DNA of 64,000 nt, from NCBI GenBank assembly GCA_051362555.1, contig CM120640.1, positions 9,672,001 through 9,736,000 of the forward strand. The letters are read 5' to 3'. The translations under genes were made by a program, and so were the position numbers. Each line of letters starts with the position of its first letter. The stretch's first letter is position 1. This document shows, one piece after another, positions 1 to 64,000 of this stretch. The notes beneath the pieces are model-generated. The model searched no databases, had not been told where the DNA came from, and was given only the letters and a program-made list of their open reading frames with translations. Origin of the DNA: Lingula anatina. Its lineage: Eukaryota; Animalia; Brachiopoda.

Positions 1-1691
1 GGAAAGACGCCGGTTTGTAGTATCAAGTTAAAGAGGGTGCATAGCGGATAAGCAATGGATACACTGCATAATTTTAACATTCTTACTGTTATACCGTCTG
101 GTCCGTTGGCCTTGGATGAGTCCAGGCTATTTATTATACAGCTTATTTCTTCGGGTGTTGTGTCGAGATCGGTTAAAATAACATCTGTTCTTTGTGGGAA
201 AGTGATATTTGTATCACAGTTTTGATTATCAGAATGGTAGCTTTTGCCAAAGTGATTTAGGAAGACCTCAGCTTTTTCTTCGTCAGAATTAGCAACATTA
301 CCGGTATTTACATTTCCAATCACCGGAATTGACCGATTGAATTTATTACCCAGAAGTTTTTTCAATGTTGGCCAATAGTGTTTCTTACTATCTGTTTTAG
401 CTTCAAGTGCTTCGATTAGGCTTTTATAATAAGAGTCTTTAGTTTCAGATATTAACTGCTTCACCAGGTTACTTTGGGCAACATAGCTGGCGATGTTTAC
501 TTGCGACGGGTTCAGTTTTACACGTTGGTACAATTTTCTCTTTCTATTTAATTCATGTGTAATTTTGTCATTGTACCATGGGTTCTCATTTCCACGTACT
601 TTACTATGTTTTCTTGGGATATGTTTTTCAAATATGGACATAAGCGTATCGATAAATTTTTTAGTCAGCAGGTGGACATCGGACTCGAGTTTAAACATGC
701 CGTCCCAGTCGAACTGGGTTATTTCGGTTTTTAGTCCTTCAGGGTTTGCATGGTCGTACTTCCATATAGTTCTATAGTAAGGCGAATGCTTACAGAGAGT
801 TATATCTATGGAGGTCACTAATGTAGCATGGTCTGTGCGTCCAATCGGTGCTTCCACAGAAGATCTTAGTACCAGGCCGGGAATGTCAGTCACAGTCAGG
901 TCAATGCATGAGACAGAGCTTCCTTGAATTCGGGTTGGCTCATTTATTAACTGGTCAAGGCCATGTTCGCAAAATATGTCGCTTAACATTCGACCTGGCA
1001 CGTCATCACCTCCCTCCAGAAACCATTGTCTGTTATGAGCATTAAAATCGCCATTTATTATGATTCCGTCATGCCGAGAGCGTCTTGTTTTCTCAAGGCA
1101 TTCGGATAGAAGGGACATGAAAATGTTCCTCTGTTGGGCTGATTGATTAGGAGATCTGTAGAATACACCGTAAAGAAGAGTTTTATGCTTCACTCGCAGC
1201 TCCACCCATAGGCAGTCCAACCCATCTAATTGAAGATCAGTTCGTTCTTTATACATTATATCATCGCACATATACAAGATAAGCCCTCGGCCATTATTTG
1301 AAAATACGGGTACTTGAAAGCCTTCAATATTATACTCTTCAATCCGATCTATCCTACAGATATTTCCTGCTTCGCAAAGCCCAACTACGTCAGCTTTAGC
1401 ATTTTTAATTCTTATTTTAAGGCTCTCGAAGCGTTCATCAGCGTCCGCGCTAAGACTCCTTATGTTTGAGAAAAGTATGGTAAGGGGGATCGAGTACGGC
1501 CCTGGGTTGGGGTGGATATCTCCGGATAGTAGAATGATCTCAAGCATGATGATAGTTACTAGGAACAGAGTCACCTTTGATGTCAGGTGAAGTGTGACGG
1601 GTGTCAGTTTGCATGATCCAGACGATAGCTTATGTATAACACAATAAAAATGGCCAATTGCGACCCTCCACTGACCTAAACTAATCCCCAT
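1..1691 (-). CDS. LINE ORF2 (N-terminal peptide, 2A-like motif, apurinic endonuclease; RT expected beyond the window)
   Basis: Manual translation from ATG 1691: MGISLGQWRVAIG...LLSGDIHPNPGP...FSNIRSL...VVGLCE...GVFYRSP...INGDFNAH...NEPTR...CIDL...TDH, which are APE/EEP motifs. Missing from the ORF track, consistent with running off the window edge without a stop. Confidence 0.9.
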   Translation of the reverse strand, partial: MGISLGQWRVAIGHFYCVIHKLSSGSCKLTPVTLHLTSKVTLFLVTIIMLEIILLSGDIHPNPGPYSIPLTILFSNIRSLSADADERFESLKIRIKNAKADVVGLCEAGNICRIDRIEEYNIEGFQVPVFSNNGRGLILYMCDDIMYKERTDLQLDGLDCLWVELRVKHKTLLYGVFYRSPNQSAQQRNIFMSLLSECLEKTRRSRHDGIIINGDFNAHNRQWFLEGGDDVPGRMLSDIFCEHGLDQLINEPTRIQGSSVSCIDLTVTDIPGLVLRSSVEAPIGRTDHATLVTSIDITLCKHSPYYRTIWKYDHANPEGLKTEITQFDWDGMFKLESDVHLLTKKFIDTLMSIFEKHIPRKHSKVRGNENPWYNDKITHELNRKRKLYQRVKLNPSQVNIASYVAQSNLVKQLISETKDSYYKSLIEALEAKTDSKKHYWPTLKKLLGNKFNRSIPVIGNVNTGNVANSDEEKAEVFLNHFGKSYHSDNQNCDTNITFPQRTDVILTDLDTTPEEISCIINSLDSSKANGPDGITVRMLKLCSVSIAYPLCTLFNLILQTGVF

Positions 1692-2025
1692 TCATGTGAA
1701 TGATCATCAAGTACCCCCGTCCCCAGCCATGCCCTCCCCTCAGTCCTCTTAGGTTATATTTTGGAAAACTAGAGTTCATAGTCAGAGGAAAAAAGGGGGG
1801 AAAAGGAAGCGGATGTGCATAGTATATAGCAACAACCAAGCAGTCGAATGAGAACTGGCTTGGTAGAGTGGATAAGAAACAAAATGAATAAATATACAGA
1901 AACACATGCAACGCTTCGCTTACAACATTACACACATAAGTCGTCATAATCAGTTTAGTCCTGATTATATACCATCGTCAGACAGAAAGATGTACCTGTA
2001 CAGTTTATAATAAGTCTTTTGCATT

Positions 2026-2913
2026 TTATTTATAGTTTTTCTTTTTTATTTTTTCGTCAATGATGTCAAATATGTCGAATTTTATTTTGTCATCAGTGTT
2101 TTTTGGTTTGCCATAGACGCTCCCGTTAAAATACCACGCTTGTTCTATTAGCTGACTCTCATTTAGTCTGTGTAAAAGCTCAATGTTACGTTTGGTTACA
2201 TCGTCTGAAAGTTTCATATTCTTTCCCGATTTTCTGAGTACTGCACGCTTTTTCATAATCCGTGCTTTCACATCAGTGTTCTTTACTTTCAGTAATATTG
2301 GTCTTTCCTGTCCTCGCTTTCCAGGTATCCTGTGAACGGCAACGATCTCTTCACTGGTCACCCGTACACCCGTTTCCGTCAGTAGCAGTTTGGACACCAA
2401 GCCGACCATGTCTTCATTTTTCTCCTCTTTCACTCCGTAGATCTTGATGTTATTTTTTCGAGAGTATTGCTCATTGTAGTTGGCATTGATTTGAGCTTCT
2501 TTGGACATGTTGCCAGCTTCCTCTGCTATTTTTGCTAACCTTGTAATTTCTCTTTTATTGTCCATAATCTGCTCTTTCAATAGTTCGTTTTCAGTTGACA
2601 GGTGATCGTATCCCTCTTTCAGTCTTCCGAATCTCACGTCGAATTTCATTTCCATTTCTAAAAACCGATTTTCCATGGCTTCTTTTAAGTCCTTGACCAT
2701 CACGCCAACCATAGTTTTAATTTCGCCCACCTCATCTTTTATTATTTGTTTTAATTCAGCTTTAATTTCTAGCATTTCTTGCATAATGAGTTGAGATTCA
2801 TCGCCACTGGAGTTTGAGAGTTCCGAGTGAAGTCTTTTCGTTGACTGAGATGTTTTCGAGTCATTACGCTCGTTTGATTCTTTAGTTCCATTCATCATGG
2901 GGCGATGAACCAT
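2026..2913 (-). CDS. LINE ORF1 (coiled coil plus L1TD1/transposase_22-like RRM-CTD), 295 aa
   Basis: Heptad-rich region, then EQYSRKNNIKIYGVKE...VHRIPGK...RPILLKV...DDVTKRN...AWYFNG, typical of this ORF1 class. Confidence 0.85.
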   Translation of the reverse strand: MVHRPMMNGTKESNERNDSKTSQSTKRLHSELSNSSGDESQLIMQEMLEIKAELKQIIKDEVGEIKTMVGVMVKDLKEAMENRFLEMEMKFDVRFGRLKEGYDHLSTENELLKEQIMDNKREITRLAKIAEEAGNMSKEAQINANYNEQYSRKNNIKIYGVKEEKNEDMVGLVSKLLLTETGVRVTSEEIVAVHRIPGKRGQERPILLKVKNTDVKARIMKKRAVLRKSGKNMKLSDDVTKRNIELLHRLNESQLIEQAWYFNGSVYGKPKNTDDKIKFDIFDIIDEKIKKKNYK

Positions 2914-3468
2914 ACACTGTACACATTAATAGTGCAGGTAGAATAGATAATGAGGCAGCAATTCACTGATGTTCTCTGATCAGGGCACTTATAGTGTTAC
3001 GCAATATTTCGCTTACTGTACATTTACCTTTGTTTATGAATAGTACTCATGCTTAGTCCAATCTGCACTTGGAATGTTATATATACGAAAGCCGCCAAAA
3101 AAGCACTTTTGTTACACAGTTGTCAAAAACAGGCTCACATATCGGTGCACGGTCTATTCATGTCATCGTAACTCACCCCGATCGTTCTGTCACCCCGTAC
3201 ATCCCTTGACTGACGGTAACTTTTGCGAGCTAGCAAACCCCAGTCTCCAGCTCGTCGGCCATCTTGCGTTCATCCTCCTGAACATAGCCTTAGTCACCTA
3301 TCAGAATTTTTATATATATAAAAGCCACAAACCTTTAAAAACCTGTAAAGGATTAATGTAGCTACGGGAAGGCTATAAATTAACAAGTCCCTTTAAAAGA
3401 ATTAAGCTCTCTGACAGTGGCTTATCAGTAGTAGTCTATTCTTTATTAAAAAATTGATTAATTTCCAG

Positions 3469-5828
3469 TGCCCTGCCCTGCATCCTCCCACTGTACTGGA
3501 AATGGCCCAGGTCTGGCTGAGTGCTCTTGTGATGAAGGCAATCATGGATACAAATGCTCCAGACAGGTACAGTAATTACTCAATAAATTCAAGCATTTGT
3601 CTCTCACAAAATTGCTTTGCTAATTATATTTAGTAAAGTCGTTTTAGAATTAAAAAAAAAAAATAAGGTGTCTTCCTGGCAGAAAGTAAATTATGGTGAG
3701 GGTTTGGATTGATAAATGTCAGAAAAAGTGAGGCATATAAAAATCTAAGTAACTACTGTAGGTGACTTATGCAAAAAATTTGTGGCAGGAAAGATTGTGA
3801 AAGATTTATTTATACCAGTGAATAAGTTGTTGCTGGTTTCGGGTGTTAAGTCCCAAAATAATTGTACTTTTACAGCCCTTAAAAAGCTCAGCATATTTCA
3901 TGCAATCACATCCAGGAACAGAGTCAAAGTTTTAATAATTGTGGCTAACAAAGGTCCCTTTTTATCAGTGATACCATATACACTTTTCATACAAGTTTAT
4001 TAGTACCACCAGCGTGTACGCTGGAGGTACTCATGGTTTTAGTCCCGACCCGTCTCGTCCGGCTCCGCCGGCTCCTGCGGCTCCGTTGGCTCCGTTTGCT
4101 CCGCCGGCTCCGCGTACTGGCGCCGGATACAAGTCACCGTTACCGCTTCTCCTCCTAGACCGCAAGGACCCCTGTCTCCATCTCTTGGATTTAGGTCACA
4201 TATAACCTCAACTTGAATCCCCAAGTTTTTTTGTCTCAGTCGGTGCATTGACCTGGGCGTGACACTCGTTGAATTGCACCTTTGTCAAAATTTTTGAAAA
4301 TTCAATGCCAATTATCTACCCTACGGAAGGAATTATGGGAAAAATTTCTACAGACGACTGACCGAAAGTCATATGTGGAGATTTCAAATATGCCCTTGGA
4401 TTTGACCTTTGACCTTTGTTTCAAGGTCAAACGGGCCAAAATTTTCAAAAAAACAAATTTTTTTACAAAAAAAAAAAAATTATTTTTGCTGTTATTCAGA
4501 CACTACACAGACTTAACCAATAATATTATTGGAAAGTGATCCCCTTTGGGTCATCTTTCATCTCCGTGAATTTGGGGTCAATCAGTGCATTTTCACGGGA
4601 GTAGCGACCATAAGATACCGAAACTGAAAACTGTCTATTATTTGGGAACCATTAATGCTAGAGACCCGTTCTTTTTTGCATTTTGTAGAGCATGTAAAGC
4701 CTAACACTGCAGATGGTCTCCGTTTTTTCGTATTCCATACAGTTTTCGAGTTATGCTGTATCAAAAAGTACATTGTGGTTGTGAAAATTATAACATTTAG
4801 TCCCTTATATCTCCAAAACTGGCAGAGATAGGTCTATAGTTACTATTAAAATTGAATAGGAAGTCACATACTGGCAATTTAAATGTGACCTTGAAATTGA
4901 CCTTTGACCTACTTTTCACCATGAATTGAACTTTGCAAATTTTGGTTCCTTTTTATCTCCAAAACTGGCAGAGATAGGTCCATAGTTACTATTGAACTTG
5001 AATAGAAAGTCATATACTGGCAATCTAAATGTGACCTTGAAATTGACCTTTGACCTACTTTACACCATAAACTGAACTTTGCAACTTTTTAATGCTTTTA
5101 TTTTCAAAACTGGCAGAGATAGGTCCATAGTTACTATTGAATTTGAATAGAAAGTCATATGAGGCAATTTACTGTGACCTTAAAATTGACCTTTGACCTA
5201 CTTTTAACCATAAACTGAACTTTGCAATTTTTTATGCTTTTATTTTCAAAACTGGCAGAGATACACCCATAGTTACTATTGAATTTGAATAGAAAGTCAT
5301 TAGAGGCAATTTACTGTGACCCTTAAATTGACCTTTGACCTACTTTTAACCATGAATTGAACTTTGCAAATTTTGTTCCCTTTTCTCTCCAAAACTGGCA
5401 GAGATAGGTCCATAGTTACTATTGACCTGGAATAGAAAGTCATTAGAGGCAATTTACTGTGACCCTTGACCTACTTTTTACGATGAACTGAACTTTGATT
5501 GTACCATATTTAGTTTTTTTTTTTTTTTTTTTTTTTTTTTGCATATTTTGAGAATTCTTGTTGATTGCATTTTATAGAGCTTGTCAAGCACAAGACTGGT
5601 GGTGGAGTCCCTTTTTTTGGGTGGGGGGTCCATACGAATGCGCTTACTCCAGCTGGTGGTACAATATCCGGAGGCGGTATCGCCTGTCTGATCCTCTAGT
5701 TATTTATTTATTTTGTATTCCAGGGGAAGTTTCCTACAGCTGGGTTTGCAATAGGTTTAATAAGCAGTACAATTGTGGCAGCAGGAGTTATGTGGTGTAC
5801 TCACAGAAGGCATACAAAGATGGAATAA
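3469..5828 (+). CDS. ATRAID: ATRAID/APR-3, last two coding exons (3469-3566 EGF-like; 5724-5828 transmembrane and tail); earlier exons lie before the window
   Basis: AG/GT-bounded exon encodes PCPASSHCTGNGPGLAECSCDEGNHGYKCSRQ. It splices in phase 0 to GKFPTAGFAIGLISSTIVAAGVMWCTHRRHTKME*. This matches the ATRAID pattern GPG..C.C..G.HGYKC.RQG.F + TM + W.T.RR. Confidence 0.85.
4000..5700 (+). mobile_element. Non-autonomous Helentron-type element (HINE/DINE-1-like), copy 1
   Basis: Subterminal IR TACCACCAGC (4004) / GCTGGTGGTA (5652-5661); 5' short IR and GCTCCGCCG-type microsatellite; internal tandem array; 3' hairpin AGGCG-GTAT-CGCCT (5672-5685) then CTAG-T; T-rich flanks; no TSD. Confidence 0.85.
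4800..5500 (+). repeat. About 5 copies of a 142-146 bp satellite monomer inside HINE copy 1
   Basis: GGCAGAGATA recurs at 4821, 4967, 5112, 5254 and 5397. Confidence 0.9.
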
Positions 5829-5995
5829 CATAATGTTGTGTTTATGTTACTCTGCATCAAGTAACTTCGCAGATGGAAAGCATTTATTCCAAAGACTTGG
5901 AGGAAGTCCATGAAAACTTCATATCATGGCATCCGTGACATATTGAACTTCCATGCTATTTTTTTATTTGATAGAGTCCATAAAACAAATACTAA

Positions 5996-6210
5996 GACCC
6001 CATTCCCAGAGATTAGATCGATCCAAACTAGATCGACCTAACTCCCTGGGGGTTCACACTAAATAGCTGTCAGCCGAGCAGGCACGAAAGTTAATTACCC
6101 CCTTACAGCTTGTAGTAGGCGGGACAGACATTTAAGCCAGATTATCTGACAGTAATCTAGTGAGACTCCCCACGGGGATAGATCGATCTAAAATCTATGG
6201 GAATATGCCC
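5996..6210. mobile_element. Tourist/PIF-Harbinger-like MITE in the ATRAID 3' region
   Basis: Imperfect TIRs (GACCCCATTCCCAGAGATTAGATCGATC / GATCGATCTAAAATCTATGGGAATATGCCC), flanked by TAA on both sides. Confidence 0.65.
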
Positions 6211-6559
6211 TAAGAAACACAGTGAATAGAGGGATGTGTTTCTCAGTGAATTTTTTTTAAATCTCATTTTATGACAGAAATATGTCAAAGTGCTACTTTA
6301 AATGTAATATGAGAGGCAAATGTAAATGGCATTTTTGATTTAATATTTGCAGAAGCTATGTGAAAAACTAGAGGATCAGAGAGGCGATACCGCCTCCGAA
6401 TATTGTACCACCAGCTGGAGCAAGCGCATTCGTATAGACCCCCACATACACAAAATAAGGGGTGCAGCCACCAGTCTTGTGCTTGACAAGCTGTAAAAAT
6501 GCAATCAACAAGAATTTTCAAAATATGCAAAAAATATATATAACTAAAAATGGTGCAAT

Positions 6560-8010
6560 CAAAGTTAAGTTCATTGTAAGGTAGGTCAAAGGTCAATTTC
6601 AAGGTCACAGTAAATTGCCAGTATATGACTTCCTATCCAACTTCAATAGTAACTATGGACCTATCTCTGCCAGTTTTGGAGATAAAAGGGAAGCAAAATT
6701 TGCAAAGTTCAGTTCATGGTGAAAAGTAGGTCAAAGGTCAATTTCAAGGTCACAGTAAGATTGCCAGTATATGACTTCCTATTCAACTTCAATAGTAACT
6801 ATGGACCTATCTCTGCCAGTTTTGGAGATAAAAGGGAAGCAAAATTTGCAAAGTTCAGTTCATGGTGAAAAGTAGGTCAAAGGTCAATTTCAAGGTCACA
6901 TTTAGATTGCCAGTATATGACTTCCTATTCAACTTCAATAGTAACTATGGACCTATCTCTGCCAGTTTTGGAGATAAAAGGGAAGCAAAATTTGCAAAGT
7001 TCAGTTCATGGTGAAAAGAAGGTCAAAGGTCAATTTCAAGGTCACAGTAAAATTGCCAGTATATGACTTCCTATGCAAGTTCAATAGTAACTATGGACCT
7101 ATCTCTGCCAGTTTTGGAGATAAAAGGGAAGCAAATTTTGCAAAGTTCAGTTCAAGGTGAAAAGTAGGTCAAAGGTCAATTTCAAGGTCACAGTAAAATT
7201 GCCATTATATGACTTCCTATTCAAGTTCAATAGTAACTATGGACCTATCTCTGCCAGTTTTGGAGATAAAAGGGAAGCAAAATTTGCAAAGTTCAGTTCA
7301 TGGTGATAAGTAGGTCAAAGGTCAATTTCAAGGTCACAGTAAGATTGCCAGTATATGACTTCCTATTCAACTTCAATAGTAACTATGGACCTATCTCTGC
7401 CAGTTTTGGAGATAAAAGGGAAGCAAAATTTGCAAAGTTCAGTTCATGGTGAAAAGTAGGTCAAAGGTCAATTTCAAGGTCACATTTAGATTGCCAGTAT
7501 ATGACTTCCTATTCAACTTCAATAGTAACTATGGACCTATCTCTGCCAGTTTTGGAGATAAAAGGGAAGCAAAATTTGCAAAGTTCAGTTCATGGTGAAA
7601 AGAAGGTCAAAGGTCAATTTCAAGGTCACAGTAAAATTGCCAGTATATGACTTCCTATGCAAGTTCAATAGTAACTATGGACCTATCTCTGCCAGTTTTG
7701 GAGATAAAAGGGAAGCAAATTTTGCAAAGTTCAGTTCAAGGTGAAAAGTAGGTCAAAGGTCAATTTCAAGGTCACAGTAAAATTGCCAGTATATGACTTC
7801 CTATTCAAGTTCAATAGTAACTATGGACCTATCTCTGCCAGTTTTGGAGATAAAAGGGAAGCAAAATTTGCAAAGTTCAGTTCATGGTGAAAAGTAGGTC
7901 AAAGGTCAATGTCAAGGTCACAGTAAGATTGCCAGTATATGACTTCCTATTCAACTTCAATAGTAACTATGGACCTATCTCTGCCAGTTTTGGAGATATA
8001 AGGGACTAAA
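6560..8010 (-). repeat. 10 x 146-bp satellite array
   Basis: AACTATGGAC at 6651, 6797, 6943, 7089, 7235, 7381, 7527, 7673, 7819 and 7965, an exact 146-bp period. Confidence 0.95.
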
Positions 8011-8248
8011 TGTTATAATTTTGGAGTTACCATAATGTGCCATAAATTGCCTACAGAAAAAATTAATTAAAATAAAGAAAAGGTCATTTTGGTCAAAGTT
8101 CTTGAAATGGGAGGTTCTCTGAAGTTGCAGAAGTTTAAATTTGATAAAATAATGTCATTTTTGACCACAAGTTGTCTGCTTTGCCAAGCATTATGTTTTA
8201 TTTTTCCGGAGTTCAAAATTTATTATCCATTACCGTACTGCACATTTT

Positions 8249-8540
8249 TACAGAAGCCGACTGGTGCCATATGTTGAAAAAAAAAATTATCTCGAAATTT
8301 CGAGATAGCATTTTTTTTGTTCAAATTTCAAAATACTATCTCGAAATTTCGAGATAAATTTTTTTGCTCAAATATCAAAATGCTATCTCGAAATTTCGAG
8401 ATAATTTTTTTTTTGTTCAAATTTCAAAATGCTATCTCGAAATTTCGAGATAAAAATTTTTTTTGTTCAAATTTCAAAATAGTATCTCGAAATTTCGAGA
8501 TAATTTTTTTTTCTACATATGGCACCAGTCGGCTTCCGTA
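8249..8540. mobile_element. Fold-back MITE with TAC...GTA ends and 6-bp TSD (IS3EU-like)
   Basis: TIR TACAGAAGCCGACTGGTGCCATATG / CATATGGCACCAGTCGGCTTCCGTA; CATTTT on both flanks; five internal copies of the 20-bp palindrome TATCTCGAAATTTCGAGATA. Confidence 0.75.
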
Positions 8541-11500
8541 CATTTTCCTTTCACCACCAATATGTACTTTCTGATACAGCGTAACTCGAAAACCGTATGG
8601 AATACAAAAAAAACCGAGACCACCTCCAGTGTTGGGCTTTACATGCTCTACAAAATGCAAAAAAGAATGGGTCTCTAGCATTAACGGTTCCCGAATTAGA
8701 GACAGTTTTCAGTTTCGGTATCTTATGGCCGCTACTCCTGTGAAAATGCACCGATTGACCCCAAATTCACGGAGATGAAAGATGACCTGAAGGGTAACAC
8801 TTTCCAATAATATTATTGGTTAAGTCTGTGTGGCGTCTGAATAACAGGGCAAAAAAATTTTTTTTCGTAAAAAATTTCATTTTTTTGAAAATTTTGACCC
8901 ATTTGACCTTGAAGTAAAGGTCAAAGGTCAAATCCGAGGGTATATTTGAAATCTACACATATGACTTTTGGAAAGCCGTCTATAGAAATTTTTCCCGTAA
9001 CTCCTTCTGTAGGGTAGATAATTAGCATTTAATTTTGCCATTTTTAGACAAGGGTGCATTGCAATGAGTGCCACACCCAGACCCCAATACCGACAAAGCC
9101 CAAATTTTACGTGGAACGAGTTGAGATTATAGGTGACCTAAATCCATGAGATGGGTACGGGGGCCCTTACCGTCTAGGAGGAGAAGCGGTAACGGTAACA
9201 TGGCGGCGGAGCCGGCGGAACGGACCGGACGGGACCGAAACCATGTGTACCGCCAGCGCTAACGCTGGTGGTAAATTTTTTTTGTTCAAATTTCAAAATA
9301 GTATCTCGAAATTTCGAGATAATTTTTTTTTCTACATATGGCACCAGTGGGCTTCCGTACATTTTCCTTTCACCACCAATATGTACTTTTTGATACAGCG
9401 TAACTCGAAAACCGTATGGAATACAAAAAAACCGAGACCACCTCCAGTGTTGGGCTTTACATGCTCTACAAAATGCAAAAAAGAATGGGTCTCTAGCATT
9501 AACGGTTCCCGAATTAGAGACAGTTTTCAGTTTCGGTATCTTATGGCCGCTACTCCTGTGAAAATGCACCGATTGACCCCAAATTCACGGAGATGAAAGA
9601 TGACCTGAAGGGTAACACTTTCCAATAATATTATTGGTTAAGTCTGTGTGGTGTCTGAATAACAGGGCAAAAAATTTTTTTTTCGTAAAAAATTTCATTT
9701 TTTTTGAAAATTTTGGCCCATTTGACCTTGAAGTAAAGGTCAAAGGTCAAATCCGAGGGTATATTTGAAATCTACACATATGACTTTTGGAAAGCCGTCT
9801 GTAGAAAATTTTCCCGTAACTCCTTCCGTAGGGTAGATAATTAGCATTTAATTTTGCCATTTTTGGACAAGGGTGCATTGCAATGAGTGCCACACCCAGA
9901 CCCCAATACCGACAAAGCCCAAATTTTACGTGGAACGAGTTGAGATTATAGGTGACCTAAATCCATGAGATGGGTATGGGGGGCCTTACCGTCTAGGAGG
10001 AGAAGCGGTAACGGTAGCCGTCCGGCGGAGCCGGCGGAGCCGGCGGAACCGGCGGAGCCGGCGGAGCCGGCGGAACGATCCGGACGAGACCGAAACCATG
10101 TGTACCGCCAGCGCTAACGCTGGTGGTACAATAAATGTTATTTAATTGAAGTTCTTCATTTACTTATTTGCATTATAGGGTATCAGGACAATTCCACCCA
10201 GTAATTAATATAATTATAAGAATGAAGAATGTGATATTGACAAAAATTATAAATGCCTGCCTTTAATAAATTTGTATCTCCAGGTATCTCACTTATCCAG
10301 GTATCCCTTGGTGAACTTATTGTCACTTTTAGTCATCTTAACCCCCCCCCCCCCACACACACACACACACCACCTCATCACATTGACTGCCTATATTCAA
10401 GGTGCATCACCAGGTAAACGTGAGGTAAACATGATCTCATTCTCCCAGGTATTCCACCGATGAATTTACTGTCAGTTTTAATTGTTCTTCCACTACCAAA
10501 TGACCATAAATAAACAACCTTCAGTTATTTTATTTTTTCTAGTTTCATTTTTATAATTTACTTAACCCATTCAGAAAACTTCCTAACATCAAATGAAATG
10601 TGGATAAAATGATAATTGCTTTTAGAAAATAATGGTAAAATGGAATTGTTTTTTTAATAAAAAATACCATATAATTGCACTTTTTAAAAGTTTGCACGTA
10701 TTGCATTCTATAATTAAGGTTATCTCTCAGGTTCATTGATGTGTGAGCTTCCTGAATCTTGTAATTAATAGCCAATACCTTTGTTTTTTATTATATTTTG
10801 TCTCCTATATTCAAGAAATGTATAAATGCCTGAAAATGATCATTCAAAAGCAGTGTATATTCTTTCTTGAGATGGGGGGGGGGGGGGAGAGGATTGTCCT
10901 AGAAGCATATATTATGGATTTCATTTGTATTCTTCTTTGTTTGTAAACAACACCAACAATAATAATTTCATAAGAAAAAAGCTTCATTCCATTTTGCCAT
11001 TCATTCGTCCACATTTTGCACAGAGTTTAAGTCTACTAAGCTTAATTTCTGTACTACTTGAATAGTTACTGAGAGGTGAGTGTTCTTAAATAAATTTATA
11101 ATTTTTTGGCAGGTCATTAATATTAATGGTATTACTCATAACTATACTCACTAATGGCACATTTTTGAGTACTCGGTGTGATGTTGTCATATACCCACTC
11201 TTATTTTCAAGTGTGCCAACTACAGACTTAATGTGTTGTACAAAATTTTTTCACCTACATTGTAGCTATTGGACTCAACAGTTATGTAAGTTGTATCTCT
11301 ACATTTAGGCAATTTCTATCTCTATTCATTTGCATTTTATTGCACAAGAATTTATTATTTCTTTTATTTCTTTAAGTGGACCAGCATTTTAAAATAAAGC
11401 TATAGTAAAACCTGAGTTCAGACTTAAGGCTTTTCAACACAGGTGAATCCTGAAACAGTAACGGAGAGCAAATACTGGGTAAAGACAAATCAGCACTAGT

Positions 11501-11596
11501 AGTTTTAAGCTCAGAGGAAATGTTTCATGATTCATCAACATCTAGTTATGCATATATAATTCACCACCTGAAATTTTGAAGTATAACATTCTGAAT

Positions 11597-11757
11597 CAGG
11601 GGAGGACAGAGGTCTTCTTCTGGAAAACGGTCAGAATTTTTCAAGTTTACATTGATGGGCATCTAATTTTTTCTGTCAGAAGACGGTTAAAAATGGAGGG
11701 TGGATCAACAAAGATAATTTGAAGGACTGCCAGAAAATATCTCTGGATCTGCCCCTG
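11597..11757. mobile_element. ~160-bp MITE (CAGGGGCGGATCCAG-type ends) just past the ITPA stop
   Basis: CAGGGG...GGATCTGCCCCTG; similar along its length to 12115-12271. Confidence 0.7.
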
Positions 11758-11772
11758 TTAGCTACATAATCA

Positions 11773-13020
11773 TCAAGTAGAATTGGTTTGACCTGCAAAA
11801 TAGTCTTTCAAAGACCTAAGGGCCCTCCCTCTGTGTGATATAGAATTCTTCTGATCTTTGCTCATCTCTGCATATGTCTGTTCAAAACCATCAGGTAGGA
11901 AGCAAGGGTCCCAGCCAAAGTCATTTGGTCCACGTGGCTCTACTATCCTACCCTCAGTTTTACCTTGAAATAACATTACTTTTTCATTGGGGTTTCCTGT
12001 TGAATAGGCAAATGTACATAATGCATATGCTGTTTTGTCTTCAAAACCATTAAGAAGCTTGAATAGACCTGAAATAAGAACCAGGCAAATTAAAGGCAAA
12101 AGGTTGGTCGTGTTCAGGGGCAGATTTAGGCTGTCTTCCGGAAGACGGTCAGATTTTCAAGTTTACATTGACAGGTATTTAATTTTTCTGTCAAAAGACG
12201 GTCAAAAATGAGGATGGATCAACAAAGATAATTTGGAAGACTGACAGAAAATAGCTCTGGATCCGCCCCTGGTGTTAATTCTTATAAGAAATAAAAAAAT
12301 AACTGAAAAATGAAAAATTATTGATGTTTAAATTATCTCCTTTTTTATTCCAGAATTTTCTGAGTAAACTACCGTAAGTGCTTGAAAAGCACCCTTTCGT
12401 TTGATCACAATTGATTAATGAACTTGCTGAAGATTAACCACATCTCCTCTGGCAAATGCCAATGCATTTTTGTTGTGACCAATATTGTGATACTGTGAGA
12501 TCCAACACCAAAAATACAGCTTATTTAAAAGAAGTATAAATTTCTTACAGCTAAAATCTAAGACTACATGTGCTTTCTGTGCCCAATTGGGCAATGCTGC
12601 AAGGGTCAAAACCATATTGTGACACCCGGTTAAAATTATATAGTATATAAACACACCTGCAGGACCCAATTTCTTCAAGAACCACTTGATGTATGGACCA
12701 GGTAGACCACCCAGTGCATTAAAACACAAGCAAGTGTCCTCGATCATGACAGGCCCCTTGACATGTTCCACTGCCGTCTTGCATTTAGCGATGGTGACAT
12801 CATCTGGTTCTCCTTGATATTCTGGTAAATCTATGTCACAGGTGACAAACTACAATAAGGAATGTAGAAAAATAACTTGAGACTAAGGCTGGATCATGAG
12901 AATTATAATTTAATTATTGTAGTAATTGGTAATGTTAATTATATTCTAATAAAATACAATTATCGAATGGAAATTTACGAAGATGAAGAAAATGAGCATA
13001 AATCAGTATTATATCGATTT

Positions 13021-13071
<51 letters not shown>

Positions 13072-13314
13072 TAAAATAACAGTTCAAAAACCATTAAAAG
13101 TGATAAAAACAATTCAGTGCCCCGGCCCAGGTTACAGGTATGAAATCAGGTGTGTCATGAAAACTTGCTCTCAACTCTTTGTCAGTTTTTGTATATTTTC
13201 TGTACCAAGAGATCAGCCCCTTATTACCTTCTGTGAAAACGAGGGACCCAGTATATGTACCACTTCTTCCAATTTCTTGACATTGCCGGTCACGAAGGTA
13301 ATTGCCCTGGACAT
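11773..13314 (-). CDS. ITPA: Inosine triphosphate pyrophosphatase, 3 exons (13314-13228, 12849-12657, 12068-11773), 191 aa
   Basis: [66 protein letters not shown]. Splice phases are consistent (87+193+296=576 nt). Confidence 0.97.
12115..12271. mobile_element. MITE, same family as 11597-11757, in ITPA intron 2
   Basis: CAGGGGCAGATTTAG...CTGGATCCGCCCCTG with 5-bp TSD GTGTT on both sides. Confidence 0.75.
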
Positions 13315-13567
13315 GTTTTACTGCAAAAGGAGCACAACACCGCGCGCGAAAGATTCTGACCTACTTTTTAATTGGGTCAGTAGCGCAGTTTCGCACAAAT
13401 TCTTTTAACAAGTAAACAAATCAAATCACTCTTTAAAATCAAGAAAAATAATTTATACTACCAGAAAGTTAAGTATTAACCACTCCACTAATTTTATTTC
13501 ATATAAATAAGAAAATATTTTCCGTGTTTCATTTCTTTCTAACTTCGTATGCCCATATTTAGCTGCA
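13315..13567. promoter_or_regulatory. Bidirectional promoter shared by ITPA and SMYD5
   Basis: Divergent start codons only 253 bp apart; E2F-like TTTCGCGC on the minus strand near 13344-13351. Confidence 0.75.
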
Positions 13568-16500
13568 ATGGAGCACGTGGAAATTCGTGTTGACAAACTC
13601 AAGGTATTCTCAGTGGTTAACGATAGCTTATAATAATTGAAATGTTTATATCAGGGGAGTATGGATCTTTCTTTAAATTAAAGTAAATTAGCACCGAACA
13701 CGAGCGTGTTTTCCAGCCTTCTGCTGAAGATAAGTCGGTCTCTAAAAGTTGCACAGTTGTACCAGCTGAGCTAGTGACCGCTAGCTGCTGCTATTTTTAT
13801 GATTGTTGCTTTATTTTCATTGATACAGCATATATTTTAAATGCTTGTTTATACCACAAAAAGTCAATTATGTATTACAGGGGCGGAGCCTGTTTGCAGT
13901 AAAGGACTTTAAGAAAGGAGATATCCTTTTTGAAGAAACACCCCTTGTATGTTCCCAGTTTGAATGGAATGCATTATATAAGTACCTAGCTTGTGACCAT
14001 TGCATGAAGTCCCTGGAGAATGCCGAAGACATGAGCAGGAGACTTGCTGCCAACCCATTACTGGTGCTACCATTTCCTCAGTGCTGCAAAGTAAAGAAAG
14101 AGGAACATACAGTTTGTCCTCATTGTAAGGTAACATTTTAGTTTATATTAAAGGACAGAAATTTCCATATTTGGAAGAATGGAAATTTGAAAATAAAAGA
14201 AACTTTTTTGAATGAAGTCATATATTTGCACTTCTGTAACTTTATATCTAATACTTATCCAAATGATACCAGTGTGTGCATTTAAGTCAGAAACTCTAGC
14301 AGATTAATTTTATGATGTGGGAAATGGGCATAAGGTTAAAAAAATACCTTGCTTTTCAGATATCAAATAGTAGCTTCTGAAGGGAGGATGGCTCTACTCC
14401 ACATTGCCCTCCCCCATGCCCCCTATCAAAACAAAAACCTGAATTGGCCATTGCAAGCATGATTAATTATAATTATTGCCTGGTTATTATCAGTATGTTG
14501 AATTGCTATCATTTGGTGGATTTCTAGGTGCTGTACTGTAGTGATGGCTGTAGAGATTCAGCCTGGCATCTCTACCATAGAGTGCTTTGTCAAGGAGCTT
14601 CAGTTGCTGATCCTAATCATCCTACAGAAAAACTAAAAGATGCTTGGAGGTAATAATATTTTAATTGTCAATGAAAATATCATAAAATGAAAAAAAAAAG
14701 GAATTGTTGTTTGTGTTCAGATTAAATCTTGAGTGACAATTCTTTTTTTTTCTTATTCAGTGCATTTACAAGTTATAGTAGTATCTTGAAAGTCAAAAAC
14801 ATTGAAACCACACCCTTCTTTTCTGTAACATAAGCTTCAACTGAATGTGATGTACACAGATACACAGCAGTTCTGAATCCTAGGGCATTAGAGTATCAAT
14901 TGTGATTGCATAATGAGTACATGGTGTACTTGACCGCTGAGTAATTTATTTACTTATATACAAAATACATAAGCAACACAGAATATTTGTTTCACCACCA
15001 AATGCATGTCGATTTGAGGTAGAGGATTATGTTTCTCCCCATTTTCCCATGCAGTCAAGGATTTGAATGTATAGTACAAAGACTTGTTTATTTAGGAATA
15101 TGCACTACCCTCCAGAAACATCAAGTATTATGTTAATTGCAAGGATGATAGCATTAGTGAAACAGGTAAAGTTTTAAATGCAAAACATTTATTTTTAGAT
15201 TAAATTTTAAAAGGCATGCAAATAGTTACAAACAATTTTTTGTCATTTGATAAATTAAATGTCATTTTGAAAAAGAATGAGGTCTCAGCTCCTGAACTTT
15301 TTCTTTATATGTACATCCTTAAATGGATGCTATTGAAGTGTTTCTTTTTACATTCAGAGTGACAAAAAAGACCAAATTTTGTCCAAATTTGCTGAATTTT
15401 GCAAATCAACTGTGAATGAAGAAGAGCATATAGCACACAAACTTTTAGGGAAAGAATTCCAGGTAGGTGCATCAGAAGAAATTTATTTGTAATTACATAT
15501 ATGGAATGTAACATATATCTGTTTTTTTGTTTGTTTTTTTTTTAGTAAGACTGGTCATTAAGCTGCCTAGTAACGTATCTTTTTATACTGCACTTTTCTC
15601 AACCAGTGGTATGTTGTTCCAATTTCAGGAACAGTTGGAGATCCTTCGTTCCTTGGTTTGTGAAGCATTTTATGATGAACATGTGCAGCAGGTAGGTGAA
15701 ATTTCTGTTTTGCTTTCTCCATTCTTTTGGTTTACATTGCTTTTTCTTCCATTAGCTTTTTATTCTCATGTTCATATAACTTTGTAATTTTTGTTGCATT
15801 GACAGTCAAAAGCAAAGAACTTTATTATGCAGTTAGCCTCCTTGCCAATGCCAATTGTCCTTGATTCTTTGGCACCTGTTTTATATTATATTGGTGAAAT
15901 GATGGTCTGCATCCTTTAATATTCTTGCATCATTTGTCCTCTACACTGTACAGCTGTAGGGCCATATTGATGCCAGAAAGAATCAATGCTGGAAAAATGT
16001 TGGCGCAAAGACTCAAAGAGATGGTCCCAAAATTATGTGTAATAAATTTGCGAAAGGCAGCTTAAATGAATAGTTTATATTATTCCATTGTTTATATTAT
16101 TCCACTCTCCTTGTTGATCAACCTATTTGAACCCACTATTGGTGAAGCTTGGCCTAATATTTAGTGAAATGTATTTTCAGTGGTTCACGCCAGAGGGATT
16201 TAGATCATTGTTTGCTCTTATTGGTACAAATGGACAAGGTGTTGGTACAAGGTAAAATGTAGTACAGATTCATCAAAGTCACTTTTCGGCATTAATTTAT
16301 ATCTCTTTATTAAGTCATTGTTATCAGCATATATTTGCAAATTGCACAAGGCTATTGTTTGTAGTGGTATTGTCAGTAAAATAACACCAAAATGCAGAAA
16401 TTTGGGATAGGTGTCAATGCATCAAGTCCCTAATGCTGTCCTTTCAGTTCTCTGAGTGTATGGGTTCACAACTGTGATGCTCTGGAGCTGTCAGATGAAG

Positions 16501-17747
16501 AGAGACAGACTTTAGATGCCTTCATTGATCAGTTGTATGTTGATATAGAGAAAGGTGAGTATCAGTGTCATATTTACGGCAGGAGTTCTACCTATCTTTT
16601 TCATATTCACGAAAAGTATTTCAAAGTTGTTATTCAGAATTTTGATATGGCTAAACCTCTACTGTTTGGGTCTACTTATTATATAAAAAGAATGTGAGTT
16701 TAGTATTCTATGTAACATCTGTGTAGTTTTTTGTAGTTTTTGTGTAAGTAAGCATACTTCCTTATTTTCAGAGTCTGGTACATTTTTGAACTGTGAGGGA
16801 TCAGGTCTTTATACCTTCCAAAGTGCTTGTAAGTCTCGGTGTCTTCAGTATCTAAAGATTCTCTTCAGTAAAATAAAGTGGCAGAATTTTCATTTTATAT
16901 ATCCAAGTTCATTTGTGAGGGGAACACTTTATACATCTTAAGAGGTTGTTTCTTGGTGGCAGTTAGTGAAAAAAAGTTCATTAACAATATATTAGGTGTA
17001 AGCCAAAAATGTGTTTTTAGGTCAAAGAAGAAATATTTATGGTTTTTCTCCAATTCTCCATTAAATTGAAGAAAAGGTGATGATTTGTCTAAAGCAAGAC
17101 AAATGCCAGTATTGCTTTTGCTATTGATTTCAAATTGTTTTCTCTCTCAGGTAACCACAGTTGCCAACCTAATGCAGAGGTTACCTTCCCTCACAATAAC
17201 TTCACACTGCAGATGGTAGCAGTGCAGGATATCAAAGCAGGAGAAGAGATCTGCATTTCTTACCTAGATGAGTGTGACAGGGAAAGAAGTAGACATAGCA
17301 GACAAAAAGCTCTCAGGTTGGTCACGAAGAATGATGAACAAACATTTTTTTTAGTAGTCTTGTCTAGCAATTAAAATTTAAATGTGAATAAATCATATTT
17401 GATCACGCTTTTCACTTGTAGATAAAAGCTTATAGTGAAATTGTTGTTGAAAATAGAGTAAATCCGTGACAGGTGTTACCTTCTCCAGATTTTACATTTT
17501 TTGGAAGATATTATTGCTTCTTTTTACCCTTGAATAACATTTTTTATTTGACAAAATCTAAATCAAGATGTACTTCCTATCAATTTACTGCAATGAAGCT
17601 TGTAAGATTAAAAGTTTTATTTTTAGGGAGAACTATCTTTTTAACTGTAACTGTTCATTGTGCCAGTCTCAAATTGATGATCCTGATGTTACATCAGAGG
17701 AAGAGGAGGAGGAGGAGGATGAAGAACAGATGCAAGAAGATAGTTGA
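13568..17747 (+). CDS. SMYD5: SET and MYND domain lysine methyltransferase SMYD5, 11 exons (13568-13603, 13881-14129, 14528-14649, 15096-15165, 15358-15462, 15629-15691, 16181-16251, 16448-16554, 16772-16828, 17151-17316, 17627-17747)
   Basis: [96 protein letters not shown] and an acidic tail. Splice phases are consistent. Confidence 0.96.
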
Positions 17748-18619
17748 CACAGACGGGGAAGTTTAGTCCTGTATTTGGAGTAAATATATTTCAACTGTGG
17801 AAAACTCACCATAGCTGCATGTGCATCTATAAGTGAAAATTGTTCAGAATTATAATGAAATTGAATGAAGGCATGCTTAGAGTGATATTTATCATACAAA
17901 AAAAGAGCATGATAAAAGTGATAGAATTGGTAAACGGTACTATAAAATGAAATAGGGGTTAGACATTAGCAACATCAGTATATTACATAAAAGATACAGA
18001 TTGCAGAAAATAACACGGTTTAAAAATGTCAAGTCTGAGGTCATGAAAACCATTTGCTTTATGATATTTCTTTCAAAATGTAGGACTTGTTTACAAAGTT
18101 TGCAAATGAGTTGATGTTTTGCATGCTCTGCAATTGCAAACTACTTACTAGTAGGTATATGAATGAGCAAAGTGTTTTTCATTTGAAAGATAATGAATCT
18201 ATTATATTTAGTTTAAATATTTCACATATTTTTTTTTGCTACTTACCAATGCGCTTTGTGCCTTATTTCAGTGAGGATTTTTAAACCTTTTCTGAAAGAC
18301 TTAACTCCCCTTTATAAAAAAAATCAGTGCGGTGTCAAAAAGCTATGATATGCATTTTTATCTGTAAATTGCCAATTTGATTCAGTAGTGCATAGCTTTT
18401 GTTACTATCTCGGCTTGTATGGGCTCACTTACTACCACAGAATGTGAAGCATAGTAGCATTCAAGTCCTCAACTTCAGCATGTGTTTCCCCAATAGGTAA
18501 TCTTAAAGGCCTTGGGTATATTCATTTGGTCTTCTTTTATTTCTTGTCCCAGTGGTAATCCATTGCACCACTGTGTTCAAGCATTCTGCCAGTCCTCAGT
18601 GCTGTCTTCTCTCCCTGAT

Positions 18620-18735
18620 GGTCAGCCCATAGTTTTTGCAGATGTCCCTTGAAAGCCTTATTCAGGCTGACATTGAGTGGTTGAGCCTTTGAAGTACACC
18701 CTCGTGGACTGACTGCCAGGGTTGCATTAGTTTGC
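18620..18735 (-). pseudogene. pogo/Tigger DDE transposase fragment
   Basis: TLAVSPRGCTSKAQPLNVSLNKAFKGHLQKLW resembles the pogo motif VIPGGCTSxLQPLDVxVNKPFK. Confidence 0.7.
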
Positions 18736-19257
18736 CTGGCCTCAATTTATCTGGCTGATTCTTGAACATTGGATCATATCCTGGATAATCTTTTGGGATC
18801 AGGTCCTCTGTATTGCTGAATTGTATAAAGGTTTCAAATCTGTTAAAAGATCAGCAACTCCTTGTTGAATGTTTCTGTCAGTGTTTCAGTTTTAAGTGTT
18901 GCAGTGTGAGACCACTGCATGGGTTTACTAGCCAACTTTGTAATCAGACCACACGGGTTCGTATGGATCAAATTCCTCATGTGCCTCCCAGTTATATATG
19001 TCGGATAGGAAAACACATGATTGCATTCTCTAGTCCATTGTGCCACGAGAAAGTGGCGTTGGGTATATTATATACAAGTTCAGACAGATGAGAGTTACAT
19101 TTATCTGCCTGTCTGTTAAACCGTCTGTCTAATCAACCTATGTTTGACGTTTGTTGTTGCGGGTTCCAATGGATCTGTTGAACTTCTTGTAGGCTGTGCT
19201 GCTGTTTATGGGGGGCCTGCTGGATCTAGTGAGTGTTTTGAAGCCTATGCTTTTGTT

Positions 19258-19288
<31 letters not shown>

Positions 19289-19569
19289 GGGGTCCAGTGT
19301 TTTGTAGCCCTTGGTGCTTGTAGCAGATTTCCAAGTTAGACAACACACAGAATCGTCTATGGATTATAAAGCTCTTTATTCTTGATGATCTTTCAGAAAC
19401 ACTGAGAAACTGATACTAATGAAAACTAAAGAAAAAGAAAATAATACTGTTTACACAAAGTAAATACACAGAGAAATAAAACAATTTAAATGATACAACT
19501 ATATAAATTTTAAAAATAATGATACTAATACTAAAGGAGATTCACTGGCTTAACTTATACTCTTATCCA

Positions 19570-20010
19570 GCAGTCTCTTATCCAGCTGCCTCAGTCTTGC
19601 CATTGGCACTGTGATGACCTGGTGAAGTAATTTCATGCTGCACACAGTGGTCCAGCATCTATTACCACAATTCTTGGTATTCCAAAACGAGGAATCTGCT
19701 TCTTTAAACATGTTATAGTGCTCATGCTTGTGGTAGTGTGCAGATGACCGACTGCAATGAAATTTGAATAATGGTCAATGACCACAAGGATCTGTCATCC
19801 ATCAATCTCGAAGATATCACTAGATATTTTATCCCAGGGCGCATTTCCATCACTTTGTGATATCAATGTTTCTTTTTAATTGCCTGGTCAGAGTTCTTGA
19901 CATTGTGCACAGGTCTCAACAAGCTGTTTTATGTCACGTGACTAACGTGGGGTACTAACGAAGGTGCATGTCACATATCTCACCATAGTTTGCATTCTTT
20001 GGCCATGGAA
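19570..20010 (-). pseudogene. Ty3/Gypsy integrase fragment with stops
   Basis: DIKQLVETCAQCQE...PWDKISSDIFEIDG*QILVVIDHYSNFI...RFGIPRIVVIDAGP...SPGHHSANGKTEAA. Confidence 0.85.
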
Positions 20011-20759
20011 ATTAGTGCAACAAATTTCCTCCATCGATAACAAATTGTGTATCACTGGTAAGACCATGTCCAGCAACACAGAGGTGCAATCTTCAGGAGA
20101 CTGTGTATAAATTCTGCTTTGTCTCCTGTTCACATGCACAATGTGTGATCAAACAAAGGAGGACATGAGCACAGTTCATACTGAAAAAGTTCCACCAAAA
20201 GGAATTCAATTCACCTTCCCCCATTACAAGTAAACTTTAGGACAGGCACTATAGATCCATGTCAATTCTTTTACTAGAGGGAAGTTTTGCATATTTGGTT
20301 TTTGATGGCATCATTTAGATGCTGATGGGCATCTTGAATGAGCCTTTCTAAATTTAATTTCAGTGTGACAATTAAGAGGCTATTGCCACTCTGTCTCCAT
20401 AATAGATGTACAGCTGTCGCTGAAGAGATTTTTTGCAGTAACCTTTGTCACACCTGGAATCAATTTGCATAATCTCATTTTATCAAAGGTGACAGTCCCA
20501 TCATTATTTTCTAAATACTCAACAACTTTCATGAATAAAGATTGCTTATTCACATCTCTCTGACCAATGATGAAACCAATACAAAAAAAAAAAAAAAATA
20601 GTACATGCATTCACACTAAACATATTTTTATGTAGTTAACACAAAAATGATATGCATTATTATTTATTTATATTATTGTTAAAAAAGTAGATAAAAACTC
20701 TTTATGTAATGGTTTGAACCACCTTTTTAAAACTTTTAAACTGCATGCTGATGGACCCG

Positions 20760-22555
20760 CTTTCAATTGGAGTTTCAATGAACAATCTCTAGGCGATACC
20801 AATCACAATCGCGTTTCTGATTTCTTCCTCCTTGTTAGTAAAGTTACAGTTAGTAAAGTTAGTAAAATTCCACTAAATTTCTGTAGAAAGTTTCATCAGA
20901 TTCTCCAGGTAAGTGATGACGCTGGTGGAATTTTGCTCTCTCGTGTATTACATTCCTTCTTGGAATGAAATACTCATTGTTCTGACCGTTGACTATTGTC
21001 ATCAGACAGCATACCATACAACACAACACGTCTTGTTGAGATGTAATAGCGGTAAACTTTAATAAACAAAATGTAAGTACAAAGACAATAACAAAGTAAA
21101 CTTAACAAAACTATTTTGTCTAAAACTGAAGGCCAATTACAGTAACACAGTTGAAATGATATTAAGAATGCTCTATAAAACTAAACGGTAATAAAGGTAA
21201 GCAATTTAAAGAATGTTTTTTGTACTAAGCTTAAGTGCAATACCATTTCACAATACAACGTACATGTATCTGTTCTATATTTAAGAGCATTTACAGTACT
21301 AGTAAAACCAATGTAAATTCTTACAAAAAATGGTGTCACCGGCTTAAACGTGCAAAGCAGTACTGAAAACGTGCTACAGATTTGCAATGACTGAAAACAG
21401 GAACCTAAATAAGTTCGCTGACACGCTAAACTCTTAAACGATATCACTTGCACCCTGACGCTAATACAGTAAGTTTGCGCTAAGCTAAATAGCCGTTCTT
21501 CGATCGAATATGGCTTTTACAGAGGGTTTATACAATGAAATACACCAGGTGAATCGTAGTGACACATTGTGTAAGCGAAAACAAATACGAAATCACCCTC
21601 ACTAAATCAGCATCGTTACAAGATACTGAACGCTAACAAAGATCATCGCGGCAGCAATTTAAGGAATGTTTATAAACTAAATCGTATAACTAAATATTAA
21701 AACAACCTTGCTACTCTATAAACTCACTTTAACTTATCAACAAAATGAAAATGCTTACTTTAACTCCTATGGTTGAGATATGTCTTTACTGTAGAACTAG
21801 AACGGTGTGTATCTTCTGAGTATCGTGTGAGTGAATGAAGAACGTTCTAAGAGTAACTAAGTAATATCGGGGTTACTGGCCAATGAAGTCCGGCCGACAC
21901 CCCTCACGAGATTGAACACGCCACTACCCATTACACAATAATTTAACCCCAATACAGTGAGAGCGCTACGAGGCTAGCGAAGTGAAAGGGCTACAAATTC
22001 ACGAAGAGGGGTCTACAAAGCTATACGTAGTGTACTATGCATTCTCCTGCATTCTCCTAAAGCTATTAAATTAGTTTCAACACACTCATCGAACTTAGCA
22101 ATGGCAATGTCAACATTTTCTGACTCGGGCTTACCTTCTTCCGTGGCCTCTGCTGTAGACAGATTAAACGTTGAAAATATTTGCTCTGTGTCCCTCCCCA
22201 TGGTGTATATTAAAGCAGACACTTGTATACTGGCCTCAGAGTCCAGTTTGGTAGCTCTCCTATATCGCATGAATCATTGGCACCATTATGTCCACTCGTT
22301 TGGCACATTGAACTTAAAGGAAGATTTAATTTTGCCATTCCTCTCTTTCTCTCTTTCTCTTTTGCATCTCCTCTCTTTCTCTCTCTCTAGTACCTCTCCG
22401 TTTTTTCACAGCATTTCTGACACCATGTCATAGAATGGCATAAAAATAAAGACAAACATGCTGTACAAGCTGTTCATACACGTGACTTTATTCTACTTCT
22501 TCTAACTACATACAGATGGCGCTTTAGGCCAAGATGTAACCAATCATATATGACA
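20760..22555 (-). mobile_element. 5' portion of a Gypsy LTR element (LTR 22555-22426, PBS, decayed gag) interrupted by a solo LTR
   Basis: LTR TGTCATA...TATGACA; PBS TGGTGTCAGAA (22425-22415); gag QVSALIYTMG...KFDEY|FIPRRNVIHERAKFHQR...IRNAIVIGI. Confidence 0.85.
20978..22084. mobile_element. Solo LTR (1107 bp) inserted into the Gypsy gag; orientation undetermined
   Basis: TG...CA ends and 5-bp TSD CTCAT (20973-20977, 22085-22089). Removing it restores KFDEYFIPRRNV in frame. Confidence 0.8.
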
Positions 22556-22799
22556 CTGACACTCATTGAAGTCACTGGCCCTACTCTGGCACCATGGAGA
22601 TTACTCTCTGACACTCGAGAAAGTCACTGGCCCTAATCAGATACTATGGTGAAAGTCTAAAGGAAACAGTGTTAATAGGGGGGTTCCTGTCGACTTCATA
22701 AACAATTTTGGTATTCAGCTTTTATCTTGCTTGCCTTAAATAAGGGGGGCATGCCTTTGCAATTACTGCGCACTTTGCCACACGCACCAATATCCCTGG

Positions 22800-22950
22800 C
22801 TTGTTTGGGCCATATACATTTACCAGTAAAAATGTGTATTTGTTTCTATTAGGACTTTGAGAATAATGAAGTTTCTGCGGTTGTCATTTTTTTATTTGAG
22901 GACTTTAAATTCAAAATTATTATTAAACAGTATTGCTGTTCCTTTCAAGT
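22800..22950 (-). pseudogene. L1/Tx1 endonuclease fragment
   Basis: KGTAILFNNNFEFKV...NFIILKVLI (frameshift) FLLVNVYGPN. Confidence 0.75.
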
Positions 22951-23034
22951 CTGGACTGGACTGAACCTGGACCGGAAAAAGTTTTGTAGCCCAAGAGGGG
23001 ACGAATATTATTCACTGTAAACAAAGTGTGAAAG

Positions 23035-23170
23035 ATTAGGGCAGTCCAGATTTCTTAGCAACTGTATTCAACTTTCAAACTTGTAAATTGCTATGCCCTC
23101 ATGAACAATCCAGTAAACTGATTTCATGGCTGCTATAATTGCTCCATCTTTACCTAAATGTTTTAAGTAT
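23035..23170 (-). pseudogene. hAT (ZNF862-like) transposase fragment
   Basis: AAMKSVYWIVHEGIAIYKFES*IQLLRNLDC resembles the YWLAKEEIxxxKFxSL motif. Confidence 0.55.
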
Positions 23171-23229
23171 TACAGTTAAATATATATGTATGTATGTGTA
23201 GGTTGATGTTAACATTATTGTCAGATACA

Positions 23230-24050
23230 GTACTGTATTTCGATGCAGCACCAGGTTCTCTGGCTAACCCCCTTTTCATTGCCTGTGTTTGTATTTTTCT
23301 GGTAGATTGTAACTGTTCCATAAACTTTCTAACATCTTTTTTTTTCTCTCTCTCTCAACTATGGGGCCAACATTTGAAGCAGTGATCCTCCCTTTCTGAA
23401 GTTTGTGCCATAGAGGTGTCGTTCTTTGTGCCCTTGTTTGTACCTCAAACTTTATGATATCATCTTCGGCCAACATAAGCTCATGGATGAAAGAAGTCTG
23501 GGTTCTAGATAGACACAGAGACACTTCATTAAACATACATGAATTATTGCAGACTCTGACTGGGAGGTGAGGGAAACTAGTATCTGCAAAATTATTAATA
23601 ATATATTCAGATGATATTTGTCGTTGGTAGCTGATGGGGCTGCCACATCGAAACTCCATATTTAGTTGTGGTGAGTGGAGTGTCTTGAACTTGGCTGGTC
23701 ACGAAATCTAAAATCATGGAATTTGGATGAGCACATTCAACAGCATTAAACAGAAGGACTGGGGATGGCATTTGACATCTGATGGGGTTGTACAGTGTAG
23801 AATTTCTTGACTGAGGTGGCTTCTCAGTTGTTTATCTGATAATTCATGTAGCTTGAAACCTCAATGTCTTGAACAACCTTACCACCAATTTTTTCTCCTC
23901 TTGGTGTGCTCCATGAGCAGGGCAGTGATGTCCTTGCTACGTCCTAAGGGACCTGCCGTACTCCCAGGGCACTTCTGTTTTACATTGAATGCGTTAACGC
24001 CTGCATTTTCTGAGATTTTCGCCGCTTGTTTTTCGCTTGCCTCCATGGCT
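23230..24050 (-). pseudogene. YqaJ/lambda-exonuclease-like gene remnant (DNA-transposon cargo)
   Basis: EVQTRAQRTTPLWHKLQKGRITASNVGPI...MKRGLAREPGA matches TRxQxxxxxWxxxRxxRITAS...GxxxEPxA. Confidence 0.7.
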
Positions 24051-24179
24051 TATCCTATGTCAAGTGCGCGCGCCAATGTCAAATTCGTGTCAGTTAGTAA
24101 CTTCGTTCTCAGTTTTCTAGAGAAACAATTGTCAATGATTTGATCTTTTATAAATTCATCGATTTGATTAACCTCAAAA

Positions 24180-24794
24180 TTGCATTCTCTTGCTAGGGAG
24201 CACAGTCTTGTTACGAACTCAGTAAGTGTTTCCGAGCCGCTCTGTCTGGCCTGGCGAAAAATATGCTGATTGTAAGAAATGTTTCTTCTTGGTCTAAAAT
24301 AATTGTTGAGCAGATCAACTGCAACATCAAATGCATTTGCATTTTCCTCTTGTTCGTCATTGGGGTTTTCCAGCGTATCGAAGATTTCTTGAACTTCGAT
24401 GCCGGCACAGCTGTTTCTTTTGCTCTACATCTACGCAACCAGTGGCTACAGCGAAGATTTTGAAGCTTTTCAGCCACCTCTCCCATCTAGTAGCGATGTT
24501 ATTCTGATCACTGTGTGGATCAAACTTCTCAATCGATGGTAAATTTATCGTCCTCGACATAATCTTCAATTTTTTGTAGAATCTCGGCAATATTTCTGCT
24601 TCTTTGCACTTTTACTGTTTTCACCTCGTCGCCAATGTGATATTCTTGTTATCAAAATGAGAAGGCTAACGCAGTGGAGGTTTACTTACATACGCATTCA
24701 CTTTATTTCACTACACGTGGACACTTATAGTAAGCGTCTGGGTCACATGATATATGATTATAAATTTATGAGGATACTACATCATGTTATCACT
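24180..24794 (-). mobile_element. 5' portion of a second Gypsy element (LTR ~24794-24636, PBS, decayed gag)
   Basis: PBS TGGCGACGAGG at 24634-24624; gag RWERWLKSFKIFAVA...GIEVQEIFDTL...NYFRPRRNISYNQHIFRQ. Confidence 0.8.
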
Positions 24795-24989
24795 AGGCAG
24801 ACTGTACTACTTGGGCCAGTGCTGCTTGTTTCAATACTTATAAAAATGTGTAGGGTTCTAGCTCTACAGGTCCCATAATTGAACAGCTTTATTGTGCAGC
24901 TGTGAAGAACTACATGTATTCAACCAGCTTGAGTCCATTGGGCCCCCATTATCCTGATAAGGGTTAAACCAATACTACCCAGGTGCTCC

Positions 24990-25285
24990 CTAGCACAAAT
25001 ATATAGGACCAGCCTCTGCCAGTCCTTTTGAAGCTGTTCTTTATATCCACGGATGGTGAACTTGGCAGGGGGTTTCCTTCAGGGAGGTGTTCCACCACCT
25101 TGCCACTGTCATATGTCAGGCAGTATTCTCCCTCTTCCATTTTATGCCCATTGTGAGCTCTATGTTTGGCCAAACTGGCCTGCAAAGTTTCCTCTGTAGT
25201 CCAGCTTGGCCTTACAGGCACTTTCAGGGTCTTCCCCCTAAAAGGCTTCAAACTGCCATTATTAGGAATGAGAATTCCCACTCTG
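24990..25285 (-). pseudogene. Exon remnant resembling the N-terminal region of transposon-associated G2E3-like HECT genes
   Basis: LKPFRGKTLKVPV...YCLTYDSGKVVEHLPEG (frameshift) YKEQLQKDWQRLVLYI. Family recalled by pattern only. Confidence 0.4.
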
Positions 25286-26184
25286 ATCTGAAATACATGC
25301 GTGAAAAAGTAACATTATTCTTCTATTAGCATTAGATGCGATTTCCATAAACCACTAAATATTTGGTTGGATTAAAATATTTTGATAAATGAACATTCAG
25401 GGAGATTTCATAGTGATTGGATTAGATGACATTAAATGTAGGCAGTCATGCTTCTCATTTGTGATATAAAGTAGTTATCATGAACTTAGAAACATAAAAA
25501 TATTTTCTCATCCAATTTTTTGTCTAGTACCTGAATGGATGGTAGTGGCAGATTAAATTCCAGATAACCAAATGTTATGTGGTATATAAGATCCCCTAAA
25601 GAAGACTGGTTTAATTTTTTCAAAAAGTACTGAGACCTCAAGATTTTTTTAAAATTTACCTTTTAACCTTTTTAAATCATTACTTACATTCACTTCAATG
25701 TCTTTCACTGAAAATCTGGATTTCTTGTTTATAAAAAATGAGTTTCTTTCGGTGTTCCTCTTTTCTCTCATTTTTTTTAAATGTTTGGAGCAGCTAGGGT
25801 AAATCTGAAATAAAGGCAAATTCAGAATACATTTCAACAATCAACACCAGCCACAATGTTTAAAGGAAGGCACCAAAATAGGTGAAAGTACTTTAATTTT
25901 TAAATTTCAAGTTTTAAACCCAAATACTCAATCTACATGTATGTAATTTGACCCTGGCTAACTTAAAAATTGATGCCATTATATTGATTATGAAGATGCA
26001 GTCAGGGAATTGCAGCTGTACTTTATAGTCTTGAAAATTCTTATTTCTGTCTTAATCGCAATTAAGCTGCAATAACCCTTAACTTAATTATTCTGAGGAA
26101 AAATAAAGTGTTTTACTCTATTCTAATAGCAGTAACATACACTTCTAATACTTACTGAGAGTATTGCCTGGTCCTTCTGCTTAA

Positions 26185-26407
26185 TGCCCCTATTTCACAC
26201 AGACCACGAATCCCACGAATCGCCAGAAATCGACAAATTTCAGGATTCGAGGTTGAATCGTAATCAGTTCATGAAGTTCTTAGAAGATTCGTATATATTC
26301 GTAGTCAGTTCTTGCAAATCTTGATCAATCACGATTCAACCACGAATCCTGAAATTTGTCAATTCCTGGCGATTCGTGGGATTCGTGGTCTGTGTGAAAT
26401 AGGGGCA
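26185..26407. mobile_element. Palindromic Tourist/Harbinger-like MITE
   Basis: TGCCCCTATTTCACACAGACCACGAATCCCACGAATCGCCAG... mirrored at the other end over about 80-100 bp; TAA TSD. Confidence 0.85.
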
Positions 26408-29400
26408 TAAGTGAGGCACTGTGCTTGTAGTTTTAGTCAATCTGGAGATCTAGAACAGCGTGTGCGTGTCTTAGCCGCTTGAGATCTGCTGGGATATAGG
26501 GCGTCACATGGTATGCTGTTACTTTTTCTGATTCCAGGATTATAATAAAAACTAAAAGTTAACAAGCTATGGCTGCCACAGACAACTGTAAGTTTAAATG
26601 TTAAGTCTGCTTATTATATGCAGCACCGAGGGAAGCTGAAACTTTTGAAAGGCTTATATAGCAAAATAAACTGTACATGTAAATTGGTTTATGTGTATTT
26701 TTCTGACCCTAGCACAGAGATTTTTCTCAACGTAATTTGAATTAAAACTTTTTAAGACTGGACTGTACTTTTCTTTTTCTTTTATTATTAATATTTCATT
26801 TTGATCTGGTTCTTTTTCTCTTATGAATTGCTCAACATTTCTCCCAAAAGAGGCCATACTGTTCATGTGGTGTAATAAGGTGAGGTACTTAGTCATATAG
26901 TTATTTGTTTTTTTACAGTGCATGCTTTCAATGACATTGATGACATTGATGGCAAGCAAAAAAAGGACCTTTTTTGTTGAACATGTTGGGTTCTAGAAGC
27001 AAGCCTCTATGTCCACCAAATCTCTAAATGGGCCCCACAGTCCCCCAGTTTTCAGAATGCAGATGCATGATAGTCCATAAGGTCTGGCAGAAAATTCGTC
27101 TACACATGATTTTCCATTTTCACAAATCACGAATGTAAAATATTTTGAGTGTTATGAACTCCAAATGTCACAAAGTAATTATTTTTGGGTCTGCTAACTT
27201 CATATTCCTTGCACATATGTCATTTGATATTTGTTTTTTTATCAATGTGGTGAGTTGGCCAGCCAATAGTAGCAGTCAAATTGACAACTACTCTCCTGTT
27301 ACCTTGAACATTACTATCAATGGAAGACTAAAACGGCCTAAGTAAGTACAGGGCTGCTCCAAAGCCAAGCAGGTTCCTACCATAAAGCCAAGGCCAAATT
27401 AGCCTTATTACCAGCAATATAAACCTTCCTATTGGTTAGAAGGGTATAAATTATCCTGAGAAGACAAAGAGTTACGCTTTTTACTGACCATTTATGAAAA
27501 TTTGGCACATTTAGTGTGGTTAGTGGCCTTCAATATTTATTAATTTATAATCTTTTTATCAAAATCTGTAAACAGAAATTACACTTGCGAAAATGGAAAT
27601 GGTTTAAAACAATATTGAGGGACACCTTACAGACTATCACTGGTATACTTAGTTATAATCTGAGTTTGTTTTATTTACTCATTAAGTTGCTACTTACCTT
27701 CCTTTTTTGGCTCAAGGAAGCTGAGAGTTGAACTGTTGCCACTAAGGCCACTTACACCAGCTATGGCTGCACTTGCCACATCTACAATAATATTACCAAA
27801 TTATTAATTAATATATTAATTGATATATTGTTGTTTAAATTTTAAAAATTGGTGAATGATCTATTGAAAATGAAAAGGAGATAACATTATTATTTCAATT
27901 AAGAATGACATTCTTAAATTGCACCCAGTTTTGTCTGCATAACAAATAAAAAGACTGAAAACAAGTCCAGCTAATATAATAGATTTGTGAGGCCAATAAA
28001 TTATAAATAAATCTTAATCATATGCACTTAGCTATATGCTAGATAATATAACTTATATTTAATGTCTTTAGCCTTTATTATTCAAAATAATCAGTATTTT
28101 AAAAACTGTATCAAAAAAATTTTAAATGTCCTTCCCAAACACTATTTGACACTTTTTCTGGATTAAATGTGTTCAAAAAATCATAGTTAATTATCAAACC
28201 TAAAGTTTCTTTGGGATTCTGGTGTCTGGTTTCAGAAATTATACATTTATTAGCGGACCAAATCCCACAGAATGGCTATTACCAGGTTATTAGCAGTCTC
28301 TTGGAAATACCCTGTGATTTTAATCTAAACTTATGAGCAACAAACCAAGTAAAGTACCTCACCAAGACAAGAAATGGATCCCTTACATTTACACAGTCAA
28401 AATTCATCGATATTATTGGAATAATCTTGTAATTTTCAGGCATGAAAAGAGATTTGTATTCTGCACTAAGATGTCACCTTATAACCATAAAAGTCTGAGT
28501 CCAGATAGGTAGAACATGTTAGATAGATAGAATATGCTTTACTTTCCTAAATTAATGATATCCAGAACCTATCTCTGTTAGAGTTTTCAAGCTGTCTGCT
28601 TTTAATGGCAGTGGTGTCTGCTATTAATGGCAGTGATTTGCCACAAAATGTGCAGCATTAAAAATTTTCAAACCCATAGGGCAATTCCTTGCCACAATAG
28701 GGACAATACATGGTATCACGCTGAAAGTATATAATTTTTTTTAGAAATCATAGAAATCACCCTAAAAGACTTGCACCGTATTCTGTAGACATGGGGAAAC
28801 TGCTGGTCTAATTGGTAATGACCGCCTGAAAAGCCAAATGACCGACAAGAACTTTGCCACAAACATTTCACAGCTATCCTGATTTGGATCAAGAAATAAC
28901 AGTGATTGGGAAGGTTTAAACCACCCATGGGACAATGGCCCCTCCTGGGTCACCCTAAATGGGCCATTTTGCATATCAATGGGCCATTGCTTGACATTTA
29001 TGGGCCATTTTTAAACATGACAAATATATTTGAAATATCTGTATCAATATTTTTGGGAATGATATGAGAAGGTGTTGCAGTTAAACTTTGTTAATATATT
29101 TATTTAGTTAAGACTTTTATTTGTCTTTTTCAATAAAACCATTACAATGCCTTCTTTACTGAACTTATTTGAAGACTAAATGAAAAAACAAAATGATCAG
29201 AAAACATGTAATACTCATTAGTAATTGGTTTTTATTTGATGAAACCATCAACAAGAGGTAAACAATCTAGATCTCTGAAAACCTTGATTTCTCAAAACTG
29301 AGAAAATGTAAATGAAGTTGTCCTCACATACTGTCTAGTACTTATTAATCAGTCTTACTGCAAAGAGATTTCATTACTTAATGAAGTAATCTCTTTTTCC

Positions 29401-30229
29401 TGTGCCACACATTCAGTGCATCCTCATAACTTATCTTACTCCCAAGAATCTTAACTCTTAGCAGGTGATTCGCAGAACATTTTCGTTTGGGTGCTGTCGT
29501 ACTGGAGCTAGGGCCATAGTTGAAGCCATCGGGGTTTGAAACCTCGTGCTAGCACTAGCAGTAACACTACTGTCAGTGTCACTACTAATCGTCGTAGTGC
29601 AAGGAGCGCTGCTCTCAGAAGTTGGTACATTTTCTTCCCCCGTCTCCTTTGAGACTTCTTTCTGAACGTTGGACGGACCCTTAGACGAAGCGGTTGAAGT
29701 ACATAAACTAACAAATGTAGGCTGGTCTGGCGAGATTTTAAAAATTTTTTTCGGCGGCATTTTTCTTTTCACTTCATCAAAGTGCTGCTTGAAAAAATCC
29801 CATGTGCTTTCAGAACGAAAAGCAAGGTTACTTCTAATTGGATAAACATGACCTATTAACTGATGGGCCAATAAGATATCAGCTTTTATTTCATTAGCAT
29901 AGCTATTGGGGCGATGAGCTCATTGCTCTCGGCAAATACCATGCATAGAAACGAATCATACATAAAAATCGACTAACGGACCTGCAGTTGTCTCTGTGAG
30001 TTTTTCTCCGTGCGTTTTCTTTCTGTGGGTTTTCACGGCTTTTCCAAGATGTCCGCACCGAAAGAGGCATCTATTTCTGTCGTGTCAAGAAGTTTATGTG
30101 TTGTGTTGCGATTTTCTTTGGTGTTGCGTCGATAAGTTAAATGCATTGTGTTGCGATTTTTTTTTTTTTTAGTTGTGTTGAGATTGTGTTCGGTGTCGTG
30201 TTGAGTGTTTTGGTTGCTTGTTGTGGCAC

Positions 30230-30970
30230 TTATACGCTTCCTTAGACTTGACCTCACTGGAGAATCTCTTCACTGTCTTTGCTTGCTTCAGTGCCCAACC
30301 AACAGAAACACTTTCTAAGCCTAAACTACCTGACACAGCACCTGTCACTCGTACAACTCTAGGCACTCTTACTTCCCCCAACTTTTCTGCCCATCTGACC
30401 TTAATTGTGTCATAAACAGTTTCCGTTCTTATTTCCATGGAGTGCTGGCCAAAAGCAATGTGGTTATTGAGTTCCATGTCAGAGTTGAAGGTTTTCAAGC
30501 CAAAGGATTAGCATTGAAATAGTTAACCTTTCCCTCCGATTAAGTGAGCTAATACTGTGTCATTAGATTTTCCTGTGTCGTTCCGTGTGCGAAAGTAAAG
30601 TTAGCAAAAAGAAATAGAGAGAAAGCCTTTTATATGCTGTGAAATGAAAACTGTTCAGTGCAGGGTGTGGTACAGGCATGTGACAGTGTGGTTATGTAAG
30701 TGCGGTGGCCCGTAACGTTATAATCAGTAGAGTGAGAGAGAGAAAGAGAGAGAAAATAAAGCTGGACAAAAGAGAAAGAACGGAAAATGTGCTGCGCATG
30801 AATAATAAGTAAACAAAGGACAAACTCAGATAAAAATAAATATCACGGGCAGTTACAATCTTATTTACCTGAAATTATCCATCTTGGCCCAAGGATACTA
30901 CAGCAGTCACTTGCCACGATATGCCCTTCTTGGCAAACCATTCTTGCTGGCTTTCTCTAAATTTCCTCTT
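30230..30970 (-). pseudogene. DNA transposase remnant (possibly Sola3-like; family uncertain)
   Basis: KFRESQQEWFAKKGISWQV (30965-30905) followed by LNNHIAFGQH...VGWALKQAKTVKRFS. Confidence 0.5.
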
Positions 30971-31557
30971 GCCTATATGATTTTCTGCCTGGCAAGATCT
31001 GTCTAAAAATGGGAGTGTCAAAAAAGGAACACACATTTTTTTTCAAGTGCTCCCAACATGCCGCATGCATTGGCTGCATTACACAACACGCCTCATTCTG
31101 GATTTACATACATTATTCATGAGTTATTCAGGATAATATTAAGAGTGGAGAATTAAACAACAGAATGATGTTAATTTGAATGATGTAATTTTTTGGCAAG
31201 ATGTGTCCTACAAGTACTGTTGTCACATAGTCAAACAGAAACTTTAAGGTTGTGCATCACTCACTTATGTGAAATTTGTGAGAATCAGCTGAATACTTTA
31301 GTAAGAAAGGTGGCTGACATTTCTAATATTAGATTACCCATAATTCAGAGATAAAGGTAGTATGACCAATTTTCATGGACTTGGTGGGAATATTCCTATC
31401 ACGTTTCATGAAAATTAGTCCACTTCTGGAAATTTATCACTTTGTGAGGTTGTAATCCTTCAAAAGGTTTTCCAATGCAGTGTGGTTAACTGGGGTAACA
31501 ATGCTCTGGTCCAAAGGTAAAGCAGGCTTATTAATTTGGATAATTTCCTGAATTGGG

Positions 31558-33048
31558 TTAGATGAATTTTTTGTGGAATTTGGGTCTGAAAATTTGGGAT
31601 TTTTGGTGGCTAGAAAAGTTGTTGGGGAAGGGTTTTCTGGGGTAAGGGAAAGTGGAGTGCCTGGCTCCATTTGAGCGGCATAAAGAGAGGGGGTGGTCTC
31701 TGTTGCACAGATAGCATTTGTGCTGGTATCTGCAACGTGTGAATGAGCATTTTCCTCTATTGAAGTTTTTACAAACCTCGGGGGGGGGGGGGGGACGAAA
31801 ATTGTCCAATTTTGGGGTCCCAAGTGAGTGGCCATAAACTACCGGGTCTTCCTCTTCCCATTTGATGCCTTCGCTGGCTCGTTTTTGACGGAATCTTTCG
31901 TCATAAGCCCTCCAATTGGCTACTTTATTTGGGAACATCGCGATGACCCTGTGGGCATAGACTAAAAGGGGGATGGCTTGGTCTGGGAATTTTTGCAGGT
32001 AGATGGCCGAGAAGATTTGCCATGCTTGGCACCACTGGAGTGAGGTCAGATCAGATTTTTTGAGGGAAGGGGAGAGGATCATCATGATCTGGCCTTCCTC
32101 GTTTCGTTCAGTCTGTGTAGAGAGGTTTTCAGTTTTATCCTCCCTGCCTGGAGCCAAAGAGTCAGGGGGAAGGAGGTCTTTTAGGTTTATGAAATCGTCA
32201 TCCCAAATTTTCAATCTCAATTTATTGTTCACGTGGTGGTCTATTGGGGTTTTGGGAATTTTCTTACCTTGGGGGTCTGGAAATTGAGCCGATCCATACA
32301 TCAAATCATTTTGTGGCATCTGTGGAGCAAAGTTTTGGTGAGGCATTTGGTATGGGGCGGTGTAATGGGGGGGGGAAGGTTGGGGGGGCATGGAATTTGA
32401 TTGAAAGTAGGGGGATGGGTTCACAGGGAGACCCATAGCTGGGTTGGGAGGATAGATTGGGCCTGTTTGGGACACAGTTGGGGCCACTGTTGTTTGAGAG
32501 TGAGGGAGGTTTTGATATGGGTAAGGAGAGAAGTGAGGGGGGTTTGCCATGTTTGTTGTGGACTGACTGGGGGGTAGGCCTTGAGAGGAGGGATGGGGGG
32601 TATTGATACCGCTGGGACCTGGCTGGGGGCCTTGGAGGAGCGAGGGAGGGGGTGGGGCTAGGCTGCTTCCCATATGATGAACATATGGGAGGCTTTGGGA
32701 GCTTGAGACTGAGTAGACTTGGGGGCTTGTTAACGGGCGAGGCTGCACCGAGGTGGCTGCTGTTGTTGCTGTGCTGGGGACCGATGGCTGTGAGTTCCCC
32801 AGAGTGCTTTGAACTAGGTTGGTCACTGTGGCCGGGTGTGTGAAGAAGGGTCTGCTGGGTCCCGGTGTCGTCGCGGTGGTAGCTACTTCCGCTGTTTGGT
32901 TATAGGTTGGAGGCTGTGGGTTCCCCAGAGTGCTTTAACTTAGGCTGGATGCTGGGGCTGGGTGAGTGTTGTAAGGGGTGCTGGGTCCGGGTGTCATGGC
33001 CCAGAACATCGCTTCTCCCAGTGATGGTAGACCTGGGGGTTGTTCCAT
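31558..33048 (-). pseudogene. DIRS/Ngaro-type gag with one in-frame stop (32937-32935)
   Basis: ATG at 33048 is in frame with the 422-aa track ORF. Pro-rich N-terminus; HVNNKLRLKIWDDDFINLKDLL; WCQAWQIFSAIY; WRAYDERFR; CKNFNRGKCSFTRCRYQHKCYLCNRDHPLSLC. Confidence 0.8.
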
Positions 33049-33688
33049 GATTCAGAGCTAAAATGAAAGAAAGGAAGAATAGACTCCGTATGGCAGAGAA
33101 AAGAGAGATAGTTGAGCCCTGCCAGCTCAGAGAAAGGTAATTAGTAAAGAGTAATAGGGGGTATGGTTAGTGACGTTGCCAGTGCTACTAGCATGATTCT
33201 AATTATAGAGCAGCGTATGTCATAAAAGTTGAATGTAAAACTCAATCGTGCTGATTGAAAATGAAATGATATGAATAAGCAGTTTACGAATTGTCGGCGC
33301 ATGAGTGGTTATATAAGTCAGTATGTGTATTCATAGAATTGTATATGCTCGCCTATAAAGAAAGGAGCGGCCACGTGCTGCGGCCCTGTAATTAGTTTTA
33401 TGCTACAACGTGTAGCATGTATTAACAATGGGCGGCTACCTGCTGCAGCCAAATGTTCTAGGTGTCAATCTAAGTAGCGGTGCCGTGCAGTGCCTAGATA
33501 TAATGTGTCTATTGTATAGTTTGATAATACATTTTCCGGGTGCATGCAGCGAGTAAATTATGTGTAATTTTCTGTGAACCCTTTAAAAATCAATTACTAG
33601 TGATATTTGGGTGATCTTATGGTAAGGGAGGCTTAAACTATATTTAGTTTGCAGCAAGCTGCTCTCATACTAGCTGAGAATTTATAAT

Positions 33689-34306
33689 CTATGAAGCTGA
33701 AGGTATTTTCCCAAATAGCATTGAATATGCCAACTTACTCTTGCTTACGGTGAGCACAGCACCTCTGAACGATCGCCAGAGCATGTTCGAGCCTTTCGCA
33801 TTCATATGTACTCCGTCTGGTAGTAAGTTTCCTGCCCAGTTGACGGTGGCCCCCACGTGGCGCAGATAATGAATATTATCCTGGCCTTTAAAGTTTTCCT
33901 TCATGGCAGTGTTGACTTTAGCTACCGTAAGATTGTATCTGTCTTGGTCCTCTCTAGTTGGCAGGTAACCACAGCTGGGGGAGGATCTGTAAAGCAGTTG
34001 GCCCCAGAACATTGTTAGGTGGGGGAAGCGCTCCAGAATCCTGAGGTTCAATAATACGATCTTGTCCATCATCTTTGGCGGGTCAAATGGTGATCCCCTC
34101 ACATCGTTTCCTCCAACTTGGAACAGAAGCACATCAGTCATCCTTAGGGTGTGGAAAAAGTCCTCGCTCTGTAAGAAGTGTTCGATGCGAGCCCCACTCT
34201 TTCCATAGAAGATGACATGGTTCAGTGATGGGTCCAGGTTGAGGTTTGACGGGGAATCCTGTTCCAAACGTTTGATAAGGCTATGCCCAGCAATGACAAT
34301 TTTCAT
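33689..34306 (-). CDS. SGNH/GDSL hydrolase (retroelement esterase type), ~205 aa, intact
   Basis: All four blocks present: IAGHS, GKSG, QVGGND, DGVH. Confidence 0.85.
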   Translation of the reverse strand: MKIVIAGHSLIKRLEQDSPSNLNLDPSLNHVIFYGKSGARIEHFLQSEDFFHTLRMTDVLLFQVGGNDVRGSPFDPPKMMDKIVLLNLRILERFPHLTMFWGQLLYRSSPSCGYLPTREDQDRYNLTVAKVNTAMKENFKGQDNIHYLRHVGATVNWAGNLLPDGVHMNAKGSNMLWRSFRGAVLTVSKSKLAYSMLFGKIPSAS

Positions 34307-34505
34307 GTTGAAAGAGGCTAAGGAGTACACTAAGGTGTCTGAAAGAAATAGACTAGGATATAAGCATGCAATGTCTATGTAACTAATTGTCTGGAGTACA
34401 GCAAAATCAGATTTTTTTTTTTTTTTTTTTTTAAATAGACTAATAGACTAGGATATAGGCATGCAATGTCTACGTAACTAATTGTTTAGAGTACGGCAAA
34501 ATAAC

Positions 34506-34549
<44 letters not shown>

Positions 34550-35694
34550 GTGTGTTGTTCATGTGCGTTTGAGCGCCTGTAAGTGTTGACATGCTTGTAA
34601 GGCAACAGGTGTCTGTTGAAATGTTTGAAGAAAGGCTAAGCATGCAACTAATTTCCTGTCAAAATAGACCTTAGGTCATAAAGGCTAATGATGTTTGGCC
34701 ATAAAGATTGTGATCTTTGGGAGCATGATCCCTTGGAGTCGCTAAGTGACCATCCGCCATGTGTTGGTAATTATCGGTTATGTAAGCGGAGAACGCTGGC
34801 GCCATGTTGCCTTGTGTTATGAATAAGAGCTGCGAGTTTCGGAGCAGCGTATGTGGTGAATACATGGGTACTGGTTTCCGTATTTTGGGTGGGCAAGTAC
34901 TAAACAGCAATGAACCTAACTTAGCGTCGGTGTGATGGAACTAAGCAATGTATCGCCGTGAAAACTGAACTAAACTCGATTGTTGAGGAACGTTCGCCAT
35001 ATTGGATGACTAAATTATGAGGCGGAGTTTATGAAACTCCTTTTAACTAAGCGAAAATAATCAACCAGGCAGATTGTTATAGTCAAATGGCCTTAAAGTC
35101 CTGTCGGCACCACTTTAGGAGGGTTTCCCTGTCGAAAAGAGAGTAACGTAAGAAATACAACGTGAGAAATTCCCTTGTGCGTACCGCACTGGATAAAGTT
35201 TTAAAACGCGGCGTATATAGCACGCTGTTATTGCTACACGCATATAGTGTAATAGATAATCTAGTCTGGGTAAAGTGCCGAGAGGATTTTAGCAGCCTAA
35301 AAATTGAATCACAAGGATTTGTCGCTTACCCTTACTTGTTATTCTGGTACACTGGTCAAATCGGTAATGGCTGGTTGAATGCGTCTAGTCGGCTTGGTGG
35401 CAGACTAGCAAGTGATATCCTGGGTATTGCCTCGATTAAACCTCGCTCTATTTGGTCACGTGGTACGAAACTCGCGACGCGATTTGTTACATTGCTAGTC
35501 ATATGACTTATGATGTAATATTGTTTACAACAGCAACTGCAGGAAGCGACTCAGCAGTGACCCCTCATCTTGATAAATCCGATTATGGACAGGCAATAAT
35601 CTTTATGTACTAATTTAATTGTTACAATTGTGCACCAGGCTTTCTTAGATCACTGCCAGTACGTCTCATGTCTGGCTATAAACAATGTAGACTA

Positions 35695-35900
35695 ACCTTT
35701 TCACCATCCTGATCTATTTTTAATGGATTTTGTATGGGCCTGATGTAAGCTTTTGCCTGAACCAGAGAATCTCTTAGATTTTTTGGTGTGTATGGCCCAA
35801 GCAGGTCTTCCAGAGACTTTGTGTCATTTTCCACTGACAAGATCTCGATTCCCCCAGAATCTTTTAGTTTCGGATATTCACTTTCTGTAATGGTTTCTCT
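35695..35900 (-). pseudogene. Second G2E3-like/HECT-associated N-terminal exon remnant
   Basis: YPKLKDSGGIEIL...YTPKNLR...QAKAYIRPIQNPL. Pattern recall only. Confidence 0.45.
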
Positions 35901-36329
35901 GCCTCTCACACGGTTCCCCACAGGTTCATTATCAATTCCAAACTTCATAGCAGGTGTCTCTATGTTCTTTTGTTTGAGAGGCTGAGTTGCAAGAGTGTCA
36001 TGGTTAGCTCTTCTCATGTAAATGTCTTTGAAGTGGGAGAAGTCAGGTGGTGTTTTCTCAAGTCATGCCAGGTTTTATTCATGCTCTGATTACGAGTCTC
36101 CTTTTCAATATCCATTACCCCATTACCCCAGTCTGAAAGTCTTGTATAGACATCATACTCCTTTTGAAACACAAAACTGAACTCCCTTGTGTAATGTGGA
36201 AATTAGAAAAAGGTTGATTGACATGATTTATGATATCAGATGTCTTCTATTTTCTGCTGATAAGCCAGTGGAGATCATGCGGGTACCGTGCCAGATGTGT
36301 GGTTTCAGTTATGTTGCTTGCTCTCATTT

Positions 36330-36520
36330 CACAGATGAAATCATGCAAATATTCCTTAATATTTGTGGCTTACTATCTTTACTAAAAAGACCAACTGTAA
36401 AAGGCAAGAATTGCTCTGTATAAGCTAGTCTACAAAGAATTGACCAAAACTGAGAATTGGAGCTTCTTAACGAGGGAACAGCATCAATATTGATTGGAAT
36501 ACTGACTTTATCAATGTGCA
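36330..36520 (-). pseudogene. EnSpm/CACTA-type transposase fragment
   Basis: INIDAVPSLRSSNSQFWSILCRL...PFTVGLFSKDSKP resembles NIDGLPLFKSSxxQFWPIL...PFxxGLFxGxxKP. Confidence 0.7.
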
Positions 36521-36619
36521 AGAACTTGGCTAAAGAGTATCACCAATCTGTGGTACCAAGCTTTGTTTAGTTTTTTCAGGGACATGTGGGCTTCATTTTC
36601 TGTTGGATTTCTCTATTCC

Positions 36620-38680
36620 CCATATTCTCCGTATTCTCTTTCACTGCAGCCGTATGTCCCTCACTTATTTGGTGGTCCTTTATTGTTGTCCTCTTGAAAT
36701 TTGTGCATCCCAGCACCAAAGACTCCTTTGAATATTTCCTGGGCATTCCCGTCTGGCAACTTAACAGTACCAGTGTTCTCCACAACTTGAAATTATAAGG
36801 TGGGGGAAGAGCAGTTATAGTGAGGGTCTCCGGAAGCGAGGGCCAAAGGAACTCGCCATGCTAGGGGGGTCCGGGGGCATGCTCCCCCAGGAAAATTTTG
36901 AAAAATTGGTGCAAATACCTGCATTCTGGGCAATTTTAGAAGTCTAAAAGGTCATTTTTATGGTAAGAGAATTCATCATTTCTTTAATGATAACTATGAT
37001 CATTTTGTAGATGTTCCTGTGTCAAGTTTTACTTTATATAAACAAAAGTCATGGCTCTGAATTAAAATTCACTTTTATTTTTGAATAAATCTCTGAAACA
37101 TACGGCATTTCACATTGTTTTTATGTGAGAACTGTGAGACACCTGATGCATGGTGGACTGTTTATGTCTCTTAATAGTGTCTTCTCTGTACGTCTGGCAC
37201 CCAACTTTGGTCCAGATGTCAGTGCCTTTCTTGGACCTTTGACCATGGCTTGAACACCAGGCACAAAACATACCTGAAACAATGCATTTCTATGGTTAAA
37301 CAATGGTATTTGATGTTTATGTAGCATTACATAATAATTTAACGTCGCAACGATCTTCCGTCGGACATATATACGATAGCATCGACGTTGCTGCCTTTGC
37401 CCTGCTCTAAATGACTGTGAATGAACTTTTATTGATATTTAAATTAACAAATGGGTTCAAAGTCTCGTAAAGCTTCTCACATTTTAAAAATAATCTAATC
37501 ATTCCGGATTAAAAACGTATGAATACATCATCTCATTGGGATTGCTCACGTTCAAGTGGATTGCGGGAAGGGCAGGTCTAATATTCAAGACTGTCAATCT
37601 ACTTCCTTATACAAGCATAAAGGCGGGGTAAACGGAGCACGTGACAAAACCAGCCTATCCCAATGCAAGACTACTTTTCACAAACGTCATTCATGAAGAG
37701 CACATGGTCGAAACTGGCTAAAACTGCCTATGTGATTGGTAAATGTACAATGTATCTTTTCGATATATTAGCGACCACGTTTTCTTGTAATACGAAAGAA
37801 ATACATATGTATTAAAGCAACATCCCTGACATTAAAGTGATTGGTTTGGTTTTATTTTCCAGTTGCATATAGATTCCAGTAAGTAATGAGGTAACAAACG
37901 CAAGATATGGTGAAATTTATAAAATTTTATAACGTTAATGATGAATAATGTAGTCAACTTACCTTCATCGGGTTCATGTCAAAGCCATGTATACTTCTTC
38001 AACCACGTAGCGTAAAACTCCGTCCTATGTTTGGATTTTTTAGGTGCTGGTTCGCTGGTCGTTTCGTCATTTACCTGTACGGATGTATCCACTAATTTGT
38101 TTGATGAATGTGACTCTCCGTGGGTTTTAAAAAAAGACGTCAACGTGCTCTGCTTTGACGCCATTGCTTAGAGATCTTACGTGTTTCTATATTTAATTTT
38201 TTTTTTTGCAATAAAATTCTGTAATAGTCGGTAGATAAGGCGGGGTAAATGGAGCACTTTGACAAAATCAGTCTATCGCTATGACTACTTTTCACAAACG
38301 TCATCCATGAAGAGCACATGGTCCAAATTGGCTACAACTGCGTACGTGAGCGGCAAATGTACTATGTATCTTTTCGATATGTTAGTGTCAAAGTGATGCA
38401 AAAACGACAGTCAAGCCAATCAAGTTCAAGTTTAATATCTCACTTTTCTACAAGAAAATAATCTGAAGGTCTGCTCATTGCTCAAAATAATGGTGGCGGG
38501 CCGTTTACATAAGGTGGCACAAAACTCAATAAGGTGGCACAGCGCCACCTGAAAACAGGTCGTAGAGAACACTGAGTACTAAGGGTTCCTTAGGTCGACC
38601 TGCAGGCCTGACAAAACATGGCCTTGCAATCATAAATAGCCCACAGAACGTCTTTTTCACAAGCTGTTTGAAAGGATATT
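36620..38680 (-). pseudogene. Older hAT TTF-type zinc finger remnant split by the hAT5-like insertion
   Basis: FQTACEKDVLWAIYDCKAMFCQACRS (38672-38595) continues past the TSD into ...GCTNFKRTTIKDHQISEGH (below 36770). Confidence 0.65.
36771..38574 (-). mobile_element. Internally deleted hAT5-like DNA transposon retaining a two-exon TTF zinc finger
   Basis: TIR CAGTGTTCTC / GAGAACACTG; 5-bp TSD AGTAC. Exons MASKQSTLTSFF...WLKKYTWL*HEPDEG and MFCAWCSSH...WTKVGCQTYREDTIKRHKQSTMH. Confidence 0.8.
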
Positions 38681-39749
38681 TCTATTTAATTACTTTATTA
38701 TTATTTATTTATTTTTTATTTTATTTTATTTATTAATTTATTATTGTTATTATTTTTTTTTTTTGAAAAGTTGTCTTTAATAATGAAAAATGCTTTGCCC
38801 TGATATTTATACTTCGTTTTTTCTACATGTTCTGTCAAGATGTATTGAAGATGATCAGTAGTTTGGCTTTGCTGTAGTGTATCATCAGTTTTGACCACCC
38901 ATGCAAGTTTTTAAAAAATATGGATGTTTCATAGAGCTGTCAGGATACTGAATCTAACTGAGGGTGTATATCTGAGTATCATCTGCAAAAATTTGAAGCC
39001 AATTTTGTGGATGTGTAATTTTTCTAATTGATATAGTGTAGGTGCAGAATTTCAAATATAAATTTTAAAGATGCACTAGCAAATGAAAAACAACTACTAC
39101 TTATGTGGAAGTGCAGTTATTTAATTATGCATTTGAACCCTTGGCTTAGATATCAAGGAGGAAAGTGTTTGTGTCAGAACTGTTTTGATAAGAATGACAC
39201 TAAAATGAAAGATCATCTCTTTTATTATTTAACTTGCCTTTTTTATTTAAAGCTACTGCTTTAGCTTTATACATCATAGTGCAAAGACATTGTATATTTT
39301 CATTAGTGTTTTACAAGAAACAGCCATTTATCCTTTAATTTTGTCTACCAAGATAAAAGCTGAGGTTACTGCCATTTAAATATAATGGCATCAATTTTAC
39401 ACGCAATTTACTTACACTTTTTGAAATTAAAAGAGCGTGAAATAAATACAACTGTACTAGTCTTACAATTTGTACATAATGTCTATTTTTTTTTTAAATA
39501 AAATTTGACACCCAACTATCTTGTTGTGATTACTCTTAAAATAAAGGACCACATGTTTATAACTGCATTGTTATTAAATTGTGCAATATTTCTCAGTAAA
39601 TAAAGACATACGTTCCCCAGTGGGTCAACTGAGAAATTATCTTCTGGTTTACACAACTTATGTTATCTGCTGCCTAGGCAAAAAATTCCTCACAGACTGC
39701 AAGACTAGGAAATATTTATTCTCCTGTCTAATGGATTTTGATTCCATGC

Positions 39750-42700
39750 TCACCAACATTGAAAACCAAGAAAAAATAGAAGCAGCCCTAAGATGCAATA
39801 ATATCCAGCAGCCACAGATGAGGATCCGGCAGTGGTAGTTGGATAATCATCCACAACATGTATTTTCCATCCCAGGAACCTGTGAGTGTAGCACTAAAAC
39901 GAAATGTATTCATTCCACATATTGATATTTTGACTGTCATGAGAAAAGTCAATTTAGATAATGCAGAAGAACAAAACATTTCTTTTAAACAGTTGTGTAA
40001 GGGAGTTGATGGGTATTTGTGAGGTATTGGACTTAAAATTCTAGAAATTTATATGAGCATGATACAAAATCTTAAAGCAAATTTTGATGCTTATGACATA
40101 CCAAGTGTATCCGATGTATTCAATTTTGATGAACTGTAAAACTTTATTGAACAAGCTCCTGTTTGTGTATTAAAATCCTATAAGAGACTTCAGAATCTAC
40201 CTGGTAATACACAGTATCTGGGGTGTTTTTATCTGGAGTCCAATGGAATACACCCACTGTGCCATTTACTGAACATCTCAGTCTAAGACCTTTGAAAAAT
40301 TCGTCAAATGTTGCTGCATCGATGTTGGTGTTAGAAGTGACTTCCCATTCACACAGTCTTCCAACTGGAATTGACATGAATATCAAAAGTTTCAACTGTA
40401 GTCTTTTTTATTATGTGTACAGACATATCTGTTTCCTGTTGTCTGCATGATTGTTGCCATGCACTTTTAACTGTGTTTGCAATTCTTCTTAGATTTATTA
40501 AAAATTATTTTAAATGTTTAGTGCATCAAATTTTAAAAGACCATCCTTACCTTGGTAATCCACAGGATGTTGGGATTCATTTCTGCCTGGGAATATTTTA
40601 ACAGCCTGAAATATGAAGTTTTTTATATAACCTTACTTGGTACGTTTACCTGTTCAGGTGAAAGAACTTTGCAGTCAATAAGAAGAAAATATAGTTATTC
40701 TCGTAGAGATTTAATTTGTAGTGTAAATAATTGAAACTGGAATTATTCTTAGTATCCTGTGGCATGGAAGAGTACATCAATGTTTCTTAATGTATTCATT
40801 ACTTCACATATTAAAAAATAAATAAAAACCATAAATTACTAAAAAAACATGACACAAATTATGTGCCATGCAAATTTTTCATTTATTATATTATTTCATA
40901 TTTTTGTCATTAATATATTTTCATATATACTTATTTGTTTTTGCTATAAAATAAGAATTATTGCTTTAATGTGTATACCTCTCTCTGTGCAGGTGTGGTA
41001 TATTGGCTATAGCCTCCAGATGAATCATCTGTGATATAAAATGGATGGTACTTGGCCTGGTTTGCATCAGAGTCACCAGACTCCACCAGGAATGTATAAT
41101 TCTCCCCTCTTTTAAGTGTCAATTCTGGGATGATGCTGTCATTTATGTACAAGGCAATGCCCCATGAAGTACGTCCTAAAAGTAAGAAGACAATGCTGAT
41201 ATTTTACATTGACAACAATTTACTCATATTAATGAAATTCGTTCCATCATGAATAAAAGTTGATAGTCATTAGGTCTTTATGAAGTACCAGTACCATGTA
41301 GCTTCTCCAAAAATAACTTTTTATTAAACCAATGTTTCAAAATGTTTAGTATTATTTGAAACCTTTGCAACCGAACACTAATGAAAGGAGACCATAAATT
41401 GCCTTCAACCATTTGATGCAATATTTGGCCAACTTAGTGCTGTACTGCGACTACAAGCAATTAAACATTGAGATGTCAGTCATATGTATTTTATATTACT
41501 ACTGACACAACCATTTGGCAAGTGCACAGTGCATACTAAATATGTTTTATACCACAGCCGTTATCAAAATCAAAAGACTGGTGTTGTGTGTTGATATATA
41601 TCTATTGTATTTGGCGGTCATTTGGAAATTTTCATGTTTCCCATGCAGGGACTCTTTTGGACTAAAAGCATTATGATGTTTTGCAAACTTCAAGGAAATG
41701 CATGGTGAAAAATTTAATTCTGCAGTTGCAATTTTGTACAATTTAATCCCCAAAATAAAATGGGCTATCTAATTTGGACTGTATATATATATATATATAT
41801 ATTATACTAAAGTGTCCCTCACCTGTAATTGCTTTGTACCCTCTGTCAGAACCAGCTGGACCAATTCTCACAGTGAAAACTTTCCCATCAGCACCACTCA
41901 ATTTCTTGACAGTCCATGGGGCTTTTCCTTCATTAGAGCCTTTATTTGTAAGTGTTGGGCAGTTATATCTGGTATTTCTTCCAAACTGCAATCTCTGACT
42001 CCCTATATAACAGTTTTGATACATAAAGATCAGCATATTCTGTCAATTGCATTACCTATTAGTATTTAAAATACCCAGTTATAATATAATTTTATAAATT
42101 TGACAAATACAATTTATTATATGCATCATGTTTGCAGACCATTTTAATAGATGCATAAGTATGGAGAAGAATATCTCTTCAAGAGCCAGCTCACAAAGAT
42201 TTAGTTTGTCAAAATTTTTTTTACATTTTATGGGACCCAAATACCTGTTTCAGATTTACTGAAAATAAAATAATTGTAATTGTGTTAAAATGTTTGCTTC
42301 TTTTTAGCACTGTAAAATTGTCGGAATTTATTATCTGAGATAAGAGAAATCCATCTAACCTTTTCAAATTTCTCATTTAAAATGGTATTAACTTTAAGGT
42401 ATATTTGTACCTGTAGTCCGAACAGTATGGTAAGCTGCCCGTTTATCAGGATTGATGGGACCAATGGCCCAGGCAAGGTACATCTCTCTATCAAGACGGA
42501 TCGGTTTATCAGTTGCTTCACCTGAATTAGTAGATATTGAAATGCCTTATAATAGTATGAATATTAAAATTCTAATTAAAAAAATGTTTATTGTCCATAA
42601 CTTATCACAAATAATTTTATTCAAATCTTTATCAATCTTATAAATCTTTGTCCAAGAGTGACAGAAATGGAAATAATTTTGTTTCAAAATCCGCTTTCCT

Positions 42701-45700
42701 AAATCTATACATAGCTTTTATCTGATTCAATGAAAAATTAATATTAATATACCAGTATTCAATGGTCTTGTAAATCTGATGCGAGTAATGCCATTCATTT
42801 GGTCTCCACTGACATCATTAACACTCTCTGTCCCTGGGGTGGAGTTTTCAATGTCTGGACACACTCCAACACCATTGGAACACTAAAAACATCAATGTAC
42901 ATTAATGTATATATAGTAATGGACAGTGCATTGACGCATATTGAGTAAACATTAACACAATTCAGTCAAAATCTATATACCCTGATGTTAAGTGGGCCTC
43001 CTAAGATAATTATGATGGAATGGAGCATGGACAAAATCCAAGTATTAAACTGATGGGAAAACTGCCAACCTGGCTCTTGGCTGACATGTAGTAATCCACG
43101 GCTCTGGGTCCAGTCTGGCTGTCGTACCATGCCACAGTCACATCAGCACCAATCATCTGAGTCCCTGTGTCAGAGCCGCTCAGACCAAATGCCATGTAAT
43201 CCTCGTCAGCTGAAATTAACTATGTTTTACAAAATAGGCAACACATAATTTTGGAGTTGCAATATTGACAGATACCGTATGCTGTGTTTAGGTGAGGCAG
43301 ATGAAACAGTATGCTTTTCATATAAAAAACAGTACTTGATTTTTTTGTGAATATGTGAAAATAATACATACCAATGATGCCAGTGAGTTCCAGCGTGATA
43401 TGTGAGACATTTACAGCCCAGGCAACATGAAACTTCTCAGTGAGAGGTTCACAGTTCATACTTGACATACCCTGAATACATGAATATATACATTCAAAGA
43501 TTCTGACAATGATAATAGAATAAAAGATCACAAACATTTATATAAGTGTATACTCGCCTATGTATATCAAAATTATAATTTTACTTTTAAACTAACAGAC
43601 AAGGTATCAGTTTTTACATGCCCAGTTTTTGCTACTAGTTAACATATAAAGTGAGCATTGAGTCACCTAGCTATTTGGCATGCTGTGAAAACACCAGCCA
43701 ATCTCCATTCTATATGTCCATAGTGCATTCAATTTCAAGCATCTTCTTTTCAAATCTCACATAGTTATATTTTATTGAAAAGAGAGTATTATAGAGAGGG
43801 CAGTAAAATAATTATCAATTACAGAGTGTCCCTCAAATGCTTACCTGGTCTGCTATGTATGGGGGTACATTAAGATTGGCTGGAATCAGAACATGGCCAA
43901 AGTTGGCATTAAAGTCTATGCACCACATACTGAGCCAGTTGATATCGAACACTGTGAGATCACCAGGGAGACGAATTTGTATGGTTTCACCAGTATATCT
44001 CTTCAGTCTAGTTAAACTGGAAATTCAAGTTTAATTTAATGAATAATTTCCTGAATTTGTTTCCATGTACCTTATAATTAATAACTGATGGATTTTGAAG
44101 ATTACACTGAAAATGTTAAATTAAGATGGACACCACTTTGACTTGAAATTTCAGTCTGCGGGAAATTATTTTTGTTTACCTGCCATCTTCATCTGGGACT
44201 TTCAATCCAGTGGAATCTGGCCTGGGACCAGTCCCAACCCAGAAAAATGCAGCTGAAAAAAACAGTAACAATGATATTTATAGCAGTCAACTAAAAAGCT
44301 GTGCATTCAAACAAAAAAAATGTATTAGCTACTGAAATTTCATTATCAGTCTCTCCTTTTCCTCAGGTGGTGCATTGCTGAGCTGACACATGTCTGATCA
44401 CCGCAACTGACTGGTAACTGTTATTAGGGGCCTGCTTCACAAAGGAAAGTGTTAGGCATGTTTTTCTAAAACAGGTATTTTTTTTTTTTTCATTGAACTG
44501 CTGATTTCTTTTAAAAATAAGATAAACTTTGGTTTAAAAGTTCATATGAATTTTTGAGCTTAAGTTCTTTATTTGGAAGGATTCCATTAAATCTGCCTAT
44601 TTTCTTTGCTGACTGAAAACTCATTACAAAACTTACCACAGAAATTTATGAAGGCCAACTCAACATGTACAAATACCTTTGTTAATGTTCTTTACAAAAG
44701 TAACAGAAATTAAAAACTTTTTCATCCATCCAACCTTGTGTAACCACACCTCACAGGTTGAGATGTCAAAAATCACTTCCTGTATATCTCATAAATACCA
44801 CCTTTGTATGTATAATTAGTTATTAGTTGAAACTATGTAAATGCACTATTTTTTCATATATATATATTAACTAACCTGGGCCCAGGCCATCATAGTGCAA
44901 TGCAGGAATCAAAAAAGTCTTGGCATCGAGAACAGTGATATCACCTGACCGCAAACCATGCTGAAAGCGTGAAAATTCCCCAATATTCGTGGGCCTTGGG
45001 GGAACAAAGTTTGCTGGGAAAACCACATGACCAAAATCAGCCTATAATGGAAAACCAGTTTTGTTTTAAACATAAATCTTAAGAATTATACCATTTGGTT
45101 GTAATACAAGGTAACATATACAGGTATACAGGAGTATGTATTTCAATAACTTTAATTTATTAATTAAATTCATAAACTCTTTCAAACATGTAGTCACAGT
45201 TTGTCCTTCAAGTAATGTTAAGTACAATTTGTTTGCTTTGGGAATACCTAAAAGTTAGACATAAAGCTTCAGTTTTCATGTTAACACCTGGGGCTTAACA
45301 GCATAATTCATAAGAATGTATCCATTTATGATTCATTAGGTCAACCCTTTGACCTTAATCTTCTGATATATATATATATATAATAAGTAAGTAAAACTTA
45401 ACAGAGTCTTCTTTACTTACAGCAAATTGAACACACCACACTGACAACCACTTGATTTGCTGCAAGGTGTAGCCACTGGGCAGAGTTAGTATGATGTCTG
45501 CATTGTTATACGCAGAGAGAATTCCAGGACTGAAAAGTTAAATAAATGCATTCTTGTTTTACTTGATCTAGGAATTTTCTAAGTATATATGTATATACTT
45601 GAAGTGCTTTTATGAGAGGCTACATGAGTGCATACACACAGCAATAAATACTAGTACACTGAAAGAGGTAACTGACAGGGACACATGTAATTATAAACAC

Positions 45701-48519
45701 TGATCAAAATTTTCCTAAAATGCACCAGTTCAGTTTGAAAGGGTTTATTGGAGGGAATTCTCTGAGTGCTTCATGAAACAAGTTTTGATCACCTTTTTGG
45801 TGATTTTCCTTAATACTAAACATTTTATGCAAACTTTTTTCCTAGTTGCACTAATGAAAAATCAAATATTATCCCTTGCCATTATAAGAAGCCTCCTTTG
45901 GAAACTAAACGTTAAAAAAATTTTTTTTTTCTTTGTAATAATGACAGTTAAGCTCTTTATACAAGTGCATTTCTTAATTTTAGTGAGACAAAAATTTCAC
46001 CAAGCATACCTTTGAAAAAATACCTCTTAATAAGTATTAACTGACAGAAATCAACAAAACGGAAAATTTAAGAATTATTACCAGTAAAATTCTTCATCAT
46101 ATTGATCATTATGCATGCCCAAAGACGAATAATTCTAGTAACAGACAGCTAGTATTAAATGGTAGCAGCCGGTGACTGCCTCCTGTGTCACCAAATTACT
46201 GCTGAATTACCTGCAGGGACATATCCAACAACCACTTAATTTTCTACTCATTTCTTTTCCCAGCATATTTCAATCTTAAGATTAGAATCTTCAGATCAGC
46301 ATTTTTTGTAGCATGCTATTTTCTTTAATGGCTTAAATGGGAATTTTGGTCACTGAGACGATTTTTGTAAAAAAGTGAAGAACAGTATATTTGCAGTTTT
46401 TCATAAAGCATTGATAGGTATGTGAATCAGTTTTTTGGGACTTAAATGAAAACTTGGTCACCTAGACTGTTTTTGTACACACAGTGAATAGATGGTGTTC
46501 TGACAAATCTACAGTTAAAGTGTTAGTTGGTATGCACTAGCAGATAATGGTTGGTGACACCTGGTAAAAAATAATTGGTATTTCTGTGGCAAAGTCCCAG
46601 AGGTATGTCAGCTACAAGCTCATTTATGATGACAATTAAGAAAGCAGGAACTCCAACTCCGAAGCAACTTTGGTAGTTAAAATATGTTGAAAACAAACCT
46701 ATGACTGGGGAAAAACAAACATACTTGTACCATATAGATAGATAACAGAGAATTGCCTATATCTTTGTCCTCAAAAAACATGAAAAAGCCTACCCCAAGG
46801 TGGCACCTGCAGTTTTTTTATTGGAAAAATAAATTTATAGTAAAACTGTAGAGATACATGCAAGTTTCTAAAAAAAGGATCTGACTTGATCCTGACATTT
46901 TGTCTAGAAAAATTGATGACATATTGCTCTGAAAAACGAATAGAGCAAGACTGTTTTTAGTATATGTAGCTCTATATTTACCTTCCTTTTTCATCTGGAA
47001 TTTTTATTCCTTGAGAATCGGGTGTAGCACTGGGGTTTGTGTGCAGGCCAATATAAAAATATGCATCTAGAAATAAAGACAAATATCGCATTGTTTTTGT
47101 GTAAATTGAAAGTGAAGGAACGGGAGAATTATATGAAAGACGTTAAATCTTCCGTGCCGATCAGTGAAACTACCTGCAATAGTGTCAATGCCATATTCTA
47201 GTGTACAAGTGTTATCTATGTACAAAGAATTCTTTATATAAACTGCTCTTCCATAACGTGACTAGTCTCATCAATGCGAATCCATACTGGTGTAAACCAT
47301 CTATAAATAAAATGGCATTCCATACACTCCAAACTTGTTTTTGAACATTCTTGAAAACTGGACCCTACATTTGAGAAACATGCTAGAAGGAAAATATGAC
47401 CATGTCTCCAGCATGCAATGTTTGGTATTCACTTAGCTGAAATATCGTAATGTTTGTAAGTGGCGTCAAATTTAATCAATATCGTTGGGTTCTACTCACT
47501 AAATTCAAAAGGGTATAGTCATCAGCTTATTTGATAAAAAAAGGCTCAAGTTTTTAGCTAATAATATACTACTTCAATAATTCTAACCAACCTGGTCCTT
47601 TGCCGTCATAGTTGAATCCAGTTATCCTTAATCGTTTTTCATCCACCGCGTACACCGTTCCCCTAACTTGATGAGCAAGCTCACTTAATGAGCCGATCAA
47701 TTTACCTTGGTATGAAGTTGCAAGTGCAACTGAAATAAAAATGAAGACAAATAACTACGTGTTAAATGACATCTCTTTGTTACATCTAAAAAGCAATTTA
47801 ATTAATATCATAAATATCATATGTCCAAGCTCTGAAGTACAATTTCACGACCCGTTTCACCTCTATAGGCTACTTTGAGTATAACGTTTGCAATATGACT
47901 AATGGCTTTATGAAGATGTGGTTCCATGGTCCCATGGCTGATTTATAACTAACCACGTTTATTAGTTACATATTTGTCACAATATTTTTTTTTATAATTA
48001 TAATTTAGGTTTATTTATTTCTCCGTAATATATGTTATACATTGAATGTACAAGTATACATATCATAAATCATCAAACTCATGCCTGATTATTCATTATG
48101 TATCGTTTTTCATTCTAACTCTTTCTCATCTCCCTGGCGCTCAGGGTTAAGTGACACAATTATCAGTGCTACCTTCCCTACTTCAATCTCTATGTGCTGA
48201 GTGCTTAGCGAGGAGATAGCAGGTACCAGTTTCATAATGGCCTTTGGTATGACCCGGCCGGGATTGAACCCACGACCTCCGTCACCAAAGGCGAGCACTC
48301 TACCATTTGAGCCATTCGGTCCACCATTTGAGCCATTTGGTTCTGGTTTAACTGAGAATCTTTCTATTTTCTTGTGAAACACCAGTCGGCTCTCATTTTC
48401 CTTATCCCCCCCCACCCCCTCTGTCACATTTAAACGCTTGACAGGTGATATTCAAACATCCATACAGTTTATTACTTACCTGTAGAAAGAAATACCGCAG
48501 CAGCTAGTTGCGCGTACAT
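39750..48519 (-). CDS. Skeletor/Knickkopf-like protein A: signal peptide, DM13-DM13-DOMON, C-terminal domain, GPI-type tail; 16 coding exons
   Basis: YQGKLIG...HQVRGTVYAVD...FNYDGKGPDAYFY; WLSVWC..FAADFGHV; YMAFGLSG...MIGADVTVAW; SWGIALYIND.IIPELTLKRG; YHPFYITD; WTPDKNTPDTVYYQCYTHRFLGWKIHVVD; ends AGSSSVAAGYYCILGLLLFFLGFQCW*. Confidence 0.88.
48130..48335 (-). mobile_element. tRNA-derived SINE (Meta-domain-like) in intron 1 of paralog A
   Basis: A box TGGCTCAAATGG (duplicated), B box GGTTCAATCCC, then GGTCATACCAAAG...CTAAGCACTCAGCA core. Confidence 0.75.
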
Positions 48520-48599
48520 TTTGGTGTCGAGTTAGTTTACCCTGTCTTAAATTTGACAGACCTCAGCAGAATCTGAAAGTCGTTCTACAGTTATAATAT

Positions 48600-48620
48600 T
48601 ACATTTATATATGACTCACT
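48600..48620 (-). promoter_or_regulatory. Candidate AP-1 site plus TATA box of paralog A
   Basis: Minus strand reads TGAGTCATATATAAAT about 85-100 bp upstream of the ATG. Confidence 0.35.
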
Positions 48621-49501
48621 GTGTACAGGTACTGTACACAACTTCCTTGTGAATACAATAAATACAATCATTGTAGTCGTGACTTGGCTTGTGCTATAAA
48701 TAATCTTACCTGTGATTGGTTTAGGCCAACTGAATGGGCGGTCACTTAAATTACGGCAAAATACTATATTTCTTTCTGAGAGGCAATCATTACTCAGCTA
48801 TTTTTACATTACTCAGTCATTCTTACAATACATTGTACTAAAATTGTATGGGTGAATTGTGAAAATGTAGGCCCTACTCTATGCAATACAAATTTGGATA
48901 TCCCGAAAATAAGCTATTTTCTTACTATTCGGAAACGCCTTAATTTCTCATTGCGTTTTTTCTCAGGTGCCTCGCCAGGTAAAATGCAATGTCACTCTAG
49001 CATCATGTTATGCCCTTTCGCAGTCTTTTTATGGCAACTTTCTAAATTATAATCATATCAATTTTGCTGACTTATTAAAACAGTAATTGTCAATTTGCTA
49101 TATCAGTAGACGAATATGCCTATAATGGAGCATTTAAATCAGAATGATATAACGAAAAATTCAATTCAATTGACTGTCCAGGGAAAATGGAAATATGTTA
49201 TAATAGTACTGAAGATGTTAGGCGTTGTCCTGTGTATACATTCATTCAGTGCCCGGGGTTGTGTAGGCGCACCTTTTGGAAAATATGAATGAAAAATGAT
49301 TATGATAGAGATGGAAACTGGAGAATTTCACATGTGGCGGTACAAATGAAAATTTTAAGGGCTCGAAAACGGGCTTTGGGTTTACATTTGCGATAAAGGT
49401 ATTATTGCAGTTTTTTAGGAGATGAGAAAAGCACGCCAATCCCCCATTAAATAAAATATGAGAAAATCTCCAAATACATGTGCCTTGTGGTACTCATGCA
49501 G

Positions 49502-49757
49502 GGGCCAGTTTCACAAAAATATTTTACTCGAATATTGATTTCACCCTTACATCCCAAAATTCAGTCTACTCAAGTTCAAGCAAATTTATAGTATTGGTCT
49601 GAAACAGCAACCATGATTTATTTATTTTTATACAAACGCATTTTATATCCTCTTATTGGACTACCATTGATTTATCTTGGATCAATGTAGATTAAAAATT
49701 TTTCTCTAAGATTTAGATCAATTTTGGGACTATAGCTATTATGTGAAACTGGTCCCA
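49502..49757. mobile_element. Short MITE
   Basis: GGGCCAGTTTCACA...TGTGAAACTGGTCCC inverted ends. Confidence 0.55.
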
Positions 49758-49979
49758 TGTATAAAATGCACGTGTCTTTTTATTCACATAGACGTATAAC
49801 TGCAAGTAATTGCGAAAATAATGATGATGATGTTTAAGTTAAAAAATTGCGGTATTGTCAGATTTTTAGCATAAACAGGGAAATTGCAGCAGCGCATGAA
49901 TCTTGATGAGATGCACTACTTTCCAACCCCGCTTAGGATCATCGCTATCACATGGCGCACCAGGCAAAATCGGTGTGGT

Positions 49980-50090
49980 GGCTGATACTTTGTAATGCGA
50001 TCTGAAACACCTTGAAAACAGGTAGTGTGGACTGATATACCGGTTTATTCTGGATCTGTAGGTGCCGAGTCTGGTAGTTGGGTAGGCCTG
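49980..50090. mobile_element. Single TIR remnant of the 50899-51449 MITE family
   Basis: ...GGTGCCGAGTCTGGTAGTTGGGTAGGCCTG, identical to the MITE end. Confidence 0.75.
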
Positions 50091-50898
50091 AGTGCAATAC
50101 GATTGCAAAATATTTTAGATAAATTGTTATATTGATTTTTTTCCAGTATCACGACTAAGCATTTTAATCATATTTTGTTTAAGTGTAAAAATGTCCTTAT
50201 TGGACGTGGCTGATGTGTAACAGATAGATTGAGACTTCCGTTTATAAGTAAACAATTTTTGAGATGTCAAAGTATTCAGCCCGGCATTTTTATCCTTCCT
50301 TCTTTTGAACATGTTCTGGGAAACTGACACCATTTTTTAAATTAATTTATGATTTCAAACAGCTGAGAAACGGCATATTTCCACATTCAGTAACTGAACC
50401 GTCGATTTGATCCTCATGAGATGTCACTAAATATAAACAAGTAACAGTTTTATGATTTGTGATTATGTCTTTATCACTCACAATTAATAATAATAATAAG
50501 ACAAGTGCATTTCATTTGTACGGACTCCTCCACTGCTGACAGTGATAACGTTAACGTAAACAAAGACATGTACACCGCAGCAAACACAAAATATTTTAAA
50601 CATGTACAATCGATATCAATTTTGGCGTTCTTGGCAGTTCCAGTAAGGTGTTTACTCCTTTTTGTAGTCTCGTCTTTTATCCTAAGTTTGACCAAGGCAA
50701 GTTTGACTCGAGTTCAGGTGTGGCCAAAATGCTGGGAGCAGCAGCTGTTGCCAACATGCGATTCATTGGATACCTCAGTTGTAATTTACTGAGTGCTGGG
50801 TACGCTGTCTGTAGTCAGTTTTAAAATAAATGTACTTATATGCGGTACCTGCAGTTGAGTGTTTGGAACCTTGGTTACTATTGACTGAGATCTTTTAA

Positions 50899-51449
50899 CA
50901 GGCCTACCCAACTACCAGACTCGGCACCTACGGATCCTGAATTAACCGGTATATCGGACCACGCTACCCGTTTTCAAGGTGTGTGTCAGATCGCATTTCG
51001 GAGTATCATATCCCAGAATAAATTTTGTAGCACGACTGCGGGCTCATCCACGCTCGGCTGAACAACCTGAAACTGTACTCTTACTTTAGAGTACTCTATT
51101 TTATTGTCTCTATGGGGGTATATGGGGACTTTACGACATTCGGTTTGAATGTTTTAACCACTTTTGATTAGGCTTTTTTGCATTGTATTAGATTAATGTG
51201 GCAGTCTTAGGTTCATCTAGGTGGCTTTCAAATTTATGCGCCCGGTTTTAAAATCATATAGCGATTTTACGACAATCGTTTACTATCCAATCAAAGTGAC
51301 AGCCGAGCATGCCAGGGCTCATCCTGTCGGTGTTCTGGCTGATACTCCAAAATGCGATCTGACACACACCTTGAAAACGGGTAGTGTGGTCCGATATACC
51401 GGTTAATTCAGGATCCTTAGGTGCCGAGTCTGGTAGTTGGGTAGGCCTG
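50899..51449. mobile_element. 551-bp MITE with ~100-bp TIRs and 6-bp TSD
   Basis: CAGGCCTACCCAACTACCAGACTCGGCACC...; TTTTAA at 50893-50898 and 51450-51455. Confidence 0.85.
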
Positions 51450-51525
51450 TTTTAACGGTAGCAGTTGTCAGAATAACAGTCGATATGCTAACAGTTTTTG
51501 TGCTTAGTGCAACTGTAGTAATCGT

Positions 51526-54500
51526 TTACGAAATTTGTACGGTATCTGCTGCAGGCAGAGTACTCGGTACCGGTGTAGTAGTTGACTGTGAATTTGGCAT
51601 AGTATCTGCAACAGGCTGAGTGCTTGGTGCTGAAGTACTAGTCGACTGAGAAATTGGTACCGGAGTAGTGGTCGACTGTGAACGTGACACAGTATCTGCA
51701 ACAGACTGAATGCTCGGTGCCGTAGTAGTAGTTGCCTGAGAAATTGGTACGGTATCTGCAACGGGCTGAGTGCTCGGTGCCGTAGTAGTAGGTGACTGTG
51801 AATTTGGCACGGTATATGCAACGGGCTGAGTACTTGGTACCGGGCTAGAAGTCGACTGTGAATTTGGCACCGTATCTGCGACGGGCTGAGTGCTCGGCAC
51901 CGTTGTGGTAGTAGTAGGCTGAGGGGTTTGTATAGTAACTGTGGTAGGTGTTGTGCTGGGTGCAGTTACTGCAACAGGTGTTGTAGAAGGTTCTGCGGGC
52001 AAAGGCGGTGCCTTTGTCGCAACTTTAGTTTCTTTTCCAGGGAACTCGTCAACGATGTGGATTTTCCAACCAAGGTATTTGTGAGTGTAACACTGGAGGA
52101 AAAAAGTGATAAGTCTTATACTTATAAAAACTTATAAAAACTTGCATTATTTATCTTTTTAGTCATATAGTATTTATTCATTTATTCATTTGGGTCGGTG
52201 TAATGATTATTCAAACTAACCTATATAATTTTATACCAAAAAGCTGTTACCTGATAGTACACCGTGTCTGGGGTATTTCTATCTGGAGACCAGACAAATA
52301 CTCCAGGTCGGCCCTCGTAGCACTTCAGTTTGAGATATTTCGAGTACTCTGCAAATGACTCTGCGTCTTGTGGTGCTCCTGTCTCCTGCTCCCATTCACA
52401 CAGGCGCCCAACTTAGAAATCATGAAAAAAAGACAAAATTTTATTTCTCCTTGCCAAACTTTTCTTAAAACTGTCGCAATGATTTTTATATAAAAAAGTT
52501 GGGTTGCAGACAAATAACCATATATTCTTATTGCAGATAAGATTTTTAAAAAATTCAAAACCAGTCTTCCTTCCATGCCAATGCTCACCTTGGTAGTTCA
52601 CGGTGGCACCCATGACATTTCGCCCAGGGAATATCTTTACCTTCTGTGATAAAAAGAGAAAAGATGGCATGTTGTAAATGTGTTCAATCCAGTGAAGGCC
52701 CTATGTATATCTGTACCCTTTACTAGGGCCACAGATTGATTTTTCACTAGATATTCACAGATATCTCTGGCTAATTCATAGCACATTTCTCCACTGTGGT
52801 CAAGGGTAGAGGGTACTTATATCTGTGTCATTCAACACTTATGGAGAAATACAAAATTCATTTTAAACTCTGAAAACATTATTACAAGTTAAAAGTTAAC
52901 ATACAGTACAAAGTCGACACAAAGGTGACTTAAGTGCCACTTTATCCATCCTAACATCCAGGTCATGGCAATGTCTCTTCTGAACGCCATTTACATGTAC
53001 CTTCAGTCATTTCTTTCTAGTATTTAGTTTAATTTTCTAAAACATCTCGGAATACGCTTTACCTGTCTTTGCTCGGGTGTCGTATACTGTATATAACCGC
53101 CCTCGGGATCGTCGGTTATGTAAAATGGGTGATAGTTTGCTTGATTGCTCTCCGTATGGCCTCCATTTATCAAAAATATATACGATACACCTCTCTTGAG
53201 AATCAGCTCAGGAATCAAAATATCGTTAATGTACCAAGCTATTCCCCACGACGGACGGCCTGTAAAATATGTAGTGAAATGAGGAGTCCATGGTTTCAAA
53301 AATCATAAATTGTGATGTTTCATACAAGGTATTATTGTATATGGATATTTTGTCTTTTATATGCCTGTTTCTTTTTTGGAAAATAAATATAACCAAAATC
53401 ATGATATAATTATAAATCGAGAACCCGCTGTGGTTAATTCTTCTATTTCTAACATGGCTGGGATCTTTTTCAAGTCTCCCTCCAGCCACTCTTTCTCACG
53501 CACAATATAATACACACGCGAGCACACAAACACACGCACGCACGCACTCGCGCGCGCACCCACCCACCCACCCACCCACACACACACACACACACACAGG
53601 CACCTTGATATTGTCCATACGATTAACTCTGTGTTCACTTCATTTCCCATTGTTACTCGATGTAATCTTGGCATGAACGACCACGATACTTATCAAAAAA
53701 TGCAAATACTACCTACCTGTAATCCCTTCGTAACCTCTTTTCCCTCCTGTGGGTCCCAGCCTAGCAGTGAATATTCTGGTGTTCTCTCCACTTAGTGTTT
53801 GGGGAACCCAAGGTTTCTTTGGCTTTATGGTTGGTCGTAGTGTTTGGAATTCTGGACAGTTATTCACGGGGGGCCTACCAAAATTGATCATCAAGTCTCC
53901 TAGAATAAAAAATACCATTTAAAACGTATAGGAGCTTCGAATTTTTATTCATATTTATATACTTTTCTGAAATTGGCCCAGTTGAAGGTTACGTTATTCT
54001 GCAGTATTTTAATGGAATGCAGTGAAAGCTCGCCATATTTCTTTTAAAAAAATCTCCTACACATGTTAGTGCTGTACAAGCACTTTCTCAAGCTGCCAGT
54101 GTGAAGACCATTTCTTACCTGGGGTTCTGGCTGAATGTTTTAAGGGCAGTTTGTCTGCCGAGAGAGGCCCTATCGCCCAGGCTAGGTATGTGTTCTTGTC
54201 TGTTACAAAAATATTGTCTCCTGTATCACCTTGAAAGGAAATAACACCTGTAATTTTCACTGATAAAAATCCCGTGCTTAAGTACTGAAATAAGAACCGG
54301 ATTAGTAGTGAAATATTTTTATTTTATTTTGGACACACTCTCAAGACAACAGGAATTACAATAAAATTATTTGCAATGAAACAATGACAAAATTAACGGG
54401 TGGATTTTGGAACCACCACCCGTTATAATTCATGTTCTGCACCAACTTTATATATCTGTATGCTTCATATTTTATATTTAAAATTAATTATCCATTTTCT

Positions 54501-57500
54501 ATAATCCTAGTCTATGCAATTAAGAAATAAATACTGTAAAGATTCACTGCAGATTCATACTAGATGCCAGTGGCCGAGTGTACTTGATGGTAGTTATGCC
54601 GTTGGCACGTTCTCCACTGACGACCTGGACGTCATTCTTCTCATTGGGTCTACTGGTGTCAGGGCACACGCCTACGCCATTTGAACACTGCAATTATTAG
54701 GTTATTTTATTTTTTAAATTTTATTATTTAATTTGTTGTTGGAAGTTATATCATTGACCCTTTCACTGAAGTTTTTTACAATGGAATATCGGGATGTACA
54801 CGTTTATCATTATAATAATTAAAACTACTGAGCTGACTTAGCCATAACCTGCATCAACTTAATTCTGTAAATGTCGTCAAAAATTTAAAGAGACCATGTA
54901 AAATTAAACAATTTGCTATACTTCATTTCAATTAGAATAGCATTGTATAAATACCTGGGAATATTGGGTAATGTAATAATCAACTGCCATGGGACCTGAT
55001 TGTTCATCATACCACGTGATCACCACGTCAGCACCAATCATTTTCGTGCTGGTGTCAGAACCGCTTGGCCCAAACGACATGTAGTCACCGTTAGCTATAA
55101 CATTCAGTTTTATACATATCAACATTTTGTTTAAAACCAGTAGACTGCACAAGTATCATTTCGGGGTAGTGATTAGACCATGCCTAGCTTACATATACCT
55201 AGTTTATTTATTAAAATAATATTTAACAAAATTCAGCAGCTTTTTTTCATAAACGCTTGAAAGTACCAGTATAATTGAATGTATATCTAGAGAGAGAGAG
55301 AGAGAGGGGGGGAGAGTTACCGATTTGCCCTTTCAGTTCAATCATGACATGACTAGAATTTGTCTCCCAAGACACATGGAAATTGCTGGCCAGTGGTTCA
55401 CAGTTCTTAACCAAAGAGGCAGTCTACAAAGAGATACACGTACATGTAAGTCAATTTTACTCACATGCGAATGAGCACACGCGGGCATAAACGCGCGCGT
55501 GCACACACACACGCACACTCAAAGGAAGAGAAAAAATAATTGGGGATACTAGTTTTGCATGATTGTCATAATATAACTATGTTAACTAAATAAATGATAA
55601 TGAACAACAATTCTATTTTTGAATGGCCGCTACAAAAAAAAAAAAAAAAAAAAAAAAAAAACTTTACACTTAGGATATTTCCAAGCATAATTGAAAACTT
55701 CTCTGCGTGCATACGAAATTTAACTATTATAGGGCTATTTTCTATATTTGGTTTGATGCTGCATTTTTAAAACAAAATATGATTAATTAGACAATGGCTA
55801 TCCTGGAAAGCTTTGGGCCCTAACAATGCTAAAGGCCGGTATTATTATAATACAATATCACACCAAATATAAGTTTTCGCATAAACAGAAGTTAAGCCTC
55901 TTTCAAGCTATACCTCTGGCTATCTAGGAAATCCGTTTCATATTGTATACCTGAGGAGTTGCCGCAGCTGTCACCTTGGGAGTGAACGGCGGGACATTCA
56001 ATTCCAATGGAATGCTCACGTATCCAAAATTAACGCCAAACAGCACACACCATACGCCGAGCCATTCTACTGTATGAAACGTGAGGTCTTTTGGCAGACG
56101 GAGGGTGAGATTTTGGCCAGTGTACTCCCCCAACTTTTTCAGGCTGTTTTGGAAAAAAGAAATGAGACATGCTACTGTGTTTTCTGAATGCTTGCACAAT
56201 GTTTTAACCACACAGGTTTAACATTGATGTGTCTATGAGCCTATGGTAAGTAATGATCTTCGATTGCTCGTTACTTACTGGTTCGAGGTTCTAATTGAAA
56301 ATTTGAATTTTTGTTTTCAGTAAATTAATAACGTTATAGTGCGGATCATTTTAAACGAATCACTACAATCATACACACTCTCTGCTATCTCAGAAATTCG
56401 GTACACACCTTCCATTTTCGTCTGGTACCTTCGTTCCTTCGCTGGTCGGAAGAGGGCCAGATCCAACCCAGAAAAAGCCATCTAAAGAGTAGACGTATTA
56501 GTCTTATTTGAATATCATCAGAAATGTTCATCGTCTATATGTTTTTTTAATATGGGACACAAAGTTTATTATCACCCAGGTCAAAATTTTCCACTATCAG
56601 CAATGCAATAACTATGTATGGTTCTTAATTTTGCTGAGGGCCATCCTAGGCTTTTGCGCCAAATAAATAACGTCCATGACTCTGCAACTTGTATCACACC
56701 TTTAACTGTCTTTTGCCCATTTGAATTGCCGCCTTACCTGGTCCTAGACCATCGTATTTAAAGTTTGGAATAACCACAGTCTTGGTATCTAGAACAATGA
56801 TATTGCCAGAAGACACCCCGTGAGTGGTTAACTTAAAGGGACCCAGAACTTGAGGCCTGGGCGGGTCGATATCTATTGGGATAATGATATGACCGAAATC
56901 AGCCTGAAAATGAGAATGCCATTTTTATTTTGACACAAAATATATTGGATTGATTTATAGAGTTGTCAAGTTGACAAGTTGTCAGTTGACGAGTGTTGTA
57001 CTAATTTTCGATTTTTAAAACCACATTGATGTGCTATTTGCTATTTCTGTATTCATAATGTTGCGTAACCCCCCCCCCTAAAAAAAAGAAATAAAAACTG
57101 GAACGAAAACAAAGAGCTAAAATACTCCGAGACAGGCTATGGGTTATAAACTAACCAGTTGCTGCGTAAATGCTTATTGCAATTCTAGACAGATTTATTC
57201 TTTTGAGTACACGCCAGGAATAAAAGTCTTCCAGTCATTTGCATGCTTTACATGTATCTTTCAGGCATGTTGTTTCCAATTAATACGTATTTACAGGCAC
57301 GAGTAGGCCTATACCCTAGAAAGAACCCCATCTACAATATCTTATTAATTTTGTTGATTTAAAAATCTTTTGGAATCAACATTCTTTGTCCATGCGTCAG
57401 TGAAAAATTGTGATGTTTTTCTTTTCTTTTTAAGTGTTTTATGCACTTACGGAAAACGCAACGCACCACACTGACAGCCATTTAATGTCTTGAATTCTAA

Positions 57501-58968
57501 TGCCTTCTGGAAGGGTGAGAGTTAAGGTAACATTTTTGTATTCTTTGAGAACAGCGGAACTGAAAAAATATAAGTAGAATAGCGGTGAACATTAGTGGTT
57601 AACTGTCATTCAGTTCATTTTCAGCATCTAAATTTGGAAATTATTAAACAATTTTAAACGTTTTTGTCATCAATTTATATTTTTTAAAGATTGGAATTAA
57701 AGCAACCCACTTGCACCCATGAGGCTACTCCCATATTCTTGTGCAGTGTCTATGTCAGTGATAAGTGACAAAAATGTCAGTAAGTCTTACACGACGGACT
57801 GTTATAGTTCGTTTCTTTTATTATACCTTCCCTTCTCGTCGAGGATCTTGATGCCTTCGTCACTTGGTGTATCCCGAGTTGCATTTTGCCTCAGTCCAAT
57901 ATAGAAGAAAGCATCTGAGGGGAAAAAATAATGTGTGGGACATATTCATGTTTAGACTTTTATTGTGGAGTGTGCATAAGATTACATTTAAGCTTTTGGT
58001 TGCACTGTGACATGCAAAAAGCGGTGGGTTCCCCTTAAGTGCTACACTGCACATGACACTATCCATCAGAAGCTAGCAATGAGTTGGAATAAAACTGAGG
58101 TCAAGTGTTTTACGTCCGTTTTTTTCCCCTTTGCACGGCATTGCTCTTTGTATTCTAAGGTGCAACTTTTAAATATTTAGGTACCAAACATAATATATAT
58201 GGAGTAAATAAAATTAACTTTTTTAAGAAAACAGTTCTATTTACTATTTATTACTTTTGGTATTAAATATTAAAAATATTAACTCTTTTCTATGATTTCC
58301 AATAAACCAAACAACAAGAAATTTTAATTTTTTACCTGGGCCTTGTCCATCGTAGGTGAAGCCTAGTATTTTGAACCTGTGACTGTCCACTGCGTAAACT
58401 GTGCCTTTCACACCGTGGTAAAGCTCTTGGATAGGTCCAATCAATTTACCATGATATTCAGCAGCGTTGCTGCAGCCTTTCGGCGCAAGTTAGTGAAGAA
58501 AAAGAATTGTAGTTAATAAGCACAGAAAAGTCTGTTTCGATACTGAAAAATATACGCATAATAAGATCAAATACTTTCTTGTTGTGACTACTATAACATA
58601 AAATAATATGACACTAAATGATGTAGCCAGACCACCAGGATCATTACCTAGTGAAAGGTCTCAAGGTGAGACCACAACGTCGGTTGTCGTTTAATTTTAC
58701 CACGTAAGTTCCAAAATTTGATTAAGATACATTTTTGATAGCATAATGATATTCTTTCGAATTTTGCAAAAGAATTCGATCCAAAGCTCATAAATGTTCT
58801 TAAACAATGACTGCTACATGTATATTTAACGTGAAAAGTTAATAAAAACCCTTAGAATCCCATTCGACCGACTAAATAAAGTAAGATATATACAAGAGTA
58901 TCGCCAAGAAAGATAGGCGTCGGCTACTTACAAAAAATGACAGCGGCAATGCAGGCTAACAACAACAT
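51526..58968 (-). CDS. Skeletor/Knickkopf-like protein B: same 16-exon DM13-DM13-DOMON layout, ending in a mucin-like S/T/P tract
   Basis: MLLLACIAAVIF; YHGKLIG...HGVKGTVYAVD...FTYDGQGPDAFFY; WLSVWC; YMSFGPSG...MIGADVV; PSWGIAWYIND; YHPFYITDDPEGG; TPDTVYYQCYTHKYLGWKIHIVD, then PSTQPVADTVPNSQ repeats. Confidence 0.88.
51530..51900 (-). repeat. 60-bp coding minisatellite (20-aa mucin-like unit, about 6 copies)
   Basis: PSTQPVADTVPNSQSTTTPV-like unit repeats with a 60-bp period. Confidence 0.85.
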
Positions 58969-61417
58969 CACCACCACGATGAGGTAAACTGTCTACTAGT
59001 ATCTTCCTAATTTGCTTGATACGTTTATAAGGCGATAAGATATGAGGCGCACGTAGGGTTACGACCCCAAAATCGTCTGGAAATTCTAAGTAGTTGACCT
59101 ACAAGTAAAAAAAAAACATTGTGCAGACAGGTATATGCGTTGCTTGCGGTAATCAATTGAAGCCTAAGTGAAATCTTCATGAATTAAACATTAGATCAGA
59201 AACTTTAACAGAAAAAAAACTACAATTCACACTTTACTGACTCTATTACAAGAAGTGGTATGTAATACATACCCAACGTCACTGACGATGTTACAGATCC
59301 TGGCGTAAGGCTTTACTGTCATTTACATTGTGACAGAGTATTTGTTTCATCACACAGACCTTATGCTTTCCCGGCCCTGACCAGTGACAATTTGTATTTC
59401 AGTGTGTGAGATACTCCATACCAGATGACGTCATTCCTGTACAAAAAAAACTCTCACGGTACAAAATGTGCACAGAATTTGCCAAAGAAATATCTGTGAA
59501 TATCTAGTATTAAAAATATCTCTTTGTCCTGGCAGAGGAAACCAGTGAGAGAGTAGGATCGGTGGGCATGAAAAAAAAGGAATTTAAATGCGCCTTGAAA
59601 GACAAGCGCGTAATAAAGGAAGGACGTCCTTTTGTTGAGAGAGAAATACTCAGATAGATCGCAAATAAATTATTGGTTGTGACTACTGCAATGGGCAAAC
59701 TTACTCAAAGGAATGAGTTAATTTTTTTTCTGACAATGATTTAAGAGCGATCAACTATTCCTCGTTCTTTTCGCTTGGTGAAAATATTTAAAGCCACGTT
59801 TTGGTAGTAGTGCTCGTCTTTCCAGCTGACGTTAGCTCATTTAACACAGACGCTCGTCAGAATTATCTAGAATCGTTCTCACATTTTCTCAATGTTTGTG
59901 TGTTATAACTCATGTGTTGTAGCCAAGTTGAAACCTTGGGAAGTTCACTGTCAACGTCAGGTAACTTCGCGTGACTATATAAAACGCATGTTAGAGAAGC
60001 GACATGGGATGTTAGCTACGCCTCAATTAAATTTCTAAAAGATCGAGCTAAGACATTCATCTACATTTTTTCTGACTTTATCGTAGACAAATCATATGAT
60101 GGCTTTCTTATCTTAAAACGCACTATTGTTTATAAAGTGATTTTGATAATAAATTTGCCAGGTCTGACTATCCCAGATGACTTAACATTTAATAGATATC
60201 TTTCTTTCTTTCGGCATCTTTCTACTGTCATCGACTAACTTTAAGAATGCATGTATCCGATGTATTATTATATATGCACAAATGACACGCCAAAACATTG
60301 ATTTTAGCATGACGAAAGACTTTCTTTTCGAAACAAGTTATATCATGAATAAAAAATAAAGTGGATGAATGTATACCTAATCTCGGTGGAATCGAACAGA
60401 ACTAAATACCAAAAGTAAAACTTGAGTAACGGAAGAGCTTCAAAAAGAAATATAGTGTTGAAAACGAACCACACGTGCTACTTAAATTCACGATTATATA
60501 GTACTCGGGCTAATTTTGAAAAATATTTTTCATTTATCATAGACACGTCGTTAAAAAAATGAAAATAAAATATTTCAAATTAGGCAAGTCCGGGTAGCGG
60601 GGACAGGTGCGGTTGCGTGAAACGTGAAATTTCATTTTCTTCAAAGGTTATTTGCCTCCTGGGGTCATAACTTTCAAACATAAAACCACAGCAAAGCACT
60701 TGGTAGTTAACACGTCGGTGAACGACCTAGGTCCGTGAACAACGTACCTTTTGTCTGTGAATGATTCTAATGATTCTTAACAAGTTTAATCGAGACAAAT
60801 TTCAGTAAATTGTGAAATGAAATGAAATGTGTTTTCATGTCAGGTCCGATTTGATGTTCTTGGCAAACTCGATATCATTTTTGTTTTCCACGTTAACATA
60901 CATTTTTTGACCAGGTTGGTTGAAGCGGTGTTTCATGCAGTTAAAAAGTTATTTCAATGCCTCCCCCCCCCCCCCGGCCTGGCCACTACATTTTTTATTT
61001 TGGACATATTCACTTTTCATGATATTAGTTTTTAAATACATTGCTAACGCTAACTTTGTTTCAGTCATTTTTTTCAAATAAAAGAACAAGTAAGCTTACT
61101 AAGGATTTTCACGATTTTTCCTGAACGTAGTTGCTTGTCCCACCACTAATTCAAGGTATTACACATTTTATCATTTGCTTTTCAACCTTATTCCGCAGGT
61201 GAAAGAAGTTTAGATCTATTTAAAAACTTTTTTCTTTCTGGAAAAAGAAAAGAATTAAAGTCAAGCTGGTGTCATGTTTTTTATTACAAATTACAATACT
61301 TAACATTTGGGAGGCGGTTTCCCACTATCTACAGAACTGAATATCAAGAGATTTGAACTATTACATACGTAATCTACAGTATAGTCAATATCAGTTTACA
61401 TCTCTTTGTGCTATGTG

Positions 61418-63885
61418 CTACATGGTAGGGCCTCCCCCAGTCCCGCTCCGAGCTATTTGCTGTTTTAAGATCATTATACTCTCTCTCTGCTCTGGCGGCA
61501 GCATTGCAATCTGCTGGTCTGACAACTGTAGTACTTGCATAATAAGGGCAGCCTAGAAATAGAAGATAACTCACGCTGGTGATTTGCTAAAACACACGTT
61601 TTTTTTTAACAATCATGGACTAGAACTCAAAACATAATTATGTGCAGAATCATGACGTACATGAGTAACTTTGACTTTCTTTATCTTGTACGATTCTTCC
61701 ACAAGATCAAATGCTATTTTCCAAATGCAAACAACTGAGAATTTCAAACTTTCTATTTAACTTTGAAAACTGATGTTATTTTGTGGACGGTAACTTCCAA
61801 CCAGTACAAATGGCCACCCACCTTTTCCTGATCTTGTGCAGAGATGCCAGCGCCACCTCCTGGAGCTCCCGGGCCAACAGCTGGGGACTAAAACAGCACA
61901 AAGAACAAGTTTCTACAAAGCCTTACATAAACAGATTTAACCACCATTTATCTCAAGCAGGTAACTTTTTCATAGAAACGAAACAATAAAGTCAATTGAC
62001 CAACTCAGATTCATCAGTTGAGGAATAAGTAATTTGCTTTCTTGGTGTAGTTCAAAATTAATGAACAAAATAACCTGCTTGTAAAGTTAATGGAAAAGAA
62101 TAATACACCAACAAAATTAAACAAACAGATGAATTATGGGCATTTTAAAGAAGTACGTTTTGCCTTACAGGATGTCTAACTGGTCCTCCTGGGCCTGGCC
62201 TTCCTCCCATACTCCTAGGGTCCCTGGGGTCTCTTGGATCTCCAGCGCCTCCAAGTGACCTGGGGTCCATTGCACCCCCTATGGACCGTGGATCTCTCAT
62301 TTCTGGCCGTGCTGGACCAGGCCCCCCTGGACCCTGGGGTCGCATGCCTCTCTGATGCCCAACATCCATGCCACCAGGGCCTAACATAGAAAAGTAAAAA
62401 AAAATTGATTAAGTCAATAAACAACTGTACAGCAAGATGGTTTTTGAGTCAGTAAAAATAACTTTCCTGAAAATATCAAACATTTTCATCTCAATACCAA
62501 GTACGGCCTATTAAAGTAAGAGAAGCATGAGCCTGCTTATTATTTGCACAGCACAGTATATAAGGATATCTACCTGGGACACCCATGGGTCCTGGTCCAC
62601 GTGATGGAATATCATGCATCCCCCTACCTGGGCCTGGCTGTGATACCTGTGGAATATTAAGACCTGCAAAAAAAAGATTTTCAATACTTAACTGGATGTG
62701 ATAAGTTAGCAAGTTGAAGACAGACTACCCCCAAGTATCTTGCTCTTATTTCCTTTCCCTTTCTGACTTCTGAACTTTATGTGGCAACACCTCTCCCCTT
62801 ACCTTGGCTGGCTACTGGAGCCATATTTCCCTGGCTGGTCACCATGTTCAGCAGACCCCCAGGCCCACCTGCAGAGAAAAAAAACCTTATTTTAGAACAG
62901 AAATCAAAAGAGAATGAGAAAATTTGCAACAGATTTAACCAGAGGACCTCAATCCAAGAGATAAGGGCACAGGTCCTTGCAGTCAAGGAGGAGAAGCCGT
63001 AATAGTGACATTTATCCACTGATATGAAGCAGAGCTGAAGGATCTGTACGAGACAGGGCGGGACTAAAACCGTCAGTACTGCCAATGCTCACACTGGTGG
63101 AACCAATAATTATTCCAATTTTTTCAATTGGAAAATAGTGCATTTTCATTTCTTTTTCTTTCTTTTTCTTTTTTTTTTTGAGCATTTGCTTTAAGACTAG
63201 CGTCTTTCAAAGCATTAATCTGAAGTAATGAAGAGTCACAAAATAGCAGCATCTGATATTTTAGAGTGGTTCCAAAATACTTCAAAACAGCAGCAACACT
63301 AGATAATGTAGCAAATTACAAAAAAAAATTGCTTAGAATATTAAAGTCAGAAGACTGTTAAAAGGTATGCAGCCATTCTATTTTAGTCTACTTATATGTC
63401 CCCTACCTGCCAGTAAACCTGGTACTGAGCCTGGGACTTGTGATGGGGCAATGGACTGGGTTCCTAGGGGCACTGCGGTAGATGCCACTGGCTGGAAGAG
63501 TGTTCACAAAATTACTTAATTTATAATATAAAATTCACTGCTCACAATGTCTATTTGATATAAATTTTGGCTTCACATCTGCAGACCCCCCTTCAAATAA
63601 TCCTGGATCCGCCCCTGAGAATGCATGTAGAAATTATCTTAGCTGTGGCCAACAAATTTTTACAGTGTATTTTTAGCACTGTAACAAAATAGTGGTTGGT
63701 AAAAAAAATAAATAAATAACATTATAACATGTGGACATTATGATGTTCTTGTACTGTGGAAGTCTTGTGAATGGTCTTTTTTCATATGTGCTGAATGATC
63801 GGGTACCTGTGCAGGTTGTGCCTGGGATGCAGGCTGTCCTGGGACCACTGGTGGCACCTGGTGGGTTTCCCTGTGCAACATGGCC
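61418..63885 (-). CDS. CSTF2: Cleavage stimulation factor 64 kDa subunit, 3' exons; RRM and hinge exons lie beyond the window
   Basis: AMLHRE (post-hinge), Pro/Gly-rich exons with DPR repeats, QDQEK|AALIMQVLQLSDQQIAMLPPEQRESIMILKQQIARS (CSTF_C), stop TAG at 61420-61418. Confidence 0.92.
62945..63103 (-). mobile_element. Diverged 5' fragment of the same HINE family in a CSTF2 intron
   Basis: Minus strand CCACCAGTGTG...GGTTTTAGTCCCGCCCTGTCTCGT...CTTCTCCTCCTTGACTGCAAGGACC aligns by eye with 4006-4195. Confidence 0.7.
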
Positions 63886-64000
63886 TTAAAAGAAATATTT
63901 TAGTTTCAATATTTTTCAAACTGCTGGAAATGCATTGACATAATAATACAAGCAGTTAATATTTCAAATGCAATGTGCATTGTAATGATATATCTAAACA

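Follow-up and report, generated by a model that had tools for sequence, protein, structure and literature searches.

A block of about 20 kb in our Lingula anatina window (the whole 64,000-nucleotide stretch of DNA analysed) is dense with diverse, broken pieces of mobile elements, and every piece that could be oriented lies on the minus strand. An earlier note on this DNA had described a transposon trap of this size directly downstream of a SMYD gene, and its location, its fragments, its nested insertions and the relatives of two of its pieces all bear that description out. Our analysis confirms both the position of the block and its one-strand bias. The reading we favour, with confidence slightly better than even, is that the block is a putative unistrand piRNA source transcribed by read-through from the SMYD-type gene. 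Its layout, nested insertions, relatives elsewhere in L. anatina, sparse RNA and the lack of a canonical poly(A) signal between the SMYD stop and the earliest pieces make this the likely interpretation. A piRNA cluster under the control of the ITPA/SMYD5 promoter, as the note proposed, is thus the best reading, as an unproven candidate.

A block of element fragments between two host genes

The block sits between a SMYD-type gene on the plus strand and a convergent Skeletor-like gene on the minus strand. The SMYD-type gene (13585..17747, start set by eye, stop codon at 17745-17747), called SMYD5 in the earlier note, encodes SET (3e-10) and zf-MYND (3e-4) domains and an acidic tail. It is expressed on the plus strand, its GT..AG joints are present in stranded RNA, and it is the putative driver of the downstream block. 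Head-to-head with it lies ITPA (11776..13314, minus), whose three coding exons are supported by tblastn to L. anatina ITPA (94-99%, with 98% identity for one exon), a Ham1p_like match and spliced reads. Past the SMYD stop comes a plus-strand 3' UTR or run-on zone (17748..19480), and the first antisense piece begins near 18400, ~650 nt beyond position 17747. At the far end, the block is closed by the Skeletor-like gene (39750..47754), identified by DM13, DOMON and At5g54830-like domain matches.

The coding pieces described here are all on the minus strand. Nearest to the SMYD-type gene are a pogo/Tigger-like transposase piece (18400..18746; weak DDE_1 match, E 0.11; codon score 9.1) and a piggyBac-like piece labelled by eye (18695..18950; codon score 7.4), for which a PDB search gave no match. 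They are followed by a Gypsy-type integrase piece (19620..19945; rve 1.8e-5, Integrase_H2C2 0.039, PHROG transposase 2e-4) and an Academ-like piece recognised by eye from its translation (19960..20560), without a database match. Gypsy gag A (20874..22440; codon score 11.6; 34% to gag B by tblastx) has a primer-binding-site-like motif at 22425 and is split by a nested 1,107-bp solo-LTR-like insert (20978..22084) with TG..CA ends and a 5-bp target-site duplication. Beyond it lie a piece called L1/Tx1 endonuclease-like by eye from a VNVYGPN motif (22750..22880; no relevant match in a PDB search), a first YqaJ-type exonuclease piece (23166..23860; Viral_alk_exo 0.008, YqaJ 0.033, codon score 8.3) and gag B (23882..24640; Retrotrans_gag 2e-4, codon score 18.6), with a similar primer-binding-site-like motif at 24634.

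The earlier note had listed two HECT-associated exons; tblastn and splice sites instead reveal one spliced, truncated and frameshifted fragment of a HECT-domain gene (24980..28711), with three exons found by tblastn and a fourth read by eye. This fragment is the 5' third of the gene (aa 1-209 of 660), and the HECT domain itself is missing. It is 74-90% identical to the intact L. anatina gene LOC106174263 on a separate 1.03-Mb contig, and one relative is fused to an rva_4 integrase (P0131). A supposed link between IS3EU and HECT found no support in the papers searched. Within an intron of the fragment sits a MITE with long inverted arms and a TAA duplication (26185..26407), over which RNA reads are multi-locus. 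The target-site duplications of these nested inserts show that insertion at this block has occurred repeatedly.

Further along are a hAT-like transposase N-terminus (29381..29898; codon score 10.8), assigned to its family by eye and without a Pfam match, and a candidate "Sola-like" coding piece (30172..31103; codon score 10.5) for which homolog and Atlas searches gave no match. In a DIRS/Ngaro-like piece (31561..34306; GDSL 1.9e-6), an open SGNH/GDSL ORF (33692-34306) lies 5' of a gag-like ORF (31561-33051), and neither reverse transcriptase nor recombinase was seen in the piece. Atlas placed this piece at 0.96-0.97 to unnamed eukaryote clusters, and a metagenome scan using the SGNH ORF confirmed none of 56 pattern matches. 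Two L. anatina proteins encoded on other contigs match the gag at 96.6% and 47% identity, and the closer one may come from this very locus in a different assembly. Overall, protein relatives on other L. anatina contigs were found for two of the three pieces searched.

The last pieces are a second YqaJ-type exonuclease piece (35679..36202; Viral_alk_exo 6.7e-4, codon score 22.3), an EnSpm/CACTA-like piece read by eye from its translation (36250..36420; no database match), a zf-C17orf113 zinc-finger piece (36579..36860; 2.1e-5) and the 5' part of a hAT-like element (37113..38575; zf-C17orf113 6.9e-8; ends set by eye). The latter comprises a terminal/subterminal region, exon 1, an intron and a zinc-finger exon, and we take the zf-C17orf113 domain to be hAT-associated. 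Likewise tentative are the names Sola-like, EnSpm, L1/Tx1, piggyBac and Academ, which come from motifs and which none of our searches confirmed. Relative to the earlier element list, the YqaJ-type pieces number two rather than one, and the piggyBac-like and Academ-like pieces are additions.

Strand bias of the fragments

We searched all stop-free frames of at least 36 aa within 17.9-39.2 kb against Pfam. Mobile-type families at E<0.01 were found in 7 of 136 minus-strand frames (rve 3e-5, Viral_alk_exo 0.008 and 7e-4, Retrotrans_gag 2e-4, GDSL 2e-6, zf-C17orf113 2e-5 and 7e-8), and mobile-element families in none of the 144 plus-strand frames. Weaker minus-strand matches were DDE_1 (0.11) and YqaJ (0.033), and one more minus frame matched an unrelated family, ACT_6 (E 0.0086). 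Reading through stops in 24 frames from four sub-regions added only Integrase_H2C2; PHROGs searches with 29 selected frames from each strand yielded a single mobile-type match, a transposase on the minus strand; and Rfam and tRNA scans gave no matches.

After merging pieces of the same element, all 12 tool-supported elements are on the minus strand (two-sided p 4.9e-4), and adding four by-eye pieces makes 16 of 16 (p 3.1e-5); these values assume a 50:50 null rather than a genome-wide orientation background, are uncorrected for scan size, and refer to coding pieces only. The earlier claim that all orientable fragments are on the minus strand therefore stands, by two independent methods. The block is also richer than its surroundings: it has 7 mobile-type Pfam matches at E<0.01 in ~21 kb, and the remaining 43 kb of the window has a single element, a LINE (p 0.003). 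Of the 473 flanking frames of at least 40 aa, 413 were scanned; the other 60 lie in a 146-bp satellite (8) or in ITPA/SMYD (52).

The second method was a library-free codon model whose training set was 2,282 codons taken outside the block. At scores of at least 8, minus segments numbered 16, compared with 3.6+/-1.8 after shuffling (maximum 7 in 100 shuffles), and plus segments numbered 2, compared with 2.5+/-1.4. At scores of at least 10, there were 9 minus segments (null 0.8) and 1 plus segment (null 0.8), the latter overlying the minus-strand gag ORF. Training on host exons only gave 14 minus and 6 plus segments, and training on the LINE only gave a weaker result (12 minus vs. a null of 9.0). 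Because only 3 SMYD exon segments were recovered at scores of at least 6, short plus-strand pieces may escape this model.

These results bear on whether the block is an ordinary graveyard of transposons that looks one-stranded through chance and the picking of a best window in a large scan. The seven Pfam matches by themselves give a one-strand p of only 0.016, four labels were assigned by eye, short plus pieces may be missed, and the bias was judged against no genome-wide background. Yet we give this explanation very little credence, as the library-free test shows no plus excess, its minus count exceeds all 100 shuffles, the 12 of 12 tally has p 4.9e-4, and the strand of the RNA is concordant over 18-29 kb.

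We also consider it very improbable that a single composite mobile element, presumably Helitron-, Pack- or Terminon-like, captured co-oriented pieces and inserted whole. Such an element would account for the shared orientation, the SGNH ORF and the captured gene pieces with introns. However, no terminal repeat of at least 14 nt is shared by both block edges, only weak hairpins (about -5 kcal/mol) precede CTRR-T motifs and no Helitron ends were found, and neither helicase nor reverse transcriptase was seen in the Pfam frames. Moreover, inserts with duplications of their own indicate piecemeal arrival.

RNA over the block and its proposed source

The RNA data, which within the block extended to 31.5 kb, were mRNA-type runs chosen by species label and derived from other individuals, as indicated by fixed SNPs in ITPA. 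In three stranded runs, RNA between 18171 and 28842, excluding the MITE bin, came to ~2,670 nt on the plus strand and 0 nt on the minus strand. This signal amounts to about 9-10 fragments, all plus, and past 18.8 kb its depth is ~1-2% of that of SMYD exons. By contrast, minus-strand RNA (~1,610 nt) exceeds plus-strand RNA (~830 nt) at 28843-30176, mostly from run X4 and with fixed differences from the window. The plus-strand transcription foreseen by the earlier note was thus observed, sparsely, over 18.2-28.8 kb, but gave way to a minus-strand majority over 28.8-30.2 kb. The low plus-strand RNA could also stem from normal run-on transcription or from other copies of the elements. Read-through from the Skeletor-like gene, for which the pieces would be sense, seems less likely, being a poor fit to the reads at 18-29 kb.

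A plus-strand AATAAA is absent from the SMYD stop to 19475, and ATTAAA is absent until 21696. Plus-strand poly(A) reads occur at 18524, over the first piece (four in run X1, two in X3), and in all four runs depth drops to zero over 18838-19504 before scattered reads resume. No listed splice joint or read in these runs connects the last SMYD exon with the block. This gap, together with the AATAAA near its end, would suit a flamenco-style arrangement in which a unistrand piRNA source is transcribed from a promoter of its own, for example in an LTR near 19.4-22 kb, with the SMYD-type gene a mere neighbour. That arrangement predicts the same strand bias. We nevertheless consider it unlikely, given that antisense pieces already begin ~650 nt past the SMYD stop, that plus-strand poly(A) reads appear before the gap, and that promoter evidence was not found.

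A further explanation is that the block belongs to a long 3' extension, or to a non-coding transcript, from which sense insertions were purged for shortening the RNA, with no piRNA role. Elements within transcribed units are commonly biased toward antisense, and the block RNA is low-level and plus-strand, as this would predict. Still, we judge it rather improbable: 15 of 15 pieces on one strand has a probability of 0.005 at a 70% bias and 0.035 at an 80% bias, and purging leaves unexplained why many families pile up here vs. almost none in the adjoining 43 kb. Plus-strand poly(A) signals are also not depleted (17 AATAAA vs. 14.3+/-3.9 expected), a result that weighs against the read-through reading too. 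The 5' splice-site-like motif GTRAGT is in mild plus-strand excess (18 vs. 10.2+/-3.1), in one of many tests, and we give it no weight.

Under the read-through reading, a fraction of SMYD transcripts would pass weak 3' signals and enter the block, where PIWI/Zucchini processing would yield phased 1U piRNAs antisense to about 16 families. These piRNAs could then direct the slicing or silencing of sense copies at other loci. Elements would insert in either orientation, with antisense copies retained by selection and trimmed by deletion and sense copies lost, and we propose that this is why the bias is common to DNA transposons and retroelements. To our knowledge, cut-and-paste transposons have no shared orientation preference. 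That the bias extends to them points to selection on antisense RNA and not on insertion.

Significance and comparison with known piRNA clusters

Our literature search, with subscription papers excluded, found among the papers listed no prior report of such a read-through cluster in Lingula or another lophotrochozoan, and the main text of the L. anatina genome paper (PMC13121700) does not mention piRNA or Piwi. Confirmation would extend read-through piRNA clusters to a spiralian, alongside those of mammals and mosquitoes, and would make it testable whether read-through is an ancestral route to piRNA clusters. More tentatively, and at somewhat below even confidence, we suggest that brachiopods run gene-fed, one-way piRNA traps against DNA transposons, DIRS-type elements, mobile cargo genes and LTR elements. 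Read-through clusters would then occur in a third bilaterian branch, may represent an ancestral route to transposon immunity, and would be recognisable from genome sequence alone.

Single-strand piRNA sources of antisense fragments are known in flies (PMC10643416), mosquitoes (10.1101/2022.08.22.504762) and mice (PMC11615739), and the piRNA pathway is retained in almost all Lophotrochozoa (PMC11114477). In flies, strand-biased transposon density foretold real unistrand clusters for both testable candidates (PMC10643416).

The earlier note had likened the block to flamenco-type clusters. Flamenco and flam-like clusters share its strong one-strand bias of fragments, which is detectable from genome sequence alone, but they span hundreds of kb and are biased by Gypsy only (PMC10643416), whereas Gypsy supplies 3 of ~16 coding pieces in the Lingula block. 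Flamenco also has its own promoter (10.1101/2022.08.22.504762). Against strict flamenco-like criteria of >100 kb and a Gypsy-only bias, the block measures 20 kb and its bias is common to many classes. Among spiralians, snail clusters are likewise enriched for Gypsy and DNA transposons such as hAT (PMC6128900), and slug clusters are mostly unistrand (PMC11615739), with neither upstream-gene read-through nor an all-antisense layout described for mollusc clusters in the available parts of these sources.

The closer likenesses are to mosquito core clusters and mouse piC-DoGs. The mosquito clusters are unidirectional, directly follow a conserved and often lowly expressed gene, and act as traps with species-specific content; they are enriched for non-retroviral viral inserts, none of which we recognised in the Lingula block (10.1101/2022.08.22.504762). 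Mouse piC-DoGs likewise carry dense antisense transposon fragments right after a last exon, over tens of kb, and use a host promoter, as the SMYD-type gene may provide in Lingula; they are backed by piRNA and RNA-seq data, whereas the Lingula block is known from its layout and sparse RNA (PMC11615739). Their content is L1/ERV (PMC11615739), while DNA-transposon and DIRS-type pieces dominate in Lingula. The locus would belong to a known class, in which its richness in DNA transposons is unusual.

Genes and repeats around the block

Pfam matches placed the mobile-element block (about 18.4-38.7 kb) among identifiable genes: a LINE endonuclease ORF (3-1691, minus), then ITPA (minus) and a SET+MYND gene (plus, stop codon at 17745-17747), and beyond the block two tandem Skeletor-like genes with DM13/DOMON domains (minus) and a CSTF_C exon (minus). 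The name SMYD5 is a label from the earlier note; its SET and MYND domains make it an SMYD-type gene, and we call it SMYD. An ITPA exon was 98% identical to Lingula anatina ITPA, with runner-up matches at ~72%, which assigns the window to Lingula. The start codons of the head-to-head ITPA and SMYD genes lie just ~270 nt apart (13315-13585), a spacing that suggests a shared promoter. SMYD reads were several-fold rarer than ITPA reads in the RNA runs. A 140-bp repeat with copies in the ITPA 3' UTR and intron (11616-11757 and 12134-12271) draws many reads from other loci. RefSeq holds two near-identical L. anatina ITPA proteins (P0001/P0124; neighboring accessions, one 202-kb contig), and the window has one ITPA copy.

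The LINE (3-2925, minus) is probably young, with long open ORFs of 563 aa (running past the window edge) and 299 aa and an endonuclease match at 1.4e-11. The Skeletor-like genes occupy 39750-47754 and 52200-58500 (minus; DM13, DOMON, At5g54830-like), and their region includes a Thr/Pro-rich repeat exon at 51500-52130. A repeat family at 3996-10135 and 62945-63109 occurs in inverted and tandem copies, contains GGC-rich 9-mers and internal tandem arrays with units of 143-146 bp, and resembles Helentron-derived HINE elements.

Strand orientation and growth of the block

The earlier note held that every piece it could orient lies on the minus strand, with the caveat that plus fragments could have been missed by eye. 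We checked this with three strand-symmetric tests. Among all stop-free block frames of at least 36 aa on both strands, mobile-type Pfam families (E<0.01) matched 7/136 minus frames vs. 0/144 plus frames. A codon model whose training sequence came from elsewhere in the window, and which is poorly sensitive to short exons (SMYD yields three segments at scores of at least 6), found 16 minus segments scoring at least 8 (null 3.6), above every one of 100 shuffles, and two plus segments (null 2.5). The bias persisted with host-exon training (minus 14, plus 6; nulls 1.6 and 3.5) and was weak with LINE-only training (minus 12 vs. null 9.0). Exact matches to 13 primer-binding-site motifs numbered two, both minus and each immediately ahead of a gag piece; one-mismatch matches occurred on both strands. 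No plus-strand mobile piece was seen among frames of at least 30 aa.

All 12 independent tool-supported pieces were minus (p 4.9e-4): pogo-like, Gypsy integrase, gag A (20874..22440), YqaJ 1, gag B (23882..24640), the 5' part of a HECT gene (24980..28711), hAT-like N-terminus, an unnamed coding piece, DIRS/Ngaro-like SGNH+gag, YqaJ 2, and two zinc-finger pieces. For the pogo-like, hAT-like, and unnamed pieces, this support is mainly codon score. Adding four by-eye pieces (piggyBac-, Academ-, L1/Tx1-, and EnSpm-like, all minus) gives 16/16 (p 3.1e-5); both p-values assume a 50:50 strand null and make no correction for the choice of window. Scanning 413/473 frames in the 43 kb of flanking sequence gave one LINE and one weak MuDR match (E 0.024), both minus; being mostly genes, these flanks are a poor background. 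A public L. anatina assembly is described as having 36.5% GC and 31.7% repeats (PMC13121700). The one-strand observation is confirmed, and the shuffles and the 12/12 tally count against a chance origin, which is very improbable. Purging by orientation without piRNAs is a rather unlikely explanation.

Gag A is interrupted by an insert of 1,107 bp that has TG..CA ends and a 5-bp duplication, and one intron of the HECT piece contains a MITE that has a TAA duplication. The HECT piece aligns at 74-90% identity with residues 1-209 of an L. anatina HECT protein 660 aa long, whose gene is on another contig; the piece is frameshifted and retains introns, and therefore came in as DNA. The gag-like ORF of the DIRS/Ngaro-like piece has 96.6% and 47% identity to two L. 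anatina proteins, neither on the ITPA contig. We found no termini common to both block edges and no convincing Helitron end, which makes a single composite element quite unlikely. Together, the separate inserts, the HECT entry, and these missing ends indicate growth through repeated insertion and deletion.

The pogo-like and piggyBac-like pieces directly adjoin with zero spacer (18400-18950, minus), as if a deletion had fused them. The 5' parts of elements recur (LTR+PBS+gag, hAT-like starts, HECT N-terminus). In the DIRS/Ngaro-like piece (31561-34306, minus), from which RT and recombinase are both absent, the SGNH/GDSL ORF precedes the gag-like ORF; in Ngaro elements of amphibians, by contrast, SGNH/GDSL is described as following the recombinase (10.1101/2021.08.05.455354). 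A tandem or circle junction could account for this order, as could two elements or a different layout. Two 95-nt copies (34347-34547) directly precede the SGNH ORF, and each is closed by a long stretch of T (A on minus). The hAT-like piece carries a ~150-nt direct repeat (85-87% identical; 37620-37780 and 38237-38394) around its first exon.

Transcription and proposed mechanism

We sampled 6-25% of each of four L. anatina-labeled RNA-seq runs over 11501-31500; judged from ITPA and SMYD, X1, X3, and X4 were stranded and X7 unstranded. Across 18171-28842, omitting the MITE bin (its reads come from many loci), plus-strand RNA in the three stranded runs came to 1,447, 947, and 273 nt, about 9-10 fragments, and minus-strand RNA to zero. 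Position 18524 in the pogo-like piece had six reads (best SMYD junction, 6 per run); all six share a one-base insertion, so they possibly come from another allele or copy. No AATAAA occurs between the SMYD stop and 19475, and AATAAA depletion on the plus strand was not seen. Depth was zero across 18838-19504 and ~1-2% of exon depth beyond. Within 28843-30176, minus-strand RNA (~1,610 nt) exceeded plus (~830 nt); fixed differences in the minus reads suggest, short of proof, other hAT-like copies as their origin. No joint among those listed over 11501-31500 connected SMYD to the block.

The interpretation in the earlier note is partly supported. The most likely reading, which we hold with modest confidence, is that some SMYD transcripts run on into the block, that this RNA would be processed into antisense piRNAs, and that antisense insertions would be retained by selection. 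The one-strand layout, the piece-by-piece growth, and the sparse RNA from the plus strand are observed and favor this reading; the absent joint, the depth gap, and the minus-strand majority at 28843-30176 count against it. What we infer is that read-through is continuous, that piRNAs are made, and that they silence. The same gap would fit a piRNA source with its own promoter, itself an unlikely variant. With that variant included, some form of piRNA source is reasonably likely.

Comparison with known piRNA clusters

Run-on from SMYD would make the block work like mouse piC-DoGs, clusters downstream of genes (PMC11615739), and like mosquito core clusters (10.1101/2022.08.22.504762), as those sources outline them; the block is a candidate for that class. 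The earlier likeness to flamenco, a Drosophila unistrand cluster, holds for the antisense-biased fragments, but the block departs from the strict definition as worded in PMC10643416 in size and in Gypsy-only bias. Elsewhere, DNA transposons are described as abundant in snail clusters (PMC6128900), unistrand clusters as the majority in a sea anemone (PMC5731801), and Capitella loci as <20 kb (PMC8915122), and the pathway is reported as retained almost throughout Lophotrochozoa (PMC11114477, whose main text leaves Lingula unmentioned). The block is probably a further case of an already known locus type, with an unusually broad element mix.
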